Source: Candidatus Poribacteria bacterium (GTDB lineage: Bacteria; Poribacteria; WGA-4E; PCPOR2b). From it: DNA of 64,000 bases. Below, one piece after another: positions 1 to 64,000 of this stretch. The translations under genes and the position numbers were made by a program. Position 1 is the first letter of the stretch, and the number at the start of each line of letters is the position of its first letter. The notes beneath the pieces were generated by a model. It ran no database searches, was not told where the DNA came from, and saw only the letters and a list, made by a program, of their open reading frames with translations. The stretch spans positions 4,128,001 through 4,192,000 of the forward strand of contig OZ220744.1 in assembly GCA_965116925.1 (NCBI GenBank), in the 5' to 3' direction.

Positions 1-868
1 GACGAAGCGCATTGATGATGGTGCCCGGTTTGAAGACCTCGCCCGCCAGTTTGGCGACCACGGCTTCAAAGATATGGAGGTGCGCGAAGGAGACTACCTC
101 CGTAACTCCGAATTTGGCGGCTTGATTGGTGAGATTGAAACGGCGATGGGACGTTATACAGACAAGCAATGGAAGGCGATTTGTGATGCGATCTGGGAAG
201 GGGGACAGGATTCGGCGGTTACGGCGGAGGATGGTCCCCTCTTTGCGCGTGTCAGTACATTTGTTGAGTTGGCGAGGGATTTGAAATTGAGTTACGCCAT
301 GTCGCACTCGTGGCTCGGTGCGCCTGAAGACATTGAAGCGGACACGCAACAGATTATTCAAGCGAAAAAACTGGCATACTTACTGTGTCCAGCGGACGCA
401 CGGTTGCGGATTGTCGGGCTTGCACCTACGGGCGGGAAAACAGATCCGCAGGCTGCGGTTGCCAATGTTAAACGGTATCGGTCATTGTTACCAAACTGTC
501 CAATGGTCTTTGCGGTTGAAAATTCACGACAACCAGCAACCTTTACGCTCGATTTGGCGGTGGAGGGTGGTGCTTTGTTGACCTACGACGAGGCAAACAC
601 CTATCGCGACGATGGCACAACGGTCAACTCGCCGGAGGAATTCTGGAGCACTGTAAAAATGGAAGACCTGACGTCGGTGCATTTCAAGCAGAAAACGGCG
701 GACGGTGTTTTGACACAGGTCAGTGACGGATATGTTGATTTTGCAGCGATTGGCAAACGTTTGGTGGCAGGAGGTTATAAGGGTGACCTATTGCTCGAAA
801 ACACCCCAACAGACCAGCCTTTGGAAGATGCGGTTTCGAGCCGTGTATATCTTTCGAGCCTTTTATAA
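1..868 (+). CDS. Sugar-phosphate isomerase/epimerase-like TIM-barrel protein (5' truncated by window edge)
   Basis: Frame open from base 2; AVEN, VHFKQ, G-VDF and GY-G-LLLE motifs of the xylose isomerase/AP-endonuclease-2 barrel. Confidence 0.65.
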   Translation, partial: TKRIDDGARFEDLARQFGDHGFKDMEVREGDYLRNSEFGGLIGEIETAMGRYTDKQWKAICDAIWEGGQDSAVTAEDGPLFARVSTFVELARDLKLSYAMSHSWLGAPEDIEADTQQIIQAKKLAYLLCPADARLRIVGLAPTGGKTDPQAAVANVKRYRSLLPNCPMVFAVENSRQPATFTLDLAVEGGALLTYDEANTYRDDGTTVNSPEEFWSTVKMEDLTSVHFKQKTADGVLTQVSDGYVDFAAIGKRLVAGGYKGDLLLENTPTDQPLEDAVSSRVYLSSLL

Positions 869-1827
869 TACGCGGATCGGGAGTTGCGTTGAGTTAGGAA
901 ATTAGTGCTTGTTGACCGTACCGTGGAAGAACGGACCAGGCGGAAGCACGCAATTTCTGGGGTTGTCATAAATCGGATTGGAACGCCTGTGACCCCGAGT
1001 CCTCGACAAACGTAAAGCCGCGACGCACCGACATAGAAAAGACCGGCGAGATATTTGCTCCCTACCTTGGGGGGAACAAACGGTAGGGAGATTTGTCCGC
1101 CATGTGTGTGCCCTGACAGGACCAGATCAAATCCGTGGTGGGCGATCGATTCGATCGGTTGTGGGTTGTGCATTAGGAGGAAACGCGGTTCATCGGTCGC
1201 AGGCAGTGCCGCTAACGCACGTTCTAAATCGAAATCCCCAGCAAGGAGATCGTTGCAGCCAACGAGCCATAGACGTTCATTCCCGCGCTGTAACAGAGCG
1301 GATTCGTTCATCAATACTTTGATTCCCTCCGCTGTCAACGCATTGATTACTTCAAGACCGTCACCCTTCCAACGGTTTCGCAAGGGAGACACATCTGCAT
1401 CGTCGTTCCAGTCATCGTTCCAGTCACTGTTCCAATGGTCGTGGTTACCAAGGACGGCATAGGTGGGAATTCCAGCCTCAACGATAGTTTCACCGATAGC
1501 CTGTGCCACTGGCTGCGCATATTCCTCTTGGTACGTGATATAGTCCCCGGTCATTACGACTAGATCTGGTTGCAAACCTACGACCTGATTAAAGCAGGCT
1601 TGAAGGTAGTCCAGCGTTACAATCGAGCTGTGATGCAAATCTGTGAGTTGAACAATCGAAAATCCTTCAAAAGCGGGTGGAAGATTAGCAATCGAGATTT
1701 CGTGTTGTGTAATTTCAACCCATTGCGGTTCAATTAAACTTCCAGAATTGGTCAATGTAATTCCGCTAATCCCCATGTTGAACAATGACCGATGCAGGGA
1801 TTTGCGTTGTGCTATTTTAGATAACAT
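775..1827 (-). CDS. Metallophosphoesterase (YkuE/YaeI-like)
   Basis: DLH, TGD, GNHD, HNP and SGHTHGGQ motifs; 3' tail overlaps the convergent gene. Confidence 0.9.
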   Translation of the reverse strand: MLSKIAQRKSLHRSLFNMGISGITLTNSGSLIEPQWVEITQHEISIANLPPAFEGFSIVQLTDLHHSSIVTLDYLQACFNQVVGLQPDLVVMTGDYITYQEEYAQPVAQAIGETIVEAGIPTYAVLGNHDHWNSDWNDDWNDDADVSPLRNRWKGDGLEVINALTAEGIKVLMNESALLQRGNERLWLVGCNDLLAGDFDLERALAALPATDEPRFLLMHNPQPIESIAHHGFDLVLSGHTHGGQISLPFVPPKVGSKYLAGLFYVGASRLYVCRGLGVTGVPIRFMTTPEIACFRLVRSSTVRSTSTNFLTQRNSRSAYYKRLERYTRLETASSKGWSVGVFSSNRSPL

Positions 1828-1952
1828 GGATAGTATAAGTCCTTATTTTGCTAGATAATATAAAGAATAATATCTAATAGCATAGCATAACCCCACTATT
1901 TTTGCAAGTAGGTCTCTAAAATATCGAGGTTTTAACAATTACGGAGAAGAAG

Positions 1953-3011
1953 ATGGCATTTAGAGTCGGTGTTATCGGGTGTGGCCGCATGGCAAACACT
2001 ATCGAAGACGAACAGATAGAAAGAAGAAAACAGCGTCCTTATCGTGGCGGTTTGGCACTTCCTTACTCTCACGCAGCGGGCTACGCTGCTATAGATGAGA
2101 CGGAAATTGTCGCTGCGTGTGACATCCATGAGGGACGACTAGCGAACTTTGTGGAACGATGGGATGTTCCTGCTGCTTACACTGACTACCGTGAGATGAT
2201 TGAGAAAGAAAACCTTGATATCGTCAGTGTCACCACGCGCCCCGAACAACATGCGGAAGAGATGGTGTTCGCTGCAGAACACGGCATTAAGGGTGTTTAC
2301 GCGGAGAAACCGCTCTGTATGTCACTTGTGGAAACGGATGCTATCCGAGACGCATTTGAACGTAACGGCGTTCATTTGGAGTACGGCCCCATCTATCGTC
2401 ACTGGGCGGCCTATGAGCAAGCGCGAACCATCGCCGAAAGCGGAGAATTGGGAGAAGTCCAATCGGTACTAGGCTTTGAAGGCAAGGCACTTGAAGGTCA
2501 TTTCATTGACCTGCTGCTGTATATGCTCGGTGACCCGGAGCCGGTGTCGATTCAGGGAATTATCTCACAACTCAACCCGGCAGAGGGGGATACCTCCGGC
2601 ATGAAATTTGTCCAAGATACCTCAATCCTGTTTGCGCTGATCAAGTTTGATAACGGCACGACCGCACATGTAGCAGGCACCGGCGTTGGTAGGGAGATTG
2701 AATTGGTCTGCACTAACGGCGTCCTCCGTGTCGTGAACGATGGGGAAGCGGTGCAGATGCGGCGTCGAGATACAGCGTCGGATGCGTGGGATACGGTTTC
2801 GGTTGAGCAGGTGCCGCCGCGGAGTGGTACGGTGCATCTTATCCGTGACCTCATCCACTCAATTAAAACTGGAGAACCCGGCAAAAGCAACCTCCGGGTG
2901 ACGCTCCTCAGTCAAGACATCGGATTCGGTATTTACGAGTCCCATCTGCGCGGTGGGGTGCCCGTCAGTCCGCCTATCCCAAATCGGGAGCGGTGGGTTT
3001 TCAGTTGGTGA
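1953..3011 (+). CDS. Gfo/Idh/MocA family oxidoreductase
   Basis: N-terminal VGVIGCG Rossmann motif; EKP motif. Confidence 0.9.
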   Translation: MAFRVGVIGCGRMANTIEDEQIERRKQRPYRGGLALPYSHAAGYAAIDETEIVAACDIHEGRLANFVERWDVPAAYTDYREMIEKENLDIVSVTTRPEQHAEEMVFAAEHGIKGVYAEKPLCMSLVETDAIRDAFERNGVHLEYGPIYRHWAAYEQARTIAESGELGEVQSVLGFEGKALEGHFIDLLLYMLGDPEPVSIQGIISQLNPAEGDTSGMKFVQDTSILFALIKFDNGTTAHVAGTGVGREIELVCTNGVLRVVNDGEAVQMRRRDTASDAWDTVSVEQVPPRSGTVHLIRDLIHSIKTGEPGKSNLRVTLLSQDIGFGIYESHLRGGVPVSPPIPNRERWVFSW

Positions 3012-3040
3012 TTCCCTAATCCACTGAGTTGACCTCTTGT

Positions 3041-3718
3041 TTAGGCTGTCGAATGCTGACGTAACCGCAGCAGATCCGCGTCGGTGTAGAACGGTTCATA
3101 TTTCTCTACGAACTCAGCCAATGTCTCCTCGACAGTCGCAGTCGTGGTATCAAGGACGATTCGCTTCTGTATTAAGGACGCCTCAAATTCCTCCTCAAAC
3201 CGTTGTAGGACATGCTCAATGTCCTTCTCCTGCACAACTTGGTGGGTGTGCGGGTTGTCCTTCATCCGCTTCGCAATCACCTCTGGGGAGGCTTTGAAAA
3301 GAACCAGTACCACCCCCGGTGCACGTTCAAGGATTTTCCCCTCTATGCGTCGCGCCATCTCTGTCCGCTGCCCTTCCGGGCTTCGGAAGGGTGCCTTGCT
3401 GTTTTTCCCGCCATAACCGTAGTATAACGGTGCATAGACCGCCTCTTCAATGACCAAGCCCATCAGGTTGTGATCTGGGTTGCTATAAAAAGCCTCCGAG
3501 ACATGATACTCAATCATATATCGTTGAAGCATCTCCACTGCTTGGGGATGAAGGGTCAGCAAAGATTCTTGCGCCTCTGGCATCAACTCGCTTGAAGGAA
3601 CGCTCATATGGTCATGGAAATGACTGCTTCCGCCTAAAGTGCGTTTTGCCCATTCCAGGACTTCTGCTGCTATCGTCGATTTGCCTGCGTACTCGCATCC
3701 GACAAAAATGAGATTCAT
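3041..3718 (-). CDS. P-loop NMP/dNMP-kinase-like protein
   Basis: Walker A GCEYAGKST at N-terminus; kinase-sized; GGAGG SD upstream. Confidence 0.65.
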   Translation of the reverse strand: MNLIFVGCEYAGKSTIAAEVLEWAKRTLGGSSHFHDHMSVPSSELMPEAQESLLTLHPQAVEMLQRYMIEYHVSEAFYSNPDHNLMGLVIEEAVYAPLYYGYGGKNSKAPFRSPEGQRTEMARRIEGKILERAPGVVLVLFKASPEVIAKRMKDNPHTHQVVQEKDIEHVLQRFEEEFEASLIQKRIVLDTTTATVEETLAEFVEKYEPFYTDADLLRLRQHSTA

Positions 3719-3855
3719 GAGGATTTTCCTCCCATAATTTTGTGTGAGAACTTTGGTATCAAGCCTGCTCTGAAATAGTCACTATCCTTTTGTCATTCGG
3801 CATTATAGCAGAAAGCAAAACGGCGATCAATGTGAAAACAGCTGACAATTTTGGG

Positions 3856-3884
3856 TTGACGAGAAGGATACGTTCTGATAAAGT
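3856..3884 (+). promoter_or_regulatory. Candidate sigma70 promoter
   Basis: TTGACG-N17-TAAAGT upstream of 3946. Confidence 0.4.
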
Positions 3885-3945
3885 AGGCAAAAGAACATTA
3901 CACTATCTCCTACAATAACAACTTCATAAAAAGAGGGGGATCCAC

Positions 3946-5091
3946 ATGCCAAGAAACTGCTTTGGAGAAGAGGAACTGACCTATCTACGAGAAGTCATTG
4001 AAAGTCAAGACGCATGGCGGTGGGGACGAAGCAACTTCGTTCCGAGATTTGAGGAAGCATTTGGAGAACACCTCGGTCGGAAATATGTCCACGCTGTAAA
4101 CTCCGGGACCAGTGCCAATACGACGGCTTACGCTAGTCTGGGGTTGGAGGTAGGTGACGAAATTATCTGTCCGGCTATCGCGCCGATTTTCGTATCCTTT
4201 CCAGTCGTTGCAATTGGCTGCGTGCCTGTGTTTGCCGACGTGGATCCAAGGACACAAATTATCTCAGCTGAAGGAATTGAAGCGTGCATTACGCCACGGA
4301 CACGCGCTGTGGTCGTTGTGCATCTGTACGGTCAACCAGCGCTGATGGACGAGATTATGGCTGTCGCCAGGAAGCACGATCTCAAGGTTGTGGAGGACTG
4401 CTCGCAGTCCTACGATGCCTACTACAAGGGGCGCAAGGTCGGCACCATCGGCGATGTTGCCTGCTTCTCGATGCAGCAATCGAAGCATATCACGTCGGGC
4501 GAAGGGGGAATGATTGCCACAGATGATCCGGAACTCTATAAACGGGCGACGGAATTCTCGAACTCCGGGATGCCGTGGTATCTGTACGACTTGGAACGAC
4601 CAGAAGCGAAACCTGTCAACGGCTTGCCAACGCGGGGACATTTCTCGTTTGGTCACGATTTCCGCTTTAGTGAGCTTCAGGGTGCGGTGGCATTTGCTCA
4701 GTTGGAAAAGATTGACCGGTTCAACGCCCGGCGGCGGGAACTTGTCGAAAAGATTGAGGTAGAACTGAGTGATGTTCCGAGTGCGCGGCTGGCGTATGTC
4801 TATCCAGAGACCCAACCCAACTACTGGCTGTATCCGGTATGGGGACCCGAATCGCTGGGGTGCAGAGGTGAGATTAACTACATCGAAGTGGAGTATCAAC
4901 GTATGCAAGCGATGCGGCAGACTTCCGTCGGTGTCCCACTTCCTGACTACGTGCAGTATGTTCCCGGATCTTGTCCAAACGCAGAGAAATCGACCCGAGG
5001 CATGTGGAGCTTTTTTGTCCACCACAGCGTCGAAAACGATGAACTGGAAAAGTCGATCCGTGAATTCAAGGAAAAAGTCAAGGAGACATAA
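3946..5091 (+). CDS. DegT/DnrJ/EryC1/StrS PLP aminotransferase
   Basis: NSGT, VHLYG, EDCSQ and SKHIT-GEGG (PLP lysine) motifs. Confidence 0.92.
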   Translation: MPRNCFGEEELTYLREVIESQDAWRWGRSNFVPRFEEAFGEHLGRKYVHAVNSGTSANTTAYASLGLEVGDEIICPAIAPIFVSFPVVAIGCVPVFADVDPRTQIISAEGIEACITPRTRAVVVVHLYGQPALMDEIMAVARKHDLKVVEDCSQSYDAYYKGRKVGTIGDVACFSMQQSKHITSGEGGMIATDDPELYKRATEFSNSGMPWYLYDLERPEAKPVNGLPTRGHFSFGHDFRFSELQGAVAFAQLEKIDRFNARRRELVEKIEVELSDVPSARLAYVYPETQPNYWLYPVWGPESLGCRGEINYIEVEYQRMQAMRQTSVGVPLPDYVQYVPGSCPNAEKSTRGMWSFFVHHSVENDELEKSIREFKEKVKET

Positions 5092-5096
5092 TCGAA

Positions 5097-6119
5097 ATGT
5101 CAACGCTCGGATTGGGTATCATCGGGTTAGGAGTCGGCAAGGGTGCTCTACTTTTGAATCAGAACGCTGATAGCCCAATAAAGGTGTGTGCGGTGGCAGA
5201 CAAAGATCCAGCACTTCTAAAATTTGCACATGAGGATCATGGGATCGGATGTGTCACCGAGGACTACCGCGAGCTGCTGTCGCGGTCTGAAGTCGATGTT
5301 GTCGGCATTTTCACCCCCGACCACCTGCACGGTGAACATGCGGCGGCGGCACTAGAGGCAGGAAAACATGTCGTATGTACCAAACCGATGGTGACCACCA
5401 TGGCGGATTGTGAGCGGTTGGTGCATCTGGTGGATCGAACGGGACTTAAATTCGTTGCGGCAATGACGTGGCGCCACCTTCCGAAGATCGCCGCGGCACG
5501 TCGTGCCTTTGATAAAGGCAATCTAGGGGAAATAACGCTGATCGATACCGGCTATGTCCATGATATCCGCAGGGTCTGTGAAATTACGCCGTGGCGGGTT
5601 ACAGCACCGCAGGATTTTCTCTTTGGCGGAGGTGCTCACGCCATAGATTGCGTGCGGTGGTTTGCTGGAGATATTGACACCGTGCATGCGTTCGCTTTGA
5701 ACAGCGGTGTTATCCCAGACTATCCTATAGAAGATACGTGGATTCTCAATCTTCAGTTTACCAGCGGTGCGCTTGGACGCGTCTCTGTGATATGCAGCGC
5801 GGTCAACTCACCACCGGAGGCGCATCAGCGACTGGTGATCTACGGTACAAAAGGCACCTTAACCGGTTTAGATCTCGGCATGGACGGTGTGCTGGAACGT
5901 GAGACCTTGAATGCCGCTCCACCGGCTGACAGGGAACGTCTCATCGAAGGACATGCAAATGAACTACTGCTCTACTTTCACAAAATGGCACAATGGATCC
6001 TAGAAGACCAAGAACCCACCCCTTCTGTCCGGGATGGTGCGCGGGTTGTCGCTGTTGCCTTGGCAGCCCACGAATCCCTCTCGACTGGGCAAACTGTGAA
6101 AGTGCACAACGATTTCTGA
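5097..6119 (+). CDS. Gfo/Idh/MocA family oxidoreductase
   Basis: GIIGLG, TPDHLH and GKHV-C-KP motifs. Confidence 0.9.
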   Translation: MSTLGLGIIGLGVGKGALLLNQNADSPIKVCAVADKDPALLKFAHEDHGIGCVTEDYRELLSRSEVDVVGIFTPDHLHGEHAAAALEAGKHVVCTKPMVTTMADCERLVHLVDRTGLKFVAAMTWRHLPKIAAARRAFDKGNLGEITLIDTGYVHDIRRVCEITPWRVTAPQDFLFGGGAHAIDCVRWFAGDIDTVHAFALNSGVIPDYPIEDTWILNLQFTSGALGRVSVICSAVNSPPEAHQRLVIYGTKGTLTGLDLGMDGVLERETLNAAPPADRERLIEGHANELLLYFHKMAQWILEDQEPTPSVRDGARVVAVALAAHESLSTGQTVKVHNDF

Positions 6120-6150
6120 TTCACTTATCACACATCAGGTGTTAGGGTTC

Positions 6151-6645
6151 CTACCCGTTGTCCGGATCTCCGCTAGCGGGGTCCGATTCAATCTGGCGTG
6201 GTGAAGCGGATTCTGCTTCCTGTTTAACCAGTGCTGCTCGACCTAAAAGCACTAGGGCACACCAGCCGACTAGTCCAACAGCGGCACCGGCAGCGACCGC
6301 AATCCCGGCTGCTTTGCCCGTCTCAATTTTCTTGAACGTCTCCTCGTCGAATTCACAGGAGATACTTCTCGGATTTCGCAACGCAATGCCGCGCTTATCC
6401 TCCTTTTGCCAGTATTCGACTGTTGGCACCTTATCTCCTACCGTTCTGATGTTACCTTTCAAGGAGGGCGCGTCTACGTTTAAGGTGCTTTCGCCACGTT
6501 CACCCTCCCACACGGCTTTCACCCCTACCGTCCCTTCGCCATCTTCAAGCGGTTCGAGATTCACCCGCGTCACCACATGGTCGGTAATTGCGCGAAATGC
6601 TCTTTTGAATTTTGATGCCGATACCACCCAGTTTTCTAAAATCAT
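6151..6645 (-). CDS. Hypothetical protein with C-terminal hydrophobic segment
   Basis: AGGAGG SD upstream; one Ala/Gly-rich TM-like stretch. Confidence 0.55.
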   Translation of the reverse strand: MILENWVVSASKFKRAFRAITDHVVTRVNLEPLEDGEGTVGVKAVWEGERGESTLNVDAPSLKGNIRTVGDKVPTVEYWQKEDKRGIALRNPRSISCEFDEETFKKIETGKAAGIAVAAGAAVGLVGWCALVLLGRAALVKQEAESASPRQIESDPASGDPDNG

Positions 6646-6702
6646 GATATACCCTCCTAGTTTGATAGTGTTACTTATTACGCAACATAATTTAACCGAT
6701 AA

Positions 6703-6865
6703 TAGGAGTTACGCACTTCAGTAGGGAACGCAGATCTGCGTTCCCTACGGACTCCTTATGGAGCCTCTGCTGTAGTTGCCCGATGAATCGGGCGTTGGAG
6801 ATAGTGTCTTGCGGCGATAAATCGCCGAACTACAGGTATCTGAGTGTTCAACTGCGTAAGTCCTA
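6703..6865 (+). mobile_element. 163-bp miniature element family A, copy 1
   Basis: TIR TAGGAGTTACGCA...TGCGTAAGTCCTA; internal GTAG-led hairpins; flanking direct repeat CGATAA. Confidence 0.85.
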
Positions 6866-6873
6866 CGATAATC

Positions 6874-7281
6874 TCAACTACTGATTAGTTCCTGCTTGTA
6901 GGTGTCCACGATGGCATCGAAAATACGGTCAGGAATAAATTCCAGCTGTGAGTCCAATTCCGATTCGACATTGACCATCATACTGTGATCAAATGTATCT
7001 CGTTCTGCACAGGGATCAAAGGGCTCACCATGTACTTCAAGCATTTCGGCAAGCCTCGCTGGGGTCAAGCCCTCGGAAACTCCGTGAAGCCCGTAAGCGG
7101 TTCCCCGGTAGCCTTTGTCATAGTCTGTGCTAAGATGCTTTCGTAAGATCTCCTCCCGTGTCGCTCCCTGCGCGCCACTGTCTTCAATCTCCTCCATCGC
7201 CTCAATTGCGCGTGAATCAAGTTCAATCTGAAACGTCGTTGAAGCATCGGCAGCAGCAGTGGGATAGATTTTATACGGCAT
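6874..7281 (-). CDS. Hypothetical acidic protein
   Basis: AAGGAGG SD upstream; 135-aa ORF, family not recognised. Confidence 0.6.
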   Translation of the reverse strand: MPYKIYPTAAADASTTFQIELDSRAIEAMEEIEDSGAQGATREEILRKHLSTDYDKGYRGTAYGLHGVSEGLTPARLAEMLEVHGEPFDPCAERDTFDHSMMVNVESELDSQLEFIPDRIFDAIVDTYKQELISS

Positions 7282-7323
7282 TTACGCCTCCTTGTTCTAT
7301 TGATAATTCCGTCCGTTTACGTT

Positions 7324-8301
7324 TCAGGATAATCTTTGACGCGCTAAAGCGGCTGCCCCAATCACACCCGCGTTATCGCCAAGGGTTGCTTCGACAATCT
7401 GAACACCGTCCATTGTTGTAGGTAAAGCATACTTAGCTGCCGCTTGGCGGATCGGATCTAACAAACTATCCCCCATCGCCTCGATAACACCCCCACCGAG
7501 CACAACCATTTCAGGGTTCAAGAAATGGACAATCGAGGCGACACTAATTCCCAGATATTTCCCGGCGCGTTGCATCACCTTAATCGTCGGCTTATCGCCA
7601 CGCTTGACAGCTTTAGCAATGGCTTGACTCCGAATTTGGTCGAGTTTGCCGCCATTCAGCTTGGTGAGTATGCTTTTCTTCCCTTTTTTCAGGATGGCTT
7701 TCTGAAGTTCTTTAGTAATTGCGGTACGACTGGCAACAGCCTCTAGGCAGCCGAAATTGCCACAACCGCACCGGGGACCGTTCGCTTTCACAATCATGTG
7801 ACCGACTTCCCCCGCGGTTTTATTGACACCGTGAAAGAGTTTCCCATCTAAGATAATACCACCGCCGATTCCTGTGCCGACGAAAATCCCGACAAGATTT
7901 TTTACTCCTTGTCCGGCGCCGAAGGCATATTCACCGAGTGCCCCCACATTGACATCATTATCAACGAAGGTAGGAATGCTAAGGTTTGCTTCTAGTTTCG
8001 CTTTGAGCGGCACGTTTGACCAACCGAGGTTAGGCGCGAAGATAATGACTCCTGTCTCCGGATCAAGTGGGCCCGGCGACCCAATACCGATTGCACGAAT
8101 TTGGGAAGGTTGAAGTTCAGCACCGTCAATCGCTTCTCGTATACATCGCGCGATCCGTTTAATCACTTCATCGGACCCTTTCTTTGGCTTTGTCGCTGTT
8201 TTGGCTTGCTGAACAATTTCTCCCCTAGCATTAATAACGGCAGCTAGGATCTTCGTGCCTCCCATATCTACCCCGACAATATAATCGTTATTCACCACCA
8301 T
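7324..8301 (-). CDS. glk: ROK family sugar kinase (glucokinase-like)
   Basis: GVDMGGT, GTGIGGG and GEVGH...CGCG..GCLE motifs. Confidence 0.9.
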   Translation of the reverse strand: MVVNNDYIVGVDMGGTKILAAVINARGEIVQQAKTATKPKKGSDEVIKRIARCIREAIDGAELQPSQIRAIGIGSPGPLDPETGVIIFAPNLGWSNVPLKAKLEANLSIPTFVDNDVNVGALGEYAFGAGQGVKNLVGIFVGTGIGGGIILDGKLFHGVNKTAGEVGHMIVKANGPRCGCGNFGCLEAVASRTAITKELQKAILKKGKKSILTKLNGGKLDQIRSQAIAKAVKRGDKPTIKVMQRAGKYLGISVASIVHFLNPEMVVLGGGVIEAMGDSLLDPIRQAAAKYALPTTMDGVQIVEATLGDNAGVIGAAALARQRLS

Positions 8302-8373
8302 TTTCTGCGTCTCCTTTGCGGTCTGAATTGAGCGGTCTGCTTCTTAAATTCAGCTATGGAGAGATGGAGGCAC

Positions 8374-8886
8374 CTAAACCCCCTGAGAAGGTGCTTCTGC
8401 TACCGATTCACCTGTAACGATTTTAAGGAGTTGATCTTTGAAATCTGCCTCCTCAAGGGCATCCCACCCCTGCAAAAACGATTGATACTTTACTTTCCGC
8501 ATCTCACGGTAGCGGAGCAGGAGAGCATTGATGCCAATCGCATCGGCCTCTGTATCCCCTTGATTCGGAAGCTCTTGCAAATAATCCGTCAGAACCCTCT
8601 CGACGACATCGTAATCATGAATATCCCCCAGTTGTTCCTGCAAATCAGCCAGTATTTTCAGGAAATCTTTGAACTCCTCACCATAGTTGATGGCGAAAAA
8701 CTCCATCGAATAGCGCAGCCGCTTAATTGATATTCGCAGGTTATGAAGTTCTTTGATTTTATCCGGGTCGCGAATAAATTCCCCCCACGAGTATACTTCC
8801 TGAATCTTCACAGCAAGGATAACCTGTGCATTCCAACGATAGCTCGATTGTGGTTGAATCCCCTTTGTCTTCCACGCTTTTGCCAT
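8374..8886 (-). CDS. CHAD domain protein (C-terminal-half type)
   Basis: LHNLRISIKRLRY and LQEQLGDIHD motifs. Confidence 0.85.
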   Translation of the reverse strand: MAKAWKTKGIQPQSSYRWNAQVILAVKIQEVYSWGEFIRDPDKIKELHNLRISIKRLRYSMEFFAINYGEEFKDFLKILADLQEQLGDIHDYDVVERVLTDYLQELPNQGDTEADAIGINALLLRYREMRKVKYQSFLQGWDALEEADFKDQLLKIVTGESVAEAPSQGV

Positions 8887-8888
8887 AT

Positions 8889-9359
8889 CTATACCTTGAA
8901 AAATTTCAAGAACTTCCGCTCGAAGCTACTCTTGTCCAACTCTTCAAACATCCTAAGCATCGGCACCCGCCGCTCTTCCCGTTCTCGTTGGAGATGTCTT
9001 ACTAAGTTTTGAACACCACTCTGTGCATCTTCTGGCACCGTTTTTAGGTCTTTTTGAAAGCGATCAATCAACACATCTAAATCGCGCACGTCTCCCAGCC
9101 TGCTTGTAATCCGCTCGACCCGTTTGAAGTGCCTGCGAAACTTCTTTTTTCGGGTGAAGCAATCCGCAAAGTTTCGCATCGCAGCGCGGAGCCGTCGGGA
9201 AGCGACCCGCATATCATGAACGTACTCGATATCTGTCCCATCAATCACCCCCTCTTTGAAAGACATCATCTCATGCAGCCGGGTTGTGATAATCCTTCGT
9301 GCACATTCCTCAAGGCTTTTCTCCGGCGCAATACCTTTAACATTCTGTGCTTTTGCCAT
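8889..9359 (-). CDS. CHAD domain protein (N-terminal-half type)
   Basis: VHDMRVASRRLRA and LGDVRDLDV motifs. Confidence 0.85.
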   Translation of the reverse strand: MAKAQNVKGIAPEKSLEECARRIITTRLHEMMSFKEGVIDGTDIEYVHDMRVASRRLRAAMRNFADCFTRKKKFRRHFKRVERITSRLGDVRDLDVLIDRFQKDLKTVPEDAQSGVQNLVRHLQREREERRVPMLRMFEELDKSSFERKFLKFFKV

Positions 9360-9380
9360 ATCACTGATGATCTCCTTCTT

Positions 9381-9472
9381 CTAATTCTCCGCTTTGACGC
9401 CGATTTCTGCGATCGAATCTGATTGAACACCTGCGGTGATTTTGCCTGAAATTTTGCTTCAACTTCGATCAT
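9381..9472 (-). pseudogene. Probable CYTH-domain gene remnant
   Basis: Starts MIEVEAKF (CYTH ExExK motif); only about 110 nt remain before the CHAD gene. Confidence 0.55.
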
Positions 9473-9538
9473 TATCTGCTCGCACCGAAGATTATTAAGA
9501 GGCCCTTCCAACCGCTAAATTTAAGGTAGATTGAATAA

Positions 9539-10570
9539 TCAGCCGATCAGCCTATTCACCGTGCAAAACGTTCGTTGTGGGTAGATGTCCTGAAGAATTG
9601 AAATTGCTGCATCCGTATAGATGACATCAACACCAGAGTTACCAATCCGAATCATGCCCTCGATGTTCCCACGCATATACGGATCGGTACTCACCGCTTT
9701 GTCCCAAACACTTCCAAGTATCCCACGTGGTTCGATCGCCTTCGGATCATGTCCGAAAGCACACCGTCCAATCTCAAACTGATTGAATAGGAGTTCCACC
9801 TGTGATACATCCTCCCACCAGCGGCGCGTGCCCACCGGACTGTTCAACGAGCCATCAGATGCTAACAACGGGTGCTCAAATCTGCCCGTCCGCCGGAGCG
9901 CATCAAACCGATCGTTTAGGTCGTCGATGCCGTCCTCAAGCTCAATTGGTGGTCCGGCGTGGAAAAACCCCCACTCTTCTTCCCGGTAAGCAACCGGCAG
10001 CTCCTCAATCCATCCTAACGTTCCGTCCGACTCAATGATACGAAGAAATAGAGACCACGCCTCCCAGAGATCTGAGGTAAAGGCGGGATGGTTAAAACGC
10101 CACTGCTGTGTTGCGTACTTAATCAGCGAATCTGAATCGGGAGCGGATTTCGCGACCGCCTGATAAATCTCTGCGATTGCCTGTGTCGAGAGCGGATCAA
10201 TTTGCAGACGCCGCAACCAATTGTCCAATTCCTCGTTTGGCCTCGCCCATGAGGCAATCGTCTGCCAATGTTCGGGATTTGCCAACCATACTTGGCGATG
10301 ATGCTTGTCGTGAACGGCACGGAGTAAGAGAAGTTCGTGGTTGCCAAGAAGCGCGATCACCTGATCGGGAACCTGACGTTCTAGCGATCGGATCAGATCG
10401 ATAACCTGCTTGGAATCGGGACCGCTTGTGACATAATCTCCGAGGAGAAATAGACGCGCCTCTCCACCAACCCACTTATTGTTTTCATCAATTAGCTCTG
10501 CGTGCAGAAGCAGATTGCGAAAAGCACGGTAGTTAGCATGGATATCTGAGATAATATACCATAAACGCAT
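9539..10570 (-). CDS. Calcineurin-like metallophosphoesterase (PPP/ApaH/SLP-like)
   Basis: SDIH, LGDY, GNHE, HAG and GH motifs. Confidence 0.85.
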   Translation of the reverse strand: MRLWYIISDIHANYRAFRNLLLHAELIDENNKWVGGEARLFLLGDYVTSGPDSKQVIDLIRSLERQVPDQVIALLGNHELLLLRAVHDKHHRQVWLANPEHWQTIASWARPNEELDNWLRRLQIDPLSTQAIAEIYQAVAKSAPDSDSLIKYATQQWRFNHPAFTSDLWEAWSLFLRIIESDGTLGWIEELPVAYREEEWGFFHAGPPIELEDGIDDLNDRFDALRRTGRFEHPLLASDGSLNSPVGTRRWWEDVSQVELLFNQFEIGRCAFGHDPKAIEPRGILGSVWDKAVSTDPYMRGNIEGMIRIGNSGVDVIYTDAAISILQDIYPQRTFCTVNRLIG

Positions 10571-10641
10571 AAGTAGTTATACAGAGTAGGCTGCTCTTGA
10601 GAAATTTCTAAAGCGAATCGAGAATTGATAGATATTGTATC

Positions 10642-12015
10642 TCATTTGACATGGCGCATGTAAATATCACCAATATCGCTGCGGGCATCGCTCCACATAA
10701 CGCTTAATTGACCCGACTCGGATTCGACGACATAAGGCGGTTGCTGCACGCCGTCCGCCGTGCATAGAGGAATTCCGTTTTCAGTCCAAAGTGCTTTCCC
10801 CTCTAAATTGATTTTCTGCCCATAGATAGCATCATTGCTCTCATCGCCATAATCTTCTCGAAAATCGAGCCACGCAACAAAAAACTCGTTTTCGCCGTGC
10901 TGTGTCAGGAACGGTTTATCCTGATAGCCTCCAGCGGTGCACAACGGGATTCCATTGGTTCTCCACCGAGGGGTGCCATCAGCACCGATTCGTTGAGCGT
11001 ACAAATCTGAAAAGACATCCCGTTCATCCCGCCAAACGGCTACCACTCCCCCATGTCCATCGCTTGTAATTGTTCGATTTTTCTGAATACCCTCCGCGTT
11101 GCAAATCGGCACACCATTTGCCTCCCAAACCTTGTTCCCCGCTGGATCTATCCGCTGCGCGTAAAAATCATCGTTGATAAAATTCTCGTAGATCTGCCAG
11201 ACAACGATAAGGCCGCCTTGTCCATCGCTCACAGCACGGGGCTCGCCCTGCAATCCTTCCATCGGTGAGACAACCGTTGGTGCCTGCCAACGATGTTTGC
11301 CGTCCATGCCTATCCGACGCACCATGATATCCCACAGCTCGTAACCGATGACCTCCCACCAGACAACGTAGAAGCTATCTGCGTCGCCAGAAACCAACCG
11401 GGGAGTGCTCTGAAGTGCTTCGGAAGGGAAAACCGGGACCCCATCATGTTCCCACATCGGTTGACCGGCAGCGTTAATTCGCTGGACATAGAGATCATGT
11501 AAGTCGGGGTCTCGACGCCGGTCTTTCCAAACGATAACCGCTCCGCCTGATCCATCGCTTAGCATTTCTATATCAGATTGGTCAGCCGGGTGTGTACATA
11601 CGGGAACACCCCCGTCAGGCATCAGCTTATTCCCTGACAGATCTATCGCTTGGGCGTAGACATCCCAATTCCCCGGTGCACGTTGATCCGTCCAAGCAAT
11701 AACTATCTGTGCGTCATTACGCACCAGCCGCAGCCATCGTTGATCCCGCTTTTTCTCGCAAATCGCCACACCACCCTGATTCCATAAGGGGATCCCATCG
11801 GGGTTGAGCCGTTGAGCATAAACATCCCAATCTTTGCCAGTACGGAAGTCCTCCCAGATGACAACCGTTCCGCCAATCCCATCACTGACCCCTCGTGGTG
11901 CAAACTGACCTTGATGGGCAATCGCAATAGGAATGTTCTCTGAAGCACCGGCTAGCATAGAGCCAAACACAAGAAGCGTGCCGAATAACATCGACCAGAA
12001 ACGTGTCTGTTTCAT
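10642..12015 (-). CDS. Secreted repeat protein (WxDxR...DxYAQR repeats, probable beta-propeller)
   Basis: Signal peptide from MKQTRFW; about 7 repeats of roughly 60-65 aa. Confidence 0.75.
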   Translation of the reverse strand: MKQTRFWSMLFGTLLVFGSMLAGASENIPIAIAHQGQFAPRGVSDGIGGTVVIWEDFRTGKDWDVYAQRLNPDGIPLWNQGGVAICEKKRDQRWLRLVRNDAQIVIAWTDQRAPGNWDVYAQAIDLSGNKLMPDGGVPVCTHPADQSDIEMLSDGSGGAVIVWKDRRRDPDLHDLYVQRINAAGQPMWEHDGVPVFPSEALQSTPRLVSGDADSFYVVWWEVIGYELWDIMVRRIGMDGKHRWQAPTVVSPMEGLQGEPRAVSDGQGGLIVVWQIYENFINDDFYAQRIDPAGNKVWEANGVPICNAEGIQKNRTITSDGHGGVVAVWRDERDVFSDLYAQRIGADGTPRWRTNGIPLCTAGGYQDKPFLTQHGENEFFVAWLDFREDYGDESNDAIYGQKINLEGKALWTENGIPLCTADGVQQPPYVVESESGQLSVMWSDARSDIGDIYMRHVK

Positions 12016-12108
12016 GTTTTGCTCACATCCGTATCGTGTTAAGCGCAATCACCGTGTGTAGCAAGGGTCAGCTGGCGATTTTGAAAAACTGCCTTAGCAT
12101 ACACCAAT

Positions 12109-12909
12109 CTACTGAGGCGAATTTGCGGTCAGATCGTCACTCGTTATCGTCGGGCACCAGAACTTTTCTATGTACGCGATGATCAGTTGGGTCCCCTCCT
12201 CGTGGCTGACATAAGGGGGCTTGAACGGATTGTACATTGCGTCAGTGAGATCCCGAACTAGTGCAACGTTGAATTGTCCTGACTGAACCATCGCTTTAAT
12301 CGCGAAAGATCTACCCAGTACACACATATTGGTGTGGACGCCCATGTAGAGTAGATTTTTAATCTCCTTTTGCTTAAGGATGTTATACACCTCTTGACCG
12401 TTGTCGCTGATGGCATCTCCATCTTTAATTTCGATTGCTGGGTGTTGACGGTGCCACGCTTTGAAGCTGTTTTCCTCGCCGGTATCCGAACCGCCATCCG
12501 ACGAATCAACTGGCTGGGGTGGATCTGGGCGTTCAATCAGATCGGGCATTTCTATATGCGGGACATCAAGGACCCAAGTCCGCGCGGGGTGCCCGTCGTA
12601 GAAATCCATCGTATCTGACGGTGCGTGAATAATCTGTATCCCTCGATCCCTGGCGGTATTAACGACAGCATTCATTCGTGGTGCCATAATATCCACACGC
12701 TCTGTTGCACCCCATGACCAGTGTTTGTTCCACATATCCACGATGACAATTGCTGTTTCGGACGGCTGCCAAAGAACTTCCTCTTCGACAACCCGCCAGC
12801 CATTGCGCCCGGTCGTCTTTGGTGCTTGTCGCAAGGTGGTTAATTGCAGCCCATCATTATCGGTGAGCTCACTTGCCCCAGATGCGAAGAGTGGAATATT
12901 GAGTATCAT
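12109..12909 (-). CDS. Isochorismatase/cysteine hydrolase family protein
   Basis: IVIVDMW and GVHTNMCV motifs. Confidence 0.85.
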   Translation of the reverse strand: MILNIPLFASGASELTDNDGLQLTTLRQAPKTTGRNGWRVVEEEVLWQPSETAIVIVDMWNKHWSWGATERVDIMAPRMNAVVNTARDRGIQIIHAPSDTMDFYDGHPARTWVLDVPHIEMPDLIERPDPPQPVDSSDGGSDTGEENSFKAWHRQHPAIEIKDGDAISDNGQEVYNILKQKEIKNLLYMGVHTNMCVLGRSFAIKAMVQSGQFNVALVRDLTDAMYNPFKPPYVSHEEGTQLIIAYIEKFWCPTITSDDLTANSPQ

Positions 12910-12934
12910 TGTGCGTCCTCCTTGCTTCCCGTTT

Positions 12935-14182
12935 TTACGAAATTCCCTTTACCATGAAGGTTGCATATACCTTTGTGGTCTTAACCAGATCTGATACACT
13001 AACCCGCTCGTTCATACCGTGGGCACCCTGTCCATTTGGACCATAACCGACGCCGGGCAGCCCCCCCTCTTCGACGAAGAAATGCAGGTCGGTAAAGCCG
13101 CTTGTCGTACTGAACTTAATTGGCTGACGACGGATGCTACGCACTGCTCGTGCAAATGCTTGAGGAAAGTGATGTTCAGGCTCCACAACGCACGGGTCAA
13201 TCTTCAATATCGAAGCCACGTCTACCTTCATTTCCGCGTCGGATTGACAGACCTCCTCAATTACCCCACGCAGCTCCGCTTCCGCCCCTGCTAGACGCTC
13301 GTTGGGGAGGATTCTCCGATCTATGGAGAAGATTGTCTGTGCAGGAACGGTATTGACCTTATCGCCCTCCGTGCCGTGAAAGATGCCGCCGATGTTAAGT
13401 GTGGGATAGCGGTCATCGCCCGAAAAGGTTTTGAAAGCACGGTCTGACGCTTTTAACTGCTGCTTCAGGGGTTGGATCCCCGTGACGAGAGCAGCGGACT
13501 TTTCAAAGGCGTTCAATCCCTTGTCTGGATTAGCGGCATGAGCTGCTTTGCCGTGAACTTTCACTTCCAACCACAATACACCGTTATGTCCCAAACCCAC
13601 GTTGAGAACAGATCCGCCTTCGCAATTGACGACATAATCTGCCTGAACCCACCCGTTGCGTACGACATGCCCTGCCCCTAGCTCGCCACCAATCTCTTCG
13701 TCGCAAGTGAGCGAACATTCGATATTGAAAGCGGGTTGAACGCCGTTCTCCTGTAGTGCTGCCATCGCAAACAGCAGGGCGGCGATAGAATCTTTCATGT
13801 CATCTGCTCCCCTACCGTAGAGCCAATCCCCGACAATCTCTGGCTTAAACGGATCGATACGCCAATCACCGGAGACAGGCACGACATCGTAGTGAGCATT
13901 GAAATGGACCGTTTTTTCTGCTCCAACGTCCCACCTCGCGATCAGGTTCATGCGCGGATAATCGTCTGCGTGTGGCACAACTGCCTGCGCTTCAGCTTGG
14001 GGGACCGGCACAATCTTTGTGCTCATGCCGAGTGCCTCGCACCGTTCCTGAAGCAGCTGCACGATTTCTGCATAGTTTGTGCCGGGCGGATTCACAGTCG
14101 GAATCCTGACCAATTCTTTCAGTGAATCGCAAAGCTGTGCCTTACCACCTTCGATGTGGTTGTATATCTTCTCCATAATCAC
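12935..14182 (-). CDS. M20 family ArgE/DapE-like metallo-deacylase
   Basis: HYDVV, GRGADDMK, DEE and GAH..NE motifs. Confidence 0.92.
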   Translation of the reverse strand: MIMEKIYNHIEGGKAQLCDSLKELVRIPTVNPPGTNYAEIVQLLQERCEALGMSTKIVPVPQAEAQAVVPHADDYPRMNLIARWDVGAEKTVHFNAHYDVVPVSGDWRIDPFKPEIVGDWLYGRGADDMKDSIAALLFAMAALQENGVQPAFNIECSLTCDEEIGGELGAGHVVRNGWVQADYVVNCEGGSVLNVGLGHNGVLWLEVKVHGKAAHAANPDKGLNAFEKSAALVTGIQPLKQQLKASDRAFKTFSGDDRYPTLNIGGIFHGTEGDKVNTVPAQTIFSIDRRILPNERLAGAEAELRGVIEEVCQSDAEMKVDVASILKIDPCVVEPEHHFPQAFARAVRSIRRQPIKFSTTSGFTDLHFFVEEGGLPGVGYGPNGQGAHGMNERVSVSDLVKTTKVYATFMVKGIS

Positions 14183-14221
14183 TCCCTTTGTGGTCTCGCG
14201 GCTAGTGAATCAGATACTTTA

Positions 14222-15439
14222 CTACTCTATAATTTCCGTTACAACTCCCATGCCAATCTTTACTTCCATCTTCTTGATCTCGAACCGCGTGCCGATTGCT
14301 AGTGCCATCGGCACATCAAGCGAAATTTGCACGGTTGCATGTTCACCCGGATTGATAATCGCAACCTCCGACGAAAGATGGAGATGACCTGTAACGTCAA
14401 TTGTCCAGAGATGGATCTCCGGCTTATCATTCCCAACAAGGGGGATATGCGTTCCACACTCCTCTTGGGTCATCACGTAAACCGCCGCCACAAATTCGGT
14501 GTGCGACTTGATGCTCTTCGGTTGTGAAACAACCTGCCCCGGCGTAATCCACCCCATTTCCGCATCGACTCGGACCTCATCTTCTGTATTTTTACCCGCT
14601 TCATCACGGTTCACGCCAATCGAGGAGGCGGCGTCGGCGTGTCGCAGACCAACGCAGCGAGTCTTAATCCGATCCCCTTTGCCGACGACATCAATCGGGT
14701 GCCCCACCGCTAGACCGCCCTGAGCCATCTCACCGTACAGTGTCGAGGTGCCTTTGGGGCTGTCAATAACCTTACGGATCGGCATCAGCAAAGGCAATTC
14801 AAGTGAATTCAGCGGCTGCGGCATGCAACGATTCATCGCGAAGATGAGATCGACAATCGGTTTCCAGTGATCCGAATTAAGATTTTGTCCCTTATAGTTA
14901 CAGGCTTTCTCCGCGTCGCCAACGATGATGGGTGACTCTTCTTCCGCATAACCGCAATCCGTAAGGATCTCACGGATCTCCATCTCGCAAATCTCGATTA
15001 ATTCTAGATCCTTGACCTTCTCTGCCTTGTTCAGGAAGGTGACAACCGTGGGGACACGAACTTGACTAGCGAGCCGAATCTCGGCTTCTGCTTCTGCCGT
15101 TACACCTTCGACTGCGCTCACCACCAAAATCGCGCCACGAATCCCCGGCGAATCACCGATCAACATCTTGACGTTATCTCCATGACTCATGCCATCAAGA
15201 TGTGTGTAATGTCTACCACTTGTCTCATAATCAACCGCTTTATAACTGACGTAAGTCTGTAATCCTATTGAGTGATGCGTTGGTTGCTGCGCTTCAAAAT
15301 CATCCGCATCCATCTGGGTAGAGCCAATCCGTGAAACCACCTTGATTATTCCGGCAGCCAGCATCGTTTTACCGTGTCCCACCCCGCCAAGTGTGCAGAT
15401 TGTCAACCCTTGATGTCGGTATTGCCTTTTTTCATCCAT
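14222..15439 (-). CDS. Divergent EF-Tu-like protein with degenerate G motifs
   Basis: Colinear with EF-Tu (GHGKT, YET..RHYTH.D, GAILVVSA, FLNK, DVTG, G.GVVTEIIE); start MDEK after GAGGGG SD. Confidence 0.85.
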   Translation of the reverse strand: MDEKRQYRHQGLTICTLGGVGHGKTMLAAGIIKVVSRIGSTQMDADDFEAQQPTHHSIGLQTYVSYKAVDYETSGRHYTHLDGMSHGDNVKMLIGDSPGIRGAILVVSAVEGVTAEAEAEIRLASQVRVPTVVTFLNKAEKVKDLELIEICEMEIREILTDCGYAEEESPIIVGDAEKACNYKGQNLNSDHWKPIVDLIFAMNRCMPQPLNSLELPLLMPIRKVIDSPKGTSTLYGEMAQGGLAVGHPIDVVGKGDRIKTRCVGLRHADAASSIGVNRDEAGKNTEDEVRVDAEMGWITPGQVVSQPKSIKSHTEFVAAVYVMTQEECGTHIPLVGNDKPEIHLWTIDVTGHLHLSSEVAIINPGEHATVQISLDVPMALAIGTRFEIKKMEVKIGMGVVTEIIE

Positions 15440-15907
15440 CGCTTTCCCCTCTGACAGAAATTCTGTGAACTCACTGCCCACCTACTCACTGCTCCAGATT
15501 GAAGATTGGATTGAAAGATGGTATTTGGTATTTTACCATAGAGGAGAGGGCAGAGTCCATCAAAAGAAAAATGGGGTGCGGTGGATCATTAGAGAATTCA
15601 CCTAGATTTGTAGTAGTCTACACGGTAGCAGACACTTAGTGCCTATGCTGCTTGACACTGGCTAAAGCCTCGGCACCCGGCGAAATTTTACTTGCGAACC
15701 TGATACTCGCCTACCGTCACCCCAGCTATGACAGAATTAATCCAGATTTAATGAAAAAACTTGAGAACTCCTAGTGGGAATTTGTGTCTATAATTATAAC
15801 TATACTTGTGCTTATATCGTAATATGAGTAATGTGATCGCATTCGGGGCATTTAGTTTTCAGTTTTTTAACCGATTTTGACGGATAGATAGCAGATTGAC
15901 TCCTACA

Positions 15908-15958
15908 CCGTAGGCGGGGCATCTGGTTTCCCCGCCCGAAGAATTAAATGACCCTAGG
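15908..15958 (+). repeat. GTAG-led REP-like hairpin (related copies near 17303 and 45741)
   Basis: GTAGGCGGGG(C/T)ATCTGGTTTCCC(C)GC recurs three times in intergenic DNA. Confidence 0.7.
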
Positions 15959-16156
15959 TAATTGCATTAGAGCCTGTTGACGAATTGAATCAAATCATGT
16001 AAAATAGATCTGCCAATGTTTTCACCCTAGGACAAATATCCGCTTTGAGGGGTTTTGATGTGGCATTTCAGAAATAATCCGAGTTGCCAACACCAGTTGA
16101 CCTGTATCAGCCCCAAAGGATAAGAAACCAATTTGAGACCAGAGGAGGAAAGACAG

Positions 16157-17134
16157 ATGCAACGGAGATATACGCTAGCACATTTCATTTTAACTGGCGT
16201 TGTAGCCTTGAGTCTAACACTGATGGTAACCGCTGACGCACAGGCACAGATTGCTTTTGTGTCTTATAGGGCTGGTCCCCCTGAAATCTACGTGATGGAT
16301 GCCGATGGGAAGAATCAGCGCAGACTTACGACTAATATCTGGGAGGACTTGCATCCCGCATGGTCTCCGGACGGTGAACGCATTGCCTTCAGTTCCGGCA
16401 GGAATGGGAGAAAGTATGATATCTACGTGATGGATGCCGATGGGAAGAATCAACAAAGACTCACTGAAAACCCCACGCGTGACTCGCATCCCGCATGGTC
16501 TCCGGACGGTAAACGCATTGCCTTCAGTTCCAGAGCGCATGGACCCGACGAAATCTACGTGATGGACGCCGATGGAAGTAATCTACAAAGACTTACTGAA
16601 GATCTTGATCATGACTGGTCTCCCTCATGGTCACCCGACGGCAAACGCATTGCCTTCATGTCCGATAGGAATGACAACTTTTTCGACTTTGGAATCTACG
16701 TGATGGACGCCGATGGGAGGAATCTACAAAACCTCACTGACAACGCCCAGGAGGACTGGTATCCCTCATGGTCTCCTGACGGTGAACGCATCGTCTTCAT
16801 GTCTCGTAGGGATGGGAACGGGGAAATCTACGTGATGGATGCCGATGGGAGGAATCAGCAAAGACTCACTAAACATGCCGAGCATGACTGGTCTCCCTCA
16901 TGGTCTCCTGACGGTGAACGGATTACCTTCGCGTCTGATAGGAATGGGAACTATGAAATCTACGTGATGGATGCCGATGGGGGGAATCGACGAAGAGTCA
17001 CTAAACATCGCCAGGATGACTTTAGTCCTGCATGGTTTACCCCTACTTTTGCAGCTGAAGTTGCACCTTTTGCAGTTGCTCCCGCAGGTAAAAAGTTTAC
17101 AATGTGGGGCTGGTTCAAACAGGGCGACAAATAA
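16157..17134 (+). CDS. Secreted TolB-like PD40 beta-propeller protein
   Basis: Signal peptide; about 6 repeats of IYVMDADG...PxWSPDG; C-terminal FAVAPAGKKFTMWG tail; GAGGAGG SD. Confidence 0.9.
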   Translation: MQRRYTLAHFILTGVVALSLTLMVTADAQAQIAFVSYRAGPPEIYVMDADGKNQRRLTTNIWEDLHPAWSPDGERIAFSSGRNGRKYDIYVMDADGKNQQRLTENPTRDSHPAWSPDGKRIAFSSRAHGPDEIYVMDADGSNLQRLTEDLDHDWSPSWSPDGKRIAFMSDRNDNFFDFGIYVMDADGRNLQNLTDNAQEDWYPSWSPDGERIVFMSRRDGNGEIYVMDADGRNQQRLTKHAEHDWSPSWSPDGERITFASDRNGNYEIYVMDADGGNRRRVTKHRQDDFSPAWFTPTFAAEVAPFAVAPAGKKFTMWGWFKQGDK

Positions 17135-17423
17135 CCACCACTATCACTAAAACTGTCCGGTGTTAAGAAAAACCTCACCGGTACGCTGAATTCAATTACC
17201 ATCAGATGCAATTTGAGTCCATAAAAATATCTGTATTACCGCTATTTTGTCCTGCTAAATTTGTCTTGATACACATAAATCATAGAACCCATGCAGCCAA
17301 CTGTAGGCGGGGTATCTGGTTTCCCCGCACCACTTATGCTGAAATCTGTAATCCTGAATCATAGCTTTGTTGTTACATACAGATCAACGTCTTAATTCGT
17401 CAACACGCCCTAGGAGATTGATT

Positions 17424-19661
17424 ATGCCAACGGATCGAAATCTTATTCATCAAACGCTCAAAGGCAATCTACGGGCTTTCGACACCTTGGTCCAGAAATA
17501 TCAGCCGGTGGTCTATGCCCGGGCGCGGCTTATCGTACAAAATCCGCACGATGCCGAAGATCTAACGCAAGAAGTCTTTATCAAAGCGTATCAAAATCTT
17601 CCAAAACTGCGCGATGCCAGTCGGTTCGCCGGTTGGCTATCGCGAATTGTGAAGAATGTCTGCGTGACATGGATCCACCAGCAGAAGGAAATATCAAAAT
17701 CTTGCCCGATAGACGCGGATCCAATTGCGAGTCTGTCTGCTGCTGAGGCGACGCCGGAACAATTCCTGATGAAAAAAGAGTTGAACCAGACAATCCTGAA
17801 GGCAATTAATTCACTGCCTGCTGTGGATGGGGCGGTCGCGCACGATTTCTACATTGACCACCTCAGCTATGATGAAATCTCAGAGGAACACGGATTGTCG
17901 CATCGTGCCATCGCTAGTCGACTGCATCGCGCCAAACAACGCATCGCTCAGAAAGTCAAGCATTCGTTCAGCGCGTTTGGTATTTTCTGGAAGGATTGGG
18001 GAACATCCATGCTAAAGGGGACGAAAATTATGTCAACCCTTTCGCGTGCTTGGTCTATCTCTTTCGCAATTCACCTCGGTTTTGCTAGTGTCATTGGAAG
18101 TGTCATTGGAGGGTATTTGGTAACACAGAACCAATCATTCAAGGAGTTGACAGGCGTTGAAATCCCTCAAACAGTGAATACGCCGCCCAAACCGCAAGTT
18201 CAGAAACCCGTCATCAAACTCGTTCAAAAGCCGGAGGTGCCAATTGAAAGCACGGTCACCGTTGAACCGGTTAAAGTCCAACAAAGAACGATGAATATGG
18301 CCATGATTGGGGCAAGTACTGTCCAACCGCAGACCATCTCCGCGTTCTCAAATCAAGCCTTGAAACTTAATGCCCCCCTCAACCCCAATGTGCCGGAGGT
18401 GGTCGACCCCAATGCACCTATGCCTCAGAGTGTAGCACCTACGGATGACCCCGCTTCTAATGCACCCGACGCGCTAACATTGTCTTCACCCGTCGTCATA
18501 GGCACAGGTAAAAACGGTGATCGCGTGAGCCGTGGGGTTGCTGGTTCTGGGGGTATTGGCACAGACAGTGGTAGCGGCGTTGAGCGTGGTGATTTCAGTT
18601 TAGGAAATGATGTGAATCAGGCCCGTACCAGAGGTCATGTTGGCATAGGTTCATTGGTAGGCACCCAAGGGGCAACTAACATTGATGACACGCTTTCCAA
18701 TGTCACCGAGAAGGTAGTATTGGGCGGGGGTGTGCCTGAACTTCCATCTGGAAGCCCCGGTGCTATTGTTGTGGGGCGTGGTCTAGATATGATGGGCCGC
18801 TTAAACCTTGCCCGCTTTGAAAATCCGCTTCACCCCTTTGGAGTTGTATGTGGCAGCGGCGTCGGATATTTCCGATTTGGGGCAGGTTTGTCCTATTTAG
18901 TACAATCACTGAATCAAAAGACTAAAATCAAGACCCAACTTGTTGAGGCAGTCCAACTCAAGGATGCGGCACTCTTTCAGACACCGATTCTTTTTATGGA
19001 ACCGATGCCCGGCGGCTCAAAGATAAGTTCAGAACACGAGAAGGAACTGTTCTACTCTCATGGCAATCCAATATGGAATACTGCGCGTAGTAAATACACG
19101 GATGCTGAAGTCCAAAGACTACGGGAGTATGTGATTAATCGTGGGGGATTCGTTTATATAGCGACGCATGGAAATACAGATAACGCAATGAAAGGGACAA
19201 GAAAGGTGTTGCGGGACCTCCTGCCAGAGCATCAACTTGGTCTTATTCCCAATGATCACCCGATTTACAACAGTTATTACTCGCTAAATGGTCCTTTGCG
19301 TTTTCCGCTGCGCAAGATCGGAGCTTTCGGAGCTACCATCTCTCTTCACTTTGGTCCTTACTCCGAGCTACAAGGTATCACGATTGATGGTCGTCTTGCT
19401 GTCTTGGTTGATACCGAGCAGATGATGCATGTGATCGATGGCAAAGTTCAGAAACCCTTCTACGGCAAGTTCCAAAATCAGAATCAGATTTTAGAGGAAT
19501 TTGCCCCCCACGCGGCGCGGCACATGATTAACATTGTGGTCTATGCCATCACACATGGGAATATTTCAGATTACTCCGGTTATGTGCCAGCAGATAAGCG
19601 AGAGCAGCAAAGATTTCCAACCCGTGCGCCGCAAGCCGCAGCAATTAGAGCGGTTGAATAA
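17424..19661 (+). CDS. ECF sigma factor fused to TM, Pro/Gly-rich linker and DUF4159-like domain (Cys form)
   Basis: DAEDLTQEVF, F.GWL.RI and SY.EI...SRLHRA sigma-2/4 motifs; C-terminal domain highly similar to the paralogs at 20059 and 42642; AGGAG SD. Confidence 0.88.
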   Translation: MPTDRNLIHQTLKGNLRAFDTLVQKYQPVVYARARLIVQNPHDAEDLTQEVFIKAYQNLPKLRDASRFAGWLSRIVKNVCVTWIHQQKEISKSCPIDADPIASLSAAEATPEQFLMKKELNQTILKAINSLPAVDGAVAHDFYIDHLSYDEISEEHGLSHRAIASRLHRAKQRIAQKVKHSFSAFGIFWKDWGTSMLKGTKIMSTLSRAWSISFAIHLGFASVIGSVIGGYLVTQNQSFKELTGVEIPQTVNTPPKPQVQKPVIKLVQKPEVPIESTVTVEPVKVQQRTMNMAMIGASTVQPQTISAFSNQALKLNAPLNPNVPEVVDPNAPMPQSVAPTDDPASNAPDALTLSSPVVIGTGKNGDRVSRGVAGSGGIGTDSGSGVERGDFSLGNDVNQARTRGHVGIGSLVGTQGATNIDDTLSNVTEKVVLGGGVPELPSGSPGAIVVGRGLDMMGRLNLARFENPLHPFGVVCGSGVGYFRFGAGLSYLVQSLNQKTKIKTQLVEAVQLKDAALFQTPILFMEPMPGGSKISSEHEKELFYSHGNPIWNTARSKYTDAEVQRLREYVINRGGFVYIATHGNTDNAMKGTRKVLRDLLPEHQLGLIPNDHPIYNSYYSLNGPLRFPLRKIGAFGATISLHFGPYSELQGITIDGRLAVLVDTEQMMHVIDGKVQKPFYGKFQNQNQILEEFAPHAARHMINIVVYAITHGNISDYSGYVPADKREQQRFPTRAPQAAAIRAVE

Positions 19662-19690
19662 CAGCCCTGAAAGATGTGAAGATAGTAACC

Positions 19691-20006
19691 TATAGTGAAT
19701 TCTAAAAATAATAGGACTTACGCACTTCAGTAGGGAACGCAGATCTGCGTTCCCTACGAACCCCTTATGGAATCTCTGTTGTAGTTACCCGATTCATCGG
19801 GCGTTGGGACGAGTGTGCAGAGGCGATAAATCGCCGAACTACAAAACGTTGAGCATTCAACTGCGTAACTCCTAAATAAATAAACATTTTCGCCCCTCGG
19901 TTTCGATCCCCCCGATAAATCGGGGTAAACTAATTATCGGGGCCGGTAGGTGCGGTTTTCAATCGCACCGGTTTGGAGTGTCTCAATAATTCTAAATCGG
20001 ACTTTA
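19691..20006 (-). mobile_element. Family B miniature element (degenerate) carrying a nested family A copy
   Basis: Ends match the reverse complement of the 45286 and 59250 elements (TATAGTGAATTC...; ...GTGTCTCAATAATTCTAAA). Confidence 0.7.
19712..19874 (+). mobile_element. 163-bp miniature element family A, copy 2
   Basis: TIR TAGGACTTACGCA...TGCGTAACTCCTA; AATAA direct repeat on both sides. Confidence 0.85.
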
Positions 20007-20058
20007 GCATGTGGTAGTATGTCAAAAACCAACTATTCGCTTTAAGGAGGTTATCCTC

Positions 20059-21669
20059 ATGAAATCTCACCACAAGTACCGCTTCTGGTTCGTTTCTGTA
20101 TTGGTCCATTTATGCCTTGCGATTGTCTTCAGTGTCGCCATCATCAATCAAACGACTCCGAGTGATGTTGATACTTTAGAAGTGAGTATTCTACAAGTTA
20201 AACCGGTGCCGCTTGTAAAGAAAACACCCCGTATAGAGGCACCTATTGTCACGCCGACACCAGTGCCTAAGTTTCAAATTGAACCTCAGTCAACGTCAGT
20301 ACAGACCCGAACGCTCACAACCCGTCAGGTGAGATCTACGTCCGTATCTGTACCGAAAGCCGCAGCGGTGGATGCCCCGGTATCTCAGTCTCCGGCACAA
20401 TCTGTGCGTGCAGAAATTTCTGTCCAAAGCGCATCTCAGGTCAATGACCGTCCCGCTCAATCACTTGCCACTGCTGTTGATCTCCCTGTTCAGTCGGATG
20501 CCCCGTTAGCGGCAGGATTGAGCGAGGGGAGTTCGCTCTCTGGCGCAGGCAGTCTTGGCGGAGGTAGTGGTAGTGGGGTTGGACGGGGTTCCTTCGGTTT
20601 AGGAGGTGGTGTGAGCCAAACCCCGACTAGAGGAGGAACGGGTTTAAGTTCGCTGGTCGGTGCTGAAGGCGCGTCTAACATAGACGACACACTTGCCAAC
20701 GTTACCGAAAAGGTAACGCTAGGGGGTGGTGTGCCTGAGCTTCCTGCTGGCAGTCCTGGTGCTATAGTTGTGGGTCGCGGTCGAGATATCATGGGTCGCT
20801 TAAACCTTGCTCGTTTTGAAGATCCGCTTCACCCAAGCGCAGATATATGAGGCAGCGGCGTCGGAAATTTCCGATTTGGGGCAGGTCTGTCCTATTTAGT
20901 ACAATCACTGAATCAAAAGACTAAAATCAAGACCCAACTTGTTGAAGCGGTCCACCTGAAAGATGCATCGTTCTTTCAGACACCGATTCTTTTTATGGAA
21001 CCGATACCCGGCGGCTCAAAGGTAACTCCAGAACATCGGAAGAGAGTGTACAATTCCCACAGGATTCCGATCTGGAATACTGCGCGTCCGGGTGGATTAA
21101 GTAAGTACACTGACGCTGAAGTCCAAAGATTGCGAGAATATGTGATCAATCGTGGCGGATTCCTCTATCTAGCAACGCACGGGAATGCGGATAACGCAAT
21201 GAAAGGGACAAGAAAGGTGCTGCGGGACCTCCTGCCAGAGCATCACCTCGGCTTTGTTCCAAATGATCACTCGATTTACAACGCCTATTACTCGCTAAAC
21301 GGTCCTTTGCGTTTTCCCCTGCGCACTATTGGGACTATCGGACATCTCATCCCTCTTCACTTTGGTCCCTATTCCGAATTGCAAGGTATCACGATTGATG
21401 GTCGTCTTGCTGTGTTAGTAGATACCGAGCAGATGATGCATGTGATTGATGGCAAAGTTCAAAGACCTTTCTACGGCAAGTTCCAAAATCAGAATCAGAT
21501 TTTAGAGGAGTTTGCACCCCACGCGGCGCGGCACCTAATCAATGTTGTCGTTTATGCTATCACACATGGGAACATTTCGGATTATAGCAACTACGTTCCT
21601 GAAACACTTAAAAACTCTGGTGATGATAGTTATCGTAAAAAAGCCCCAGTTGTCACACAGAAATTGTAA
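20059..21669 (+). CDS. Membrane-anchored DUF4159-like protein, probable selenoprotein (Sec codon TGA 20848-20850, codon 264 of 536)
   Basis: AAGGAGG SD; the two ORF-track halves share a frame and are joined by 48 open codons; the TGA aligns with Cys in the 17424 paralog. Confidence 0.85.
20851..20894 (+). promoter_or_regulatory. Candidate bacterial SECIS element
   Basis: TGGGGCAG-GT-CTGTCCTA hairpin with apical GU about 35 nt after the UGA, preceded by a TCGGAAATTTCCGA palindrome. Confidence 0.7.
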
Positions 21670-21801
21670 GTTGCTGTTCAAACGTCAAACAAGGTTAGGG
21701 AAAAATTGAAAGAGTTGCACGATTTGTCAACAGGCGAATTTTGAAAGGAGGAAGCGGTATGTTTATCTAGCACTATTGAATAAACATACGCACAAATTGT
21801 T

Positions 21802-23484
21802 ATGATGAATTTAATCCGTTATACTTATCCCATTTTTTTTGGTGTATTTCTGTTCGCCTTTTTTATCGGTTGTGGTGATGATGATGACGAGGTTGTTGAC
21901 GTAGGTCCTGCGGTCGTATCAACGCCGGAGGGCGTGGTCAAAGGTACGATTGTAGATTTGGTAACAGAGCAGGGGATTGCGGGCATCCAAGTGACGTTGT
22001 CGTCGTCGAAAAAGTTACCGGGGGGAGATTTTGAACAGGAATCGATAGCGTCAGTCACGACGGATGGGAGTGGCAACTTCGTATTTGGCGAGTTGAAATC
22101 AGGCGAATATATAGTGAAGCTGAATGCCCCGGGTTACTTGGACCAACAAGCGTCGGTAACGGTGACACGTAAAGAGTCAGCGACGGTTCATTTTCGCCTT
22201 GAACCGGGTGTGAGGTTTAAGGGTACAGTCGTATCGGACGATGGAAATGCAGTCTCCAATGTTCTCATCACTCTGGGTGACCGTGCGTCGGTGACCAAGG
22301 GTGGTGGTCAATATGAGATATCGCCTGTATCGAAGGGCGTGTACAACTTGACAGCGGAAAAGCCGGGTTATCAGACGACGCATATACCGGGTCTAGTTGT
22401 AGGTGATAATGATATTTCCCAAAAGGTCACGATTCGTCGTCAAGTAAGGGGTCAGATAGTTTTCGCTCGTGGTGATGTAGCGGGCAAGGACTTTTTTGGT
22501 ATTTCAGTGATAAATGCGGACCGTACGGGTGAGAAGCCGCTGACGCACCTATTCGACGTTAATCCGTCGTGGTCGCCGGGTGGCAATGAAATAGTGTTTA
22601 GTCGTTCAGAAGCCAACCGTCCGTTCCAAATCTATATAATGGACAGCGGTGGTGGGAACGCCAGACCCATCAGTGGGGATCACTTCAATGATAGACATCC
22701 AGCGTGGTCACCCGATGGTCGTCGTCTAGCGTTTGTTCATGCACGTGCGTTGGGTCAACCTGCGGTTTACACGATGGATTCAAATGGAGACAATCGTGTT
22801 CGTCTTGCGGATTGCCATGCGGATTCCCGTCCAGCGTGGTCACCCGACGGTAGTCAGCTTATCTATAACCATGCGCTTAAGGAAGGGATTCGTAATCTTT
22901 TTGTGTTGGACATAGAGACATTTCTCGCCGCCAAGGAGGCACCTCCTACCCAAGTCATACCAGAACCGGAACCAGAACCGGAACCAGAGATAGTGCCGGA
23001 ACCAGAACCAGACCCTGAACCAGAGGTAGAACAAAAGCCGGAACCGGAGCCAGACCCGCATCAAACGCCGGATGGGGAGAAAGATAAACAGGAAGGTGAG
23101 GGTGATCCGCCTCAAGCACCGAGTGCCGATCCACCAGCCATAGAAGAGGGTATTCACCGTTTGACAACGAGTACGCACCACGATATCCACCCGGATTGGA
23201 GTCCAGATGGTTCAAAATTGGTGTTTACCAAGGAGAGTGCGCCGCTGAACGCTGCGGTGTATGTTCTGGATCTGTTTTCGCTGGTTCAGACCCGGTTGAC
23301 GGGTGAGGAGGGTTACAACGGGTATCCGTGTTGGTCTACCGATGGGACAAAGATAATCTTCAGCAGTAACCGCAACGGTAGTTTGGGTATCTGGATGATG
23401 GATGCCGATGGTAGTAATACCGCCCTTATTTTTGATGAATTGGGACAGGATGATATTATCAGCCAGCAGGCATGGCGTGAGTAA
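21802..23484 (+). CDS. Lipoprotein with carboxypeptidase-regulatory-like domains, TolB-like PD40 propeller and (PE)n insert, copy 1
   Basis: Lipobox FFIGC; G.V.D..T and APGY/KPGY beta-sandwich motifs; PxWSPDG repeats. Confidence 0.88.
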   Translation: MMNLIRYTYPIFFGVFLFAFFIGCGDDDDEVVDVGPAVVSTPEGVVKGTIVDLVTEQGIAGIQVTLSSSKKLPGGDFEQESIASVTTDGSGNFVFGELKSGEYIVKLNAPGYLDQQASVTVTRKESATVHFRLEPGVRFKGTVVSDDGNAVSNVLITLGDRASVTKGGGQYEISPVSKGVYNLTAEKPGYQTTHIPGLVVGDNDISQKVTIRRQVRGQIVFARGDVAGKDFFGISVINADRTGEKPLTHLFDVNPSWSPGGNEIVFSRSEANRPFQIYIMDSGGGNARPISGDHFNDRHPAWSPDGRRLAFVHARALGQPAVYTMDSNGDNRVRLADCHADSRPAWSPDGSQLIYNHALKEGIRNLFVLDIETFLAAKEAPPTQVIPEPEPEPEPEIVPEPEPDPEPEVEQKPEPEPDPHQTPDGEKDKQEGEGDPPQAPSADPPAIEEGIHRLTTSTHHDIHPDWSPDGSKLVFTKESAPLNAAVYVLDLFSLVQTRLTGEEGYNGYPCWSTDGTKIIFSSNRNGSLGIWMMDADGSNTALIFDELGQDDIISQQAWRE

Positions 23485-23529
23485 AAGGCAAATCCCATAT
23501 CTGAAACAACAACATTAGCTTTCAAACCG

Positions 23530-23556
23530 AAGCGTCGCTGTTTAGCGGCGCTTTTT
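23530..23556 (+). terminator. Intrinsic terminator
   Basis: AAGCGTCGCT-GTTT-AGCGGCGCTT followed by a T run. Confidence 0.75.
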
Positions 23557-23769
23557 GGGTTTTATGGCAATCCAATCTAGCGACCCGTAGCACCTTAATC
23601 AAAGGATAAGCCCAATTCAAGGCGTATCATCATTTCACTTACACAAGGGTTTCTTGGAAAATTGGTAGACCACCTTCCTTTGCTCAACACGTTAGGCAAA
23701 TCAACTTTTATCCATTGAGGAACGTTCAGGGAAATACTGTACAGCACTTGGGACATTGTTCATTGTGCA

Positions 23770-23798
23770 TTGACAAATCTACAGCATTTTGGGATAAT
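23770..23798 (+). promoter_or_regulatory. Candidate sigma70 promoter
   Basis: TTGACA-N17-GATAAT. Confidence 0.5.
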
Positions 23799-23838
23799 CT
23801 TCTATCTTTGATTGATCGACTAAGAGGAGGTTACCGTA

Positions 23839-24531
23839 ATGCAAACACCCGATTTTGCTAGGACAGATTTCAGCCAGTTGGTGGATAAGGATCTGCAATT
23901 CCTGATTGAGAGTTTCCCCAAGCCGGGGCGGAGCTATGAAGAGATTGCTCAGTTGATCCATCATCTACCGAGAACGCTTGAATCTATGCTAAACAGTGAA
24001 TCCTTGTTCAACAAGATCCGCGATCGAAGTCTGCTGATATTGGAGATTTCACCGTTTCTATTCTTCAGTGTACTCCTGCGTCGCAGCTTAATGGACCAGA
24101 GAATCATAGGGGATAAGAAGGTAATCAACTATATCGCGAATCTCCTCAGTCTGTTCGTTAGGACAGATCGATTGTATCGCGTCCATCGACATGATAAACA
24201 GACCCATCACTATCTGACGGACATGGCTCAAGAGGCAGCAAACGCAGATACCCGCCGGCAGTTCCTCATCTACTCCCATATTGGCAATTACTCACTTTAT
24301 ACTACAGGCATCTTTCCACAGTGGATCGAATATCGTCGTCGGTATAAAAACCGTCCGGTGAATACACAATTTTATGTCGATTTTGGGCGCGAATACTATG
24401 AACGAGCCTCATCACATACGATGGCACGGGAATATGATCTCGGTGAAGTCTTTTTTCGTCTGTCGATTATGTTTGAAGTCTATAAAGAAGCACTTAATCA
24501 TCTCGCAAAACAGTATTTAGTTTTGTCGTAA
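23839..24531 (+). CDS. Hypothetical protein
   Basis: GAGGAGG SD; 230-aa ORF, family not named. Confidence 0.75.
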   Translation: MQTPDFARTDFSQLVDKDLQFLIESFPKPGRSYEEIAQLIHHLPRTLESMLNSESLFNKIRDRSLLILEISPFLFFSVLLRRSLMDQRIIGDKKVINYIANLLSLFVRTDRLYRVHRHDKQTHHYLTDMAQEAANADTRRQFLIYSHIGNYSLYTTGIFPQWIEYRRRYKNRPVNTQFYVDFGREYYERASSHTMAREYDLGEVFFRLSIMFEVYKEALNHLAKQYLVLS

Positions 24532-24596
24532 ATGAGGAAGACGAACAAATTGGGAAACGGGAAAGAGCGGAACGAAAGGCAGGAGGTATAACAAGC

Positions 24597-25478
24597 ATGG
24601 ATAAGGTAGATGTACACGTGCACGTGTTCGCCAAGTTGAGCGACGTATACCCGCGCGGCGTCAGTGGCTTGGCACCGGCGGACAAAGAAGCCACCGCCGA
24701 ACAATTGCTGAGGGAGATGGACGCGGCGGATATCGCCAAGACGGTGTTGATTGATATGGGAGGCACTCGAATCGAGGAGCATAGGTATGTAACCCACTGC
24801 GTCCAGAAGTGGCCCGACCGCTTTACTGCTACTGGACTAGTGGATGCAGACGATCCAGATCCGCCCACGCGCCTGAAGGAGTTGGTCGAAGCTACCGGCA
24901 TTGAAGGCATCCGAATCGGCGATCTCGGCGATCCGAATGCCACACGTGTCGAGGCTCTGAAGGCTTACCCTCTGTTTCAGTGTGCGGACGAGTTGGGCGT
25001 CAATATTAATATCTATACAGGTAGTGCCAACATCGACTGTGTTGAGATGTTGGCGACTGCCTTCCCCAACCTCAACATCTCTCTGGATCACCTCGGTGTG
25101 ATGCCAAGTACCCCTAGCGTAGTAGACCGCTGGGGCCGTCCCCGCTTTGACGATGAGCCGTTGCCACCTGCAACCTATCCACGGGTTATCGACATGGCAC
25201 GATTCCCCAATGTGTACATTAAAGTTTCGGGAGAATACGCTTTTTCCAAGAAGCCTTGGCCCTACGAAGACATGCAACCGATGGTCAGGGGGATCTACCA
25301 AGCCTATGGACCCGATCGTATGATGTGGTGCACAGACTCTCCGTGGATCCTTGAAGAGCCGGGCTACCAGAAACTGGTAGATCTAATCGACTTTCATCTG
25401 CCTTCCCTCAGCAAGGGCGAAAAAGACAAAATCATGGGGGGGACGGCACTGAAGATTTGGTTCAAAAGGGAGAATTGA
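24597..25478 (+). CDS. Amidohydrolase family protein (Amidohydro_2-like)
   Basis: DVHVH, LDHLG, PNVYIKVSG and RMMW.TD.P motifs. Confidence 0.9.
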   Translation: MDKVDVHVHVFAKLSDVYPRGVSGLAPADKEATAEQLLREMDAADIAKTVLIDMGGTRIEEHRYVTHCVQKWPDRFTATGLVDADDPDPPTRLKELVEATGIEGIRIGDLGDPNATRVEALKAYPLFQCADELGVNINIYTGSANIDCVEMLATAFPNLNISLDHLGVMPSTPSVVDRWGRPRFDDEPLPPATYPRVIDMARFPNVYIKVSGEYAFSKKPWPYEDMQPMVRGIYQAYGPDRMMWCTDSPWILEEPGYQKLVDLIDFHLPSLSKGEKDKIMGGTALKIWFKREN

Positions 25479-25646
25479 GGCGGAACGATAAGATCAGTCG
25501 AGGGGCTTGGGCTCTCATGTAACGGAGCCGGTTCGTCGGAGGGCACGGAGCTCCCTCAACGAACCGGGGGGATCTGTATTGACGTACTCCCAAACCTAAA
25601 GGATTGGGATTTAGACCTAAAGGGTTTTTCGTTAAGTGTATAGGTC

Positions 25647-26447
25647 CTATGTGAGCAATTCCCTAGGGATACGAGAGCCAGTATATTCTACGTTTGCATC
25701 GCGGTTGGCAATGATTTCAGGAATATCGTCCTCCCAATTGTCGGGAATTGTCATGGGACGCTTATGCCACGCTAAGATCAGGGTTCGTCGCTCGTCTGTC
25801 AGGTTCCTGTGTGCCGAGTGCAGGACGCGGGCATCCGCCAAGACGAGTGCCCCTGCTTTAGCGAAGACATTTACCTGATCCGGATGATCACTGAACATGA
25901 TCGGATGGTCCTCCTCAACAAACCGAGCTCCTTGTTCGTGGGCTGGAACCAGTTGATCATGCAGTGGAATCCGATTAAGATGGGTGCCGGGGATAATCTT
26001 GAGACAGCCGTTTTCAACGGTTGTATCGGTTAAGTAGTAGGACACGAACATGGTCTGGGGCCATGGCGAACAACTCATTGGATCGTTCCATAGCATCCAA
26101 TCTTGGTGCCAATAGAGCGCAGGTTCCTCAGGATCCTTAGTAAGGATGATAATCCCTCCGGTACTCTCGAAGTCCCCAAAGCCCATCTGCTCAAGTGCTA
26201 CGCGTGACGGTTGCCAATCCAACAGTTTCTGGATAATTGGGTTGTCCACACCCCGCACACCTACATGTTGCCCTTGATACCTCACGTCAGGTGGTGGTTC
26301 ATGCCCGGCGATCAAGCGTTCTGATTCTTCTCGCAGTTCCTGTAAAAAATCTTCAGTTAAGACGTCATCTACCACACAGTAGCCATCGCGTATCACCTGT
26401 TCTCGCTTTTGCAGTGCTACCTCTGGTGTCATACTGTTCTCCTTCAT
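25647..26447 (-). CDS. Phytanoyl-CoA dioxygenase (PhyH) family
   Basis: WHQD, NGCL.IIPGTH and H...N...R motifs. Confidence 0.9.
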   Translation of the reverse strand: MKENSMTPEVALQKREQVIRDGYCVVDDVLTEDFLQELREESERLIAGHEPPPDVRYQGQHVGVRGVDNPIIQKLLDWQPSRVALEQMGFGDFESTGGIIILTKDPEEPALYWHQDWMLWNDPMSCSPWPQTMFVSYYLTDTTVENGCLKIIPGTHLNRIPLHDQLVPAHEQGARFVEEDHPIMFSDHPDQVNVFAKAGALVLADARVLHSAHRNLTDERRTLILAWHKRPMTIPDNWEDDIPEIIANRDANVEYTGSRIPRELLT

Positions 26448-26511
26448 ACTATCTTTGCTTTAATCAACAGAAATATCCTTCCATTACCATAGCCATCGTA
26501 AAACATAAAAT

Positions 26512-27705
26512 TCAAGCCCGTCCGTGATGCGACTCAGCCGGCGCACGATACTTCACCCCCAGATGCGGGGTTTCCAGACGCTGATGGTCTTGTATCCGCG
26601 AAGTGAGGCAACTCTCTAGCATCCCACTGACAATCAGAGTGCGTTCTGCCGGGTAAGGCGCGCCCCCGGTCATAATCATCTCCACAATTTTGGCAACTAG
26701 GCAGGCGGAGTAGGTCACGTTGGGTGTCGGTGGTAGAAAAAATTGCGTGGATACCGGGTCCGGTACACCCTTCAGTTTTGCAGCGAAGCAGTAGTCTCTG
26801 ATTGCACCGTTGAGCATGAGTAGTGTGGTTTGGAGTCCATCGTTGCGTTCGATAAGATAGGCTGCTGGATTTTCGACCAGCTTTTGGAGTTCGCCGCTGC
26901 GGAGCAGATCTTGAGTTCGACCATCTTCTTCCGTCAGTCCACAAGGGCTGTCGCATCGAGAGAGAGCTGATTCCAAAAGTTCTTTTGACCAACGCCCTGT
27001 CTCGCCAGCCTTCCAGACCGCCTCCCCCTCTATTAATTGAACCGCCTTGACCCCGGTTTCACCACCTTTGCGGCGTTCAACCATACACTGCATGGCTTCG
27101 AGTGCGTGATAATCCATCGGATCGGAACCGCCGACCCCTATCATCAAGGCACTCTCAATCTCGCACTCCAACGGCAATTCGACATCTGGCAGACGCCAAG
27201 TTACTGGCAGAGACGATCCGGCGAGAATCGGAAATCCCAAGCGATGCCCGTCGTCCACCATCTCCTGCGCCTTCTCAAAACTGTAGGAGAGATGTTTGTC
27301 ATTGTAGATCGGTACAGCGCGACCGTCCTCCTCAAAGACTTTGACGCACTCCTTGAAAAATTCGTAGCGTGGATAGAGAACTTGACCTTTCTCATTTCTT
27401 GGATATTCACCATGTTCACCAATCAGTAACACAGCATCGACAGCGAGTTTCTCTCCACCACAGCGCAACGCCTCGGAGATCGTCGGGTATACGGAGAAAC
27501 CGAACTCACGGGCGCGGTCAGTAGATTGGTCTCCTCCAGGTCTCTGGTCAACGTAGAGGGAAACGATTTGGGTATCGGGGCGATGCCAGCGTCCCTCATA
27601 AGGGTAGCCGACCATAAGGCGGTCAGCAAAATGTTGGGCATGTGACAGGTAACGATAGATGGTAGCAAGTACAGCGATGCGTTTGACGGGCGGGTTGGGT
27701 GTCAT
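26512..27705 (-). CDS. Hypothetical protein, Gfo/Idh/MocA-like (paralog of 28006)
   Basis: VLLIGEHG.YP.NEKGQ, NDKHLS and HALE..QCMVERR shared with 28006. Confidence 0.75.
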   Translation of the reverse strand: MTPNPPVKRIAVLATIYRYLSHAQHFADRLMVGYPYEGRWHRPDTQIVSLYVDQRPGGDQSTDRAREFGFSVYPTISEALRCGGEKLAVDAVLLIGEHGEYPRNEKGQVLYPRYEFFKECVKVFEEDGRAVPIYNDKHLSYSFEKAQEMVDDGHRLGFPILAGSSLPVTWRLPDVELPLECEIESALMIGVGGSDPMDYHALEAMQCMVERRKGGETGVKAVQLIEGEAVWKAGETGRWSKELLESALSRCDSPCGLTEEDGRTQDLLRSGELQKLVENPAAYLIERNDGLQTTLLMLNGAIRDYCFAAKLKGVPDPVSTQFFLPPTPNVTYSACLVAKIVEMIMTGGAPYPAERTLIVSGMLESCLTSRIQDHQRLETPHLGVKYRAPAESHHGRA

Positions 27706-27708
27706 TTT

Positions 27709-27978
27709 TCATCGTTCTCCAGTATTATAGATTTTTCGATTTGTGCCACAAAATCTGAGGCACTTAATGGCATCTTGAACGGCTTGATTGATCTGCTGCT
27801 CGTTTAGCATATGCGTACGGAATCGCTCGATAATATCTTTCTTTTTTGTCGTGCGATCTAGATCGCTCTGTGCTGCGAGATAATTTCTCAACGCAAGTTG
27901 ATCGCTTTTAGGAAGCATCTCCACCAATACTTTGACATCTTCAAAGCGTGGATTTCCCGTGATGATAATTTGAGACAT
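27709..27978 (-). CDS. Small hypothetical protein
   Basis: GAGG SD; 89-aa ORF between the two paralogs. Confidence 0.45.
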   Translation of the reverse strand: MSQIIITGNPRFEDVKVLVEMLPKSDQLALRNYLAAQSDLDRTTKKKDIIERFRTHMLNEQQINQAVQDAIKCLRFCGTNRKIYNTGER

Positions 27979-28005
27979 AGTTTACTATCCTCTCATTCAT
28001 TTTGA

Positions 28006-29199
28006 TCATGTTCTCCAAAAAGTCGATTCTTCCGTCGGCTGATAAGAAATATTCAGGTGTGGTGTTTCCTGTCGTGTCTGATCCTGAAAAAGGCTCTCTA
28101 CACCAGCAGCGACCAACCCGGTAGTAAGCAGCGTGCGCTCGACTGGATAGGTCGCTACTCCGCTCAGGAACATCTGTTCAACATTGTTGACCAACGGTGA
28201 GAAGAAGTTGGCAAGGGTCGTGCGGGCTGGGGGCATCGGCAGGTACATCTGTGTGGACAGCGGAGCGTCTTGACCTTCGAGGCGAGCGGCGAAGTTGAAA
28301 TCTTGCACCAGTCCATTCATCAGAATCATCGTCGCTTTGAGCCCATCCAAATGCTCGTACTGGTAGGCAATTGGATCTTCCACCAGCTGCTTCATTTCGT
28401 CTAAGGTTGGAAAAATGTTGTTGAACCCCTGTCGTGAGGGGGTGAGGGTGTGACTGCGGCTGAGGGCGGCTTCAAACAGTTCACGCGACCACAGCTCCTC
28501 GTGATGCGCTTCCCAGAATTTGTCGCCGCGGTAGGCTTGCAGCCATTTGACACCTTTTTCGCCGCCTTCGCGGCGTTCCACCATGCACTGAATGGTCTCC
28601 AAGGCGTGGAAGTCGTAGCTGTCAACGCCACCGATCGCGATACATAGTGCCTCCCGGACGCGGGCACCCAACGGCATGTCGATGGACGGGGTGCGCCAAG
28701 TCACCGGCAGGGACGATCCCGACATGAACGCAAAGTCCATCTCTTGAGAGATGTCGTACATCTCTTTTGCCCAATCCCAGTTCCAAGAGAGATGCTTGTC
28801 GTTGAAAATGGGTGCAGTTTTACCGGTAGTTTTGTAGACCGAGACAACCTGCATGAAAAGTTCGTAGCGTGGGTAGAGATGCTGCCCCTTTTCGTTGGTG
28901 GGATAGCTGCCGTGCTCGCCGATTAGTAGGACTCCATCAACGGCAAGGTCGCTGCCTCCCAGAGTTAGGGTGTCGGCAACGGTCGGATAGATTTTCATTT
29001 GAGGAAAGCGTTCTGCACGATCACAGCTCAGATCACTTTCAGGTCGCTGATCAACGTAGAGTGAGACCAGATCCATCGGCGGATGGTGGTGCCGACCGTT
29101 CCAGCCGTATCCCTCCAAGAAGCGATCAACGATGTGCTGACCGTGGGAATACTTGCGATACTCTGTGACGATTGCCGCAATTTTGGGGCGTTTGGTCAT
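28006..29199 (-). CDS. Hypothetical protein, Gfo/Idh/MocA-like (paralog of 26512)
   Basis: Same motifs as 26512. Confidence 0.75.
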   Translation of the reverse strand: MTKRPKIAAIVTEYRKYSHGQHIVDRFLEGYGWNGRHHHPPMDLVSLYVDQRPESDLSCDRAERFPQMKIYPTVADTLTLGGSDLAVDGVLLIGEHGSYPTNEKGQHLYPRYELFMQVVSVYKTTGKTAPIFNDKHLSWNWDWAKEMYDISQEMDFAFMSGSSLPVTWRTPSIDMPLGARVREALCIAIGGVDSYDFHALETIQCMVERREGGEKGVKWLQAYRGDKFWEAHHEELWSRELFEAALSRSHTLTPSRQGFNNIFPTLDEMKQLVEDPIAYQYEHLDGLKATMILMNGLVQDFNFAARLEGQDAPLSTQMYLPMPPARTTLANFFSPLVNNVEQMFLSGVATYPVERTLLTTGLVAAGVESLFQDQTRQETPHLNISYQPTEESTFWRT

Positions 29200-29291
29200 C
29201 GTGTGAATATCCTTTTATAAAATACCGACTTTCGTCGGGCATTAGCCAACGTAATTCCAAAATGACACCAGATCGGTTGTCAGACAGCTAA

Positions 29292-29402
29292 CTAAGTATG
29301 AAAAATAATCAATGCTCGGTCTATCTCAATAAAATCGTACGTTGTAAATGCTTCTACAATTTGCTCAATATAGCGGCAGTGGGCATCTACTAAAAACTTC
29401 AT
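29292..29402 (-). pseudogene. Internally deleted DUF5615 PIN-like toxin
   Basis: MKFLVDAH joined directly to IVEAFTTYDFIEIDR..IIFH (36 aa); ATGA overlap with the DUF433 stop. Confidence 0.7.
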
Positions 29403-29680
29403 ATCATGGTAGCCTGCATTCGTTGAACCTGAGTCAGGCGTGCTGCAAATGCCAAAGCTGCTAGGATATCGTTACGCTCTAAGTCGTCATAGTCTGCCAA
29501 AATTTCGTCGATGGTCATTTCTGCACTCAACAGTTCTAGTATCAACTCAACAGGATAGCGCAATCCACGTATGCACGGCTTGCCATGACAGATTTCAGGG
29601 TCTATTGTTATACGGTCCGCAAGCATTTCAAACGAACCTATTTTGTATGTGCTCATCGGGATCCTTTGATTTACTTTCAT
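29399..29680 (-). CDS. DUF433 family antitoxin
   Basis: RITIDPEICHGKPCIRGLRYPV...EILADY..L...DI.AAL; true start may be a downstream Met. Confidence 0.9.
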   Translation of the reverse strand: MKVNQRIPMSTYKIGSFEMLADRITIDPEICHGKPCIRGLRYPVELILELLSAEMTIDEILADYDDLERNDILAALAFAARLTQVQRMQATMI

Positions 29681-29710
29681 TTGAACTGTGATAGTAGATT
29701 TTAGAATTAA

Positions 29711-30007
29711 TTAGACACTTGTGATATGGCCAACGAGATATTCGCGCTGCTGAGGGTCATAGGTTACCACCCTTTGATCTTTCTCAAGAGTAAAACGGAA
29801 TCTGTAAATCATGGATATAGCAAGTCTCGCTTTAACCGGTTTTTCATCAGGATACGCATAATTATATAGCTCACTAATTTCTTCTTCAGAGTTTACCGCA
29901 CTTAAATCACCAATTTTATGCCAGCCAATCGCAACGAACCCACGGGCAAATTCGTCAATGAGGTATCCGTCCTCTCCAGCACGAACCAGCCACTTTATTT
30001 CTCCCAT
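29711..30007 (-). pseudogene. Truncated N-terminus of an Mrr-type restriction endonuclease-like gene
   Basis: WLVRAG...VAIGW..GDLS motif; the ORF stops inside a family B element end (29691-29718). Confidence 0.65.
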
Positions 30008-30033
30008 AATCGTTTACCTTTGTTCTATTTATA

Positions 30034-30972
30034 ACCCAAGTTGCTAGTTATTGAAAATCCATGGGTTTTCCGTTAAACTTGAGGGGATTGACTCATACCC
30101 CCTCAAAAGGAGAAACCCATGGACCTACAAATTGTAACCATTTTCTATCTCTGTGACAAGCTGTTAGAAGCACTTAACTCAAAAACCTCTCCACAGGCGC
30201 AGATGACTGACGCCGAAGTCATGACCACCGGGGTGGTCGCTGCGTTGTTTTTCGGTGGTAACTTCCAAGTGACTTGTGACTTTCTACACACTCATGGCTA
30301 TATCCCCAATATGCTGTCAAAAAGTCGTTTCAATCGACGGTTGCATCGGATTAAACCGATGTTCATCACATTGTTCAAAATCTTAGCCGAAAGTTATGTA
30401 AAACTCAATCAACAGCAGATTTATGCGATAGATACACTGCCTATTGCGGTCTGTGACAATATCCGCATTAGTCGGTCAAAACTGTATACCGATGAGGCAT
30501 TTCGTGGGTATCAAGCGTCCAAGCGTCGGTACTTCTATGGCTTGAAAGTTCACTTGTTAGTGACAGCGAGCCAACAGCCTGTTGAGTTTTTTCTAACGCC
30601 AGCAAGCATCAGTGATGTCGAGGGATTACAGTATTTTGATTTTGACTTGCCACCGGGCAGTTGTGTCTACGGGGATAAAGCATACAATAACTATGAGATA
30701 GAGGATATATTGGCAACCATTGGAGTGGACCTCAAGCCGACACGCAAACAGAATTCCAAGCGACCTTATCCACAGTGGGAGACCTATGTGGCATCTTGCC
30801 ATCGTAAGTCTGTCGAGACCGCTGGCAGTTTAATTGAGCGATTGCTGCCTCGTTCGATTCATGCTGTAACACAACAAGGATTTGAATTAAAAGTGGTCTT
30901 GTTTGTATTAGCAAGCAGTATATATCAACTTTAACTCCAACCAACTACTCAATTATAGGTAGCAACTTGGGT
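30034..30972 (+). mobile_element. IS982 family insertion sequence
   Basis: TIR ACCCAAGTTGCTA...TAGCAACTTGGGT; flanking AT-rich direct repeat of about 8 bp (TATTTATA-like). Confidence 0.9.
30119..30934 (+). CDS. IS982 family DDE transposase
   Basis: SRFNRR, IDT.P, YFYGLKVH, GDKAY and R..VET motifs. Confidence 0.92.
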   Translation: MDLQIVTIFYLCDKLLEALNSKTSPQAQMTDAEVMTTGVVAALFFGGNFQVTCDFLHTHGYIPNMLSKSRFNRRLHRIKPMFITLFKILAESYVKLNQQQIYAIDTLPIAVCDNIRISRSKLYTDEAFRGYQASKRRYFYGLKVHLLVTASQQPVEFFLTPASISDVEGLQYFDFDLPPGSCVYGDKAYNNYEIEDILATIGVDLKPTRKQNSKRPYPQWETYVASCHRKSVETAGSLIERLLPRSIHAVTQQGFELKVVLFVLASSIYQL

Positions 30973-31210
30973 TATTTATATATTATTCGTAGAACTTCTC
31001 CGTAATTCTGTTCCTCTGTGTGGAGATACTACACCAATCTTCAAACCAAATCAAGTAAAAAGAGAATATCAGCCACCGCCAAAACTGATAAAATCTCTTA
31101 CAATTTTTCTGTCAAATTCCGATTCAATATGTTATTATTTCCCTTACTAATCTTTCCACCTAAGGCGCTTGTAATAAACTATGATCTGGGGAATTTAGGA
31201 AAGGAGGATC

Positions 31211-31624
31211 ATGATGAAAGTCTTCATTAGCCACGCTCACAGCGACGAGACACTTGTAAAGAAAATGGTGGCAATTCTGGAGGAAGTCGGGCTGGAGGTT
31301 TGGGATGACACACGCGAGATCTTACCCGGAGACAATTGGGCAGAACAGGTCGCTCAGGCGTTAAAAGAGTCTGAGGCAATGGTTGTTCTATTGACGCCGG
31401 AGGCAACCCGCTCAAGGTGGGTACGTCGTGAAATTGAGTATGCCCTTGGTGAAAAACGCTACAGCAAACGCCTAATTCCCGTCCTCGTTGGTGACCCAGC
31501 AGATTTTCCACAAGAAGACATCCCATGGATTCTTTGGCGTCTTCAGATGGTAAAACTCGCCGAATATGATAAGGAAGAGGAAGGTATCCGACAGATTGCT
31601 CAAACCCTGCTGGAAGCTGCCTAA
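31211..31624 (+). CDS. Stand-alone TIR domain protein (TIR_2-like)
   Basis: VFISHAHSD, W.D...I.PG.NW and S.WV..EI..A motifs; AAGGAGG SD. Confidence 0.9.
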   Translation: MMKVFISHAHSDETLVKKMVAILEEVGLEVWDDTREILPGDNWAEQVAQALKESEAMVVLLTPEATRSRWVRREIEYALGEKRYSKRLIPVLVGDPADFPQEDIPWILWRLQMVKLAEYDKEEEGIRQIAQTLLEAA

Positions 31625-31639
31625 ACCTCTCTTTCATCA

Positions 31640-32398
31640 TCACTGATACTGCTCCAGATCCCCCTTGTACTCCAACCCCAGCACGCTACGTGACCGCTCC
31701 ACATTGCAAGTTTTACCAGCTTCGGGGGTGCCCACAATATGGAAGATATCGAAGTCAATTGTCGTGGATTCTATTCCGAGACGGCAGGCTTCCGCCAGAT
31801 CGTGTCGACAGACGCAGCCATTCCGCACCGGCGCATCTTCGGAGCCTAGTTCCTCTCGGCGCTTGTTGATTCCCAATCGACTATCCACGATATAATCCGG
31901 ACGCAAGACGATGATGCGGGCCCCGTGAGCGTCGTGAAACTGCCGGCACATCTCCTCCTGCAAACGCTTGCATACCGCGTACTGGCTACCATCAGGTCTT
32001 CTAACCTCCGCCGTAAAAAATATCCCTTTGGGGTGCACAGTCTGGCATGAGCCGATGTGCACCACACGATTAATACCGCGCTGTCGTGCGGATTCCAGCA
32101 CATTCCACAAACCCTTCAAATTAATCAAGAATGACTGCGAATCATCAACGCCGTAGCCCCCGAAAGAGACTGCGAGATGAATAATCGCGTCCATCCCCTC
32201 TGTGGCGTTGTGAACAGCGGAGAAGTCCACAATATCTCCGTGGATGACCTCCCCGCCCTGCCATTCGCCATCAATATCCTTCCAACCCTCCCATGCCTCC
32301 GGTCCCCGATCAAAGGCACGAACCTGATATTTGCCTTTTAGATTGGCAAGCACAGCTCGCCCCATCCAGCCGGCTGCGCCAAACACCACAACCTTCAT
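31640..32398 (-). CDS. NAD-dependent epimerase/dehydratase (extended SDR)
   Basis: GAAGWMG and YAVCK (YxxxK) motifs. Confidence 0.88.
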   Translation of the reverse strand: MKVVVFGAAGWMGRAVLANLKGKYQVRAFDRGPEAWEGWKDIDGEWQGGEVIHGDIVDFSAVHNATEGMDAIIHLAVSFGGYGVDDSQSFLINLKGLWNVLESARQRGINRVVHIGSCQTVHPKGIFFTAEVRRPDGSQYAVCKRLQEEMCRQFHDAHGARIIVLRPDYIVDSRLGINKRREELGSEDAPVRNGCVCRHDLAEACRLGIESTTIDFDIFHIVGTPEAGKTCNVERSRSVLGLEYKGDLEQYQ

Positions 32399-32420
32399 TC
32401 GTCTTATTCCTTTCGTAACC

Positions 32421-33227
32421 CTATTGGATTACACTTGATTTCAGTAACCCCCAAGTGGTTGTCAACTTGCCCTGCGCCTCCACAGCGAAAGGATTCTTTT
32501 CAGGTTCAGTGACATACACGTTATCTACCTCGATGACCGCCTCTAGTGTCCCAAAACCGATTCGCCCCTCTCCCTGTATATTGAAATCCTTCACATCAAA
32601 GAGGGCAGGACCGTAATCACCTAAGGCCGCTGCTCCAGCATTATCTGTGAGGAAAACACGGTAGCCTGCCGAGTGATTTTCGACCTTGATCCAGTAGTCT
32701 TTGCCCCTATCAACTTTCGTTTTCGTTTCGGTTTTTTCAAACTCTTTCACAATGTGCCGTATATGCCGCATCACAACGGATCTTTTTCCATCTTTGTTCA
32801 GTTCCCAGTAAATGACATGACGACGCAGGCTCTGTTGCATCCGGGGTGGCAGAGTATCCTTACCGCCAAAACCCGCCCCTTCATCACTGTGGAATCGCCA
32901 AATGAGGAGTGGACCTTGACCGGCCGCAAGCTTGACCGTTGAATAGAACCAATAGTCATTCCATTCTTCATCCCAATGACCATCGGATACAAGGATCAGA
33001 TTTTTACCGTTTCGCTGGTTCTGTGTCAATTTGCCATTTTTAATAGCCCACGCTCCAGAAACCGTGTGCCATTTTCCTGTACCGTTCAATTTGTCATTCG
33101 CCTTATCGAAAGTATCTTCAAACAAGACTTTCTGTGCTTGAGCCAAAGTTGGTAGGATAAGGATGCCCGCTACAATAAACATTACGGCGAGAATCCATTG
33201 CTTTTGAGAAATTGTCTTAGGAAACAT
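32421..33227 (-). CDS. Secreted beta-sandwich (ConA-like) protein with C-terminal GKLTTTWG tail
   Basis: Signal peptide; G.IGF...DNV motif; FAVEAQGKLTTTWGLLK. Confidence 0.7.
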   Translation of the reverse strand: MFPKTISQKQWILAVMFIVAGILILPTLAQAQKVLFEDTFDKANDKLNGTGKWHTVSGAWAIKNGKLTQNQRNGKNLILVSDGHWDEEWNDYWFYSTVKLAAGQGPLLIWRFHSDEGAGFGGKDTLPPRMQQSLRRHVIYWELNKDGKRSVVMRHIRHIVKEFEKTETKTKVDRGKDYWIKVENHSAGYRVFLTDNAGAAALGDYGPALFDVKDFNIQGEGRIGFGTLEAVIEVDNVYVTEPEKNPFAVEAQGKLTTTWGLLKSSVIQ

Positions 33228-33431
33228 GGTGAATCCTCCCTTTCATTTTAGCAGCCAGACGGGTAAAAGCATCATAATAGACGCTTTAGAAATCTGTTAA
33301 TCGACACTTATAGAAATTATACCCTATTATCCCCCTAGTTTCCAACATGATCTGAACGGTATAGTAATTTTTCGTGGAACTTATCTATATGTACAGTGTG
33401 TTACCCTTCAAACCATAAGGGAGGTTAAAAA

Positions 33432-33823
33432 GTCAGCTACCCCGCCCTGAAGGACGGTGCTTGTTTGTCCGTCCAACGGGTCTTATTGGGATACGCGGTC
33501 TTGGCTCGTAACTTTACACACCCGCCACCGCACGGTCGCAGCAACCGTTTAGAAGCCGTTGCAATCCGTCGGTGACGAAATTGTTTCGACTTCCGGGTGA
33601 AACCTCAGACATACTGCTTGGTAGGCTTTGCCTACGCAATTTTACCTTTCACATCGAAGGGAGAGGGCAGCGAAAAACGAGCGTTTCTCCTAAGTCATCG
33701 AGTTACGAGCATTATTCTCTCACAAATCTACCTAAAAAGTGTAAGGTAGATTCCAAAAACAACAAAAAAGGAGCGCAGTTTCCTCCCCGCTCTAAAGAAC
33801 GGGGTCTCCACTGCGAAGATTTG
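33432..33823 (-). mobile_element. Non-autonomous IS200/IS605-type element (392 bp)
   Basis: Subterminal hairpins CCCCGCCCTGAAGGACGG and CCCCGCTCTAAAGAACGGGG; no TSD; TTCAT immediately 5' on the minus strand. Confidence 0.75.
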
Positions 33824-35338
33824 ATGAAAGCGAATGTATTTCAAACGCGCAGCGTCATTCTCATCTGTGTACTCGCCTTTGGCATACTCCAACATGCTGC
33901 ATGGGCGGCAGATGAACGGCAGACATTGCAAGCACTCAGCAAAAGTTTTACCGTGCTCGCACAGGAAGTTGGAGAAGTAGTTGTTGGAATTGAAACTGAG
34001 CAATCCGACAGAGATAAGGATTGGAAACCTCGCTTTGAAAACTTTGAACGTCGCGACGTATTCCCGTTTGCTCCAGAGGAATTTCATCGTTGGTTGCGCC
34101 CAAACTCAGGCCGAGATGAAAAGTCGGAAGATTACTTTTTCTTCTCCCCTGATCCGCATCAGGAAAAGCGGGAGTATAATGTGATACCTAAAGATATACT
34201 CCCGCACGAGATTGGAAATAAAGTCAATTTCGGATCCGGTATTTTGCTTGATGAACAGGGGCACATTGCTACCGTTGTTGAATTGGTTAACAACAGCAAG
34301 GAAATTACTATCACACTTCAGAACAGCACACGCCTTGATGCTGACGTAGTTGCATCTGACGAAGACACAGGAATTGCTGTGCTGAAAGTTGATACCGATG
34401 GACTTCCAATGACGAAGTTCGGTGACTCGGATGATGTCGTCCTTGGTGAATTGATGGTTGCCTTCGGGCATACCGAAAATCAGGAACCTGCGATTTCCTT
34501 GGGGATGGTCAGCGGCGTTGGACGCAATCCACACATCGTCAATTATGAAAACTGGTTCGCAATTGACACGAATCAGCGTCCCGGTTTAGGTGGTAGTGCA
34601 ATTGTCAGCGCAAAAGGTGAAATCATCGGCATGACCGCTGGCAGCCCATCAAAGGGCGCGTTTGCCATACCGATTAACACAGTTAGGCAGGTCGCTATGG
34701 AATTAATCGAACATGGAAAGGTCCTACGCGGATGGCTTGGTGTTTCGATTCAGGAGATTAATTCAGATCTGGCTGAGAAACTGGGGTTGGATAGACCGAT
34801 GGGTGCCTTAATCAGCAATGTCTATGATGAGACACCTGCTGCAGAATTTGGCTTACAAAGAGGTGATGTAATCGTCGCTATTAACGGTGAAGCGATTAAG
34901 AATGTGAATCACCTCCGCACTACAGTTGCCATGTATAAGCCAACAACCACTGTCTCGGTTTCCATTCTGCGGGATGGTCAAACGCAAGACATCTCTGTGA
35001 CGCTTGGTGAACGTTCCGCACGGGTTGTTCAACATGGCAAAGATTCTGAGGGACACGTAGATCTTTGGAAAGGCCTCTCCGTTCAGAACCTGACAGCCGA
35101 TCTGGCTGAAAAGCTTGGACACACTTCTGACAAAGGGGTGTTAATTGCTGGTGTGACGCCGGGCAGTGTGGCTGCTAAAGCGGGACTCCGCAAAGGGGAC
35201 CTAATTCTTGAGGTCGAGAATCAGCCTGTTCACAGCGTAGCAGAGTTCAAATCGGCAGTGGAGAGGGTGATAAGTGAAGACAAAGTCTTGCTACTCGTAA
35301 AACATGAGGGGCAAGCACGGTATGTCACCGTCAAGTAA
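33824..35338 (+). CDS. HtrA/DegP-like protein with two PDZ domains and no catalytic triad
   Basis: Signal peptide; GSG, FAIP, RGWLGV and GL..GD.I motifs; triad positions hold E, G and G. Confidence 0.88.
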   Translation: MKANVFQTRSVILICVLAFGILQHAAWAADERQTLQALSKSFTVLAQEVGEVVVGIETEQSDRDKDWKPRFENFERRDVFPFAPEEFHRWLRPNSGRDEKSEDYFFFSPDPHQEKREYNVIPKDILPHEIGNKVNFGSGILLDEQGHIATVVELVNNSKEITITLQNSTRLDADVVASDEDTGIAVLKVDTDGLPMTKFGDSDDVVLGELMVAFGHTENQEPAISLGMVSGVGRNPHIVNYENWFAIDTNQRPGLGGSAIVSAKGEIIGMTAGSPSKGAFAIPINTVRQVAMELIEHGKVLRGWLGVSIQEINSDLAEKLGLDRPMGALISNVYDETPAAEFGLQRGDVIVAINGEAIKNVNHLRTTVAMYKPTTTVSVSILRDGQTQDISVTLGERSARVVQHGKDSEGHVDLWKGLSVQNLTADLAEKLGHTSDKGVLIAGVTPGSVAAKAGLRKGDLILEVENQPVHSVAEFKSAVERVISEDKVLLLVKHEGQARYVTVK

Positions 35339-35394
35339 AAACGGGTTCAGATTGTTCAAAACCTGAACACCCCTGTTAAATATTTGCACAAAAC

Positions 35395-35423
35395 TTGACA
35401 TCTTAACGAAGTTATGTTCTAAT
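35395..35423 (+). promoter_or_regulatory. Candidate sigma70 promoter
   Basis: TTGACA-N17-TCTAAT. Confidence 0.55.
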
Positions 35424-35656
35424 TATTTCAGGCTTCGGCGGGATGTCAGTCTTGGCACAAAGATTGCGTATTACTATTGTAATCACATTTGCCTCCAAAA
35501 ATTAATAGCCGGGTCAGTTTTGGGAATTGTGGTTTCCCTAGGTATTTTTCATTCGTTTCGAGGTCCGACTGGCACTCGCCTCGCCTATCAACTGGAATGC
35601 TTCCGTTGAAACGACATTTCCATCACCTGACCCGGCTTTTTTATTACGGATCCACG

Positions 35657-36553
35657 ATGAATCCATTCATTCAAATCGCTCAAGGTGTTATTGGAGCGAT
35701 TCTTATATCTGCCTTCTTCATTCTCAGATCAAGTTTCGGTGAAGCACGGCATACGCTTAGCATCATCGGTGCTATCATTATCTTTATCGCAAGTGGCTAC
35801 ATTCTGCGAACACGGTTAATCCGATGGGGGAGCCGGCAGGTCTGGCTCAAATACCATCAAAGGCTCGCATCGTTAGGATTATCGCTTGTTCTCATCCACT
35901 CAGCAGCCCAACCGCTCGTTTGGCATTCGTGGTTGGCGTTTACGTTAGCACTACTCAATCTTGGCACGGGTGTCGCGGTCAGTTTCACCACACATCGCGC
36001 ACGGCGGATTCTTCTCCGCTGCCATCTGGCACTTGCACCAATCTTGCTGCTTTCCGTTGTCCTACATGGTAGAGAAAAGTTAGACCACGATGAATTCTTT
36101 CCTTTGACTGAGGTTCACGACATCCCATGTGCGAAATGCCATACGTCGGAGAAACTGCTATTTACGATTGATCCACACTTTCAGAGCGATTTAGATAGTG
36201 GAGGGATTGTCTCAGAGGACTTGCAGTGGGAGTTTAATCTGCATGGGACTTCCCTCTCTCGACAGACAACGATTTCAACAAAAGAGACGGATAATCGCTG
36301 GCTGGTAACCGATGAAAAAAACGAGGGTGAATATACAGTCAAGAAAGCGGACGATCGGCTAAGTGTCCATACAGATGCTGTGTACGAGGCTTATACCTGT
36401 CTCACCTGTCATGTTCACAATACCCCGGAGATCCAATTTGACCACGAAAGTCATGGGGTCAAATCCTATAATGCCTGCCTCAACTGCCATCAGACTGTTA
36501 TCAATGGGGTAAAATACGGAACTCGAAAGGCGAATTGGGAGTATAATCCGTGA
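35657..36553 (+). CDS. Membrane protein with C-terminal multiheme c-type cytochrome region
   Basis: Several TM helices containing His; CAKCH, CLTCH and CLNCH motifs. Confidence 0.8.
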   Translation: MNPFIQIAQGVIGAILISAFFILRSSFGEARHTLSIIGAIIIFIASGYILRTRLIRWGSRQVWLKYHQRLASLGLSLVLIHSAAQPLVWHSWLAFTLALLNLGTGVAVSFTTHRARRILLRCHLALAPILLLSVVLHGREKLDHDEFFPLTEVHDIPCAKCHTSEKLLFTIDPHFQSDLDSGGIVSEDLQWEFNLHGTSLSRQTTISTKETDNRWLVTDEKNEGEYTVKKADDRLSVHTDAVYEAYTCLTCHVHNTPEIQFDHESHGVKSYNACLNCHQTVINGVKYGTRKANWEYNP

Positions 36554-36598
36554 TAAGTTGCGAGACAACCACGCTTGATTGGCGATAAGGAGTTGTGC

Positions 36599-37258
36599 AT
36601 GCCTCAAAGCTTCAAACCGGTGACGGTTGGGATATCGGGTGGTTCAGCATCAGGAAAAACGACATTAGCCAAAGTACTGGCAGAAGCACTCGAAGAATTT
36701 TCGCCGGTGATTTTGCACCAAGATTACTACTTCAGGGATTGGTCGGAATACCCGCCGGAAGAACGGGAGAAGGTCATTACTGCAAATCATCCGGAGGCAG
36801 TTCGGTGGGAGGCACTGCTTGGGCATATCCGTCAACTGATCGCACGTCAACCGATTGAAACGCCGCCCGAAGGAACGCGGTCGTTTGCACGAGGAGATGC
36901 GCCTGCCACAATTCAGCCGAGTGATCTGATTATCGTCGAAGGGCATCTTATCCTATGGGAGGCAGCGCTCAGAGACCTGATGGATGTCAAACTCTTCGTT
37001 GATGTTGAACCGCATGAACGGGTGCTGCGCCGTCTGCTACGAGATGTCGCACAACGCGGTGGCGACCTTGAGGGGGCGGTCGCATGGTATCGTCGGGATG
37101 TTATCCCCAATTTCTCAGTTTACACCGAGCCGTGTAAGGCGTATGCGGATCTCGTTGTGCCTTTCCTAGATGAGAATCCCGTGGCGTTGCAGACCCTCGT
37201 TTCAGGGGTACGGGATCGGATTATGAATCAATGTGCTTCGGTGAAACCTGAGATGTGA
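36599..37258 (+). CDS. udk: Uridine kinase family
   Basis: GISGGSASGKTT, QDYY, IIVEG and RRL.RD..RG motifs. Confidence 0.8.
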   Translation: MPQSFKPVTVGISGGSASGKTTLAKVLAEALEEFSPVILHQDYYFRDWSEYPPEEREKVITANHPEAVRWEALLGHIRQLIARQPIETPPEGTRSFARGDAPATIQPSDLIIVEGHLILWEAALRDLMDVKLFVDVEPHERVLRRLLRDVAQRGGDLEGAVAWYRRDVIPNFSVYTEPCKAYADLVVPFLDENPVALQTLVSGVRDRIMNQCASVKPEM

Positions 37259-37300
37259 TGGGTAATAGAAATGCAGCCGTGTGCGCCTGATTAACAGATG

Positions 37301-38842
37301 CTATTCAACCGCTCCAATTGCTGCGGCTTGCGGCGCACGAGTTGGGATTCTTTGCTGCGCTTGCTTATCTGCCGGCACATAGCCGGAGTAATCTGAAATT
37401 TGACCGTGCGTTAGTGCATAGATGGCAACATTGGTCATAAAACGGTAGACGCCGGGCGAGTAGCGCACCCGACGGCTTGGCAGACTGATTGACTCCATCG
37501 CACACATATAGTCTCGACGAATGATCAGCACAGAAAGTTTGTCGCCGATAAAAATGCCTTCAAGAAAATTCCGTGATAGATTATAAGCAGGGCGTCCACT
37601 CGTTAAAAAAAAACCGATTGTCCTACCGGGATGGTAAATGTCAAAGCCGATGGGTGGTCCACCCATCTGATAGAAGTTGTGATAAATTTCATGGCTGTTG
37701 GGGATACGTCCCACATGATATTCTGGCATGATGTGCCGCATATTAGTCAGAAATAGACGGGTCATTGATTGGTCAGCAGCATGGGTACCACAGTCATCAA
37801 AAATGAGGAACCCTTCTTTTTCAACCAGATAGCGCCGCAACGAGACCGCTTCTAATCGAGAGAATTGACTACTCTTGATACTGCGAAGCATTCGCCCGGT
37901 GTCCAATGCTCTTACACCTTTTGCTTTAGTAAGAGCGGGATTATGTCCAGTCATGACGAGAATCGGTGATTTCATCACATTGGCGTCAGTCAACTTTAGT
38001 GCTCCGCCCTCGACGTTCATGTCTGTTTTAATTTTCGTCCGTTCGTTCAACCACTTTGCCCACGCGTTCAACGAAGACGCATCTGCCCACCAATCAGAGA
38101 GGTCATGGCGAAGGCGCGTAAAACGAAAGATCCCACGAATATCACGACCTCTACCAACAACGCGGCCTCCCGGCTCGCCGCGGGGCAGGGGTGGCACTTC
38201 AAGATTACCAAGCATAACGCCATCAACTACCCCGTCCAAGGCGTCCCCGATGGCTCCAACCTCCTTGACCATCGCAAGTTCCAACGGCAACTTGAACCCA
38301 TCAGTGATCCTGACCTGCACAGTCCCCCCAGACGACATTCCACGACCACTGCCTCCAATCCCACGACTCATGCGCCCACCATTTTTACCTGTGCCTATGA
38401 CGACAAATGAAGATAATGCCAGCGCATCAGAAATAGGGGCATCTGTATGTGTTACGCCCTTAGGAATAAGTGTATTGGAGACCACTTTTGGCACATTGGG
38501 GTTGAGGGGGGCATTAAGTTTCAAGGCTTGATTTGAAAACGTGGAGACGGTCTGCGGTTGGACAGTGGCTGTACGAACGCCAGCCGCATTTGTCGTTCTC
38601 GGTTGGGTTTTAACCGGTTCAACGATGACCGTGTTTTTGACTGGCACCTCTGGCTTTTGAACGGGTTTGATGACGGGTTTCCGAACTTGGGGTTTGGGTG
38701 GCGGATTCGCTGGTTGCAAAACTTCAATGCCTATCAAATCCTTAAATGATTGGGTTTGTGTTACTAGATACCCTCCAATAATAGCAGCAAGACACAGATG
38801 GATTGCTAAAGAGATAAACCAAGAACGCGAAACGGTGGACAT
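37301..38842 (-). CDS. Membrane-anchored DUF4159-like protein (DW/TGH/DDC type)
   Basis: N-terminal TM and Pro-rich linker; SDWWAD, P.LVMTGH, GFLIFDDCG, HEIYH.FY and LEGI motifs. Confidence 0.8.
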   Translation of the reverse strand: MSTVSRSWFISLAIHLCLAAIIGGYLVTQTQSFKDLIGIEVLQPANPPPKPQVRKPVIKPVQKPEVPVKNTVIVEPVKTQPRTTNAAGVRTATVQPQTVSTFSNQALKLNAPLNPNVPKVVSNTLIPKGVTHTDAPISDALALSSFVVIGTGKNGGRMSRGIGGSGRGMSSGGTVQVRITDGFKLPLELAMVKEVGAIGDALDGVVDGVMLGNLEVPPLPRGEPGGRVVGRGRDIRGIFRFTRLRHDLSDWWADASSLNAWAKWLNERTKIKTDMNVEGGALKLTDANVMKSPILVMTGHNPALTKAKGVRALDTGRMLRSIKSSQFSRLEAVSLRRYLVEKEGFLIFDDCGTHAADQSMTRLFLTNMRHIMPEYHVGRIPNSHEIYHNFYQMGGPPIGFDIYHPGRTIGFFLTSGRPAYNLSRNFLEGIFIGDKLSVLIIRRDYMCAMESISLPSRRVRYSPGVYRFMTNVAIYALTHGQISDYSGYVPADKQAQQRIPTRAPQAAAIGAVE

Positions 38843-38933
38843 AATTTTTATCCCCTTACTCCTGAAGTTTTATCATATGAATGACGCTTTAGCCAAGTGC
38901 TATGAGTCTATCGATTGGATTGCCATAAAACCC

Positions 38934-38960
38934 AAAAAGCGCCGCTAAACAGCGACGCTT
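38934..38960 (-). terminator. Intrinsic terminator (duplicate of 23530)
   Basis: Reverse complement of the 23530-23556 hairpin. Confidence 0.7.
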
Positions 38961-39023
38961 CGGTTTGAAAGCTAATGTTGTTGTTTCAGATAGGGCAGAT
39001 ACCATCATTCACGCCATGCCTCA

Positions 39024-40706
39024 TCATTCACGCCATGCCTGCTGGCTGATAATATCATCCTGCCCCAATTCATCGAAAATAAGGGCTGTATTGCTACCGT
39101 CGGCATCCATCATCCAGATACCCAAACTACCGTTGCGGTCACTGCTGAAGATTATCTTCGTCCCATCGGTAGACCAACACGGATACCCGTTGTAACCGAC
39201 CTCGCCCGTCAGGCGGGTTTGAACCAGCGAAAACAGATCTAGAACATACACCGCAGCGTTCAGCGGCGCGCTTTCCTTGGTAAACACCAATTTCGACCCG
39301 TCTGGACTCCAATCCGGGTGGATATCGTGGTGTGCACTAATTGTCAAACGTTGAATCCCTTCTTCGAGTGCTGGTGGATCGGCACTCGGTGCTTGGGGTG
39401 GGTCACCTTCACCTTCCTGTTTATCTTGCTCATCATCCGGCGTTTGATGAGGATCCGGCTCCGGTTCCGGCTTTTGGGGTGGGTCCGGTTCCGGCTCAGG
39501 CTCCGGTTCCGGCTCTGCTTCGGGTTCCGGTTCCGGCTCCGGTTCTGGTATGACTTGTGTTGGCGGTGCCTCCTTGGCGGCGAGAAATGTCTCAATATCC
39601 ACCACAAAAAGATTTCGTATCCCTTCGTTCAGAGCATGGTTATAGACGAGTTGAGTCCCATCGGGCGACCACGCAGGTCGAGAATCTGCGTGGCAGTCGG
39701 AAAGCCTGACACGATTGTCTCCGTTCACATTCATAGTGTAAATTGCAGGTTGACCCAACGCACGCGCATGAACAAATGCTAGACGACGACCATCGGGTGA
39801 CCACGCTGGATGACGATCATTAAAATGGTCTCCGCTGAGTGGCATCGCATTACCACCACGATTATCCATAATATAGATTTGTAGCGGACGATTGTTTTCT
39901 GAACGACTGAACGCTATTTCCATACCGTTAGGGGACCACGACGGGTTGACATCAAACACATGGGTCAACGCCTTTTCTCCATTCCGATCCGCGTTAATCA
40001 CTGAAATACCAAAAAAGTCATTACCCGCTACATTGCCACGCGCAAAAACTATCTGACCCCTTACTTGACGACGAATCGTGACCTTTTGGGAAATATCATT
40101 ATCACCTACAACTAGACCCGGTATATGCGTCGTCTGATAACCCGGCTTTTCCGCTGTCAAGTTGTACACGCCCTTCGATACAGGCGATATCTCATATTGA
40201 CCACCACCCTTGGTCACCGACGCACGGTCACCCAGAGTGATGAGAACATTGGAAACTGCATTGCCATCGTCCGATACCACTGTACCCTTAAACCTCACAC
40301 CCGGTTCAAGGCGAAAATGAACCGTCGCTGACTCTTTACGCGTCACCGTTACCGACGCTTGCTGGTCCAAGTAACCGGGCGCATAGATCTGTATTATATA
40401 GTCACCCGCTTTCAGTTCGCCAAAAAGGAAGTTACCACTCCCATCCGTCGTGACTGACGCTATCGATTCCTGTTCAAAATCTCCCCCCGGCAACTTTTTC
40501 GACGACGACAACGTCACTTGGATACCCCCAATCCCTTGCTCCGTTACCAAGTCTACAATCGTACCTTTGACCACGCCCTCCGGCGTTGATACTACCACAG
40601 GACCTACATCTACAACATCATCTTCGTCATCTCCACAACCTAATAAAAATAAAAATAGCGTCAAAGCAACAAAGCTGAAATAGGCGTAACGGATTAGGTT
40701 CGACAT
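39024..40706 (-). CDS. TolB-like PD40 lipoprotein, copy 2
   Basis: Lipobox LLGC; highly similar to 21802; start MSNLIRY. Confidence 0.88.
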   Translation of the reverse strand: MSNLIRYAYFSFVALTLFLFLLGCGDDEDDVVDVGPVVVSTPEGVVKGTIVDLVTEQGIGGIQVTLSSSKKLPGGDFEQESIASVTTDGSGNFLFGELKAGDYIIQIYAPGYLDQQASVTVTRKESATVHFRLEPGVRFKGTVVSDDGNAVSNVLITLGDRASVTKGGGQYEISPVSKGVYNLTAEKPGYQTTHIPGLVVGDNDISQKVTIRRQVRGQIVFARGNVAGNDFFGISVINADRNGEKALTHVFDVNPSWSPNGMEIAFSRSENNRPLQIYIMDNRGGNAMPLSGDHFNDRHPAWSPDGRRLAFVHARALGQPAIYTMNVNGDNRVRLSDCHADSRPAWSPDGTQLVYNHALNEGIRNLFVVDIETFLAAKEAPPTQVIPEPEPEPEPEAEPEPEPEPEPDPPQKPEPEPDPHQTPDDEQDKQEGEGDPPQAPSADPPALEEGIQRLTISAHHDIHPDWSPDGSKLVFTKESAPLNAAVYVLDLFSLVQTRLTGEVGYNGYPCWSTDGTKIIFSSDRNGSLGIWMMDADGSNTALIFDELGQDDIISQQAWRE

Positions 40707-40852
40707 AAAAATTCGTGGAATATATTTATCCGACAGGAATCGATAAACAACCACTTCCTCCTTTCAAAATTTGCCCGCTGACAAAATGCAAGGTTAAATC
40801 TTCATGAGATGATAGCGGAAGACAGTTCAAAAAACAAAGAAATTAATCGTGC

Positions 40853-41015
40853 TAGGACTCACGCAATTGAACGGTCAAAGCCCTGTAGTTCGGCGATTCA
40901 TCGCCGCTGGACACCGTTGCCAACGCCCGATGAATCGGGCAACTACAGCAGAGGCTCCATAAGGAGTCCGTAGGGAACGCAGATCTGCGTTCCCTACGGA
41001 AGTGCGTAACTCCTA
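40853..41015 (-). mobile_element. 163-bp miniature element family A, copy 3
   Basis: Same TIRs and hairpins in reverse orientation; no clear TSD. Confidence 0.85.
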
Positions 41016-41022
41016 CAGAAAT

Positions 41023-42642
41023 TTACAATTTCTGTATGACAACTGGTGCTTTTTTACGATAACTATCATCACCAGAGTTTTTAAGTGTTTCGGGAACGTA
41101 GTTGCTATAATCCGAAATATTCCCATGGGTGATGGCATAGACCACAATGTTAATCATGTGCCGCGCCGCGTGGGGTGCAAATTCTTCTAGGACTTGATTT
41201 TGATTGTACAAGTGACCATAGAACGGTTTCTGAACTTTGCCATCGATCACATGCATCATCTGCTCGGTATCTACTAACACAGCAAGACGACCATCAATCG
41301 TGATACCTTGCAATTCGGAATAGGGACCAAAGTGAAGGGGGATGGTTATTCCGCCATACACGACATGCCGCAAGGGAAAACGCAAAGGACCGTTTAGCGA
41401 GTAATAGGTGTTGTAAACCGGGTGATCATTCGGAACAAAGCCAAGTGGATGCTCTGGCAGGAGATCTCGCAGCACCTTTCTTGTCCCTTTCAATGCGTTA
41501 TCTGTATTTCCATGCGTTGCTAGATAGAGGAATCCGCCACGATTGATTACATATTCTCGCAATCTTTGGACTTCAACATCAGTGTATTTACTCAATCCGC
41601 TCGGACGCCTCGTATTCCAGATCGGAATGCTGTGGGAATTGAATACCCGCTTCTTGTGTTCTGGACTTATCCGTGAGCCACCTGATACCGGTTCCATAAA
41701 AAGAATCGGCGTCTGAAAGAACGATGCATCCTTCAGGTGGACCGCTTCAACAAGTTGGGTCTTGATTTTAGTCTTTTGATTCAGTGATTGTACTAAATAG
41801 GACAGACCTGCCCCAAATCGGAAATTTCCGACTCCACTGTTTCATATATCTGCGCTTGGGTGAAGCGGATCTTCAAAACGAGCAAGGTTTAAGCGACCCA
41901 TGATATCTCGACCGCGACCCACAATTATAGCACCAGGACTGCCAGCAGGAAGTTCAGGCACTTCTCCTCCTAGCGTTACTTTGTCGGCGACATTGGCAAG
42001 TGTATCGTCGATGTTAGACGCGCCTTCAGCACCGACCAGCGAACCGAGACCCGTGCCTCCTCTGGTCGGGGTTTGGCTCACACCACCTCCTAAACCGAAG
42101 GAACCCCGCCCAACACCGCTACCACTACCTTCGCCAAGACTGCCTGTGCCGGAAAGCGAACTGTTTCCGCTCAGTCCCGCAGCTAACGGGGCATCCGACT
42201 GAACCGGGAGATCAACAGCAGTGGCAAGTGAGTGGGCGGGACGGTCATTGGCGCGAAAAGATTGAGAAGCCCCTTGGACAGAAATTTCTGCACGCACAGA
42301 TTGTGCCGGAGACTGAGATACCGGGGCATCCACCGCTGTGGCTTTCGGCACAGATACAGAAGTTGATTTCACCGGATGGGGTGTAAAAGCCCGGGTCTGT
42401 ACCGATGCTGACAGACGCTCGATTTGAAAATTAGGCGTGGGCGTAGGTACGATGGAAGGGGCTACTATGCGTGGGGTTTTCTCCACAGGCGGCACCGGTT
42501 TAACTTTGAGAATGCTCACTTCTAAAGCATCGACATCGCTCCGAATAGTTTGGTTGACGATGATAACGCTGAGAACCATCGCTAGGCATAGATGGACCAA
42601 TAGAGAAACGCACCAGAAACGGTACTTGTAATGAGATTTCAT
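41023..42642 (-). CDS. Membrane-anchored DUF4159-like protein, probable selenoprotein (TGA at 41844-41842, codon 267 of 539)
   Basis: Same SD and start as 20059; HPSADI-TGA-NSGVGNFRF in frame with 41023..41697. Confidence 0.85.
41798..41841 (-). promoter_or_regulatory. Candidate bacterial SECIS element
   Basis: Hairpins identical to those in 20851-20894. Confidence 0.7.
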
Positions 42643-43343
42643 GAGGGTAACCTCCTTAAAGCGAATAATTGGCTTTTGACATACTCCCACATGTGAGCGT
42701 GCCAGTTCCGGTTTGCCCGAAAGGGGCGTTACCGAACCGTGAGTCCACGATTCTGTGAGTGCTGAAACAGCACAACAGAAGCATGACATCGGGATTTGTA
42801 AAGTCCCAAGCGCATGTGAGATTCCGCTATTAACAACACTTACTACCCGAAGAGGATTCAGCAACATCAATTTACATCTACTAGCCCCAAGGTAGTCTTA
42901 CGGTGTCTCGCTCAATGGACAATACTTCGTCCATTTTCTATATTTATACTGCTTTAGGCGGTTCAGAATGAAAGGTTTTTGTAACAGGTCATTTCTACCT
43001 AACCCCAATGATTGGGAAGGATGGCAGCTCATTGATTGGTCAGCCACCACTCATACACTGTTACTTGAAAAAGCATTGTAGCATGTTTTCGTTAGAAATA
43101 CAATTTTTTAATAGATAGCATGGTTAAGCGCGCAACATCCCCTTGAATCCCCGGAACATTACACTATACGGAAGTTGCTACTTAAATGCTAAATTGAATC
43201 AATCACCGCCTACAATATAAACCTCCTTGCATTCATTTGCAACCAGTTTTTTGAGGGGTATGGACATATCATGTCCATACTCCAAAAGTAACTGGAATTT
43301 TTGTGTGATTGGTTGAAGCAATTTTTTTATGGCGCACTGGGTT

Positions 43344-45017
43344 TTACTCACGCCATGCGTGTTGGCTGATAATATCATCCTGACTTAACTCATCAAAAAC
43401 AAGAGCGGTATTGCTGCCATCTGCATCCATGATCCAAATGCCAAAACTTCCATTACGATCACTGCTGAAAACAATCTTTGTACCATCAGGAGACCAACAC
43501 GGATAGCCGTTGTAACCTTCCGCACCGGTCAATCGGATTTGGCTTAGCGAAAATAGATCTACGACATACACCGCAGCATCGAACGGGGCGGTTTCTTTAG
43601 TAAAGACTAATTTTGAACCGTCTGGACTCCAATCCGGGTGGATATCGTGGTTTGCACTAATTGTCAAACGTTGAATCCCTTCTTCGAGTGCTGGTAGATC
43701 GGCGATCGGTGCCTGAGGTGGATCGCCCTCCCCCTCCTTCTTCTCTTCACCATCTGGGGTTTGATGGGGATCCGGCTCCGGCTCTGGCTTTTGGGGTATC
43801 TCCGGTTCCGGTTCTGGCTCCGGTACTATCTCTGGTTCCGGTTCCGGCTTCGGTTCTGGTTCCGCTTTCGTAGGGGGCGCGTCTTTGGCGGCGAGAAATG
43901 CCTCGATGTCCACCACAAAAAGATTCCGTTTGCCTCCCTTCAGAAGTGCATAGGTATAGACGATCTGAGTGCCATCAGGTGACCATGTAGGCCTAGCGTC
44001 TACATCGGAGTCGGCAAGTCGAACCCGATTCCCTCCGTTCACATTCATGGTATAAATTGCTGGTTGCCCCAAGGCTCGCGCGTGAACAAAGGCGATGCGG
44101 CGACCATCAGGAGACCAAGCCGGGTGTCGATCGTTGAAATGGTCCCCGCTGATGGATCTGGCACTGCCGCCGCGGTTATCCATAATGTAAATTTGTGGTA
44201 GCCCCCTGTTTTCTGAACGACTGAAAACAATTTCTCTACCATTAGGGGACCAGGTAGGCTGTAGGTCAGAAAGGTCTGTTAGAGACTTTTCGCCTGTACG
44301 GTCAGCGTTAATCGTTGAAATCCCAAAGAAGTCTTTGCCAACAACATCGGCGCGTACGAAGACAATCTGTCCCGTTACTTTGCGTCGAATAGAGATCCTT
44401 CGCGAGATGTCGCTATCACCGACAGTTATACTCGATATGTGTGTTGTGTGATAGCCCGGCTTTTCCGCAATCAAGTTGTATTGTCCCTTGGAGACCGGGG
44501 AAATTTCATATTGTCCACCACCATTCGTTACTGCCGCGCGTTCACCTAAAGAGATAAGAACATTTGCAACGACATTGCCATCGTCAGAGACCACGATGCC
44601 CTTAAACCTGACACCGGGTTCAACAAGAAAATTAACAATTGCAGGCTCTTTGCGAGTGACTTCCACCGGTGCTTGTTGACCCAGATAACCACGGGGATTG
44701 ATTTCCAAGACATATTCACCGGTTTTTAGTTCTTCAAATATGAAGCTCCCACTAGAATTGGTGGCTGTTGAAGCGACATTTTCCCGCTCAATATCGCCCC
44801 CTGGGAGTTTCTTTTGTGCAACCAATATAACTTGGGCATCTATAACGCCCTGCTGTGTGACCAGATCTACAACGGTTCCTTTGATAACCCCTTCCGGTGT
44901 TGCCACAACCCGGGGCCCTATATCATCAACAACTTCGTCATCACCACAGCCGATAAAAAACACAAACAGCGTCAAAGCAAAAAGACCGAGATAGGAGTAA
45001 CGGGTTAAGTTCGCCAT
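43344..45017 (-). CDS. TolB-like PD40 lipoprotein, copy 3 (more diverged)
   Basis: Lipobox FFIGC; same architecture as copies 1 and 2. Confidence 0.88.
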   Translation of the reverse strand: MANLTRYSYLGLFALTLFVFFIGCGDDEVVDDIGPRVVATPEGVIKGTVVDLVTQQGVIDAQVILVAQKKLPGGDIERENVASTATNSSGSFIFEELKTGEYVLEINPRGYLGQQAPVEVTRKEPAIVNFLVEPGVRFKGIVVSDDGNVVANVLISLGERAAVTNGGGQYEISPVSKGQYNLIAEKPGYHTTHISSITVGDSDISRRISIRRKVTGQIVFVRADVVGKDFFGISTINADRTGEKSLTDLSDLQPTWSPNGREIVFSRSENRGLPQIYIMDNRGGSARSISGDHFNDRHPAWSPDGRRIAFVHARALGQPAIYTMNVNGGNRVRLADSDVDARPTWSPDGTQIVYTYALLKGGKRNLFVVDIEAFLAAKDAPPTKAEPEPKPEPEPEIVPEPEPEPEIPQKPEPEPDPHQTPDGEEKKEGEGDPPQAPIADLPALEEGIQRLTISANHDIHPDWSPDGSKLVFTKETAPFDAAVYVVDLFSLSQIRLTGAEGYNGYPCWSPDGTKIVFSSDRNGSFGIWIMDADGSNTALVFDELSQDDIISQHAWRE

Positions 45018-45285
45018 AACAATTCGTGGATACGTTTATCCGATAGAGACTGATAAACGTGCCACTTCCTCCTTTCAAAATTCGCCTATTGGCAAAATGC
45101 AAGGTGTTAAACCACTATAAGATGGTGCGGAACGGGATTTCGCTACGCTCAACTTGTTGTATTCGATATGAGCAATTAATATGCCAAATAAAACAGTAAG
45201 TCCCAAAGTCGGTATAAGATTTTCCCTGATATTGCAGCTTTCTGCGAAGTTGCCCGGATTGACTCCTCCCAATAGTAGGGTCATT

Positions 45286-45506
45286 TATAGTAGATTTTAG
45301 AATTAATAGGACACGCTAAACCGGTGCGGTTACATGAAAATTAAAAAAATAATTCGGTAATTTGCTAGCGACACCGGCGCGGGGGAAAACCGCGCCTACC
45401 GTGTGTTTGGAGGCAAATCGGGATTACCGATTTAAATACTTAAACTTCATCAAACCGCACCTACCGGGGGCGCGCAAGTGTTTCTTTATTTTTTGAATTC
45501 ACTATA
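45286..45506 (+). mobile_element. 221-bp family B element containing 117-bp module C (45334-45450)
   Basis: Ends TATAGTAGATTTT...GAATTCACTATA; near-identical shell at 59250. Confidence 0.8.
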
Positions 45507-45961
45507 GTTTTCGTTCTATGGAATGCAGATGCCGATTTATCAAGAATTCCTCCAATTTATCGGAGGAAACGTCGGAATCGGTGAGGGATCACCGTTTGAG
45601 AGACCTGCGCCCCGGTTAGCCCGTCATTTCGAGGGGGTGTGATAGGTAATGAGAAATTGGACGAGATTTTCGCAACCCAAGTGCATAAGTCCTAAGTAAT
45701 ATCAGATTTTGGCGGGTAGATGGCAGATTGTTCCTTCCATCGTAGGCGGGGCATCTGGTTTCCCCGCTCGAAGAATTAAATGCCCCTAGATTTAGTATGA
45801 AATATTGAATGATGTGCGAATGTTTGACGGCAGTGTTCAGATTTTGAACAGCTGCCAATAAAACGTCAAACACTTTACAGAGTTGCACAAGGCGGTGCAA
45901 TTCTTTGAACCACCTCGGTTGTTTGGAACTCGCCGACTATTTCACAGGAGCTCGGGGAGAC

Positions 45962-47122
45962 TTACCCTGCCGTCGGCCGCCAACGAATGGCGTAGATATC
46001 GGTGTTGTCTCTGACCTCATCCCACGATCCGGGGGCTTGGCTGGAACCACAGATCGATAGAATCGTATCATCCGCAAATACCACACTAGCACTGTAGCTG
46101 CCGGTGAAGGTGGTGGAATCGAGATAGTAAACCTCGTCCAGCCAAGTTTTGCCTTCGTCCCGGCTGATCATCGCTCGCGACCCAGGCGGTCCGGGTCCAT
46201 AGCGTGTATCGTGAATCACAACCACAGTCCCGTTGCTCTGGGCTGCAGGATAGCCGAAGGTTTGACCGTACACTGTGCAAAGCATACGCGGCGGGCTCCA
46301 CGTTTGACCGCCATCCGCAGCCTCCATCACAAACACGTTCTTAAAGCCTCTCCCTTCGTCGGAGCCATCCATCGGTCGCATCATCTCCTCGGTGTCGGCT
46401 GGTAAGGGAGGACGTTGATAGCGCATTGTCGCAAAGATGCGACCCGACGGCACCAACACAGCGGCACCCTCTGAACCCCAATCAATCATCAGAATGGGAC
46501 CCTGCCACGTATGCCCCCCATCTGTTGAACGGAAGGTGTAACAGCCATTCATGGTGGTTGGCGTATCTCGGATGTCCACAGTCCATAGCAGCGTATCGTC
46601 CTGAAGGCGGTTCAGTCCGCGATGCGTGTAACGTTCGGTGTAGGGTCTGCCGTCGGGCAGATTCATCTCGACCGGAATCTCTGCCCGTTTTGTCCACGTT
46701 ATCCCCTCATCTTGGGAGACCCACACAACCGCTGGATCGCGCATCTCCGGTCCTGTCGAGCAATCAACACCGATGAACGTCCCGTCCCGCAAAATCCGCC
46801 AATGCCCTCCCGGCAGATCCTCCATCCCTATCAGGGATCGTGATGTCCATGTGCGTCCCCCGTCCGTGGATTTGCATAGGACCTGGGACTGCTTTACGTA
46901 TACTGTGCCATCCGGTCCCACGTCCACGTGTGTGCCCTGCGGACTCATGTCATCGCTATGCGGCAGCAGGGCCTTTTCCACCGGAACGCGGGTGAGTTTA
47001 CCGCCGGCAGCGTGCAAGATATATTGGCTGTCGTGCATCTGTTTGAGCACCTCTGCCGATGGCACGTCAACCCCACCCAGTCGATTCGTGCGTCGCTTCG
47101 GTTCAACGATTACTTGCATCAT
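45962..47122 (-). CDS. BNR/Asp-box (sialidase-like) protein
   Basis: Several S.D.G.TW motifs. Confidence 0.85.
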   Translation of the reverse strand: MMQVIVEPKRRTNRLGGVDVPSAEVLKQMHDSQYILHAAGGKLTRVPVEKALLPHSDDMSPQGTHVDVGPDGTVYVKQSQVLCKSTDGGRTWTSRSLIGMEDLPGGHWRILRDGTFIGVDCSTGPEMRDPAVVWVSQDEGITWTKRAEIPVEMNLPDGRPYTERYTHRGLNRLQDDTLLWTVDIRDTPTTMNGCYTFRSTDGGHTWQGPILMIDWGSEGAAVLVPSGRIFATMRYQRPPLPADTEEMMRPMDGSDEGRGFKNVFVMEAADGGQTWSPPRMLCTVYGQTFGYPAAQSNGTVVVIHDTRYGPGPPGSRAMISRDEGKTWLDEVYYLDSTTFTGSYSASVVFADDTILSICGSSQAPGSWDEVRDNTDIYAIRWRPTAG

Positions 47123-47360
47123 CTTAATCCTCCATCGTGGTGTGTCATCGCTTATCAGGCATATTCAAGGGTCAAGTCTAGTCCAAGAATCGTGGCGATA
47201 TCTTCAGGGAGGACAACCATATTTCGAGCCGCTAGGTCCAGAACATTTCTGCCTGTCCGTATAATATAGACACGAATCCTTACTAGGAGTTCTCAAGTTT
47301 TTTCTCTGTCCACTTCGTCCACATTATTTTCTCATTTTGGAGATTCACATAACCACTAAG

Positions 47361-48944
47361 TCACGCATATTCAAGTGTCAAATCCAGTCCAAGAATCGTG
47401 ACGATACCTTCAGGCAAGGCGACATCGTTCCGAGCTGCTAGTTCCACAACGTTTCTATCCGGCCGCAGCGGCGGCACCTGTACATGGTATGCAAGTTGGG
47501 GATTCACGGTTGGTCGGAACTGGCGATCCGTTCCGACCTCCGCTGCGGGAATGAATCGGCTGTTGGTCAATGGCTCACCGTTTAACCGAACTAGCAACGC
47601 ATCCTTCCATGAAGAATCATCAAACTCAACAGTCAAAGTTACCTTTATCGGCGGATGCGATGCCACATCGTCACCGACTATCAGCGGTAGGCGACCAATC
47701 ACGCCGGTACGCAGTGCACCACCCTTCGATTTGAGCGGTAGGGGACGAGGTGCGGATAGGTGTGCGTAGTACGGCAGGATGCCCCCTGCGGCACTATCGA
47801 CGCTGAACAGTTTATCTTTGCCAACCAACATGTTCGCATCTCCCACTTCATGCACACAGGCATAGCACCGACGACGGGTTTCGACCAACTGATCGCCGGT
47901 CATAAACTCAAACGGCGTCCCAAGGTTCCAGAAGTAGAGTCCGTCAACACCGGCGCGATACCAATTCGATGCCAATCCACGCACCAACGGCAGCGACTCT
48001 TTGCCCATATTCACGCACGGGTAGACAGGCACACCGTGCGGTTGTGCCGCTTCAACCCATGTCTTAACCGGCAGCGACCACGGCGCATATCCACCACCGA
48101 TGATCAGAATATCAATCAGATCTTCTTCGAGCCACGCTGCGACATCCATGCCGTTGTCAAGGGATGTGGTGAAGGTATCCGGGACTCGCACAGCGATGAG
48201 GGACGGTCTACCACGCCGCTGTGCTGCGGCGTCCGTCAGGCTGCGAATCTCCCCCATCATTGATGTGATGACCTCAATCTCGTCTACCGTAGACGACTCG
48301 CCGCGCATCCGCCGACTGAACAGCACCGGGTGACGGATGTAGTCCAGCTCAAACCCATCCACATCATACCGTTGGCAGATCTCCTCAATAATTTCGAGTT
48401 TACGTTGACGCACCGCTTTATGCGAGAAGTCCTGCGCGGTCGTGTACAATTCAAACTCTGGTAGCATCTCGCGGGTGTCAACCATGAACTCCGGGTGTGT
48501 GCGTTTCCAAACGGTCATGGCGTTGGCATCCATAAAACTATCGTGTACGTCGTTCATCCGTACCGACGCGAATGCCTCCATGTCGTGCTTGTGCGCGAAG
48601 TCACAAACTAGGTGCAATGGACAACGATACTCCCTCACCAGCGTCTTAACGTTCTCAGTCACCCTGTGCCAATACTTGACCGGCGCACCTTGAGCGTCAC
48701 CGTAGATCGGCTGCACCTTGCTGTCGTAAGCTGGAGCGTCAAACTGTCCACACAATACCGACCAAGAAATAGCACCGACCTGCGTTTCGACGAGCGGCGC
48801 GATCCGATGTGCGAGGAAACCTTCAGGCGTGTTTGCGTCCTCCAGTGCTAACTCGTGTGTGTCATCGTTGAAGATGACGCGCCGAGGACGTTTTGCCGCC
48901 TCAACCCGCGCTCGCTTGATCTCCGACCAGTCAGTTCCTGACAT
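47361..48944 (-). CDS. Putative glycoside hydrolase (GHL10-like TIM barrel)
   Basis: S.RMND.H, YDVDGFELD..RH and G.DG.Y.WN motifs. Confidence 0.7.
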   Translation of the reverse strand: MSGTDWSEIKRARVEAAKRPRRVIFNDDTHELALEDANTPEGFLAHRIAPLVETQVGAISWSVLCGQFDAPAYDSKVQPIYGDAQGAPVKYWHRVTENVKTLVREYRCPLHLVCDFAHKHDMEAFASVRMNDVHDSFMDANAMTVWKRTHPEFMVDTREMLPEFELYTTAQDFSHKAVRQRKLEIIEEICQRYDVDGFELDYIRHPVLFSRRMRGESSTVDEIEVITSMMGEIRSLTDAAAQRRGRPSLIAVRVPDTFTTSLDNGMDVAAWLEEDLIDILIIGGGYAPWSLPVKTWVEAAQPHGVPVYPCVNMGKESLPLVRGLASNWYRAGVDGLYFWNLGTPFEFMTGDQLVETRRRCYACVHEVGDANMLVGKDKLFSVDSAAGGILPYYAHLSAPRPLPLKSKGGALRTGVIGRLPLIVGDDVASHPPIKVTLTVEFDDSSWKDALLVRLNGEPLTNSRFIPAAEVGTDRQFRPTVNPQLAYHVQVPPLRPDRNVVELAARNDVALPEGIVTILGLDLTLEYA

Positions 48945-48994
48945 CTTTCCCTCCTAGGTTCTCGAACATGGCTAGGGCGTATTGACATTTTGAA

Positions 48995-49496
48995 TTTGCA
49001 GACTGGGATCACAATCTAACAGATCGTGGTACAAAAGGAGATTGTAGGTCGAGACTCACATCTCGACAAAATACTACCGAATGTGGCGCAAACTGTGAGT
49101 TTGCAGACTGGGATCACAATCTAACAGATCGTGGTACAAAAGTAAATTGTAGGTCGAGATTCACATCTCGACAAAATACTACCAAATGTAGCGCAAACTG
49201 TGAGTTTGCAGACTGGGATCACAATCTAACAGATCGTGGTACAAAAGGAGATTGTAGGTCGAGATTCACATCTCGACAAAATACTACCAAATGTAGCGCA
49301 AACTGTGAGTTTGCAGACTGGGATCACAATCTAACAGATCGTGGTACAAAAGGAGATTGTAGGTCGAGATTCACATCTCGACAAAATACTACCAAATGTA
49401 GCGCAAACTGTGAGTTTGCAGACTGGGATCACAATCTAACAGATCGTGGTACAAAAGTAAATTGTAGGTCGAGATTCACATCTCGACAAAATACTA
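48995..49496 (+). repeat. Tandem array of about 4.8 x 105-bp units, each with two GTAG-led hairpins (BIME-like)
   Basis: GACTGGGATC recurs at 49001, 49106, 49211, 49316 and 49421. Confidence 0.95.
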
Positions 49497-50618
49497 AACT
49501 AGCCGCCAGCGGATGATCACATAGTCGGTGTTGCCGATGCAGTTGTTCCAAGAATTCACGTCGCCATAGCAGGAGCCGGTCAGCGTCAACATCTCTTCCC
49601 CATCCAGACTGATTGTCGCTGCGTAACCAGCCGCATGACCATGACTGAGGTAATACACCTCATCCTGCCACGTCTCACCGTTGTCATGGCTGACTACCGC
49701 CCTGCCGCTACTCATATTGCGGGGATAGCGATGATCGGTCACCACCACCGCACGATTGCCCGACAAACCAACACCGTATCCGTAGCACTGCCCCAGCACC
49801 GTAGCAAGTTGCCGCGGCGGCGTCCATGTATCGCCCGCGTCGTCCGAATGGGCGACGAATACATGCTTATACGGGAATGTGTGACCGGCAGCGAGCGCAC
49901 CGGTCCGTTCCAACAGATCCGGGGGATCGTCGGACAAACTCGGACGCTGATAACGAATCGCCGCCAACAGTCTGCCCGTAGGCAGTTGTGCGACATTGAC
50001 TTCACAGCACCACTCGCCGAGTACAGAATAGTCTGACCATGTGCGTCCACCGTCTTGCGAACGGTAGATGCGACATACAGCGGGGGTTATCTCAGCTGCC
50101 TCACGGTCCCCAATCCTATCCGCCCCCACTAACACCGGCACGAGCAGCGTACCATCGTCCAGACGGGTCATGCTGAAACCCAACGACAATACATCCGACG
50201 TACCGGGGTCAATCCTTCCAATCAGCCGCCATGTCTCACCTTCATCGTGCGACTCCCACACGGTCGGCGGTGTGCCGTTGACCGTAGGTTTGACGTTTAA
50301 CATGACACCCTCATCGTTGAACGCTATCCGCCAACCGATGCATACATCGGGATCACGCCGAAGATGCTCCCACGTTTTGCCACCGTCGGTGGACCTGTGC
50401 AGCAGCGTGTGTTGGGCAGCATAGATTGTGCCATTCGGTGCCTGCGCCAAGCACAACCGTTGCGTATGTCCTTCAGGATCGCGCGGCAGCCGAATCTTCT
50501 CCACAGAAACCTTCTCTAATTTTTTATCGCGGGCGTGGAGGATATAGTCATTCGCCTGCATCGCTTGCAGTTCATCAGGTTGGATGGATACTCCACCCAT
50601 GTTGTGTGTTGAGAGCAT
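49494..50618 (-). CDS. BNR/Asp-box (sialidase-like) protein, paralog of 45962
   Basis: Five S.D.G.TW motifs; shared RYQRP and EVYYL. Confidence 0.85.
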   Translation of the reverse strand: MLSTHNMGGVSIQPDELQAMQANDYILHARDKKLEKVSVEKIRLPRDPEGHTQRLCLAQAPNGTIYAAQHTLLHRSTDGGKTWEHLRRDPDVCIGWRIAFNDEGVMLNVKPTVNGTPPTVWESHDEGETWRLIGRIDPGTSDVLSLGFSMTRLDDGTLLVPVLVGADRIGDREAAEITPAVCRIYRSQDGGRTWSDYSVLGEWCCEVNVAQLPTGRLLAAIRYQRPSLSDDPPDLLERTGALAAGHTFPYKHVFVAHSDDAGDTWTPPRQLATVLGQCYGYGVGLSGNRAVVVTDHRYPRNMSSGRAVVSHDNGETWQDEVYYLSHGHAAGYAATISLDGEEMLTLTGSCYGDVNSWNNCIGNTDYVIIRWRLV

Positions 50619-50776
50619 AGCATCTCCTTTATTGCGTTCATGAGTTCATTATCCGTAGGTTGGGTTGAGCGGTGATCGCGAAACCCAACTCAATGAAAGT
50701 AGTAGGCACACGCCGTGCGCCGTAACCATCTGCGTTAAGGTAGTAGGCATACTCCGTATGCCGTAACCCAACGATG

Positions 50777-51100
50777 CTATTGGCTAAACTGCTGTGCAAC
50801 AAAGACCAGATCCAAGATGTTGACCACCCCATCACCATTAGGGTCTGGAGAGGATTTACCAAGGCTGTTGGAAACCTGAACCAAATCTAAAATATTGACG
50901 ACACCATCATTATTTACATCAGCGAAACTTCGGGTCGCGATATAGATTTCACCATCAAGGTCGGGAAGCAGGTGAGTCAGGGACGCAGCGGTGCTTCCCC
51001 TATCAGATACGGAGGTCGCAGATGACGGCAATGTGATTGTTTGGGCTTGACCACTCCGGTTATAGACCGTCCAGCCGTTGGTGAGCTCGCGGATATACAA
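50777..51100 (-). pseudogene. C-terminal fragment of a secreted protein with dockerin-like repeats
   Basis: Two D.N.DGVVNILDLV repeats; no signal peptide, and the N-terminal part is missing. Confidence 0.6.
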
Positions 51101-51187
51101 CCCCAGAACCGAAAAATATTCATAGCTTTCCTTTCATTAAAAACGAAAAGCGGAAAACACCTTCTCTCAATTTGACCCCCTACCAAC

Positions 51188-51961
51188 TCACCCCTTCTGG
51201 GCAGCCAACCACTCCTCATACTCCTTCCTACCTTCATCGTTGAACGGATAATACTTCCGCAGATCTCCGCCCTCCTGTAACTTCATTCGGACAAAGACCT
51301 CATGCTCCTCACGCTCACCGGCGATGTCGAGGATACGCGGTATCAGCCGAGGCGGTACAACAATCGCACCGCCGTCGTCCGCCATGATGATGTCACCGGG
51401 GTTGACCAAAACCTTCCCACAACCGATAGGGAGATTGAAATCAGCGGGAAAGAGGTTCATGTGCCCTGCCCCACCGGTGGTCACAGCGGTCGACCAAACC
51501 GGCACCTTCAGTTCTTGGAAGATCGGCACAGAATCCCGGATGCCGGCATCAATGACAACACCAGCCCCACCCTGCGCTTGGAAATAGGTCATCAACATCT
51601 CTCCGAAGCAGCCTGTGGCGAGGTCACCCCTGCCGTCAACCACGATCACATCGCCAGCCTGTACTTCAAACATCACCTCCCACAGGGCGGAGGTTTTCTC
51701 ACCGGCTTCCTCACCTTCAGGTTCCGATTCTTCGGCGGAGGCACCCGGTATCTGGTAGCCTCGCATCTGATCTTCGCGCTGCGGTGTGAAGCGGAGTGTC
51801 AGTGCGGGTCCGACAATTTTACTCCCGGGCACACGGGCGATGGGCCCCTCCATAAAGGTTCGGCGCACACCCAACGCTTCCATGGTGGAGGTCACGGCAT
51901 CGGTTCCCAACTCATATAACGCCTCAATAATTTCAGGTGTGGGTCGTTTGATAGTGGACAT
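51188..51961 (-). CDS. RraA/HMG-aldolase family protein
   Basis: G.ALT, GDVIVVD, G.VID..IRD and V.PGDII.AD..G motifs. Confidence 0.88.
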   Translation of the reverse strand: MSTIKRPTPEIIEALYELGTDAVTSTMEALGVRRTFMEGPIARVPGSKIVGPALTLRFTPQREDQMRGYQIPGASAEESEPEGEEAGEKTSALWEVMFEVQAGDVIVVDGRGDLATGCFGEMLMTYFQAQGGAGVVIDAGIRDSVPIFQELKVPVWSTAVTTGGAGHMNLFPADFNLPIGCGKVLVNPGDIIMADDGGAIVVPPRLIPRILDIAGEREEHEVFVRMKLQEGGDLRKYYPFNDEGRKEYEEWLAAQKG

Positions 51962-52188
51962 ATTTTATACTCCTATGACTTTGCTCACGGATTGATGGAT
52001 TTTCCTCGCTTACTTTGGAAATATGCAACAGTCATTTTACCCCTTTGTTGCAGTAGGGTCAACAGCAAAAATCCCCGCGAAAAAGTAATTGCTTGTTCAA
52101 CAAGCAGTGGCAAAAATTCTGCTTTTCGATCTCTTTTTTGCCCCACTCCTGTTACAATATTTGTTGGACTGATAGGAACTCAAGTTGT

Positions 52189-52505
52189 TAGGGCGTGTTG
52201 ACATTTTGATACTGCTCATTCGGCAAACGCTGTAAGCATTAGGCAATCTGCCATAAGTAGCGTCCCGACGCGTCGGGATTAGTTTGCAGGCTAGGATCAC
52301 AATCTAACAGATCGTGGTACAAAAGAGCACTTTTACGAAACAGCTTTTTGAACAGGAAACGTCCCGGTGAAAAACGGAGTTGGGTTTCACTCTATCTGTC
52401 TATAGGCAAGTGTTGTTGGACGACGGAGGCTCTATTGGACTCAATAGGGATTGACGATTAACCGTTCAACCCAACCTACGGACTAGTAAATGTCAACAGA
52501 ACCTA
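52189..52505. mobile_element. TIR-bounded miniature element containing part of the 105-bp unit
   Basis: TAGGGCGTGTTGACATT...AATGTCAACAGAACCTA; the same left end occurs at 48973 before the tandem array. Confidence 0.6.
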
Positions 52506-52621
52506 GTACACTGTCAGGCAAATTATGATTGTCTATATAGATTGAGACTCATAATACTTCGTAGGGGTCGGGTCACCCGACCCCCTTGTTGATATGCAAA
52601 ACTTATATGACTGAGTACTAG
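52503..52621. mobile_element. Small TIR-bounded element with a central GTAG hairpin
   Basis: CTAGTAC..GTCA...TGAC..GTACTAG; GTAGGGGTCGGGTCACCCGACCCCT. Confidence 0.5.
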
Positions 52622-52773
52622 TTGAAAAACACCGTTAAGAAATCCTCGGAATTTCATAGTTTTCATAGTTTTCTGAAAAGTTTGATAAAGTTGAAAAAGT
52701 GGGAAACCCGCGCTATGAGTGGCTTCTGGGCAAATTATACAGGAAGGCTACTCAGACCTACTATGAAATTCAC

Positions 52774-52821
52774 CAACTTCTTAGCAGTGGAAACCCCGTC
52801 CTTTAGGGCGGGGTAACTGAC
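52774..52821 (+). mobile_element. 48-bp collapsed IS200/IS605-type end pair
   Basis: TTCAC|CAACTTCTTAGCAGTGGAAACCCCG...GGCGGGGTAACTGAC matches both outer ends of 33432-33823. Confidence 0.7.
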
Positions 52822-52898
52822 GTTGTTTTCTATCTCTGATACTTGGCTGACTAAAGTAGCCCCTTGTGTGATGGTACATAACCGACGGTTGTATAGGG

Positions 52899-53061
52899 TA
52901 GGAGTTACGCAGTTGAATGCTCAACGTTTTGTAGTTCGGCGATTTATCGCCTCTGCACACTCGTCCCAACGCCCGATGAATCGGGTAACTACAACAGAGA
53001 TTCCATAAGGGGTTCGTAGGGAACGCAGATCTGCGTTCCCTACTGAAGTGCGTAAGTCCTA
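52899..53061 (-). mobile_element. 163-bp miniature element family A, copy 4
   Basis: Reverse complement of copy 2; TAGGG direct repeat on both sides. Confidence 0.88.
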
Positions 53062-53364
53062 TAGGGTCCATCAATCTAATGAACGGTTGAACCAATAGTA
53101 GATTGAGTTATAATCCCAATCCGCAATCAACAATAAGAATCCCAACGATAAGATGAAAGTGTAATTGTTTGTAACTGTTTGTAATACGATTGGCAATCTA
53201 TGACAAAACGTTTCACCCTGAAATAGGGACAATTTTCCCATTTGCGCGGGAAAAATGGGAAAATTTCATCTTCAAACCATACAGGTTGAATCAATTGTAG
53301 GTCGAGATTCATATCTCGACATCCAAACTGACGGCATCAGCCAAAATCAACAAGGAGGATATTT

Positions 53365-54834
53365 ATGGTATCTCTCACTTCCGCAATGCTTACACTATCA
53401 AGAGACGCAATGACACAAGCGGTTTCACCCATCGACATCGGCAATCGGCTGGAACTGTTCGTTGACAATTATCTGATTGATGAAATAGCTGGTGCAACGC
53501 AACGGTTACACCACCCGCAACCGCAAGAGGTCGCCTGTGTTCATGATAATCCGTGGGAGGGTAGCACCTGCGGCTATAAAACTGTGTTTCAGGATGGTGA
53601 TCTCTACCGGATGTATTACCGGGGGAGCCATGTCATTTATACAACAGAAGGCTTTGACAATGACCACCACCCGCAGGTGGTCTGCTACGCCGAGAGCCGC
53701 GATGGAATACACTGGACCAAACCGGAACTCGGCTTGGTTGAGTTTGATGGCGGAAAGCAGAACAACATTATCTGGGAGGGGGTTGGATCACACAACTTCG
53801 CACCTTTCAAGGACGAGAATCCGGATTGCAAGCCGGACGAGAGGTACAAGGCACTCGGCTCAGGTGACCGCAGTTTGTATGCGTTCAAGTCCGCCGATGG
53901 CATCCACTGGTCACTCATGAGCGATGAACCTGTAATCACCAAAGGTGCGTTTGACTCACAGAACCTCGCCTTTTGGGATGCGGTGCGTGGCGAATACCGT
54001 GAATACCATCGAGACTTTCGTGAGGGACGCGACATCCGCACAGGGACATCGAAAGATTTCCTCAACTGGTCTGATCCTGAATGGTTAGACTATTCACCCG
54101 ACCGAGTCAGCGAACTGTACACAAATCAGATTATCCCATACTACCGCGCCCCGCATATCTTCCTCGGCTTTCCAACCCGATATACCGATCGGGGGTGGAC
54201 GGAATCGACGAAAGCCTTGCCAGAGCTTGAGTATCGCCGCCTTCGAGGCTATGTGTCCGAGCGCGAGGGGACAGCTGTGACGGATGGGATGTTCATGAGC
54301 AGCCGTGATGGGAATCATTTCAACGTTTGGCCCGAATCGTTTATCCGTCCCGGCTTGCGGTTGAGAGGTAACTGGTTCTACGGTGACAACTATCAGAATT
54401 GGGGATTGGTCGAGACAGAATCGCACATTGACGGCGCGCCCGACGAGATTTCCATCTATGCGAGTGAAGATTCGCATCAGGGTGACGATTGTCGCTGGCG
54501 GCGTTATACAATCCGAATTGATGGGTTTGTCTCAATGCAGGGTCCGTTGAGCGGCGGGGAATTTGTAACAAAGCCGCTGACCTTCAAAGGAGATCAGCTC
54601 GCCATTAACTTCTCAACCTCTGGGGTAGGCAGTATTCAGGTCGAAATTCAAGATATGTCCGGCAACGCCCTCCCCGGCTTTGGATTGGACGATTGTCCGG
54701 AGGTATTCGGTGATGACCTCGAACGGACAGTAACGTGGAGGAATGGTACGGATGTGAGTCGGCTTTCAGGGCAGCCCGTCCGTCTGCGATTCCTGTTAAA
54801 GGATGCAGACCTCTATTCAATTCGATTCAGTTAG
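53365..54834 (+). CDS. Putative five-bladed beta-propeller glycoside hydrolase-like protein
   Basis: YAES.DGIHW.KP, S.DGIHW, FDSQN and R.DGFVS motifs; AAGGAGG SD. Confidence 0.7.
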   Translation: MVSLTSAMLTLSRDAMTQAVSPIDIGNRLELFVDNYLIDEIAGATQRLHHPQPQEVACVHDNPWEGSTCGYKTVFQDGDLYRMYYRGSHVIYTTEGFDNDHHPQVVCYAESRDGIHWTKPELGLVEFDGGKQNNIIWEGVGSHNFAPFKDENPDCKPDERYKALGSGDRSLYAFKSADGIHWSLMSDEPVITKGAFDSQNLAFWDAVRGEYREYHRDFREGRDIRTGTSKDFLNWSDPEWLDYSPDRVSELYTNQIIPYYRAPHIFLGFPTRYTDRGWTESTKALPELEYRRLRGYVSEREGTAVTDGMFMSSRDGNHFNVWPESFIRPGLRLRGNWFYGDNYQNWGLVETESHIDGAPDEISIYASEDSHQGDDCRWRRYTIRIDGFVSMQGPLSGGEFVTKPLTFKGDQLAINFSTSGVGSIQVEIQDMSGNALPGFGLDDCPEVFGDDLERTVTWRNGTDVSRLSGQPVRLRFLLKDADLYSIRFS

Positions 54835-54854
54835 AGTTATAGATGCCAAAATAG

Positions 54855-54887
54855 AGAAACCGAGTTTTTGACAAAAACTCGGTTTCT
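54855..54887. terminator. Perfect 16-bp hairpin (terminator or REP)
   Basis: AGAAACCGAGTTTTTG-A-CAAAAACTCGGTTTCT between convergent genes. Confidence 0.55.
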
Positions 54888-55037
54888 ATGCTTATGCTTA
54901 CCGATGATCGCTGTTGTAGGCTGGGTTGAACACAAGCCGTGAAACCCAGCACTATACTAATCATCGGCGTAACCACCCTTGCTCCAGAGGATCGATATGT
55001 CTATAGAATCGAGGTGCAGCCAATGACTGCACTCCAG

Positions 55038-55154
55038 ATGAAAATTAAAAAAATAATGCGGTAATTTGCTAGCGACACCGGCGCGGGGGAAAACCGCGCC
55101 TACCGTATGTTTCGAGGAAAATCGGGATTACCGATTTAAATACTTAAACTTCAT
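55038..55154 (+). mobile_element. 117-bp module C inserted in a different hairpin
   Basis: ATGAAAATT...AAACTTCAT flanked by GCACTCC/GGAGTGC. Confidence 0.8.
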
Positions 55155-55238
55155 GAGGAGTGCAATGTGTATAGCAATCCCGAAACTGCGCGTCCAAGCC
55201 CCGGAGGGGCGACAGGTGGCAACTTGCGTTACAATAGC

Positions 55239-56261
55239 TTAAGGAGTAGGTGCGTCTTCGCGCAGCAGCCCCTCTGCCTTCAGTTCACTCCACAGATCCG
55301 CGGGGATAGGGTGTTCAAATATTTCAACATTTGATTGAACGTGCTCTGGCATGAGTCCCCCCGGAATCGCTGCGGCGACGATTGGATGCGCTAACGGGAA
55401 CTGTAATGCCGCTGCCCGTAGCGGTACATTGTGTCGGTCACAGACCGCTTGGATGCGCCGCGTTTTTTCTAATACTTCAGGGGGTGCTGGGGCATAGGCG
55501 TAATACGCATTCTCCGTAGCACCTGTCGCCAGAATGCCGGAGGCAAACACCGCACCAATCACCACACCGACACCGCGTTCCTCGCACTGTGGAAACTCAG
55601 CGTCCAAGACATCCTGATCCAGCAGTGTATACGGCATCGCAACGATAAAGAAATCGAGGTCCACCATCTCCAAAAAGCGTGGGATTGTGCCCATCTGATT
55701 CACGCCAGCCCCTATCCCTTTTATCTGCCCACTGGAACGAAGTTCCTCAAGTGCGCGCCAACCGCTGGTGCCGAGCTGCACCATGTGAGCGTTGATCCGC
55801 GTGTCGTTCACGTGAAACATGTGATCGAGATCGTGGATGAGCAGGAGATCGATAGAGTTCAAGCTGAGCCGCTGGAGACTGTCTTCAAAAGAGCGCATCA
55901 CCCCGTCGTAGCTATAGTCAAAATAAAGATCGAAGGGCAATCCTCCCGCCCACATCCCTTTGTCAAAATTATCGGGGTCCCGCGTCGCCCGCAGCACACG
56001 CCCAATTTTTGTAGAAAGCACAAAATCCTGACGTGGCTGTTGACGGAGAAAATGTCCGAAACGATGCTCACTTTTCCCATAGCCGTAAAACGGTGCCGTG
56101 TCAAAGTAGCGCAAGCCGGCATCCCATGCCGCTTGCAGCGTCGCTTGCGCTTGCGTTTCGCTGAGAATCTCAAAGAGATCTCCGAGTGGTGCCCCGCCAA
56201 AACCCAAGTTAGTTAAGGCAACCCCTGTATTTCCCAAGTTGCTTGTTGCTATATTACCCAT
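55239..56261 (-). CDS. Aldo/keto reductase (D-threo-aldose/L-fucose dehydrogenase-like)
   Basis: FDTAPFYG.G.SE, STK.GR, SL.RL and IHD motifs. Confidence 0.9.
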   Translation of the reverse strand: MGNIATSNLGNTGVALTNLGFGGAPLGDLFEILSETQAQATLQAAWDAGLRYFDTAPFYGYGKSEHRFGHFLRQQPRQDFVLSTKIGRVLRATRDPDNFDKGMWAGGLPFDLYFDYSYDGVMRSFEDSLQRLSLNSIDLLLIHDLDHMFHVNDTRINAHMVQLGTSGWRALEELRSSGQIKGIGAGVNQMGTIPRFLEMVDLDFFIVAMPYTLLDQDVLDAEFPQCEERGVGVVIGAVFASGILATGATENAYYAYAPAPPEVLEKTRRIQAVCDRHNVPLRAAALQFPLAHPIVAAAIPGGLMPEHVQSNVEIFEHPIPADLWSELKAEGLLREDAPTP

Positions 56262-56401
56262 TAACGTGCCTCCAAGCTGAATTGGTATTTGTTGTCAATG
56301 AAATGATGGTAAATTCATGTATTAGATACCAATAATTTTCTCACAACCCTCACCAGATTTCAAGCATTTTTTGATTTAAGCGACTCCTTGCAGGAATGAG
56401 A

Positions 56402-57124
56402 TCAAAGATCCGCATCAAAACGATAAACCGGTTCCCAACCCAGCATCCTCTCTGTCCGTGCCGTATCTCCTTTTTTATAACCGCCCGGTGTGGCAAAGAT
56501 ATAAAAACAATCGTAGCCAATATCCGGTGCCTCTAGAGCGCGTTTTAACGCGGACGCAACATCTCGTCTATCAATCGAGCCATAATAGAAGCCGTTGACA
56601 GGATGACCATCAGTCGTCACCATTTCATCTGAATCAATGATGCCCCACGGTCGGATACACGCGATAGAAAGACCGTGTTGTTCATGATAATTCCGGGCGA
56701 GTTCTTCTTGCACTAGCTTAGAAAGATCATAGGAGCTAGCGGCTTTGAGCGGATATAGATCATGCGTGAGGAAAGTATCCTCCGGATAGCCACCATGGAC
56801 CGCCCCGCTAGAGGTATGGACAAATCGCTGGCTTTCGCATACACGGGCAGCTTCAAGAAGATTAAACATACCCCGCACATTAATATCAAAGCCGGGACCG
56901 TCCATGCCATAGCTCCCATTGGGTGCCATAATCGTATTCACAACCGCATCGTGGTCCGCCATTACAGCTTCGAGCGTTGTATAATCAAGCACATCCCCTT
57001 GAACGGTGTTATCGTAGCCCTCCACCGGGCGAATATCGAAGGCCGTTACTTCATAGTCTTGGCTCAAGATATCGACTGCAGCACGTCCCACAAAGCCGGC
57101 TGCGCCTGTCAACAGTATTTTCAT
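56402..57124 (-). CDS. NAD-dependent epimerase/dehydratase
   Basis: TGAAGFVG and YDLSK motifs. Confidence 0.88.
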   Translation of the reverse strand: MKILLTGAAGFVGRAAVDILSQDYEVTAFDIRPVEGYDNTVQGDVLDYTTLEAVMADHDAVVNTIMAPNGSYGMDGPGFDINVRGMFNLLEAARVCESQRFVHTSSGAVHGGYPEDTFLTHDLYPLKAASSYDLSKLVQEELARNYHEQHGLSIACIRPWGIIDSDEMVTTDGHPVNGFYYGSIDRRDVASALKRALEAPDIGYDCFYIFATPGGYKKGDTARTERMLGWEPVYRFDADL

Positions 57125-57446
57125 AGTTGTAATACCCTCGGTTTATACGTTCAATTGTTGATGAGAAAATATAGTGTCTGTTCAGGTGCTACATGTTTCA
57201 AGTTTGCCTAACAAATTATTGTTCATAACCCCTCGACTTGTCAAGGAGTTCACCAGCGAGATTGTTGAGAGACATAATTTTTCCGTTGACGCTACACCGA
57301 AGCATCTGTATGATAAATGCTTTGAGGTGAAGACCTCGCGAATCTATGGCGTAGGGGAAAGCAATCAAAAAAGAAAGTTCAAAGCACGGAGAGAAATCGT
57401 TTCTTAACGTGAATAAAAAAATCAAATCAGAGGAAGTATAGCAATA

Positions 57447-58253
57447 ATGGAAAACAGCGGAACGCGGTTAGCAGGCAAAGTCGCCATTGTCACCGGAGCG
57501 GGAAGTCGCACCTCGATAGATGGCGTTGGACGAGCGACATCAATTCTCTTTACTCGGCAGGGTGCCAAGGTCTTGCTGGTAGACCGAAATCTCTCAAATG
57601 CGGAGAAAACCCTTGCTGTTATTGAGGAGGAAGGCGGGGAGGCGTCAATTTTCGTCGGCGATGTTTCCCAAAACGATGACTGTCAAGCGATGGTTGAAGC
57701 AGCCGTTGAGAGATACGGTGAGCTGCATATCCTATTTAATAGTGCCGCCATCGGTGGTGCAGGGACGGTTGTTGATGTAGATCCTGATGTCTGGGATGAC
57801 GTGATGGCGGTTAATCTCAAAGGTATGATGCTGGCATCTAAGCACGCTATCCCCAAGATGATTGAGGCAGGTGGTGGCTCAATTATCAATATCGCTTCAA
57901 TTGATGGACTGCGCGCAAATATCTGGCGCAACATCCCCTATGCGGTATCGAAAGGTGGTGCGGTCTCCTTAACGCGCAATATGGCGGTACATCATGGGCG
58001 GGATAACATTCGAGTCAACTGCATCGCACCGGGTCACATTTACGCCCCAATGACGACCACCATTTCCGATGAATTACGCGATCTCCGCCGTCGGTCGGGC
58101 CCGTTGGGAACAGAAGGCACCGCTTGGGACATCGCATGGGCAGGGCTATTCCTCGCTAGCGATGAGTCCCGCTGGATTTCCGGCGTGCTGCTTCCCATTG
58201 ATGCGGGTCTGCTCGCAACAACGCCACTGGCGATGTTATCCCATTTGCAGTGA
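57447..58253 (+). CDS. Classical SDR oxidoreductase
   Basis: GKVAIVTG, YAVSKG and NIRVNCIAPG motifs. Confidence 0.92.
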   Translation: MENSGTRLAGKVAIVTGAGSRTSIDGVGRATSILFTRQGAKVLLVDRNLSNAEKTLAVIEEEGGEASIFVGDVSQNDDCQAMVEAAVERYGELHILFNSAAIGGAGTVVDVDPDVWDDVMAVNLKGMMLASKHAIPKMIEAGGGSIINIASIDGLRANIWRNIPYAVSKGGAVSLTRNMAVHHGRDNIRVNCIAPGHIYAPMTTTISDELRDLRRRSGPLGTEGTAWDIAWAGLFLASDESRWISGVLLPIDAGLLATTPLAMLSHLQ

Positions 58254-58287
58254 CGATCGCCTCCTGCGAGGGAAAGATTTTAGCAAT

Positions 58288-59088
58288 ATGCAAGGAATCA
58301 ATCAGTTGTTTGGTCATTCCAAACCGATCATCGGCGTAATCCATCTACTCTCACTGATCGGCAGCCCCCAATCAACCCAACCCTTCCATGAAATTCGCAC
58401 CCGTGCGCTTTCAGATGCGGGGGTTTTGATTGATAATGGAATTGATGGGGTTATCATCGAAAACTATGGCGATGTGCCCTTCCAGCCGGATAACGTCGAA
58501 CCCCATACCGTTGCAGCACTAGCGATCGTCACGGACGAAATTCGAGGACACCATCCCCAGACACCAATCGGACTCAACGTCCTGCGCAACGACGCAAAAT
58601 CGGCAATAGCAATCGCAACGGTCGCGGGCGCGAATTTTATCCGTGTGAACATTCACACCGGCGCAATGCTCACCGACCAAGGTATTATTCAAGGAAAGGC
58701 GCACGAGACTTTGCGCTACCGATCTACCCTCAAAAGCGAGGTTAAAATTTTCGCCGACATTGCTGTGAAGCATGCGACGCCACTGGCACCGATCGATATC
58801 CTCGCTAGTGCGGAGGATACCTATCATCGCGGACTTGCGGACGCCCTGATTGTTACAGGCATAGCAACGGGCAAAAGCACCGATCTCGATCAGGTAAAAT
58901 CCGTGAAATCGGCAGTTCCTCAAGCCAGTGTGTTCGTTGGCAGCGGTGTGACAATCGATAACCTTCCTGAAGTCTTGCAGTATGCGGATGGCGTTATTGT
59001 CGGCACCTCAATCAAGCGCGACGGTGTTACGACAAACACGGTTGATGCAGATCGTGTGCGTACACTGATCAAGGCACGTGAGGGATGA
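58288..59088 (+). CDS. BtpA/SgcQ family protein
   Basis: IGVIHL, ENYGDVPF, G.NVLRND, VKH and VGSGV motifs. Confidence 0.92.
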   Translation: MQGINQLFGHSKPIIGVIHLLSLIGSPQSTQPFHEIRTRALSDAGVLIDNGIDGVIIENYGDVPFQPDNVEPHTVAALAIVTDEIRGHHPQTPIGLNVLRNDAKSAIAIATVAGANFIRVNIHTGAMLTDQGIIQGKAHETLRYRSTLKSEVKIFADIAVKHATPLAPIDILASAEDTYHRGLADALIVTGIATGKSTDLDQVKSVKSAVPQASVFVGSGVTIDNLPEVLQYADGVIVGTSIKRDGVTTNTVDADRVRTLIKAREG

Positions 59089-59110
59089 ATACTCCACAGC
59101 CAGATGGAAC

Positions 59111-59247
59111 TATGGTAGATTTTAGAATTACTTAGACACTCCCAATACACGCCAACCCCCTAAATCCCCCTTATCAGGGGGACTTTGGAAACCTCGTAAT
59201 GGTCAGAGTTATTGGTATATGTCTACTGATTTCTCTAATTCACCATA
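59111..59247 (+). mobile_element. Family B sibling with different internal cargo
   Basis: Ends TATGGTAGATTTTAGAATT...AATTCACCATA; internal CCCCCT..AGGGGG hairpin. Confidence 0.6.
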
Positions 59248-59249
59248 TT

Positions 59250-59470
59250 TATAGTAGATTTTAGAATTAATGGGACACGCCAAACCGGTGCGGTTACATG
59301 AAGTTTAAGTATTTAAATCGGTAATCCCGATTTTCCTCGAAACATACGGTAGGCGCGGGGGAAAACCGCGCCGGCGTCGCTAGCAAATTACCGAACTGTT
59401 TTTTTTATTTTCATGTAACCGCACCTACCGGGGGGACGCAAGTGTTTCTTTATTTTTTGAATTCACTATA
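59250..59470 (+). mobile_element. 221-bp family B element with module C (59298-59414) inverted
   Basis: Same shell as 45286; inner module reverse-complemented. Confidence 0.8.
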
Positions 59471-59471
59471 A

Positions 59472-60374
59472 TCACGCCGCAGAGGCCTGCATGAGATCCG
59501 TATGGGCAAGGTGCCAATCCTCTATATGATTCAGAAGCACCGCAGAGTTGAGTGTGCCGTCATCTTCACGACCAACGGTTGCGTGAATCTCTATCCGTTT
59601 CTCATCCCTATGGATGCGGTTGCGGATAAAGGTGTTCCATTCATCAGCTTTTTCCCGGTCAATTTCACCGCCATTCTGTTCTAACACCCACGCCTCAAAC
59701 TGAGTGTAGCTAGGCAGGTTTTCACGGATATAGGCGACGGCATCGGCGGGTTCGATTCCAAGTACGCGTAAGACTCGCGGGTCCAATCCGTTTTCGGTCA
59801 TGTCCGGATAGTCCGGGTGAAGCTTGCCTTTCGCTTTCAGTAGGATTTTAACCCAAGTTCGGGGCAGTTGACAGACCTCCAAAGCACCGTAGTCGATGTT
59901 CGCGATCAGTGGTACAACGCGCCCGGTGAGCCCTGCGAAATCGTTATCCAAGTTACGCTCATAGAAAAGCTGCCAATCCTGTAAATTGTTCAGAACCACA
60001 GCGGACGTGATGCCGGCATCATCAGGAAGCCCGATGTCATGATACGTCTCTTCGATTTTCGCTGGACGGTGCTCACGAGATCGGAGTTGTGCGTTCCAAT
60101 CTGCCACCGCTTGTTGGTCAATCTTCCCACCCTTTTGCTGGAGAATCCAAGCCTCAAATTCGAGATAGTTCGGCATATTATCTCGCAGGTAGGCGAGCGT
60201 TGTTTCTTTGTCTAAATCTAAAAGTTCGAGGATCGATGTGTCAAGCCCACCGCTACAGTCGGGATATTCTGCGTCAAGCAGCCCTACCTTTCTGAGGGTG
60301 ACTTTCCACCAGAACCGTGGAAGTTGACAGGCACCTAAGAGACCATAGCCAATGTTGCTAATCAGGGGAACCAT
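59472..60374 (-). CDS. Tandem two-domain protein, DUF5069-like
   Basis: Two internal repeats: VPLI...G.L..CQLPR.W.K...YPD....LD. Confidence 0.7.
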   Translation of the reverse strand: MVPLISNIGYGLLGACQLPRFWWKVTLRKVGLLDAEYPDCSGGLDTSILELLDLDKETTLAYLRDNMPNYLEFEAWILQQKGGKIDQQAVADWNAQLRSREHRPAKIEETYHDIGLPDDAGITSAVVLNNLQDWQLFYERNLDNDFAGLTGRVVPLIANIDYGALEVCQLPRTWVKILLKAKGKLHPDYPDMTENGLDPRVLRVLGIEPADAVAYIRENLPSYTQFEAWVLEQNGGEIDREKADEWNTFIRNRIHRDEKRIEIHATVGREDDGTLNSAVLLNHIEDWHLAHTDLMQASAA

Positions 60375-60505
60375 ATTATGCTCCTTGTTTTAGTTTGACA
60401 TCGGTAAATTTGTTCTCAACTCTTTTTGATTCCAAAGGTTGTTTTGTTCATTGTATCATGATCACTCTGACTGCATCAACCCCCAGATTGAGTTTCTATT
60501 TAACC

Positions 60506-60534
60506 TTGACAATGTAATACGTTTGGCATATCCT
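60506..60534 (+). promoter_or_regulatory. Candidate sigma70 promoter
   Basis: TTGACA-N17-TATCCT. Confidence 0.5.
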
Positions 60535-60590
60535 ATATCAATCGGATTTTTGAATAAATTTTACAGTGTCCAATTCTGAGGAGAACAGAG

Positions 60591-61115
60591 ATGGCAGAAA
60601 AAACTTCAGCGAGCACCGAGCAGCATCGGGAGATGGCTGCGGAACACGGTCCTGTGCTCGTAGCAATCGTCACCGTCAGTGATACACGCACACCGGAAAC
60701 AGATAAGAACGCAGCGTACCTCCGCGAACAACTAGCGACAGGCGGAAATGAGGTCGTGGGATATCGCATCATCAAGGATGAACCGGAGCAGGTCAAGGCG
60801 GTCCTGGACGAATTCGCAGCAGGTGATGCACGGATGATCCTTTTCAACGGCGGCACCGGTATTGCCCCACGCGATACAACCTTTGATGTGTTGAATCAAG
60901 CCCTAGAGAAAACCTTACCCGGTTTTGGCGAACTTTTCCGGATGTTCAGCTATGACCAAGTCGGAGCGGCAGCGATGCTATCGCGTGCTACCGCCGGCGT
61001 GTACCGAGGAAAAGTGGTTATTTCGACACCTGGCTCAACGGCTGCAGTACAGTTAGCGTGGGAAAAACTGATCGGACCGGAGTTACAGCATCTGGCATGG
61101 GAGGTCGGACGATAG
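60591..61115 (+). CDS. moaB: Molybdenum cofactor biosynthesis protein, MoaB/MogA family
   Basis: TVSD, GGTG..RD.T, PGFGE, SRA.AG and PGS motifs. Confidence 0.9.
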
Positions 61116-61133
61116 GAAAACAGAGCCACTTGG

Positions 61134-61397
61134 TCAATTAGGCTCCTTTTCCTTTGCTAACTGATGGCAGATATGACAGCTGCCAACATTGAGATGCGGC
61201 ATGGTTGGTGATTGCTCGGTCCCACGAAGATGACACTTCAGACAAGCGGCTGGATCTGTGTAAGTTTGGTGATCTGGAATGTCGGAGCGGGCAGGAGCCG
61301 CGTTAAAAAACAGGATAATCATTACAACTGTAAAAATAGCTCCGATGACGCTGACAATAATCAACAGCGTTCGGGCACTGGCTTCTTCCGTTGGCAC
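61134..61397 (-). CDS. Small membrane-anchored diheme cytochrome c
   Basis: TM helix followed by CLKCH and CHICH. Confidence 0.75.
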   Translation of the reverse strand: MPTEEASARTLLIIVSVIGAIFTVVMIILFFNAAPARSDIPDHQTYTDPAACLKCHLRGTEQSPTMPHLNVGSCHICHQLAKEKEPN

Positions 61398-61445
61398 GTT
61401 TTAGTCCTTCTTAGTTTACTGAAATTAAAATAGGAAAATCGAAAA

Positions 61446-61922
61446 TTGAAATGGAAAATTGAAGTTAGTTATAAACCCGAAACACCGGACGCTATCGGAC
61501 AAGGTATTCTTCAGGATATCGCGGATCTCGGACTTACCGGTGTAGAATCGGTGCACACCGTCCAAATCTACTGGATCGAAGGAGACATTAATTCTCACGC
61601 AATCGAGCGCGTCGGCGCGGAACTGCTTGCTGATCCGGTGACGCAGAATTATGTCTACAGCCGTTCCGACAATCATACCCCAAGACAAGGCGATAGTTCC
61701 GTGTGGACCATCGAGGTACGATTGAAACCGGGGGTAACGGATGCTGTGGGTGATAGTGTTCTCAAGGGGCTGCGCGATATGGGAATCCCAGATGTCCAAA
61801 CCGCACAGACAGGACAGAAATACCGGATACACGGAGACTTAGATCAACCCAAACTTGAAATGATTGCACAGCAGCTGCTTGCAAACGACGTTATACAAAT
61901 ATTTGAGATCTGGCGCGGTTAA
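61446..61922 (+). CDS. purS: Tandem PurS-like protein
   Basis: Two PurS-like repeats (KP.T.D..G / KPGVTD..G; LLADPV / LLANDVIQ); TTG start. Confidence 0.75.
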   Translation: MKWKIEVSYKPETPDAIGQGILQDIADLGLTGVESVHTVQIYWIEGDINSHAIERVGAELLADPVTQNYVYSRSDNHTPRQGDSSVWTIEVRLKPGVTDAVGDSVLKGLRDMGIPDVQTAQTGQKYRIHGDLDQPKLEMIAQQLLANDVIQIFEIWRG

Positions 61923-61976
61923 TGTGCTGCTAACCCGTAGGTGCTTACTTTTTAGGCCATCGGCGTGATACTAACA

Positions 61977-63335
61977 TCATTTTTTACCCACTAGTCTTTT
62001 GGTCTTCCATGTCCCCCGTCTAAACCACAACCACATCAACATACCTTGTACAACATTTGATAGGGCGATGCCAATCCAGACTCCCGTAATTCCCACTAAA
62101 TAGGAAAGCGAGATCACTAGCAACAGTCCAATACCGAGTTGACAGATGAATGTCATCACCATGGGGGAAACGGTATCGCCCGCCCCGTTGAGGGCACGAC
62201 CAAATACGATAGAAATCGCGATAAATGCAAAAGTGGCTGATAGGTATCGGAGGTAAACACTCCCGACAGTGATAACTTCCGTTTGTCCAGTAAACACCCT
62301 AATACAAAAATGGGGGAAAAGAAACAGTAAGCTTCCAAGCACAGCCATAAGTACCGTTGCCAATCCACCGGCAAGATTGGCAGATTTTTCTGCCCTGTCA
62401 ATCTGACCTGCTCCGATATTCTGCCCCACCATGGGTGCGACAGCGTTTGCGAATCCGAAACCCAAGTGCATCACGAGGATGCGAAGGCGCATACAGATAG
62501 CGTAGGCAGCCACAGCGTTCGTTCCATAAATCGCCACAACTCGAATAAACCCCAACCGGGAGGCGTGTCTCAAAAATCCTTGCATTGAGCTAAAAATTCC
62601 GAGGCGCAGGATTTGACCCATTACTAACAGGTCAACGCGGCGCTTAACGTGCTTCAATGAGATGACGCTGCGCCCGATGAAACAGAGGTAAAGGAAAATC
62701 ACAACGCCGGCACTTCTGCCAATCACGCTTGCATAAGCGGATCCTGCAACACCCAGACGCGGAAATTTCCAAATCCCAAATATCAGCAAGGGATCAAGAA
62801 CAATGTTTAAGACCGTTGAAACAATCATGACGACCATCGGTGTCAGTGAATCTCCACCCGCCCTGAAAACGGAACCCAATGTCATTGATACGAACATCAT
62901 GACACCACCGAGCAGTGTGATACGCAAGTAAGGAACGCCCAGTCGTACCACCTCTTCCTCTGCTCCGAGTAACCTCAATCCAATTTCAGCGAGCGGAACG
63001 CCTATACACGCAATTGCAAGGGGGCATACAATGCTCAAAATGAGTGCCTGCATCGCGATGTTCTCCCCTTGCTCTCTCTGCTGTGCACCGATTGACTGAG
63101 AAACCAGAACGACCGTTCCCATGGAGATGCCAAGTGAAAGCACGCTAATCAGTCGCTGAAGATTCGAGCTCATATCAACAGCGGAAATCGCTTCGGCTCC
63201 CAATTTTCCGACGAAGATCATATCGACGACACTGAAAGAGTCCTGCAAAATATTGCTGAGAGCAATGGGCCAAGCGAGATGTATAAGGTTCTTGAAAATA
63301 CTCCCTTGGGTCAGGTCATGCCTCGATTTCTTCAT
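61977..63335 (-). CDS. MATE family efflux transporter
   Basis: DLTQG.I, D.IFVG.LG, NIVLDPLLI, LGV.G.A.A and VGQN.GAG motifs. Confidence 0.93.
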   Translation of the reverse strand: MKKSRHDLTQGSIFKNLIHLAWPIALSNILQDSFSVVDMIFVGKLGAEAISAVDMSSNLQRLISVLSLGISMGTVVLVSQSIGAQQREQGENIAMQALILSIVCPLAIACIGVPLAEIGLRLLGAEEEVVRLGVPYLRITLLGGVMMFVSMTLGSVFRAGGDSLTPMVVMIVSTVLNIVLDPLLIFGIWKFPRLGVAGSAYASVIGRSAGVVIFLYLCFIGRSVISLKHVKRRVDLLVMGQILRLGIFSSMQGFLRHASRLGFIRVVAIYGTNAVAAYAICMRLRILVMHLGFGFANAVAPMVGQNIGAGQIDRAEKSANLAGGLATVLMAVLGSLLFLFPHFCIRVFTGQTEVITVGSVYLRYLSATFAFIAISIVFGRALNGAGDTVSPMVMTFICQLGIGLLLVISLSYLVGITGVWIGIALSNVVQGMLMWLWFRRGTWKTKRLVGKK

Positions 63336-63623
63336 AGATAGCTTTCTCTCCAGTGTGTTGATGCGCTTTCGACGACTCAAATCGCCCTTTGTTTAGCGAC
63401 TTGAGTCGAATACACGAAAATCTCCTTCTCGCATTTTCTTTGATCGCGCACGGATAACTTGGATTAGCACCTGCAAACCAAAACCGATAGATCTGCCAAT
63501 TCGTCAGAAATTTTACCAGTTATTTTATTGTGTCACATCTTCACAAATTTCGGCAAGAATTATCTGTTTGAATTTCGGTTGTTAATTTTTAGAAAAAACT
63601 ATCGAAATTCTGTTAAAAAACTG

Positions 63624-63652
63624 TTGACAGATCATAAATAATCGTTTATCAT
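63624..63652 (+). promoter_or_regulatory. Sigma70 promoter for nrdR
   Basis: TTGACA-N17-TATCAT. Confidence 0.6.
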
Positions 63653-63662
63653 ATTAGCCCTA

Positions 63663-63709
63663 ATCGCACATATTGTATGACAAAAGAAATTATACACAAT
63701 ATATTGGTG
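63663..63709 (+). promoter_or_regulatory. Tandem NrdR boxes
   Basis: ACACAATATATTGGTG (63694-63709) and a weaker ATCGCACATATTGTAT 31 bp upstream. Confidence 0.65.
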
Positions 63710-63713
63710 TTCT

Positions 63714-64000
63714 ATGAAATGCCCATACTGCAATGGTTCAAGCATAAGAGTCATCGACAAGCGGGATACTGACGGAGGGACTGCCATCCGTAGACGCCGA
63801 GCGTGTCTCCATTGCTCAAAACGGTTTACAACGTATGAGCGGGCTGAAGTGTTGGATCTTTTCATTATCAAGAAGGACCAGCGCCGCGAAGCTTTTGACC
63901 GGCAAAAGCTAAAGCGCAATATCATGAAGGCGTGTGAAAAACGCTCGATTAGTCAAGAAACCATCGATCGCCTGATTGGGGATGTCGAACAACAAATTAT
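63714..64000 (+). CDS. nrdR: Transcriptional repressor NrdR (3' truncated by window edge; absent from ORF track)
   Basis: MKCPYC...IRRRRAC..C..RFTTYER followed by ATP-cone IIKKD..RE.FDR.KL. Confidence 0.95.
   Translation, partial: MKCPYCNGSSIRVIDKRDTDGGTAIRRRRACLHCSKRFTTYERAEVLDLFIIKKDQRREAFDRQKLKRNIMKACEKRSISQETIDRLIGDVEQQI

Follow-up and report, generated by a model that had tools for sequence, protein, structure and literature searches.

A transmembrane (TM) helix with the SHLS motif, followed by a Pro-rich linker, has been described together with a non-TonB (vWA) head in proteins proposed to form a new transducer class (PMC12204202); neither 'DUF' nor 'PD40' occurs in the main text of that paper. 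For DUF4159, the literature searched contained the term only in the Pfam paper. Bacterial SECIS elements are stem-loops located shortly 3' of the UGA codon, with a G in a small apical loop (PMC1088965), and Poribacteria have been reported to possess hydrogenases with selenocysteine (Sec) (PMC13582414). Here, we describe a conserved gene pair from these sponge-symbiont bacteria, encoding a DUF4159 protein and a lipoprotein, that looks like an undescribed cell-envelope device.

Gene layout and the lipoprotein partner

The window, i.e., the whole 64,000-nt stretch of Candidatus Poribacteria DNA analyzed, comprises the features listed in Table 1. An earlier note made on this DNA had counted four DUF4159-like genes, and all four products indeed scored above the gathering cut-off of Pfam DUF4159 (PF13709; 63-83 bits vs. 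25.9), with E values of 7e-20 to 2.9e-23 and 1e-17 (D3, 2.9e-23). Its three lipoproteins with beta-sandwich domains and a PD40 propeller were found as L1, L2 and L3, each with two CarboxypepD_reg domains, while a fourth PD40 gene, which encodes a secreted propeller (PD40s), had been overlooked. Similarly, the interval assigned to the module, 20008..45017, does hold D2, D3, D4 and L1-L3, but D1 lies outside it.

Table 1. Features of the DUF4159 locus in the window.
Feature	Coordinates	Strand	Description
PD40s	16133..17134	+	Secreted six-repeat PD40 propeller; cleavable signal peptide, no lipobox; upstream of D1
D1	17424..19661	+	DUF4159 gene with an ECF sigma factor fused in frame; start set by homologues
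D2	20059..21669	+	DUF4159 gene; 536-aa selenoprotein, Sec264; model m522eb54106d0
In-frame UGA of D2	20848..20850	+	Read as Sec
Putative SECIS of D2	20869..20894	+	Invariant block +22..+45, hairpin +30..+47, GGUC loop
L1	21802..23484	+	Lipoprotein; lipobox Cys24, 2x CarboxypepD_reg, PD40 propeller split by acidic (EP)n insert; model m63a5927c1b1e
Intrinsic terminator 3' of L1	23529..23554	+	11-pair stem and T run
D3	37301..38842	-	Classical, divergent DUF4159 gene; DWWAD motif in place of the Sec/Cys loop
Intrinsic terminator 3' of L2	38936..38961	-	Sequence identical to the terminator 3' of L1
L2	39024..40706	-	Lipoprotein; 2x CarboxypepD_reg and PD40; 90% identical to L1
D4	41023..42642	-	DUF4159 gene; second selenoprotein copy, 86% identical to D2
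Putative SECIS of D4	41798..41823	-	Block and hairpin as in D2
In-frame UGA of D4	41842..41844	-	Read as Sec
L3	43344..45017	-	Lipoprotein; 2x CarboxypepD_reg and PD40; 73% identical to L1; upstream of D4, without its own DUF4159 gene

As the note had stated, both UGA genes have a lipoprotein gene and then a terminator on their 3' side (D2-L1 and D4-L2), and these terminators are strong (11-bp stems); none of this type was listed 3' of L3. Since no terminator was listed within the gaps between the UGA gene and the lipoprotein gene (132 nt in D2-L1, about 270 nt in D4-L2), the two genes of a pair are probably co-transcribed. For the D2 start (ATG, 20059), TAAGGAGGT was conserved in 12/12 aligned upstream regions. 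By tblastn, neither extra copies or remnants of module genes nor a D2 remnant upstream of L3 were found in the window; at three other loci (L005, L006 and L010), a D2-type gene stands where L3 has none.

The pairing is not peculiar to this duplication. In a survey of gene neighborhoods, an L1-type gene was located 3' of the D2-type gene in 26 of 27 cases, covering 16 other genomes. These cases include L017, L019 and L020, three loci with unrelated neighbors; at L017, the flanking genes are unrelated and only the pair is kept. The arrangement was seen again in 29 loci on 18 Poribacteria contigs and is therefore not a matter of chance.

With regard to the lipoprotein, the G-C-G of the lipobox was invariant in 28/28 homologues. 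The propeller of the L1 model, which is interrupted by an acidic insert of roughly 70 residues, had TolB as each of its top 20 PDB matches (E about 2e-15), in agreement with the TolB likeness proposed earlier, and L1 scored 144.9 bits against the NCBIfam TolB equivalog (TIGR02800), below the cut-off of 343.15. Hence, in its modelled fold the lipoprotein is TolB-like, in the propeller part only. Matches to the full-length architecture fell from at least 59% identity to a single one at 34%, followed by generic propellers, so this architecture seems to be confined to the same lineage. Among the generic relatives are membrane regulators that contain a winged-helix domain (by name and Pfam PF00486).

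Membrane anchor and sigma-fused paralogue

Each of the four DUF4159 proteins has a basic N-terminus and one hydrophobic 19-mer (residues 11-29 in D2), with the motifs SVLVH (D2), SLLVH (D4), SFAIH (D1) and SLAIH (D3) exactly as previously read. The conservation of S-x3-H was borne out in the wider DUF4159 family (members aligned at 21-50% identity to D2), where it was present in 49 of 52 cluster representatives. Leu was found at H+7 in 40 of these 49, as in TonB and TolA, the window copies having F (D2), L (D4) and I (D1 and D3), and the last SHLS residue (H+11) was Ser in 1/49 and Thr in 10/49.

The N-terminal profile aligned in register with E. coli TolA (hhalign E 3.7e-4, 25 columns) and TonB (E 1.2e-3), compared to 0.18 and 0.32 for the controls TolR and CpoB; the probabilities of the TolA and TonB matches, which cover the helix only, were low (19.5% and 36.6%). 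In these alignments, the anchor Ser and His coincide with TonB S16/H20 and TolA S18/H22, and they were the sole invariant columns when TonB and TolA were included in a MAFFT alignment. There, a post-helix segment of alternating hydrophobic residues (LEVSILQV, IDVSFFTV), strand-like by sequence, aligned with TonB ISVTMVTP and TolA IDAVMVDS, at the place where a 'motor box' strand would be expected (ISVTMV and IDAVMV, respectively). Language-model neighbors were 1TM_TonB (0.78) and 1TM_TonB_rel (0.77), scores rated as a lead only. The N-termini gave no match to any Pfam family, and none of the proteins matched a TonB or TolA family of Pfam or NCBIfam, the head being DUF4159 and not TonB_C/TolA domain III. 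A profile search of PDB sequences with the N-terminus retrieved neither TonB nor TolA at E values up to 10. Overall, the hhalign matches give direct but modest support to a TonB/TolA-like anchor.

The linker behind the helix had been called long and Pro/Gly-rich. Its length was corroborated (~200 residues), but the enrichment is moderate (P 9-11%, G 11-12%), with S, A, V and T equally common. The basic N-terminus, together with the position of the sigma factor, which must be cytoplasmic, on the N-terminal side of the helix in D1-type proteins, places the DUF4159 domain outside the cytoplasm, as had been assumed.

D1 consists of ECF sigma regions 2 and 4, the TM helix, a linker and the DUF4159 domain. 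Its N-terminal 200 residues matched the sigma70-ECF family (NCBIfam TIGR02937) with 100.3 bits (E 8.7e-29; cut-off 42.9), and the sigma part matched PF04542 (Sigma70_r2; 61.7 bits) and PF08281 (Sigma70_r4_2; 31.2 bits), with region 3 absent. Fused homologues of about 740 aa are present in Poribacteria (P0009-P0036), and sigma fusions were also observed in distant members (P0075, P0095 and P0103) and on some D3-type genes (loci L014, L027 and L028). We know of no earlier case in which a TonB-like helix carries a fused sigma factor. Upstream of D1, PD40s matched Pfam PD40 with an E value of 2.1e-59 and NCBIfam propeller_TolB with 299.9 bits, under the cut-off of 343; in other genomes, one to seven tandem PD40 copies precede the sigma-D1 gene.

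That one DUF4159 paralogue is fused to an ECF sigma factor speaks in favor of signalling and, together with the PD40 arrays, gives such a function no less likelihood than force transduction alone. It is possible, although we would not favor it, that the locus encodes a transmembrane sigma/anti-sigma-type signalling set and no force transducer: the DUF4159 head would be a periplasmic sensor whose Sec/Cys senses oxidants or metal, the propellers would be co-sensors or ligand carriers, D1 would be freed by regulated proteolysis, and the helix Ser/His would serve contacts between paralogue helices or recognition by an intramembrane protease. The recurrence of sigma fusions across the family is in line with this reading, as are the HtrA/DegP-type PDZ protease that is a conserved neighbor of the D3 arm, the winged-helix regulators among the generic propeller relatives, and the lack of motor genes nearby: neither MotA_ExbB, ExbD nor TolQ/TolR families were matched among the 47 window proteins scanned, and no motor gene was found among 24 ORFs flanking loci L017 and L004. 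However, the cytoplasmic part of D2 and D4 amounts to about 10 residues, too few for binding a sigma factor in the manner of an anti-sigma factor, and signalling alone leaves unexplained both the TonB/TolA spacing of S, H and L and the preference of hhalign for TolA and TonB over the controls. The signalling and force-transducer readings are compatible and not mutually exclusive.

DUF4159 head and in-frame UGA

The head matched PDB 4i66 both by sequence profile (E 1.5e-12) and by fold (Foldseek E 1.8e-10; TM 0.72 on target), followed in the fold search by weak GATase1, ThuA and IFT52 matches. The four proteins share the anchor, but D3 is a classical member that lacks the Sec/Cys loop. In D2, Sec264 is predicted to lie after the first beta-strand of a Rossmann-like fold, within a Gly-rich, lineage-specific loop (HPSADI-U-GSGVGNFRFG) whose pLDDT is below 50, so a pocket cannot be read from the model.

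A single Sec with Cys homologues is the usual mark of redox selenoproteins. D2 could accordingly be a membrane-tethered periplasmic redox enzyme (1-Sec peroxidase or thiol-oxidoreductase-like), with the lipoprotein as its substrate or scaffold and the TonB-like anchor as a convergent, simple signal-anchor. The location of the Sec after beta-strand 1 would fit such an enzyme, as would two Cys residues of L1, of which Cys510 was invariant and Cys338 was present in at least 90% of 28 sequences. Nevertheless, we consider it unlikely: classical DUF4159 members have DWWxD without any Cys at the Sec position, so that redox catalysis is not a property of the fold itself; the Sec is the sole (seleno)thiol outside the membrane in the D2/D4 type, and the periplasmic part of D2 contains no resolving Cys; and convergence fails to explain the family-wide conservation of S, H and L.

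At the UGA column, D2-type genes had TGA in 25 and TGC in 2 of 27 cases, and the sigma-fused paralogues TGT in 13 and TGA in 1 of 14. Cys is encoded there in D1 (TGT, 18849-18851), in the full-length homologues P0002-P0008 and in sigma-fused forms. Past the UGA, the frame is open for ~270 more codons in D2 and D4, and all 25 TGA genes are open through to the common C-terminus. Four entries (P0038, P0039, P0042 and P0046) and 7/8 distant N-terminal fragments end exactly at this column.

Downstream of the UGA, synonymous codon entropy was 0 across eight consecutive codons (271-278; 22 Sec genes), and the block 271-280 had the lowest value of 54 blocks (0.18 vs. a gene mean of 0.77). The hairpin block was intact in 24/24 Sec copies vs. 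4/15 Cys copies. In D2, the putative SECIS resembles that of E. coli fdhF in its apical GCAGGUCUG and GGUC loop; the loop is at +37..40 from the UGA, 15 nt further than in fdhF, where it begins at +22, and the lower stem is unlike. The hairpin is thermodynamically unremarkable (z -0.55 to -2.3), and no Rfam model matched it. Within the window, neither selA/selB/selD nor tRNA-Sec, or indeed any tRNA, was found. As judged from codon and frame conservation, these comparisons show that the D2 and D4 heads carry one UGA-encoded selenocysteine, directed by a putative fdhF-like SECIS hairpin.

It is hardly credible that the UGA is a true stop and the 'module' a decaying duplication in which D2 and D4 would each amount to two genes or be pseudogenes. 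The split gene calls and the absence of tRNA-Sec and sel genes from the window would fit this reading, but it is contradicted by the TGA column aligned with Cys, the conserved downstream frame, stop-free in 25 genes, the loss of synonymous variation at precisely the hairpin, confined to Sec copies, and the occurrence of Sec on both main branches of the midpoint-rooted tree. For genome annotation, it is of note that gene callers end these genes at the UGA, which has produced dozens of database entries of 260-266 aa (roughly 263 aa) and of roughly 463 aa.

Proposed module and comparison with known systems

As a whole, we read the locus as part of a Poribacteria-wide envelope module of TonB/TolA-style DUF4159 anchors and a TolB-like lipoprotein, a reading whose chances we regard as evenly balanced. 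Of the interpretation in the earlier note, the pairing, S-x3-H, topology, TolB-like fold and, modestly, the likeness to TonB/TolA were upheld, while the ECF sigma fusion and the PD40 arrays had been missed. In the proposed module, a single-pass inner-membrane protein would present a cytoplasmic tail that is short and basic, then a TM helix with S-x3-H-x6-L and a strand-like segment, and its ~200-residue Pro/Gly/Ser-rich linker would lead to a DUF4159 head of GATase1-like alpha/beta fold that replaces the TonB/TolA C-terminal domain. The anchor may dock on an ExbBD/TolQR-type motor encoded elsewhere, and the head may reach across the periplasm to the lipoprotein in the way that TolA meets TolB. 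Sec/Cys could confer redox or metal sensitivity on this contact or on a bound ligand, and D1 (Cys) with the secreted PD40 propellers could act as a signalling arm that relays the same periplasmic event to transcription. A bolder and rather doubtful extension is that DUF4159 proteins form a third class of pmf-driven periplasmic force transducers after TonB/TolA and the proposed vWA heads, in which the Poribacterial Sec would gate the grip on TolB-like lipoproteins and the sigma factor of the sister copy would be wired to a motor-bound helix, such that envelope pulling or redox events would reach transcription without a separate anti-sigma factor.

Through the proposed module, DUF4159, for which a crystal structure but no function is available, would acquire a role open to testing, as the head domain of a tether in the style of TonB/TolA. 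The locus also adds a family of selenoproteins that are, by predicted topology, membrane-anchored and periplasm-facing; the D2 family was found neither among the families tabulated in a 2026 review of selenoproteomes (PMC13188914) nor in the deep-Sep paper's four supplementary files. Should the anchor indeed bind a motor of the Ton/Tol type, such motors would have a wider range of uses, and the sigma-fused copies would represent a novel route from envelope events to transcription.

D1 resembles those ECF sigma factors to which regulatory extensions are fused, in that it has a C-terminal extension that includes a TM helix; a DUF4159 or TonB-like extension is described for no ECF group in the accessible text of Casas-Pastor et al. 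(bioRxiv 10.1101/2019.12.11.873521). The D-protein head is the same domain as that of Hoch_4089 (PDB 4i66) by HMM and fold, but the D1/D2 subfamily differs from classical DUF4159 in having HPxxxI-[U/C]-GSGVGNFRFG for the DWWxD loop and MEP in place of the TGH motif. L1 shares the PD40 beta-propeller with TolB, a soluble periplasmic protein with an N-terminal TolA-binding domain; in contrast, L1 bears a lipobox and is lipid-anchored, with its two CarboxypepD_reg domains in place of TolB's N-terminal domain.

The vWA-head transducers proposed for PVC and related phyla (PMC12204202) likewise join a helix bearing SHLS, by way of a disordered/Pro-rich linker, to a Rossmann-like head other than that of TonB, but their genes lie beside TPR, tolQ-like and tolR-like genes, whereas here the head is DUF4159 and the neighbors are PD40 propellers. 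Compared to TonB and TolA, the D-type proteins have a DUF4159 head instead of the TonB_C/TolA-III fold, lack the fourth SHLS residue and adjacent motor genes, carry Sec in the head in the D2/D4 type and, in some paralogues, have an N-terminal sigma factor. They share with TonB and TolA a single N-in TM helix in which S is spaced from H(+4) and, in most family representatives, from L(+11) in the same way, a post-helix segment that is strand-like by sequence, the long Pro-rich periplasmic linker and the globular C-terminal head, and, just as tolA adjoins tolB, the D2-type gene adjoins a gene for a TolB-like propeller.

Gene content and conservation of the UGA gene–lipoprotein pair

Genes in the window were identified from ORF listings with and without UGA read-through, followed by Pfam scans. 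As the earlier note had claimed, four DUF4159 genes (D1 to D4) and three genes for PD40 lipoproteins (L1 to L3) are present, and ORF listing, Pfam scans and terminator matches confirmed that a lipoprotein gene comes next after each of the UGA-containing genes, D2 and D4, and that the same terminator, with an 11-bp stem, closes both pairs. Likewise, motifs and composition agreed with an SxxxH transmembrane helix and a long Pro/Gly-rich linker in all four DUF4159 proteins: each has a single hydrophobic helix near a basic N-terminus (SVLVH in D2, SLLVH in D4, SFAIH in D1 and SLAIH in D3) and a subsequent low-complexity linker of about 200 residues (P 9–11%, G 11–12%).

Features of the window, with window positions
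Feature	Position	Strand	Identified by
CHAD-domain gene, split	8374..9359	-	
Divergent EF-Tu-like GTPase, 419 aa	14222..15481	-	
Secreted PD40 propeller gene, six repeats, upstream of D1	16133..17134		
D1, DUF4159 gene	17424..19661	+	ORF listing, Pfam
D2, DUF4159 gene, one in-frame TGA at 20848-20850	20059..21669	+	ORF listing, Pfam
L1, lipoprotein, two CarboxypepD_reg + PD40 propeller	21802..23484	+	ORF listing, Pfam
397-aa protein	26512..27705	-	
397-aa protein	28006..29199	-	
DDE transposase gene (IS element)	30119..30934	+	
354-aa protein	35489..36553	+	
D3, DUF4159 gene	37301..38842	-	ORF listing, Pfam
L2, lipoprotein, two CarboxypepD_reg + PD40 propeller	39024..40706	-	ORF listing, Pfam
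D4, DUF4159 gene, one in-frame TGA at 41842-41844	41023..42642	-	ORF listing, Pfam
Conserved DNA upstream of D4	42643..43000	-	
L3, lipoprotein, two CarboxypepD_reg + PD40 propeller	43344..45017	-	ORF listing, Pfam

Overlooked in the earlier note were the ECF sigma factor that is fused in frame to D1 (Pfam Sigma70_r2 and r4; TIGR02937), the secreted PD40 gene preceding D1, and the nature of D3, a divergent DUF4159 protein of the classical type. No D2 remnant was found upstream of L3. The transposase gene sits between both arms of the duplicated cluster. The two paralogous 397-aa proteins belong to no Pfam or NCBIfam family, and a similar pair of family-less ORFs is found in related locus L004 (14342-15520 and 15545-16735).

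Conservation was analyzed by scanning one genome per species and mapping the window proteins onto the resulting loci by tblastn. This yielded 29 related loci on 18 contigs, every one labelled Candidatus Poribacteria; a single candidate phylum of uncultured sponge symbionts supplies all relatives with genomic context. Pairing extends beyond the duplication in the window: an L1-type gene follows the D2-type gene in 26 of the 27 complete cases (25 from the loci plus the window's own 2). One of these 26 L1-type genes, in L002, is interrupted, and the sole exception is L008, where D3 comes directly next. In L017, L019 and L020, no other window protein maps beside the D2–L1 pair, the L017 flanks encoding dehydrogenases, PEP mutase, a pseudopilin and TPR proteins (Pfam); the pair therefore moves as a unit. 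Searching plasmids with D3 by tblastn gave zero matches.

Two arrangements are conserved. The first comprises the EF-Tu-like gene on the opposite strand, one to seven PD40 genes, the sigma-fused D1, D2 and L1. The second comprises a BNR gene, an optional D2–L1 pair or lone L1, and then D2, L1 and D3, followed on the opposite strand by PRK, a cytochrome-like gene and HtrA. In a tree of 39 heads (C-terminal DUF4159 domains), the head of window D2 groups with L002/L001 and that of window D4 with L009/L012; therefore, both arms predate these genomes.

Several further features of these neighbourhoods were recorded. The EF-Tu-like GTPase scores 260 bits against EF-Tu cut-offs of 450–520, and just 47 bits against SelB; its gene is kept immediately before the PD40/sigma-D1 arm in L001, L002, L013, L022 and L026. 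The secreted PD40 gene, single in the window, is present as four to seven tandem copies upstream of sigma-D1 in L003, L008, L024, L025 and L026. An ECF sigma domain is also fused to some classical D3-type genes (L014:977-3154, L027:1241-3397 and L028:3985-6117), and a short sigma region 4 remnant precedes others (L003:11988-12188 and L022:9713-9913), so that the fusion was gained or lost repeatedly. Conserved neighbours of D3 are the PRK-family kinase, the HtrA protease and the 354-aa protein, which matches no family and is a possible membrane multihaem cytochrome, given its hydrophobic N-terminal segments and three CxxCH motifs. Finally, a stretch of about 300 nt upstream of right-arm D2-type genes, with the hairpin AAAATGGACGAAGTATCGTCCAT in it, shows DNA-level conservation between genomes and may represent a leader or regulatory region.

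The in-frame UGA and its putative SECIS

Comparison of homologous sequences assigns the in-frame UGA of D2 and D4 as a selenocysteine (Sec) codon. Cys occupies the UGA column in full-length homologues of about 540 aa (P0002-P0008) and in sigma-fused forms of about 740 aa, while the database entries P0038, P0039, P0042 and P0046 end exactly before it, as do, at the same column, 7 of 8 N-terminal fragment clusters from distant relatives. Across the loci, the codon at this position was TGA in 25 and TGC in 2 D2-type genes, and TGT in 13 and TGA in 1 of the sigma-fused genes. In the head tree, for which only a midpoint root is available, Sec occurs on both main branches and each of the two Cys groups is one clade. 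Outside the membrane, the D2 sequence has no (seleno)thiol other than this Sec residue.

A hairpin at +30..+47 from the UGA, with a GGUC loop, is the putative SECIS. Codons 271-278 (FRFGAGLS, +22..+45) showed zero synonymous change in 22 distinct Sec genes, and block 271-280 had the lowest codon entropy among 54 blocks (gene-wide mean 0.77). The 15-nt core was intact in all 24 Sec copies listed vs. 4 of 15 Cys copies, in which synonymous changes fall in the loop and stem. The element shares with the E. coli fdhF SECIS the same GCAGGUCUG around the GGUC loop, although the fdhF loop lies 15 nt closer to the UGA than the D2-type loop. Rfam gave no match at the gathering score over the whole window, and around the UGA even a limit of E 10 brought none. 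A second hairpin (GUCGGAAAUUUCCGAU, +13..+28) was rejected as SECIS, as its 5' arm varies without compensation.

No tRNA or sel genes were found in the window. Sec-type hydrogenases are reported from Poribacteria (PMC13582414), and most genome bins of sponge symbionts from various phyla are reported to carry selA/selB (PMC5649159). Other TGA-extended ORFs in the window were discarded, their TGAs being stops of upstream genes. The CHAD-domain gene, considered as a further UGA gene, was also rejected: it is split in two ORFs by a stop plus a change of frame, that is, a frameshift (pseudogene or sequencing error).

Anchor, head and lipoprotein partner

The S-x3-H motif in the N-terminal helix, part of the TonB/TolA-like anchor proposed earlier, was kept in 49 of 52 family representatives. 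In E. coli TonB and TolA (K-12 record), the feature reads S, H(+4), L(+11), S(+15); among the 49 representatives, Leu is found at H+7 in 40, and H+11 is Ser in 1 and Thr in 10. With an N-terminal profile from 14 sequences as hhalign query, Ser and His aligned in register with TolA (E 3.7e-4, probability 36.6%, 25 columns) and TonB (E 1.2e-3, 19.5%, 24 columns), in contrast with the controls TolR (E 0.18, 0.3%, 1 column) and CpoB (E 0.32, 0.2%, 1 column). When TonB and TolA were included in a MAFFT alignment, this Ser and His were the only invariant columns, and the post-helix segment (LEVSILQV, IDVSFFTV etc.) fell onto TonB ISVTMVTP and TolA IDAVMVDS. A 2025 paper (PMC12204202) locates a 'motor box' strand within the disordered stretch after the helix, and proposes a transducer class with an SHLS helix, Pro-rich linker and vWA head; a non-TonB head on such an anchor therefore has precedent there.

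Other searches weigh against this likeness or add nothing to it. With scores of just 0.78 and 0.77, the Atlas neighbours 1TM_TonB and 1TM_TonB_rel give a lead at most. Against PDB sequences, the N-terminal profile retrieved no TonB or TolA, only chance matches to flavivirus M protein. Against a large set of longer proteins, the 100 matches listed were all family members or UGA-cut fragments; these fill the list, and a TonB match could fall below it. Pfam searches of all four N-terminal regions, run at E up to 10 with a model set seemingly preceding the newer 1TM_TonB models, returned nothing relevant. No motor gene was found in scans of 47 window proteins and of 24 ORFs that flank the related loci L017 and L004.

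The structure model of D2 residues 195-536 (mean pLDDT 77) matched crystal structure 4i66 of a DUF4159 protein (Foldseek E 1.8e-10, TM 0.72; sequence profile E 1.5e-12), with weak matches to GATase1-like folds (gamma-glutamyl hydrolase, ThuA-like, IFT52). Sec is placed in the loop after the first strand, where pLDDT <50 is too low to read a pocket; classical DUF4159 members have DWWxD in place of this Sec loop, and a third subgroup has another motif. The family is small: a search of 1.84 billion proteins at E up to 1e-3 yielded 126 representative clusters.

The lipobox G-C-G was invariant in all 28 L1-type sequences. The L1 model (pLDDT 78) comprises a signal helix, a disordered acidic tether, two beta-sandwich domains and a propeller into which a disordered stretch is inserted (residues 384-447; P ~30%, E ~24%). 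In PDB searches with this model, ranks 1-20 were TolB structures (E ~2e-15), followed by S9 peptidase propellers. However, L1 scores below the TolB equivalog cut-off (144.9 vs. 343.15 bits) and lacks the N-terminal domain of TolB; it is TolB-like by its propeller but no TolB equivalog. The full-length architecture was found in ~97 clusters at >=59% identity and one match at 34%, beyond which only generic PD40 proteins appeared. An acidic (EP)n stretch (residues 376-450 in L1) splits all three propellers and gives a weak match to TonB_N, the Pfam 'polyproline region' (E 0.006 for L2), and the D1 and D3 linkers bear basic KP-type runs. The apparently complementary charges of these sequences are suggestive.

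Proposed mode of action and relation to known systems

Taken together, these results establish a conserved operon-like pair in which a DUF4159 protein that contains Sec, faces outward and is tethered in TonB/TolA style is joined by a TolB-like lipoprotein; beside secreted propellers stands a paralogue with Cys and a fused ECF sigma factor. We propose that the helix would bind a Ton/Tol-type motor encoded elsewhere in the genome and that the head would contact the propeller lipoprotein across the periplasm, by analogy with TolA and TolB. Through Sec or Cys, this contact or a bound ligand might respond to redox state or metal, and the sigma-fused copy could relay an envelope event to transcription. 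The sigma fusions and the adjoining HtrA protease support the main rival, a sensing or signalling function for the whole set devoid of force transduction; as the full story, this is countered by S, H and L keeping TonB/TolA-specific spacing. Force transduction and signalling can both be partly true.

In the literature searched, mention of DUF4159 was confined to the Pfam paper, and no description of a D2-type protein was found for Poribacteria and selenocysteine. PF13709 was not found in the searched passages of the family table of a 2026 prokaryotic selenoprotein review (PMC13188914), nor were DUF4159, PF13709 or Poribacteria in the four supplementary files of the deep-Sep paper; the main text of the force-transducer paper (PMC12204202) names no DUF domains and no PD40. 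The module belongs, as a variant, among the known TonB/TolA-type tethers and bacterial selenoproteins.

Follow-up and report, generated by a model that had tools for sequence, protein, structure and literature searches.

A probable new family of DUF4159 membrane selenoproteins in Poribacteria, with a conserved in-frame UGA and a candidate SECIS hairpin downstream of it

In the window, by which we mean the whole stretch of 64,000 nucleotides that was analysed, the list of open reading frames holds two neighbouring entries, 20011-20850 and 20995-21669, which lie in one frame and are joined there by the TGA at 20848-20850 (Table 1). Read through from the ATG at 20059, the sequence gives 536 residues with a single recoded codon, U264, and no further stop, the peptide around this position being ...FEDPLHPSADIUGSGVGNFRFGAGLSYL.... 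A sequence AAGGAGG is found at 20044-20050, 8 nt 5' of this ATG, while no Shine-Dalgarno-like sequence was seen in the window sequence ahead of the ATG at 20995, and a scan of the 48 codons between the TGA and position 20995 found no in-frame ATG, GTG or TTG. A second copy of the gene lies on the opposite strand of the same window and has its TGA in the identical alignment column, followed by the codons AAC AGT GGA where copy 1 has GGC AGC GGC. A third gene, a paralog, reads ...LHPFGVVCGSGVGYFRFGAGLSYL... and carries TGT at the column of the TGA. An earlier reading made from the DNA letters and their open reading frames, here called the sequence-only reading, had claimed that the two frames are split only by the TGA and 48 open codons, that Cys (TGT) stands opposite the TGA in the paralog at 17424 and that the TGA is kept in the diverged copy at 41842; the first claim is borne out by the map of open reading frames together with the single frame of 536 codons, and the TGT as well as the second TGA (41844-41842, with AAC AGT GGA downstream) were seen where it had placed them. 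The genome from which the window comes is 6.47 Mb long and assembled in one contig. Its lineage belongs to the sponge-associated, uncultivated Poribacteria.

Table 1. Coordinates of the genes, codons and RNA hairpins of the locus (positions in the window).
Feature	Position	Strand	Remarks
Predicted selenoprotein gene, copy 1	20059..21669	+	536 codons and stop; from frame, translation and Pfam
Architecture of the copy 1 product			N-terminal membrane segment, then Pro/Ser/Gly-rich linker, then DUF4159-type domain
In-frame TGA of copy 1, read as selenocysteine U264	20848..20850	+	from read-through frame and homolog alignment
Hairpin 1, GUCGGA AAUU UCCGAU	20860..20875	+	+13 to +28 from U of UGA; 95.5% of cells paired in 37 sequences
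Hairpin 2, proposed SECIS, copy 1	20877..20894	+	stem G31-A36 with U41-U46; loop GGUC at 20884-20887
CarboxypepD_reg and PD40 beta-propeller neighbour	21802..23484	+	3' of copy 1
Predicted selenoprotein gene, copy 2	41023..42642	-	539 codons and stop; 86% identical to copy 1
In-frame TGA of copy 2	41842..41844	-	alignment column identical to that of the copy 1 TGA
Hairpin 2, proposed SECIS, copy 2	41798..41815	-	sequence identical to hairpin 2 of copy 1
Same-type CarboxypepD_reg/PD40 gene	39024-40754	-	3' of copy 2
Cys paralog (TGT at the column)	17367..19661	+	likely start ATG 17424; ECF sigma factor, membrane segment, linker and DUF4159 in one protein

Relatives of the read-through protein were collected in six-frame searches (E <= 1e-60) of 41 related genomes, then of the order (159 genomes) and then of the phylum (176 genomes). 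Matches of the subfamily were found in 78 of the 159 genomes of the order, in 103 rows; they come from 22 of 28 genomes of one family (f1) and 55 of 112 of another (f2), all other families having none, and the phylum-wide search gave the same 78 genomes and no matching genome beyond the order. Exactly one TGA and no other stop was present in 85 of the rows, 15 were full-length and free of stops (13 of them fused to a sigma factor, two unfused), and three were partial and ended short of the column. When all TGA loci were fetched, the TGA stood at the identical column in 86 of 86 distinct TGA-bearing stretches from the two Poribacteria families (a partial extra copy in genome G013 is included), an agreement well beyond chance but a count which, like similar ones given here, overstates the number of independent events as the relatives are not independent. 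Identity to the query drops to 48-52% in f2. The 15 distinct stop-free relatives fetched as DNA all have Cys at the column, encoded by TGT in 13 and by TGC in two, and Cys is also found there in two database proteins, P0004 and the distant P0006; these counts leave aside P0005 (740 aa), which is presumably sigma-fused. The pattern predicted by the sequence-only reading was that of TGA or TGY at this column, and within the subfamily (86 TGA and 15 Cys forms) we found no TAA, TAG or other residue.

Within the order, 75 genome assemblies have the TGA, and the single-contig source genome has it in both copies of the gene. In a search of 1.84 billion representative proteins, six predicted proteins of a public library end exactly one residue short of U, which indicates that gene calls were stopped at this TGA. 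Contigs of public sequencing runs also cover the locus: in one run (X15) those of relatives that are 84-88% alike bridge the TGA, the run being an RNA library with DNA possibly included, and in two others (X19 and X20) one contig spans 20897-21669. The three RNA-library runs contained only 7-8% of the sampled words, and their contigs show presence at most, not transcription or translation.

Downstream of the UGA, every Sec form has two RNA hairpins, of which the nearer, hairpin 1, has a variable loop with no conserved G. Hairpin 2 extends from +30/31 to +46/47 with a GGUC loop at +37 to +40, which gives a spacing of 33 nt from the UGA; from +31 to +42 no base differs in any of the 86 Sec forms, in which +43 alternates between U and C with pairing kept as G-U or G-C. 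We compared it with the bacterial SECIS model, for which loop, stem, spacing and minimum free energy (MFE) are specified in the legend of Fig. 2 of PMC13188914, using from this source an upper limit of 37 for the spacing and a limit of -7.5 for MFE. Hairpin 2 agrees with the model, as this legend gives it, in all four respects: its loop is 4 nt long with G first, its stem has 6-7 bp, its spacing of 33 nt is within the upper limit and close to it, and its MFE of -7.7 kcal/mol in the window is borderline, that of an ortholog from f2 (L043) being -9.4. The core GCAGGUCUG is common to hairpin 2 and to the 17-nt E. coli SECIS ggttgcaggtctgcacc, described in the available text of PMC3834832 as used for recombinant selenoproteins. 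The full motif of hairpin 2 occurs in the source genome only at the two Sec loci.

The strongest single result for the RNA element is the freezing of synonymous sites at hairpin 2. Across 39 aligned Sec forms, the 311-codon region has 43 four-fold-degenerate columns; the third base varies in all but five of them, namely codons +8, +10, +11, +12 and +13 after the TGA. The Cys forms, which are less diverged overall, vary at +35, +36, +39, +40 and +42, with a C>U change at +40 in 6 of 14. The Cys paralogs retain the two hairpins as well, so part of their conservation may stem from the peptide motif. Compensatory covariation was not found in either hairpin, helix 2 showing one G-U to G-C change only, and the RNA evidence therefore rests on invariance; covariation shuffles were uninformative because the hairpin columns hardly vary, and they neither support nor refute the element. 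A scan of 20700-21000 against Rfam (E <= 10) gave no match.

The genes selA, selB, selC and selD, named in the sequence-only reading as a check on it, were all found in the source genome. selA scores 532 bits and the wing domain of SelB 71.5 bits, a tRNA-SeC(tca) adjoins selA and the SelB gene, and selD itself has a TGA, with a hairpin loop at +21 to +24. SelB is found in 153 of the 159 genomes of the order, which is near-universal, so that its co-occurrence with the TGA gene does not discriminate. A SelB-wing match was absent from one TGA-bearing genome (G098), which is 94% complete and in about 200 contigs. TGA ends 823 of the 2750 mechanically called open reading frames of at least 300 codons in the source genome and is thus an ordinary stop, and prfB, coding for RF2, is present with 520 bits; together these rule out genome-wide reassignment of TGA.

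Alternatively, the TGA could be an inherited true stop, the locus then being a pseudogene or two halves, namely a membrane stub of 263 residues and a DUF4159 fragment of 224 residues starting from ATG 20995. Open reading frame calling with Table 11 indeed yields two frames, public gene calls stop at the TGA, and a conserved Met at 20995 offers a possible start. We nevertheless regard such a split as very unlikely, since the TGA persists in all the distinct relatives, even at about 50% identity and despite saturation of synonymous sites elsewhere, without once being replaced by TAA or TAG, and since neither a start codon nor a Shine-Dalgarno sequence follows it. The 48 codons from the TGA to the next ATG, which lie outside either half, have dN/dS of 0.00-0.32 in nine pairwise comparisons, while the segments flanking them, 5' of the TGA and 3' of the ATG, have 0.04-0.34 where dS is unsaturated. 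This stretch would be untranslated in a split gene and its low dN/dS indicates that it is under selection at the protein level. No additional stops or frameshifts were seen to have accumulated in the TGA rows, and a separately made C-terminal fragment would, as judged from its sequence, have neither a membrane anchor nor a signal peptide. An error of sequencing or assembly at the TGA has a practically negligible probability: nothing specific speaks for it other than that many of the genomes are metagenome-assembled, and against it stand the number of assemblies with the TGA, the two copies in a single-contig genome and the contigs of independent public runs that cover the site.

Another explanation is read-through without selenium, either by a near-cognate tRNA (Trp or Cys) at a low level or at a programmed terminator by which the proportion of short and long product is set, in which case the hairpins would stimulate read-through or pausing and would not bind SelB. 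Distant DUF4159 paralogs of the canonical type (about 34% identity) have TGG, for Trp, aligned to the column in 25 rows, and TGG and TGA are one base apart; this alignment is uncertain because it crosses a 7-residue gap, and the nearest relatives (the 15 Cys forms together with P0004 and P0006) have Cys at the column, not Trp. The loop of hairpin 1 is without the G of a SECIS and hairpin 2 lies unusually far from the UGA when compared with selD of the same genome, which would agree with a role other than SelB binding. On the other hand, the apex of hairpin 2 is the exact sequence of a proven SelB-binding element, as far as the available text of PMC3834832 gives it, and the hairpin fits the bacterial SECIS model of the PMC13188914 legend. 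The complete Sec pathway with a tRNA of anticodon UCA is present, the presence of RF2 would probably make unassisted read-through inefficient, and the frozen synonymous sites would be left unexplained. Read-through of this kind is therefore improbable as well, if a little less so than the split gene.

From all these results we conclude that the genes 20059-21669 and 41023-42642 are very probably intact selenoprotein genes with selenocysteine at the in-frame UGA. We favour this reading because the UGA, its flanking frame and the downstream hairpin are conserved in two families and the genome has a full Sec pathway. The original claim of a selenoprotein of 536 residues is thereby supported by the conservation of the TGA/Cys column, the Sec machinery and the DUF4159 match, and nothing in the checks that were run refuted it. 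SelB carrying Sec-tRNA(Sec) would bind hairpin 2 at its GGUC loop, 33 nt past UGA264, and selenocysteine would be inserted there in competition with RF2, while hairpin 1 (+13 to +28) could be a compact spacer which sets the distance of hairpin 2. The product is predicted to cross the membrane once, with a short basic N-terminus in the cytoplasm, a long linker rich in Pro, Ser and Gly and a periplasmic DUF4159 domain of a flavodoxin-like, class I amidotransferase-like fold.

The N-terminus consists of about 8 mostly basic residues followed by about 22 hydrophobic ones, an arrangement which suggests that the protein spans the membrane once and that its remainder, including the C-terminal region of 311 residues, is outside the cytoplasm, the latter probably in the periplasm. 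Pfam DUF4159 (PF13709) was found in the C-terminal part of copy 1, copy 2 and the Cys paralog; in copy 1 it scores 63.3 bits against a cut-off of 25.9 and covers residues 349-500 and profile positions 64-201/202. No model of NCBIfam release 20 matches the TGA protein. The last 311 residues were modelled with AlphaFold from an alignment of 80 sequences (pLDDT 78, pTM 0.83), and the best match of the model in the PDB by Foldseek is 4i66 (E 1.6e-9, probability 1.00, TM 0.67 on the target), that is Hoch_4089 of Haliangium ochraceum, an uncharacterised solved example of DUF4159. With the profile and the fold in agreement, the domain that had been called DUF4159-like from sequence alone can be taken as such. 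Weak Foldseek matches (E 7e-3 to 5e-2, TM 0.27-0.34) are to class I glutamine-amidotransferase-like folds (GatD, gamma-glutamyl hydrolase) and to ThuA-like folds. In the model the Sec (model residue 39) belongs to the first loop that follows strand 1 of the domain; it comes just past a beta-hairpin, at the start of a low-confidence loop, and not at an elbow. This loop is glycine-rich (D-I-U-G-S-G-V-G-N-F-R-F-G-A-G) and missing from canonical DUF4159 proteins. Within the conserved C-terminal region the Sec is the only Cys or Sec residue in the 39 aligned Sec forms, and no further Cys was found there in the 15 aligned Cys forms either; the absence of a CxxU motif, as had been claimed, is therewith confirmed.

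The history of the Sec residue was followed in quick maximum-likelihood IQ-TREE runs of the domain, midpoint-rooted and with the trait columns dropped or U masked, and in a second tree without row L023. The 13 sigma-fused Cys forms and three unfused Cys forms make up two clades inside the Sec forms of genus g1, and the deeper branches of the domain tree are all Sec. The search of representative proteins also gave P0006, a full-length, collinear and distant relative of 46% identity, which has Cys at the column, followed by another Cys ten residues on, and branches as the sister of the entire Sec clade. A change from Cys to Sec at the base of f1 and f2, itself tentative under midpoint rooting, followed by two returns to Cys, is the likely course of events as judged from these trees.

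In the Cys paralog of the window the N-terminus has ECF-type Sigma70 regions 2 and 4 (Pfam), and in one genome (G014) the sigma-fused gene itself has a TGA. A sigma-fused paralog was not detected in f2, where 54 of the 55 matching genomes have no second match at E <= 1e-60. The genes next to the DUF4159 membrane genes differ between the two families. Throughout f1, the window included, a gene with CarboxypepD_reg and a PD40 propeller comes after every DUF4159 membrane gene, as it does after the ortholog in genus g5, and this hints at envelope signalling; in f2 a DUF5916 gene lies upstream and a tandem rhodanese gene downstream. Since the neighbourhood is not conserved between f1 and f2 it gives no firm lead to function. 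We also considered whether the product could be an anti-sigma factor and rejected this, as it has no sigma-binding domain and the about 8 residues before the hydrophobic segment hold no Pfam domain.

A lone and probably periplasmic Sec in a glycine-rich loop suggests, with low confidence, a reactive or ligand-binding residue. It may be a reactive selenol which senses or reacts with an oxidant, an electrophile or a metal in the periplasm, or which forms a selenenyl-sulfide with a partner, and we put this forward as tentative. The fusion of the same domain to an ECF sigma factor in paralogs points to signalling. Because in these paralogs the domain with the U/C loop is joined across the membrane to the sigma factor, with a TGA in the case of G014, it is conceivable, if rather doubtful, that the Sec would do the sensing in an extracytoplasmic sensor domain, the selenol replacing a thiol and the signal being passed to transcription. 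If so, this would be a selenoprotein in signal transduction and not in catalysis.

The protein almost certainly represents a real new selenoprotein family, decoded by a known mechanism and absent from the selenoprotein lists that were checked. The combination of DUF4159 and selenoprotein was not found in the literature searched, where DUF4159 itself was mentioned only in the Pfam paper. DUF4159, PF13709 and Poribacteria are absent from the available text of the 2026 review of prokaryotic selenoproteomes (PMC13188914), and DUF4159 and PF13709 are absent from the main text of BSepDB and one of its supplements (PMC13326102), the latter likewise without mention of Poribacteria, and from the main text of deep-Sep (PMC12013277). 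Three papers mention both Poribacteria and selenocysteine. This is in accordance with the sequence-only reading, which had not recognised a described selenoprotein family here: no description was found in the literature and lists searched. With this protein a domain of unknown function gains a selenoprotein family, and the conserved Sec/Cys marks the probable site of that domain's chemistry. Annotation needs correcting as well, since in at least 75 Poribacteria genome assemblies gene callers are prone to split this gene in two. Unlike most predicted bacterial selenoproteins, it has a lone Sec without a partner in a redox motif, probably on the periplasmic side, and paralogs fused to an ECF sigma factor.

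Within its own domain family the protein is best compared with the canonical DUF4159 paralogs of the same genome, which have the same build of membrane segment, linker and domain. The first third of the DUF4159 domain (PF13709) is remodelled in the Sec subfamily: the canonical proteins read ...SDWWAD-ASSLN..., while the Sec subfamily, longer by 7 residues here, has ...ADI-U/C-GSGVGNFRFGAGLSYL. ECF sigma factors that are linked by a membrane segment to a domain outside the cytoplasm are represented in the window by the Cys paralog at 17424-19661, whose Sigma70_r2 and r4 share a single chain with such a segment and with the DUF4159 variant of the Sec protein, whereas copy 1 has only about 8 cytoplasmic residues and no sigma or anti-sigma domain. 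Predicted bacterial selenoproteins without CxxU or UxxC are listed in the available text of PMC13188914, among them a DUF523 protein with SxSUG, a hypothetical protein DG with GUxG and a CTP-synthase-related protein with GxUxG. These families, so far as that text describes them, follow the same logic of a TGA/Cys pair with a bacterial SECIS and likewise have Sec beside Gly and no nearby partner Cys, but they are of a different fold and family than the DUF4159 Sec protein.

As regards decoding, E. coli fdhF likewise has an in-frame UGA and a hairpin inside the coding region, and its apical GCA-GGUC-UGC/U, as given in the available text of PMC3834832, is the same as here. In the selD of the same genome the loop lies nearer to the UGA than does the loop of hairpin 2. 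The distance from the UGA to the loop is about 17 nt in E. coli fdhF, whose element has a bulged U, a feature not noticed in hairpin 2. In the Poribacteria gene the loop is 33 nt from the UGA, and a second conserved hairpin of 16 nt fills the gap. Hairpin 2 thus offers a natural test of the distance from the UGA over which a SelB-binding loop can act, with an fdhF-like apical loop placed 33 nt from the UGA behind a second hairpin.

The proposed DUF4159 selenoprotein gene lies in one of two inverted gene clusters in the window, both of which repeat the same pair, a DUF4159 membrane protein followed by a protein with CarboxypepD_reg and a PD40 propeller. Two other long ORFs in the window, at 35489-36553 (+, 354 aa) and 47361-48944 (-, 527 aa), had no Pfam family at E <= 0.001.

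Coordinates of the gene clusters, the additional codons and the selenocysteine machinery
Feature	Position	Strand	Content
Cluster 1	window 16133-23484	+	PD40 protein, sigma-fused Cys form, Sec form, CarboxypepD_reg/PD40 protein
Cluster 2	window 37301-45017	-	CarboxypepD_reg/PD40 protein, Sec copy 2, CarboxypepD_reg/PD40 protein, canonical Trp-type DUF4159
Canonical Trp-type DUF4159 gene of the minus cluster	window 37301-38842	-	
Codons of the 7 extra residues	window 20857-20877	+	codons +3 to +9 after TGA
selA, selB and tRNA-SeC, together	genome C1:2373929-2377236 (outside the window; loci L001, L009)	-	

Compared with canonical DUF4159 proteins, the Sec subfamily possesses seven additional residues, about GVGNFRF, and their codons coincide almost exactly with hairpin 1, the one closer to the UGA, whose sequence is near-palindromic (GTCGGAAATTTCCGAT). 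Canonical members have Trp aligned to the Sec position, its TGG codon being one base from TGA, in an alignment that is uncertain across the gap. One full-length distant relative is the library protein P0006 (545 aa, 46% identity), in which Cys replaces Sec in the alignment and another Cys follows ten residues further on (DVCGSGARAISFCAGVPYL). P0006 branches as the sister of all Sec forms together and was not detected in the 176 Poribacteria genomes searched.

A 739-residue fusion of an ECF sigma factor, a membrane segment and DUF4159 in genome G014 (L040:868-3087) has an in-frame TGA as in the Sec forms, in the context ...LHPSADIUGSGVGNFRFGAG..., and by this reading would be a selenocysteine-containing sigma-factor fusion. 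In trees its C-terminal domain clusters with the unfused Sec forms, which suggests that neighbouring paralogs have recombined. Genome G013 carries an additional partial copy (L064 / L029:3582-3818), matching only query residues 168-306 at 65% identity and retaining both the TGA and hairpin 2, the proposed SECIS; it is probably a decaying fragment adjoining the intact gene.

In family f2 (genome G149) a DUF5916 protein of 818 aa is encoded upstream of the Sec gene (L111:5077-7533) and a tandem-rhodanese protein of 300 aa downstream (L111:9715-10617), followed by genes for 6-pyruvoyl-tetrahydropterin synthase and GTP cyclohydrolase I. In genus g5 (genome G023) an rve-type integrase/transposase ORF (L112:10756-11484) is situated ~1.5 kb upstream of the Sec gene.

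The window's own genome also encodes selD (C1:6018658, locus L010, outside the window), itself a selenoprotein gene (...KTCGU AAKV...). Its UGA is followed by a 7-bp hairpin whose AGUU loop occupies positions +21 to +24 downstream, much nearer to the UGA than the loop in the DUF4159 Sec gene of the same genome.

Follow-up and report, generated by a model that had tools for sequence, protein, structure and literature searches.

A probable two-hairpin SECIS element downstream of in-frame UGA codons in DUF4159 genes of Candidatus Poribacteria

Two genes of a sponge-symbiont bacterium carry a TGA in the middle of an otherwise open frame, and the question raised by the locus is whether these codons end translation or are read as selenocysteine (Sec) under the direction of the RNA that follows them. 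The genes lie in a 64,000-nucleotide stretch of contig OZ220744.1 of Candidatus Poribacteria bacterium (assembly GCA_965116925.1), which was analysed as a whole and is called the window here. An earlier note on this DNA had described a hairpin motif downstream of both TGAs and had proposed that it is a functional SECIS. We find it highly likely that the TGAs at 20848 and 41844 specify selenocysteine and that the RNA downstream of each is a bacterial SECIS in two parts, of which one hairpin (HP2) would bind SelB and the other (HP1) would serve as a spacer.

Results

Three DUF4159 paralogs and their neighbours

The window contains three paralogous genes, of which copies A and C have an in-frame TGA and copy B has TGT (Table 1). 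The frame of copy A is open when TGA is translated as U, and copy C, which has one TGA, is 86% identical to copy A. In copy B an ECF sigma factor, a TM helix, a linker and a DUF4159 domain are fused in a single frame, and this sigma-DUF4159 fusion is seen again in public collections in proteins of 720-744 aa. The assignment to PF13709 (DUF4159) is given by scores of 63.3 bits for copy A, 65.0 for copy C and 71.8 for the remaining copy, against a gathering cut-off of 25.9; the coverage is partial in that the matches span profile positions 63/64-201 of 202. Searches of NCBIfam with the proteins returned no family at E<=0.01. Each of the two TGA-bearing genes is followed by a gene with CarboxypepD_reg and PD40 domains.

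Table 1. Coordinates of the genes, codons, motifs and predicted hairpins. Positions are those of the window, except where a genome position is given; Sec assignments are predicted.
Feature	Position	Strand	Description
Cys paralog B	open frame 17367-19661	+	probable start ATG 17424; TGT at 18849-18851
HP1+HP2 counterparts, Cys paralog B	18861-18895	+	loop GGUU; C>U at 18888
Motif GGGGCAGGTTTGTCC, copy B	18879-18893	+	3' of the TGT
Sec copy A	20059-21669	+	536 aa, U264; TM helix, low-complexity linker and DUF4159-like domain from N- to C-terminus
In-frame TGA, copy A	20848-20850	+	column matches TGT/TGC of paralogs
HP1, copy A	20860-20875 (+13..+28)	+	GUCGGA-AAUU-UCCGAU
Palindrome TCGGAAATTTCCGA, copy A	20861-20874	+	precedes the motif
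HP2, copy A	20877-20894 (+30..+47)	+	UGGGGCA-GGUC-UGUCCUA; loop 20884-20887
Motif GGGGCAGGTCTGTCC, copy A	20878-20892	+	3' of the in-frame TGA
Partner gene 3' of copy A	21802-23484	+	CarboxypepD_reg + PD40 beta-propeller (Pfam)
Distant DUF4159 paralog	37301-38842	-	about 34% identity; Trp at the aligned column; no hairpins
Partner gene 3' of copy C	39024-40754	-	CarboxypepD_reg + PD40 beta-propeller (Pfam)
Sec copy C	41023-42642	-	539 aa; TM + DUF4159 paralog of copy A
HP1+HP2, copy C	41834-41798	-	HP1 8 bp, +11..+30; HP2 +31..+46; GGUC loop 41808-41805
Motif GGGGCAGGTCTGTCC, copy C	41814-41800	-	3' of the in-frame TGA
In-frame TGA, copy C	41844-41842	-	read as selenocysteine
FdhA-like molybdopterin oxidoreductase	TGA at genome position 2541663	-	Pfam domain spans the TGA
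Three AhpC/TSA proteins			Pfam domain spans the TGA
HMA-domain protein			GMTUGGC; Pfam domain spans the TGA
Thioredoxin-like (Trx) protein			WUGSC; Pfam domain spans the TGA
AhpD-like protein			CRYU; Pfam domain spans the TGA
ThiF/rhodanese protein			Pfam domain spans the TGA

The AlphaFold2 model of the domain (pLDDT 78, pTM 0.82) has its best Foldseek match in PDB 4i66 (Hoch_4089), with an E-value of 8.7e-10 and a target TM of 0.70, and weaker matches are to ThuA-like and class I amidotransferase-like folds. The loop that joins the second strand to the first helix holds the Sec, which the predicted protein presents as ADI-U-GSGVGNFR; the pLDDT of this loop is below 50, so we draw no conclusions on the residues around the Sec. 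The match to the DUF4159 profile does not reach the Sec/Cys loop, which lies N-terminal to it within the domain, and at the Sec/Cys column the more distant DUF4159 paralogs have Trp. The domain of the Sec copy has no other Cys. A short basic N-terminus and one TM helix precede the C-terminal domain, which is probably extracytoplasmic (N-in, C-out) as judged from the sequence. The sigma fusion of copy B fits this topology.

Selenocysteine decoding in the host genome

The host genome (6.47 Mb) encodes selA, selB, selD and tRNA-Sec. The selA gene (607 bits) and the full-length selB gene (genome positions 2374138-2376030; 373 bits, against a cut-off of 242) stand side by side, tRNA-Sec adjoins them, and selD has an in-frame TGA of its own. 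We scanned the genome for TGAs that lie in frame, are flanked on either side by coding sequence and precede a hairpin, using lenient coding scores, and combined the scan with Pfam; at least eight further genes were obtained in which a Pfam domain spans the TGA (Table 1). The hairpin filter of the scan required a perfect stem, a loop start at +16..+45 (the U of UGA being +1 here and throughout) and a G among the first two nucleotides of the loop, and the resulting selenoproteome is partial. Two further candidates from the scan, ORFs with Uma2 and PhyH matches, look on the Pfam evidence like false positives or broken genes.

The earlier note had asked for a comparison with the SECIS elements of the organism's own selenoproteins. 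All SECIS loops found in this genome have G and then G/U in their first positions, a G that the scan had pre-selected, and the DUF4159 loop shares this start; the FdhA-like gene presents GGUCU. In the other eight genes and selD the loop starts at +20..+30, and the DUF4159 loop, at +37, is the farthest of the ten.

One TGA in one column across the phylum

Homologs were searched for in 176 genomes of the phylum. The 103 listed matches at E<=1e-60 comprise 85 with exactly one TGA, 15 full-length genes without a stop and 3 fragments. At least one TGA copy is present in 75 of the 176 genomes; these come from two taxonomic families and include some single-copy genomes. Paralogs have Cys at the TGA column.

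This distribution bears on the simplest reading of the TGA, that it is a true stop in split or decaying genes whose shared nucleotides go back to a recent duplication or to gene conversion. Such a reading could draw on public gene calls, in which no full-length Sec form is present: in a large protein collection all 33 full-length motif-bearing relatives are Cys forms. It could also draw on the fact that paralogs within one genome swap sequence. Yet the single TGA occupies the same column in the 85 TGA-bearing matches, across both families and in single-copy genomes as well, and the frame is open and conserved on both sides of it, with a predicted fold that crosses it. Decay, moreover, would neither freeze synonymous sites only beside the TGA nor free them where the codon is TGT or TGC, which is the pattern described below. 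We regard a true stop as extremely improbable. Since each of these genes is cut in two at the TGA in public gene calls, the proteomes of these sponge symbionts are systematically wrong there.

Two adjoining hairpins are predicted after the UGA

The motif GGGGCAGGTCTGTCC follows each in-frame TGA, and GGGGCAGGTTTGTCC follows the TGT of copy B, in agreement with the earlier description of one identical motif after both TGAs and a variant in the Cys paralog. The window holds three occurrences against 0.25 expected, and three or more were found in 0 of 100 shuffles; this excess exists because copies A, B and C are paralogs. The palindrome TCGGAAATTTCCGA, said to precede the motif, is indeed there in copy A, and the CTG>TTG change of the Cys paralog is synonymous, as had been stated.

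Folding with ViennaRNA, together with an RNAalifold consensus, predicts two adjoining hairpins after the UGA, HP1 followed by HP2. HP1 starts 7-9 nt and HP2 26-27 nt past the UGA, and the gap between the two hairpins is 0-1 nt in all folds; in copy C and in many relatives HP1 has 8-9 bp and touches HP2. The stem of HP2 has 6-7 bp and carries the tetraloop GGUC at +37..+40, closed by A36-U41. Two details of the earlier description change with this fold. The C>U substitution of the Cys paralog had been taken to convert an apical G-C pair into G-U; the energy model disallows a 2-nt loop, and since the loop is the four-nucleotide GGUC closed by A36-U41, C40>U alters the tetraloop and not a pair. 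The hairpin of the Cys copy had also been thought to be weakened. HP2 alone has the same energy, -6.9 kcal/mol, in the Sec and the Cys copies of the window (and -9.4 kcal/mol in variants with C43), and the fold of copy B is the same as that of copy A.

The 35-nt core of HP1 and HP2 folds with -13.5 kcal/mol in copy A and -14.2 kcal/mol in copy B, and the two-hairpin fold of copy C with -15.7 kcal/mol (z -2.08). Compared with shuffled sequences, z-scores over 50 nt are -1.2 (A), -2.1 (C) and -1.6 (B), and over the 35-nt core -2.7 (A) and -3.6 (B); over 50 nt, copy A is matched in stability by 23 of 200 shuffles. The stability of a single sequence is thus only moderately unusual and is not decisive; what exceeds chance is the conservation across genomes. 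Rfam gave no family on the whole window at gathering thresholds and none on 20780-20960 at E<=10.

Synonymous sites of HP2 are frozen with Sec and relaxed with Cys

Conservation around the codon was analysed in 80 loci and the window, extracted by tblastn at an identity of at least 55% over 106 aa; once identical rows had been merged, 60 Sec and 14 Cys sequences were left. Each of the 60 unique UGA-bearing homologs retains the hairpin along with the TGA, the opposite of the lack of hairpin conservation that would have spoken against a SECIS. Positions +31..+42 and +44..+46 of HP2, the GGUC loop included, are invariant in these 60 sequences, and at +43, between them, 34 sequences have C and 26 have U, either of which pairs with G34.

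Changes were counted as parsimony steps on the protein tree, with the U/C column masked, in 59 Sec rows and 14 Cys rows. The 16 sites of HP2 took a single step in the Sec rows (U43/C43, the pair with G34 being kept) and 11 steps in the Cys rows, or 0.69 per site. In the flanks, the corresponding values are 4.62 steps per site (Sec) and 0.91 (Cys) over all sites, and 9.84 (Sec) and 1.82 (Cys) over third positions, so that HP2 changes in the 14 Cys homologs at about the rate of the flanks. The C40U change alone arose three times in the Cys rows. By these counts HP2 is frozen at synonymous sites where the codon is Sec and relaxed where it is Cys; the Cys forms, taken together, have lost the sequence constraint on HP2. 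Codon usage is even (CGA.17, GGG.22, GCA.29, GGT.28, CTG.21), and codon bias is therefore no explanation for the invariance.

The same association is met outside the aligned set. An exact 23-nt motif recurs in at least 80 stretches of species-representative genomes, 78 of them titled Poribacteria and 2 "uncultured bacterium" among the matches listed, and the codon 22 nt upstream of it, among the 80 matches listed, is TGA in 76, TGT in 3 and TGC in 1. Compensatory double changes were found in none of the 13 pairs by RNAalifold and pair counting, that is, there is no covariation; pairing reaches 95.8% compared with 32-52% in slid controls, and the shuffle control is not exceeded. The case for structure accordingly rests on the invariance of synonymous sites linked to the UGA.

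A frozen stretch of 35 nt could in principle be another kind of cis-element, such as a small-RNA target, an attenuator, or a protein-binding or recombination site, with the UGA beside it by coincidence. The lack of covariation and of an Rfam match would suit such an element, and so would the finding that paralogs A and B resemble each other most in this stretch, with an identity of 0.95-0.98. But the constraint follows the codon, being present with TGA and relaxed with TGT or TGC, the loop bears the G-G/U signature of bacterial SECIS elements together with the apex letters of fdhF, and the position falls inside the SECIS distance range. We judge a coincidental element to be very unlikely. With the selenocysteine machinery encoded by the host, the conservation in 60 of 60 homologs, and synonymous sites that are frozen with Sec and relaxed with Cys, the proposal of a functional SECIS is very probably correct.

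The stem of HP1 is kept and its loop is free

In HP1, the stem UCGG/CCGA is kept in 59 of the 60 Sec sequences, position +13 is A or G, either of which pairs with U28, and the loop is variable and without a conserved G. Third positions of the stem (+15, +24 and +27) took 1, 1 and 0 steps in the Sec rows and the same numbers in the Cys rows; the outermost pair (+18) and the loop (+21) took 9 and 7 steps in the Sec rows and 3 and 0 in the Cys rows. The HP1 stem is intact in all 14 Cys copies, and on present evidence its constraint is therefore not specific to Sec, although two steps compared with about five expected give this comparison low power.

That the stem is as intact in the Cys copies leaves room for a reading in which HP2 alone is the whole SECIS and the HP1 stem is kept for another reason: mRNA stability, a pause for membrane targeting, or a protein constraint on V/I-G-x-F/L-R-F. 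The 33-nt spacing of HP2 already lies within the 16-37 nt of the consensus model as set out in the pertinent part of PMC13188914, and the other selenoprotein genes of this genome have single hairpins. Nevertheless, the stem positions +15, +24 and +27 took almost no steps in the Sec rows where 9.84 would be expected, while +18 and +21 vary freely, and frozen third positions in the stem with a free loop side are what an RNA stem would produce and a constraint on the peptide would not. HP1 also abuts HP2 in all folds, and the offset of the apex from that of fdhF, 15 nt, is about the length of HP1. We consider it possible but somewhat doubtful that HP2 acts alone.

Sec and Cys forms in the history of the family

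The earlier note had derived the Cys copy from a Sec copy, and this was not upheld. In a quick IQ-TREE analysis of 85 rows, with the distant Trp-type paralogs as root on an outgroup branch of about 2 changes per site, the sigma-fused Cys forms make up a basal grade and the Sec clade is nested inside it; one TGC pair lies within the Sec clade. A Sec-ancestral root, on a distant Sec clade that was picked after seeing the tree, is not rejected (AU p 0.299). The taxonomic spread, with Sec forms in two families and Cys forms in one genus only, favours Sec first as far as the sampled sequences indicate.

Copies A and B have an identity of 0.95-0.98 at +1..+88, and in some patches the identity of A to B exceeds that of A to C. 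A relative (L036) has a sigma-fused gene with ends like those of copy B and a middle like that of copy A, complete with the TGA and both hairpins. Gene conversion between paralogs thus blurs the history of Sec and Cys. The Sec and Cys paralogs, with this mosaic gene, also illustrate how a Sec codon and its signal can travel together between paralogs.

Discussion

A model for the two hairpins

In the arrangement that we favour, the RNA downstream of the UGA would be a SECIS that recruits SelB carrying Sec-tRNA(Sec). HP2 would be the sequence-specific hairpin bound by SelB: its stem and its loop are both frozen, as recognition would need. HP1 would be purely structural, with only its stem of importance. 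It occupies the place, about 10 nt past the UGA, where the hairpin of the minimal fdhF element sits, and it abuts HP2; in this position it may serve as a compact spacer, or as a platform for stacking, so that the loop of HP2, 33 nt from the UGA, comes within reach of SelB on the ribosome. The earlier note's suggestion that the effective spacing to the HP2 loop may be reduced by the first hairpin is plausible on this layout.

The arrangement can be extended further. The SECIS would then be bipartite, with a sequence-free spacer hairpin at the fdhF site and a stacked SelB hairpin 15 nt further on, and the genes would be the first selenoprotein family with a DUF4159 fold (amidotransferase-like), membrane-anchored and probably extracytoplasmic, whose Sec/Cys loop is a possible sensor of a transmembrane signalling device made of one polypeptide. 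The fusion of the Cys paralogs to an ECF sigma factor is what suggests that the Sec/Cys loop could be the sensing residue. Taken in all its parts, this extended proposal is rather unlikely, and we offer it tentatively.

The family itself is apparently an uncatalogued DUF4159 selenoprotein family restricted to Poribacteria, judging from the collections searched. A text search of a 2026 review of prokaryotic selenoproteomes (PMC13188914), covering its main text and table, does not find PF13709. The literature search returned no paper joining DUF4159 and selenoprotein, DUF4159 being found in the Pfam paper only, and, among the matches listed, none tying selenocysteine of Poribacteria to the DUF4159 family. 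DUF4159-type proteins probably have their active or sensing site at the position of the single Sec, which gives experimenters a residue with which to start. The layout, two hairpins with an apex 15 nt beyond that of fdhF, is a natural test of the distance and geometry between SECIS and UGA, and bears on the engineering of Sec insertion.

Comparison with known SECIS elements

Structural comparison with the SECIS of E. coli fdhF provides a reference for both hairpins. The fdhF sequence was taken from E. coli K-12 (NC_000913.3), in which Sec is codon 140. Its apex reads GCAGGTCTGC and sits nearer to the UGA than in the DUF4159 genes, as the earlier note had stated: GCAGGTCTG starts at +19 in fdhF and at +34 in the DUF4159 genes. 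Both elements are intragenic hairpins downstream of the UGA. Over the apex GCAGGUCUG, which contains the GGUC loop, fdhF and HP2 share 9 identical nt, placed alike in the reading frame (GCA GGU CUG), and the apex of the DUF4159 element is displaced by exactly 15 nt, approximately the length of HP1. The stems differ. The bulged U in the upper stem of fdhF is lacking in HP2, whose stem is continuous, and so is the lower stem of fdhF that pairs the nucleotides right after the UGA. According to the account of the minimal fdhF element in PMC8659212, its upper stem-loop starts 11 nt past the UGA, and the G and U of its loop are the contacts to SelB; in the DUF4159 genes this position is taken by HP1, and HP2 stands 26-27 nt out. 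The fdhF-type loop GGUC is present in HP2 at the level of sequence identity.

The consensus model of bacterial SECIS elements, in the form given in section 5 and the Fig. 2 legend of PMC13188914, is a single stem-loop. Its loop has 3-9 nt, with G within the first two positions and G/U next; its upper stem has 4-16 bp, its spacing is 16-37 nt and its minimum free energy is at most -7.5 kcal/mol. Against this outline, the loop of HP2 (4 nt), its stem (6-7 bp) and its G-G/U loop start all fit, and its spacing of 33 nt (+4..+36) is inside the range, near the far limit. In energy, HP2 alone lies above the limit of the model in the copies of the window, at -6.9 kcal/mol; it has -9.4 kcal/mol in the C43 variants, and the core of HP1 and HP2 has -13.5 kcal/mol. 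The model is made of one stem-loop, whereas the DUF4159 element is made of two that adjoin.

Within the genome itself, the host has SelA, SelB, SelD and tRNA-Sec, as a bacterial SECIS requires, and a close counterpart is the SECIS of the FdhA-like gene. Like HP2, it has a G+C-rich stem, of 7 bp, and its GGUCU loop lies over Ala-Gly-Leu codons; unlike the DUF4159 element, it consists of one long hairpin only, with the loop beginning at +22. The DUF4159 element is very probably a functional bacterial SECIS of the ordinary kind, in an unusual layout of two hairpins and long spacing.

DUF4159 genes and the Sec codon

Among the aligned UGA-bearing DUF4159 homologs, AUA, the rarest isoleucine codon (usage 0.13), lies directly 5' of the UGA in all 46 Ile-bearing sequences without a single synonymous step (positions 20842-20850 of the window and their homologs), and GAU, the second codon 5' of the UGA, shows 1 step. 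Approximately 6 nt upstream of the UGA are thus under synonymous constraint as well.

The locus L036 of a relative (G014) is a mosaic. Its ends are like those of copy B, the Cys paralog of the window, and its middle, from about -330 to +300 around the codon, is like the UGA-bearing copy A. This arrangement fits a gene-conversion tract, by which the Sec codon and the presumed SECIS would have moved as one. The fusion of ECF sigma factor, TM helix and DUF4159 domain seen in copy B is found again in about 28 public protein clusters, as proteins of 720-744 aa, a recurrence that suggests a single-polypeptide transmembrane sigma factor.

In the phylum Poribacteria the DUF4159 family has expanded strongly. 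Genome-wide, approximately nine further and more distant paralogs (about 27-34% identity) carry Trp at the column occupied elsewhere by Sec or Cys. Copy B and copy C, the second UGA-bearing gene, share the same downstream palindrome, GTAGGGAACGCAGATCTGCGTTCCCTAC, and the approximately 100 nt that follow it are similar between the two sites. Near 4296071 the genome has a similar palindrome. The repeats have the look of a REP-like or terminator family.

Positions of the features (window coordinates unless a locus or genome is named)
Feature	Position	Strand	Remarks
Copy B, ECF sigma factor + TM helix + linker + Cys-type DUF4159	17367-19661	+	one open frame; Sigma70_r2/r4
Sigma-fused paralog of G014	L036:847-3087		TGA and both hairpins
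Distant DUF4159 paralog	37301-38842	-	Trp at Sec/Cys column
Perfect palindrome	19731-19758	+	3' of copy B
Perfect palindrome, identical	~40970-40997	-	3' of copy C
EF-Tu-like GTPase, 419 aa	14222-15481	-	GTP_EFTU + domain 3
Uma2-family ORF (putative restriction endonuclease-like)	genome 985011-985565	+	in-frame TGA within Pfam domain
In-frame TGAs, nine further genes	genome 2541663(-), 4721121(-), 996697(+), 2098070(+), 519567(-), 5526204(-), 4704821(-), 3981055(-), 6018658(+)

Other genes of the window and genome

The EF-Tu-like GTPase is neither the main EF-Tu nor SelB; it may be a CysN-like protein or another translational GTPase. The Uma2-family ORF, whose hairpin is weak, is unconvincing as a selenoprotein gene; it could be a pseudogene or a coincidental match. 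At least nine further selenoprotein genes are present in the genome: FdhA-like, three AhpC/TSA, HMA-domain (GMTUGGC at Sec), Trx-like (WUGSC), AhpD-like (CRYU), ThiF/rhodanese and SelD. Each of the nine has one hairpin, with the loop starting at +20 to +30.

Follow-up and report, generated by a model that had tools for sequence, protein, structure and literature searches.

Results

A gene with an in-frame UGA and its surroundings

The DNA analysed here, a 64-kb stretch hereafter called the window, carries on its reverse strand (42642-41023) a single frame of 539 codons which starts with ATG at 42642 and ends with TAA at 41025-41023. The lone in-frame TGA of this gene, at 41844-41842, is codon 267, and 272 open codons lie beyond it. 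The original prediction had drawn attention to this TGA, to the open half downstream and to a linker of 48 codons. We confirmed the frame, found no further stop in the 272 codons and counted 48 codons from the UGA to the next ATG, which encodes M316. A first copy of the gene in the window (paralog A) had been described as differing from the target gene by many substitutions and several small in-frame indels. The substitutions were indeed numerous (87% DNA identity and 86% protein identity over 536 aligned codons), but only a single 3-codon indel was found. The features of the locus are summarized in Table 1.

Between positions 15400 and 46000 of the window, a cassette of anchor-DUF4159 and lipoprotein genes is duplicated in inverted orientation; its arms match at 80-89% and lie approximately 15-22 kb apart. 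This arrangement provides a setting for gene conversion. An intergenic element of 163 nt that contains palindromes is present at 19712-19874, 3' of paralog C, and at 40853-41015, 3' of the target gene. The two elements are 85% alike, and we take them to resemble a repeat of the REP/MITE type. The window also harbours a divergent EF-Tu-like gene (14222-15481, reverse strand) that scores under every EF-Tu cut-off, a membrane-protein gene (35489-36553, forward strand) whose product contains three CxxCH motifs and lacks a Pfam match at E 1e-4, and a 271-aa ORF presumably similar to IS transposases (30119-30934, forward strand).

Table 1. Features of the target gene and related genes in the window (positions are those of the window).
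Feature	Position	Strand	Basis or conservation
Target gene, 539 aa with UGA read as Sec	41023..42642	-	
Strong Shine-Dalgarno sequence TAAGGAGGT, 5' of ATG 42642	42650..42658	-	Sequence
Predicted single N-terminal membrane helix, residues ~9-29; S13-X3-H17-X6-L24	42556..42618	-	Sequence
Linker, residues ~30-235, Pro/Ser/Thr-rich, then Gly-rich; predicted flexible and extracytoplasmic	41938..42555	-	Composition; inference
DUF4159-type domain, residues ~236-518, spanning the UGA	41089..41937	-	Pfam, AF2, 4i66 match
In-frame TGA, codon 267, predicted selenocysteine	41842..41844	-	71 TGA, 13 TGT, 2 TGC among 86 distinct copies
Hairpin 1 (+10..+25), predicted spacer hairpin	41817..41832	-	5 stem pairs kept in 70-71/71 TGA and 15/15 Cys copies; MFE fold
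Hairpin 2 (+28..+43), predicted SECIS, GGUC loop at +34..+37	41799..41814	-	Shares GCAGGUCUG with E. coli fdhF
E317, conserved in the Sec/Cys subfamily	41692..41694	-	FME motif in 86/86 copies
H377; Cys (DDCG) in DWW-type paralogs	41512..41514	-	84/86 copies by pattern
H464; Cys (DYMC) in DWW-type paralogs	41251..41253	-	86/86 copies
Lipoprotein gene downstream of target: lipobox-like Cys, two carboxypeptidase-regulatory-like domains, TolB-like PD40 propeller	39024..40706	-	
Lipoprotein homologs	43344-45017; 21802-23484	-; +	
DWW-type DUF4159 paralog, same anchor; Cys/Cys instead of His/His, without Sec	37301..38842	-	
Paralog A (first copy), TGA at 20848-20850	20059..21669	+	
Paralog C, ECF sigma factor fused to anchor-linker-DUF4159 module; Cys TGT at Sec column (18849-18851)	17424..19661	+	

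Architecture and fold of the protein

DUF4159 (PF13709) was the sole Pfam domain detected in the target protein, with 65 bits against a cut-off of 25.9 and a match to profile positions 64-201 of 202. The AF2 model of the domain, obtained from a 70-row alignment with Cys in place of Sec, displayed a pLDDT of 84 and a pTM of 0.86. In this model an insertion after strand 1 comprises two short strands with U267 between them, and strand 3 ends at M316. The closest known structure was that of Hoch_4089 (PDB 4i66; Foldseek E 1.6e-8; VIA-align Z 18.6, rmsd 3.0, 190 aligned), with the next best match at Z 9.2. Further fold neighbours were ThuA-like proteins and class I GATases with Z 7-9 and rmsd 3.3-4.4, values near the background reported for the tool. 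As for the N-terminal helix, an SxxxH pattern was found in 70 of the 72 copies without a sigma factor; 20 of the 586 single N-terminal hydrophobic helices of the genome carry the pattern.

Selenocysteine machinery and the genetic code

The genome (G000) contains selA, selB, selC and selD. The genes selA (607 bits) and selB (373 bits) are clustered with that of tRNA-Sec(UCA) at C1:2.374-2.377 Mb, and selD (369 bits), which has an in-frame TGA of its own, is located at C1:6018631(+). Of the 61 genomes in the relatives set, 60 contain selB. In G000, TGA functions as a regular stop codon and terminates 484 of 1611 long frames. The tRNA-Trp has the anticodon CCA, and the sole tRNA with a UCA anticodon was called as tRNA-Sec.

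A crude genome-wide scan for in-frame UGAs gave 50 candidates including fdhA. As both DUF4159 copies and selD were missed, we regarded the scan as insensitive and used it solely as a source of hairpins for comparison. More in-frame UGAs with hairpins were noticed at C1:2541663(-), 4721121(-), 519567(-), 150426(-), 996697(+), 985341(+), 4898682(+) and 2421017(+), in Cys-type contexts (fdhA, UxxC-like motifs and an HMA-like motif). Judging from its sequence, the genome looks rich in selenoproteins.

Distribution of the family and the codon at the Sec column

We searched 176 genomes of the Poribacteria phylum and found the family in 78: in family f1, 22 of the 28 genomes besides G000, and in family f2, 55 of 112. 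The family was not found in the other families of the phylum represented among the 176 genomes. The 102 matches comprised 85 with exactly one TGA, 15 that were open and two cut by contig ends. Of the 78 genomes with the family, 75 contain a TGA copy; the remaining three contain either a copy with Cys alone or one truncated at the end of a contig. The Sec column could be compared in 86 distinct Poribacteria copies, down to 57% identity, and was occupied by TGA in 71, TGT in 13 and TGC in two; these counts include kin and are thus not independent, and three partial matches without the column are not part of them. A Trp codon, TAA, TAG or any other residue was not found at this column in the 86 copies. 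The sharing of the TGA across genomes is far beyond chance.

Of 74 related loci, 72 derived from Candidatus Poribacteria and two from an uncultured bacterium. The protein database search spanned lengths of 296-944 aa. All three deeper homologs from metagenomes (L147, L148 and L166; approximately 50% identity) have TGA, and a deep database protein (P0048) has Cys at the Sec column. A number of entries hold the two halves separately (P0038-P0047, P0136, P0158, P0182, P0049 and P0050).

Fusions to a sigma factor, as in paralog C, were found with TGA in one genome copy and in nine database proteins which end exactly at the UGA (P0039-P0047), and with Cys (TGT) in 13 copies. A quick tree was computed from 70 rows after masking the site and leaves out 27 of the 40 far-clade copies. 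In it, the 13 sigma-fused TGT copies, joined by one database row, formed a clade (SH-aLRT 98) within the TGA copies, beside the lone sigma-fused TGA copy (85). The Sec label requires three changes on this tree. We infer that the sigma-fused Cys form was derived from a Sec form.

Several other members of the family were noted. One UGA copy (L099, G173:C2:414716-415882) has a broken 5' half with 103 open codons upstream, and its genome contains a second, intact copy. A third subfamily (P0058, P0063, P0067, P0069, P0073 and P0078) has the same anchor with neither His/His nor Cys/Cys, and one tested member also carries an ECF sigma fusion. In P0101 and P0107, a DWW-type DUF4159 follows an N-terminal region, which in P0101 weakly matches the DNA polymerase III beta-clamp (PF00712; 24.9 bits, cut-off 24.4).

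Selection on both halves and probable gene conversion around the UGA

The dN/dS ratios between the target gene and paralog A (Nei-Gojobori) were 0.25 for codons 1-266, 0.15 for the linker (codons 268-315) and 0.26 for codons 316-539, the linker value coming from only four synonymous and two non-synonymous differences in 48 codons. When the target gene was compared with 25 closer TGA copies, the pooled pN/pS was 0.06 before the UGA, 0.18 in the linker and 0.19 after it. As the ratios are low on either side of the UGA, both halves of the gene are under purifying selection, in agreement with the original prediction.

On the other hand, a segment of 193 nt around the UGA contains just four differences between the target gene and paralog A, compared with a dS of 0.35-0.42 in other parts of the gene. 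Over the 30 codons before the UGA, within-genome paralogs in G000, G001 and G005 are 99-100% identical, and the target gene and its orthologs 94-96%. Identity between paralogs A and C is 98% over codons +1..30. These patterns point to gene conversion between the window copies around the UGA. The target gene and paralog A are therefore not independent witnesses, and the case rests on other genomes. It had been argued from the two copies that a shared pseudogene or the same sequencing error was unlikely; that conclusion stands on the cross-genome data, but the reasoning from two copies is weak, as they are not independent at this site.

Contigs from four public runs, which pool paralogs and relatives and of which one run possibly represents the source sample, cover positions 41842-41844. 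The sole variant listed was TGA to TGT, in two contigs of one run that also bear further changes of the Cys-paralog type; TGG was not listed in any contig of the four runs. Contigs from RNA libraries (X6 and X10) contain parts of the target gene, which does not in itself demonstrate transcription.

Two predicted hairpins downstream of the UGA

The sequence following the UGA is predicted to fold into two consecutive hairpins. Every one of the 71 TGA copies has all six base pairs and the GGUC loop of hairpin 2. At six codons for which 4-6 synonymous choices exist (+8 and +10..+14), no alternative codon was seen in the 71 TGA copies, and the remaining 23 columns with as many choices displayed 5-46 alternatives. 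The 15-nt hairpin was intact in all 71 TGA copies and in 4 of 15 Cys copies. Taking into account that 6 of the 15 Cys copies have a GGUU loop, the decay of the hairpin in Cys copies is mild, and it is partly blurred by the probable conversion between paralogs A and C. Compensatory double changes in the stems were not seen among the copies compared.

The bSECIS consensus is a stem of 4-16 bp with a loop of 3-9 nt beginning with G, a spacing of 16-37 nt and an energy of -7.5 kcal/mol or lower (PMC13188914, section 5). Hairpin 2, with a 6-bp stem, a 4-nt loop with G first and a distance of 33 nt from the UGA, fits this model in geometry. The folding energies were -5.9 kcal/mol for hairpin 2 alone, -12.5 for both hairpins and -15.7 for 50 nt, against the model threshold of -7.5. 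In the three window copies the 50-nt region gave z-scores of -2.1, -1.2 and -1.6, and E. coli fdhF scored -0.1; folding energy by itself does not mark a SECIS. In the deep homologs L147, L148 and L166, one extra codon after the UGA brings the motif to +37, the loop is GGUU, and the two-hairpin fold was not predicted (z = +0.8 for L148). In E. coli fdhF, according to its record, the GGUC loop lies at +19, as it does in fdhA of this genome. Rfam gave no match at gathering score within the 64-kb window.

SelB carrying Sec-tRNA is predicted, with high confidence, to bind hairpin 2 and insert Sec at codon 267. Hairpin 1 might take up 16 nt and thereby shift the loop from +34 towards the fdhF-type distance of +19, a role whose chances we put at roughly even.

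Reading of the UGA

Based on the alternation of TGA and Cys codons, the presence of selA, selB, selC and selD, the frozen GGUC hairpin and the purifying selection, UGA codon 267 very probably encodes selenocysteine, and the gene is a single intact frame. Decoding of the UGA as Trp or another residue, through an altered code or leaky read-through, could find a hint in the distant DWW-type paralogs, which align Trp at this position in 28 of 70 rows, in one alignment and across an indel. Among the 86 close copies, however, all 15 sense codons are Cys and none is TGG; together with the frequent use of TGA as a stop and the anticodons described above, this makes such decoding very improbable. We consider it just as improbable that the UGA is a true stop in a conserved two-piece gene with re-initiation at M316. 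Databases do carry the halves as separate predicted proteins, but an SD-like word precedes the ATG of M316 in 0 of 71 TGA copies, the 48 intervening codons are under purifying selection and the UGA is never replaced by TAA or TAG in the 86 copies. Moreover, since M316 closes core strand 3 in the AF2 model, re-initiation there would leave strand 2 and helix 1 untranslated. In favour of a shared nonsense pseudogene or a sequencing error, gene conversion would be able to copy a nonsense codon from one window copy to the other. The probability of either is negligible: the TGA is shared by 75 of 78 genomes belonging to two families, dN/dS is 0.15-0.26 and the codon recurs in contigs of four runs. 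We regard both as refuted by the distribution of the TGA across genomes and the purifying selection.

Predicted reactive site

With UGA 267 read as selenocysteine, conserved residues of the domain can be considered together. Among 70 aligned rows, positions 377 and 464 were His/His in 34, all from the Sec/Cys subfamily, Cys/Cys in 27, which are the DWW-type paralogs, and other combinations in nine; a mixed His and Cys pair was not found. The two positions change in concert between Cys/Cys and His/His, and Sec and Glu are new; the most plausible interpretation is that a metal site has been remodelled, the nearness of the residues being taken from topology. In the model, U267 at the tip of the beta-hairpin, E317, H377 and H464 follow strands 1, 3, 4 and 5, respectively, and would lie at the C-terminal edge of the sheet. 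They may together bind a metal, a proposal we make tentatively and at somewhat less than even odds, in which the selenolate of U267 would act as a soft, reactive ligand.

Alternatively, Sec may have been inserted as a single-residue redox or oxidant-sensing centre, in which case the forms fused to ECF sigma factors would be one-component sensors. A redox role is assumed for the majority of catalogued selenoproteins (PMC13188914, section 7), and the occurrence of sigma fusions with both TGA and Cys would suit a sensor. The fold, however, is not thioredoxin-like, there is no CxxU or UxxC motif, and the exchange of Cys/Cys for His/His is left without explanation. A second Cys is absent in 70 of 71 TGA copies, when the last 200 residues before the UGA and everything after it are considered, so that none is available for a CxxU redox cycle in these 70. 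We therefore consider a redox centre unlikely, though deserving of attention. Somewhat less likely still is a hydrolase of amidase or peptidase type with a class I GATase-like fold, in which Sec would serve as the nucleophile, His as the base and Glu as the acid. U, H and E are each conserved, ThuA-like proteins and class I GATases are structural neighbours, and Pfam places DUF4159 in that clan on the basis of structure (PMC4702930). Those neighbours, though, have Z-scores close to the background of the tool, and U267 sits in an insertion after strand 1, not after strand 4. In class I GATases, the nucleophilic Cys is found at an elbow after the central strand, strand 4. In the target domain, with equivalence inferred from topology, H377 follows strand 4 and the only Cys/Sec follows strand 1.

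Neighbouring genes and resemblance to TonB/TolA

A lipoprotein gene lies 3' of the Sec gene in 21 of the 24 close-clade loci with downstream DNA, and in both deep loci (33-36% identity). It was absent beside all 41 far-clade loci, of which 38 have rhodanese, PTPS and FolE genes instead. In the far clade (L088-L130), the genes 3' of the Sec gene are those for rhodanese, tandem PTPS, FolE and an SDR protein in 36-38 loci, an order that is probably synteny among kin.

TonB and TolA have an SHLS motif, of which SxxxH is the conserved half (PMC12215075). In the target helix S13, H17 and L24 are present and the last Ser is missing. The genome contains two MotA/ExbB genes, and no exbB/tolQ gene adjoins the target gene. 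By analogy, the SxxxH helix could conceivably couple the protein to an ExbB/TolQ-type motor, with the downstream TolB-like lipoprotein as its partner, as TolA with TolB; we regard this as unlikely on balance, but worth stating.

Discussion

Overall, the target gene is, with high probability, predicted to encode a Sec-decoded single-pass membrane protein, in which the DUF4159 domain has a likely Sec-Glu-His-His reactive site outside the cytoplasm, with Sec most likely a metal ligand. A far more speculative picture, which we think improbable as a whole, is that of a PMF-coupled, TolA-like envelope selenoprotein with a TolB-like lipoprotein partner and a two-hairpin, long-spaced SECIS. An ancestral Cys/Cys pair would have become His/His and Sec would have been gained on an inserted hairpin, giving a Se-His-His-Glu metal site, and fusion of the module to an ECF sigma factor would have produced a Sec-containing transcription regulator.

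If the Sec reading is true, a membrane-anchored family of unknown function, outside the thioredoxin-type redox enzymes, joins the bacterial selenoproteome, and the predicted selenium-histidine-glutamate site would be the working centre of the family. Since Sec marks a working residue, it provides a concrete active-site hypothesis for DUF4159, whose function is unknown. Gene callers routinely split the DUF4159 Sec gene in two. The natural Sec and Cys forms within one genome permit a direct comparison of the two residues, the loop at +34 with a conserved hairpin before it is a testable case for the reach of SelB, and the UGA-bearing sigma fusions imply a selenocysteine-containing sigma factor.

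Neither DUF4159 nor PF13709 is mentioned in a 2026 review (PMC13188914), including its Table 1 of 119 selenoprotein families, and the word 'sigma' is absent from that review. NCBIfam 20.0 gave no match for the target at E 0.01. Judged by this table and by NCBIfam 20.0, the DUF4159 selenoprotein family is apparently uncatalogued. With subscription journals outside the scope of the search, no literature linking DUF4159 with a selenoprotein was found, and the Pfam paper PMC4702930 was the only one found for DUF4159, PF13709, Hoch_4089 or 4i66. Papers on Poribacteria together with selenocysteine or selenoproteins included nothing on the topic by title, and none were found on selenoproteins together with ECF sigma factors and UGA.

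The gene can be compared with several known systems. As in E. coli fdhF, a stem-loop that contains the same 9-mer, GCAGGUCUG, and has a GGUC loop lies 3' of an in-frame UGA, and SelA, SelB, SelC and SelD are present. In contrast to fdhF, the loop is at +34 and not at +19, an extra hairpin lies in between, the fold is unrelated and the target is not a molybdopterin enzyme. With DUF4159 proteins as represented by Hoch_4089, the target shares a fold and a Pfam score over the cut-off, but it differs in its membrane anchor, its long linker and the beta-hairpin insertion that carries Sec/Cys. The sister DWW subfamily of DUF4159 has Cys/Cys where the target has His/His. A catalogued predicted selenoprotein labelled glutamine amidotransferase belongs, as far as its entry indicates, to the clan in which Pfam places DUF4159; the target differs from it in having the motif D-I-U-[GN]-S-G and a membrane anchor, and no NCBIfam match. 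Finally, although the target has no TonB or TolA C-terminal domain (Pfam detects only DUF4159), lacks the last Ser of the motif, and has exbB/tolQ-type genes elsewhere in its genome, it shares with TonB and TolA, as described in PMC12215075, a single N-terminal helix with Ser-X3-His-X6-Leu, a long low-complexity linker and a C-terminal globular domain, and, as in the TolA-TolB pair, a gene for a TolB-like propeller adjoins it.
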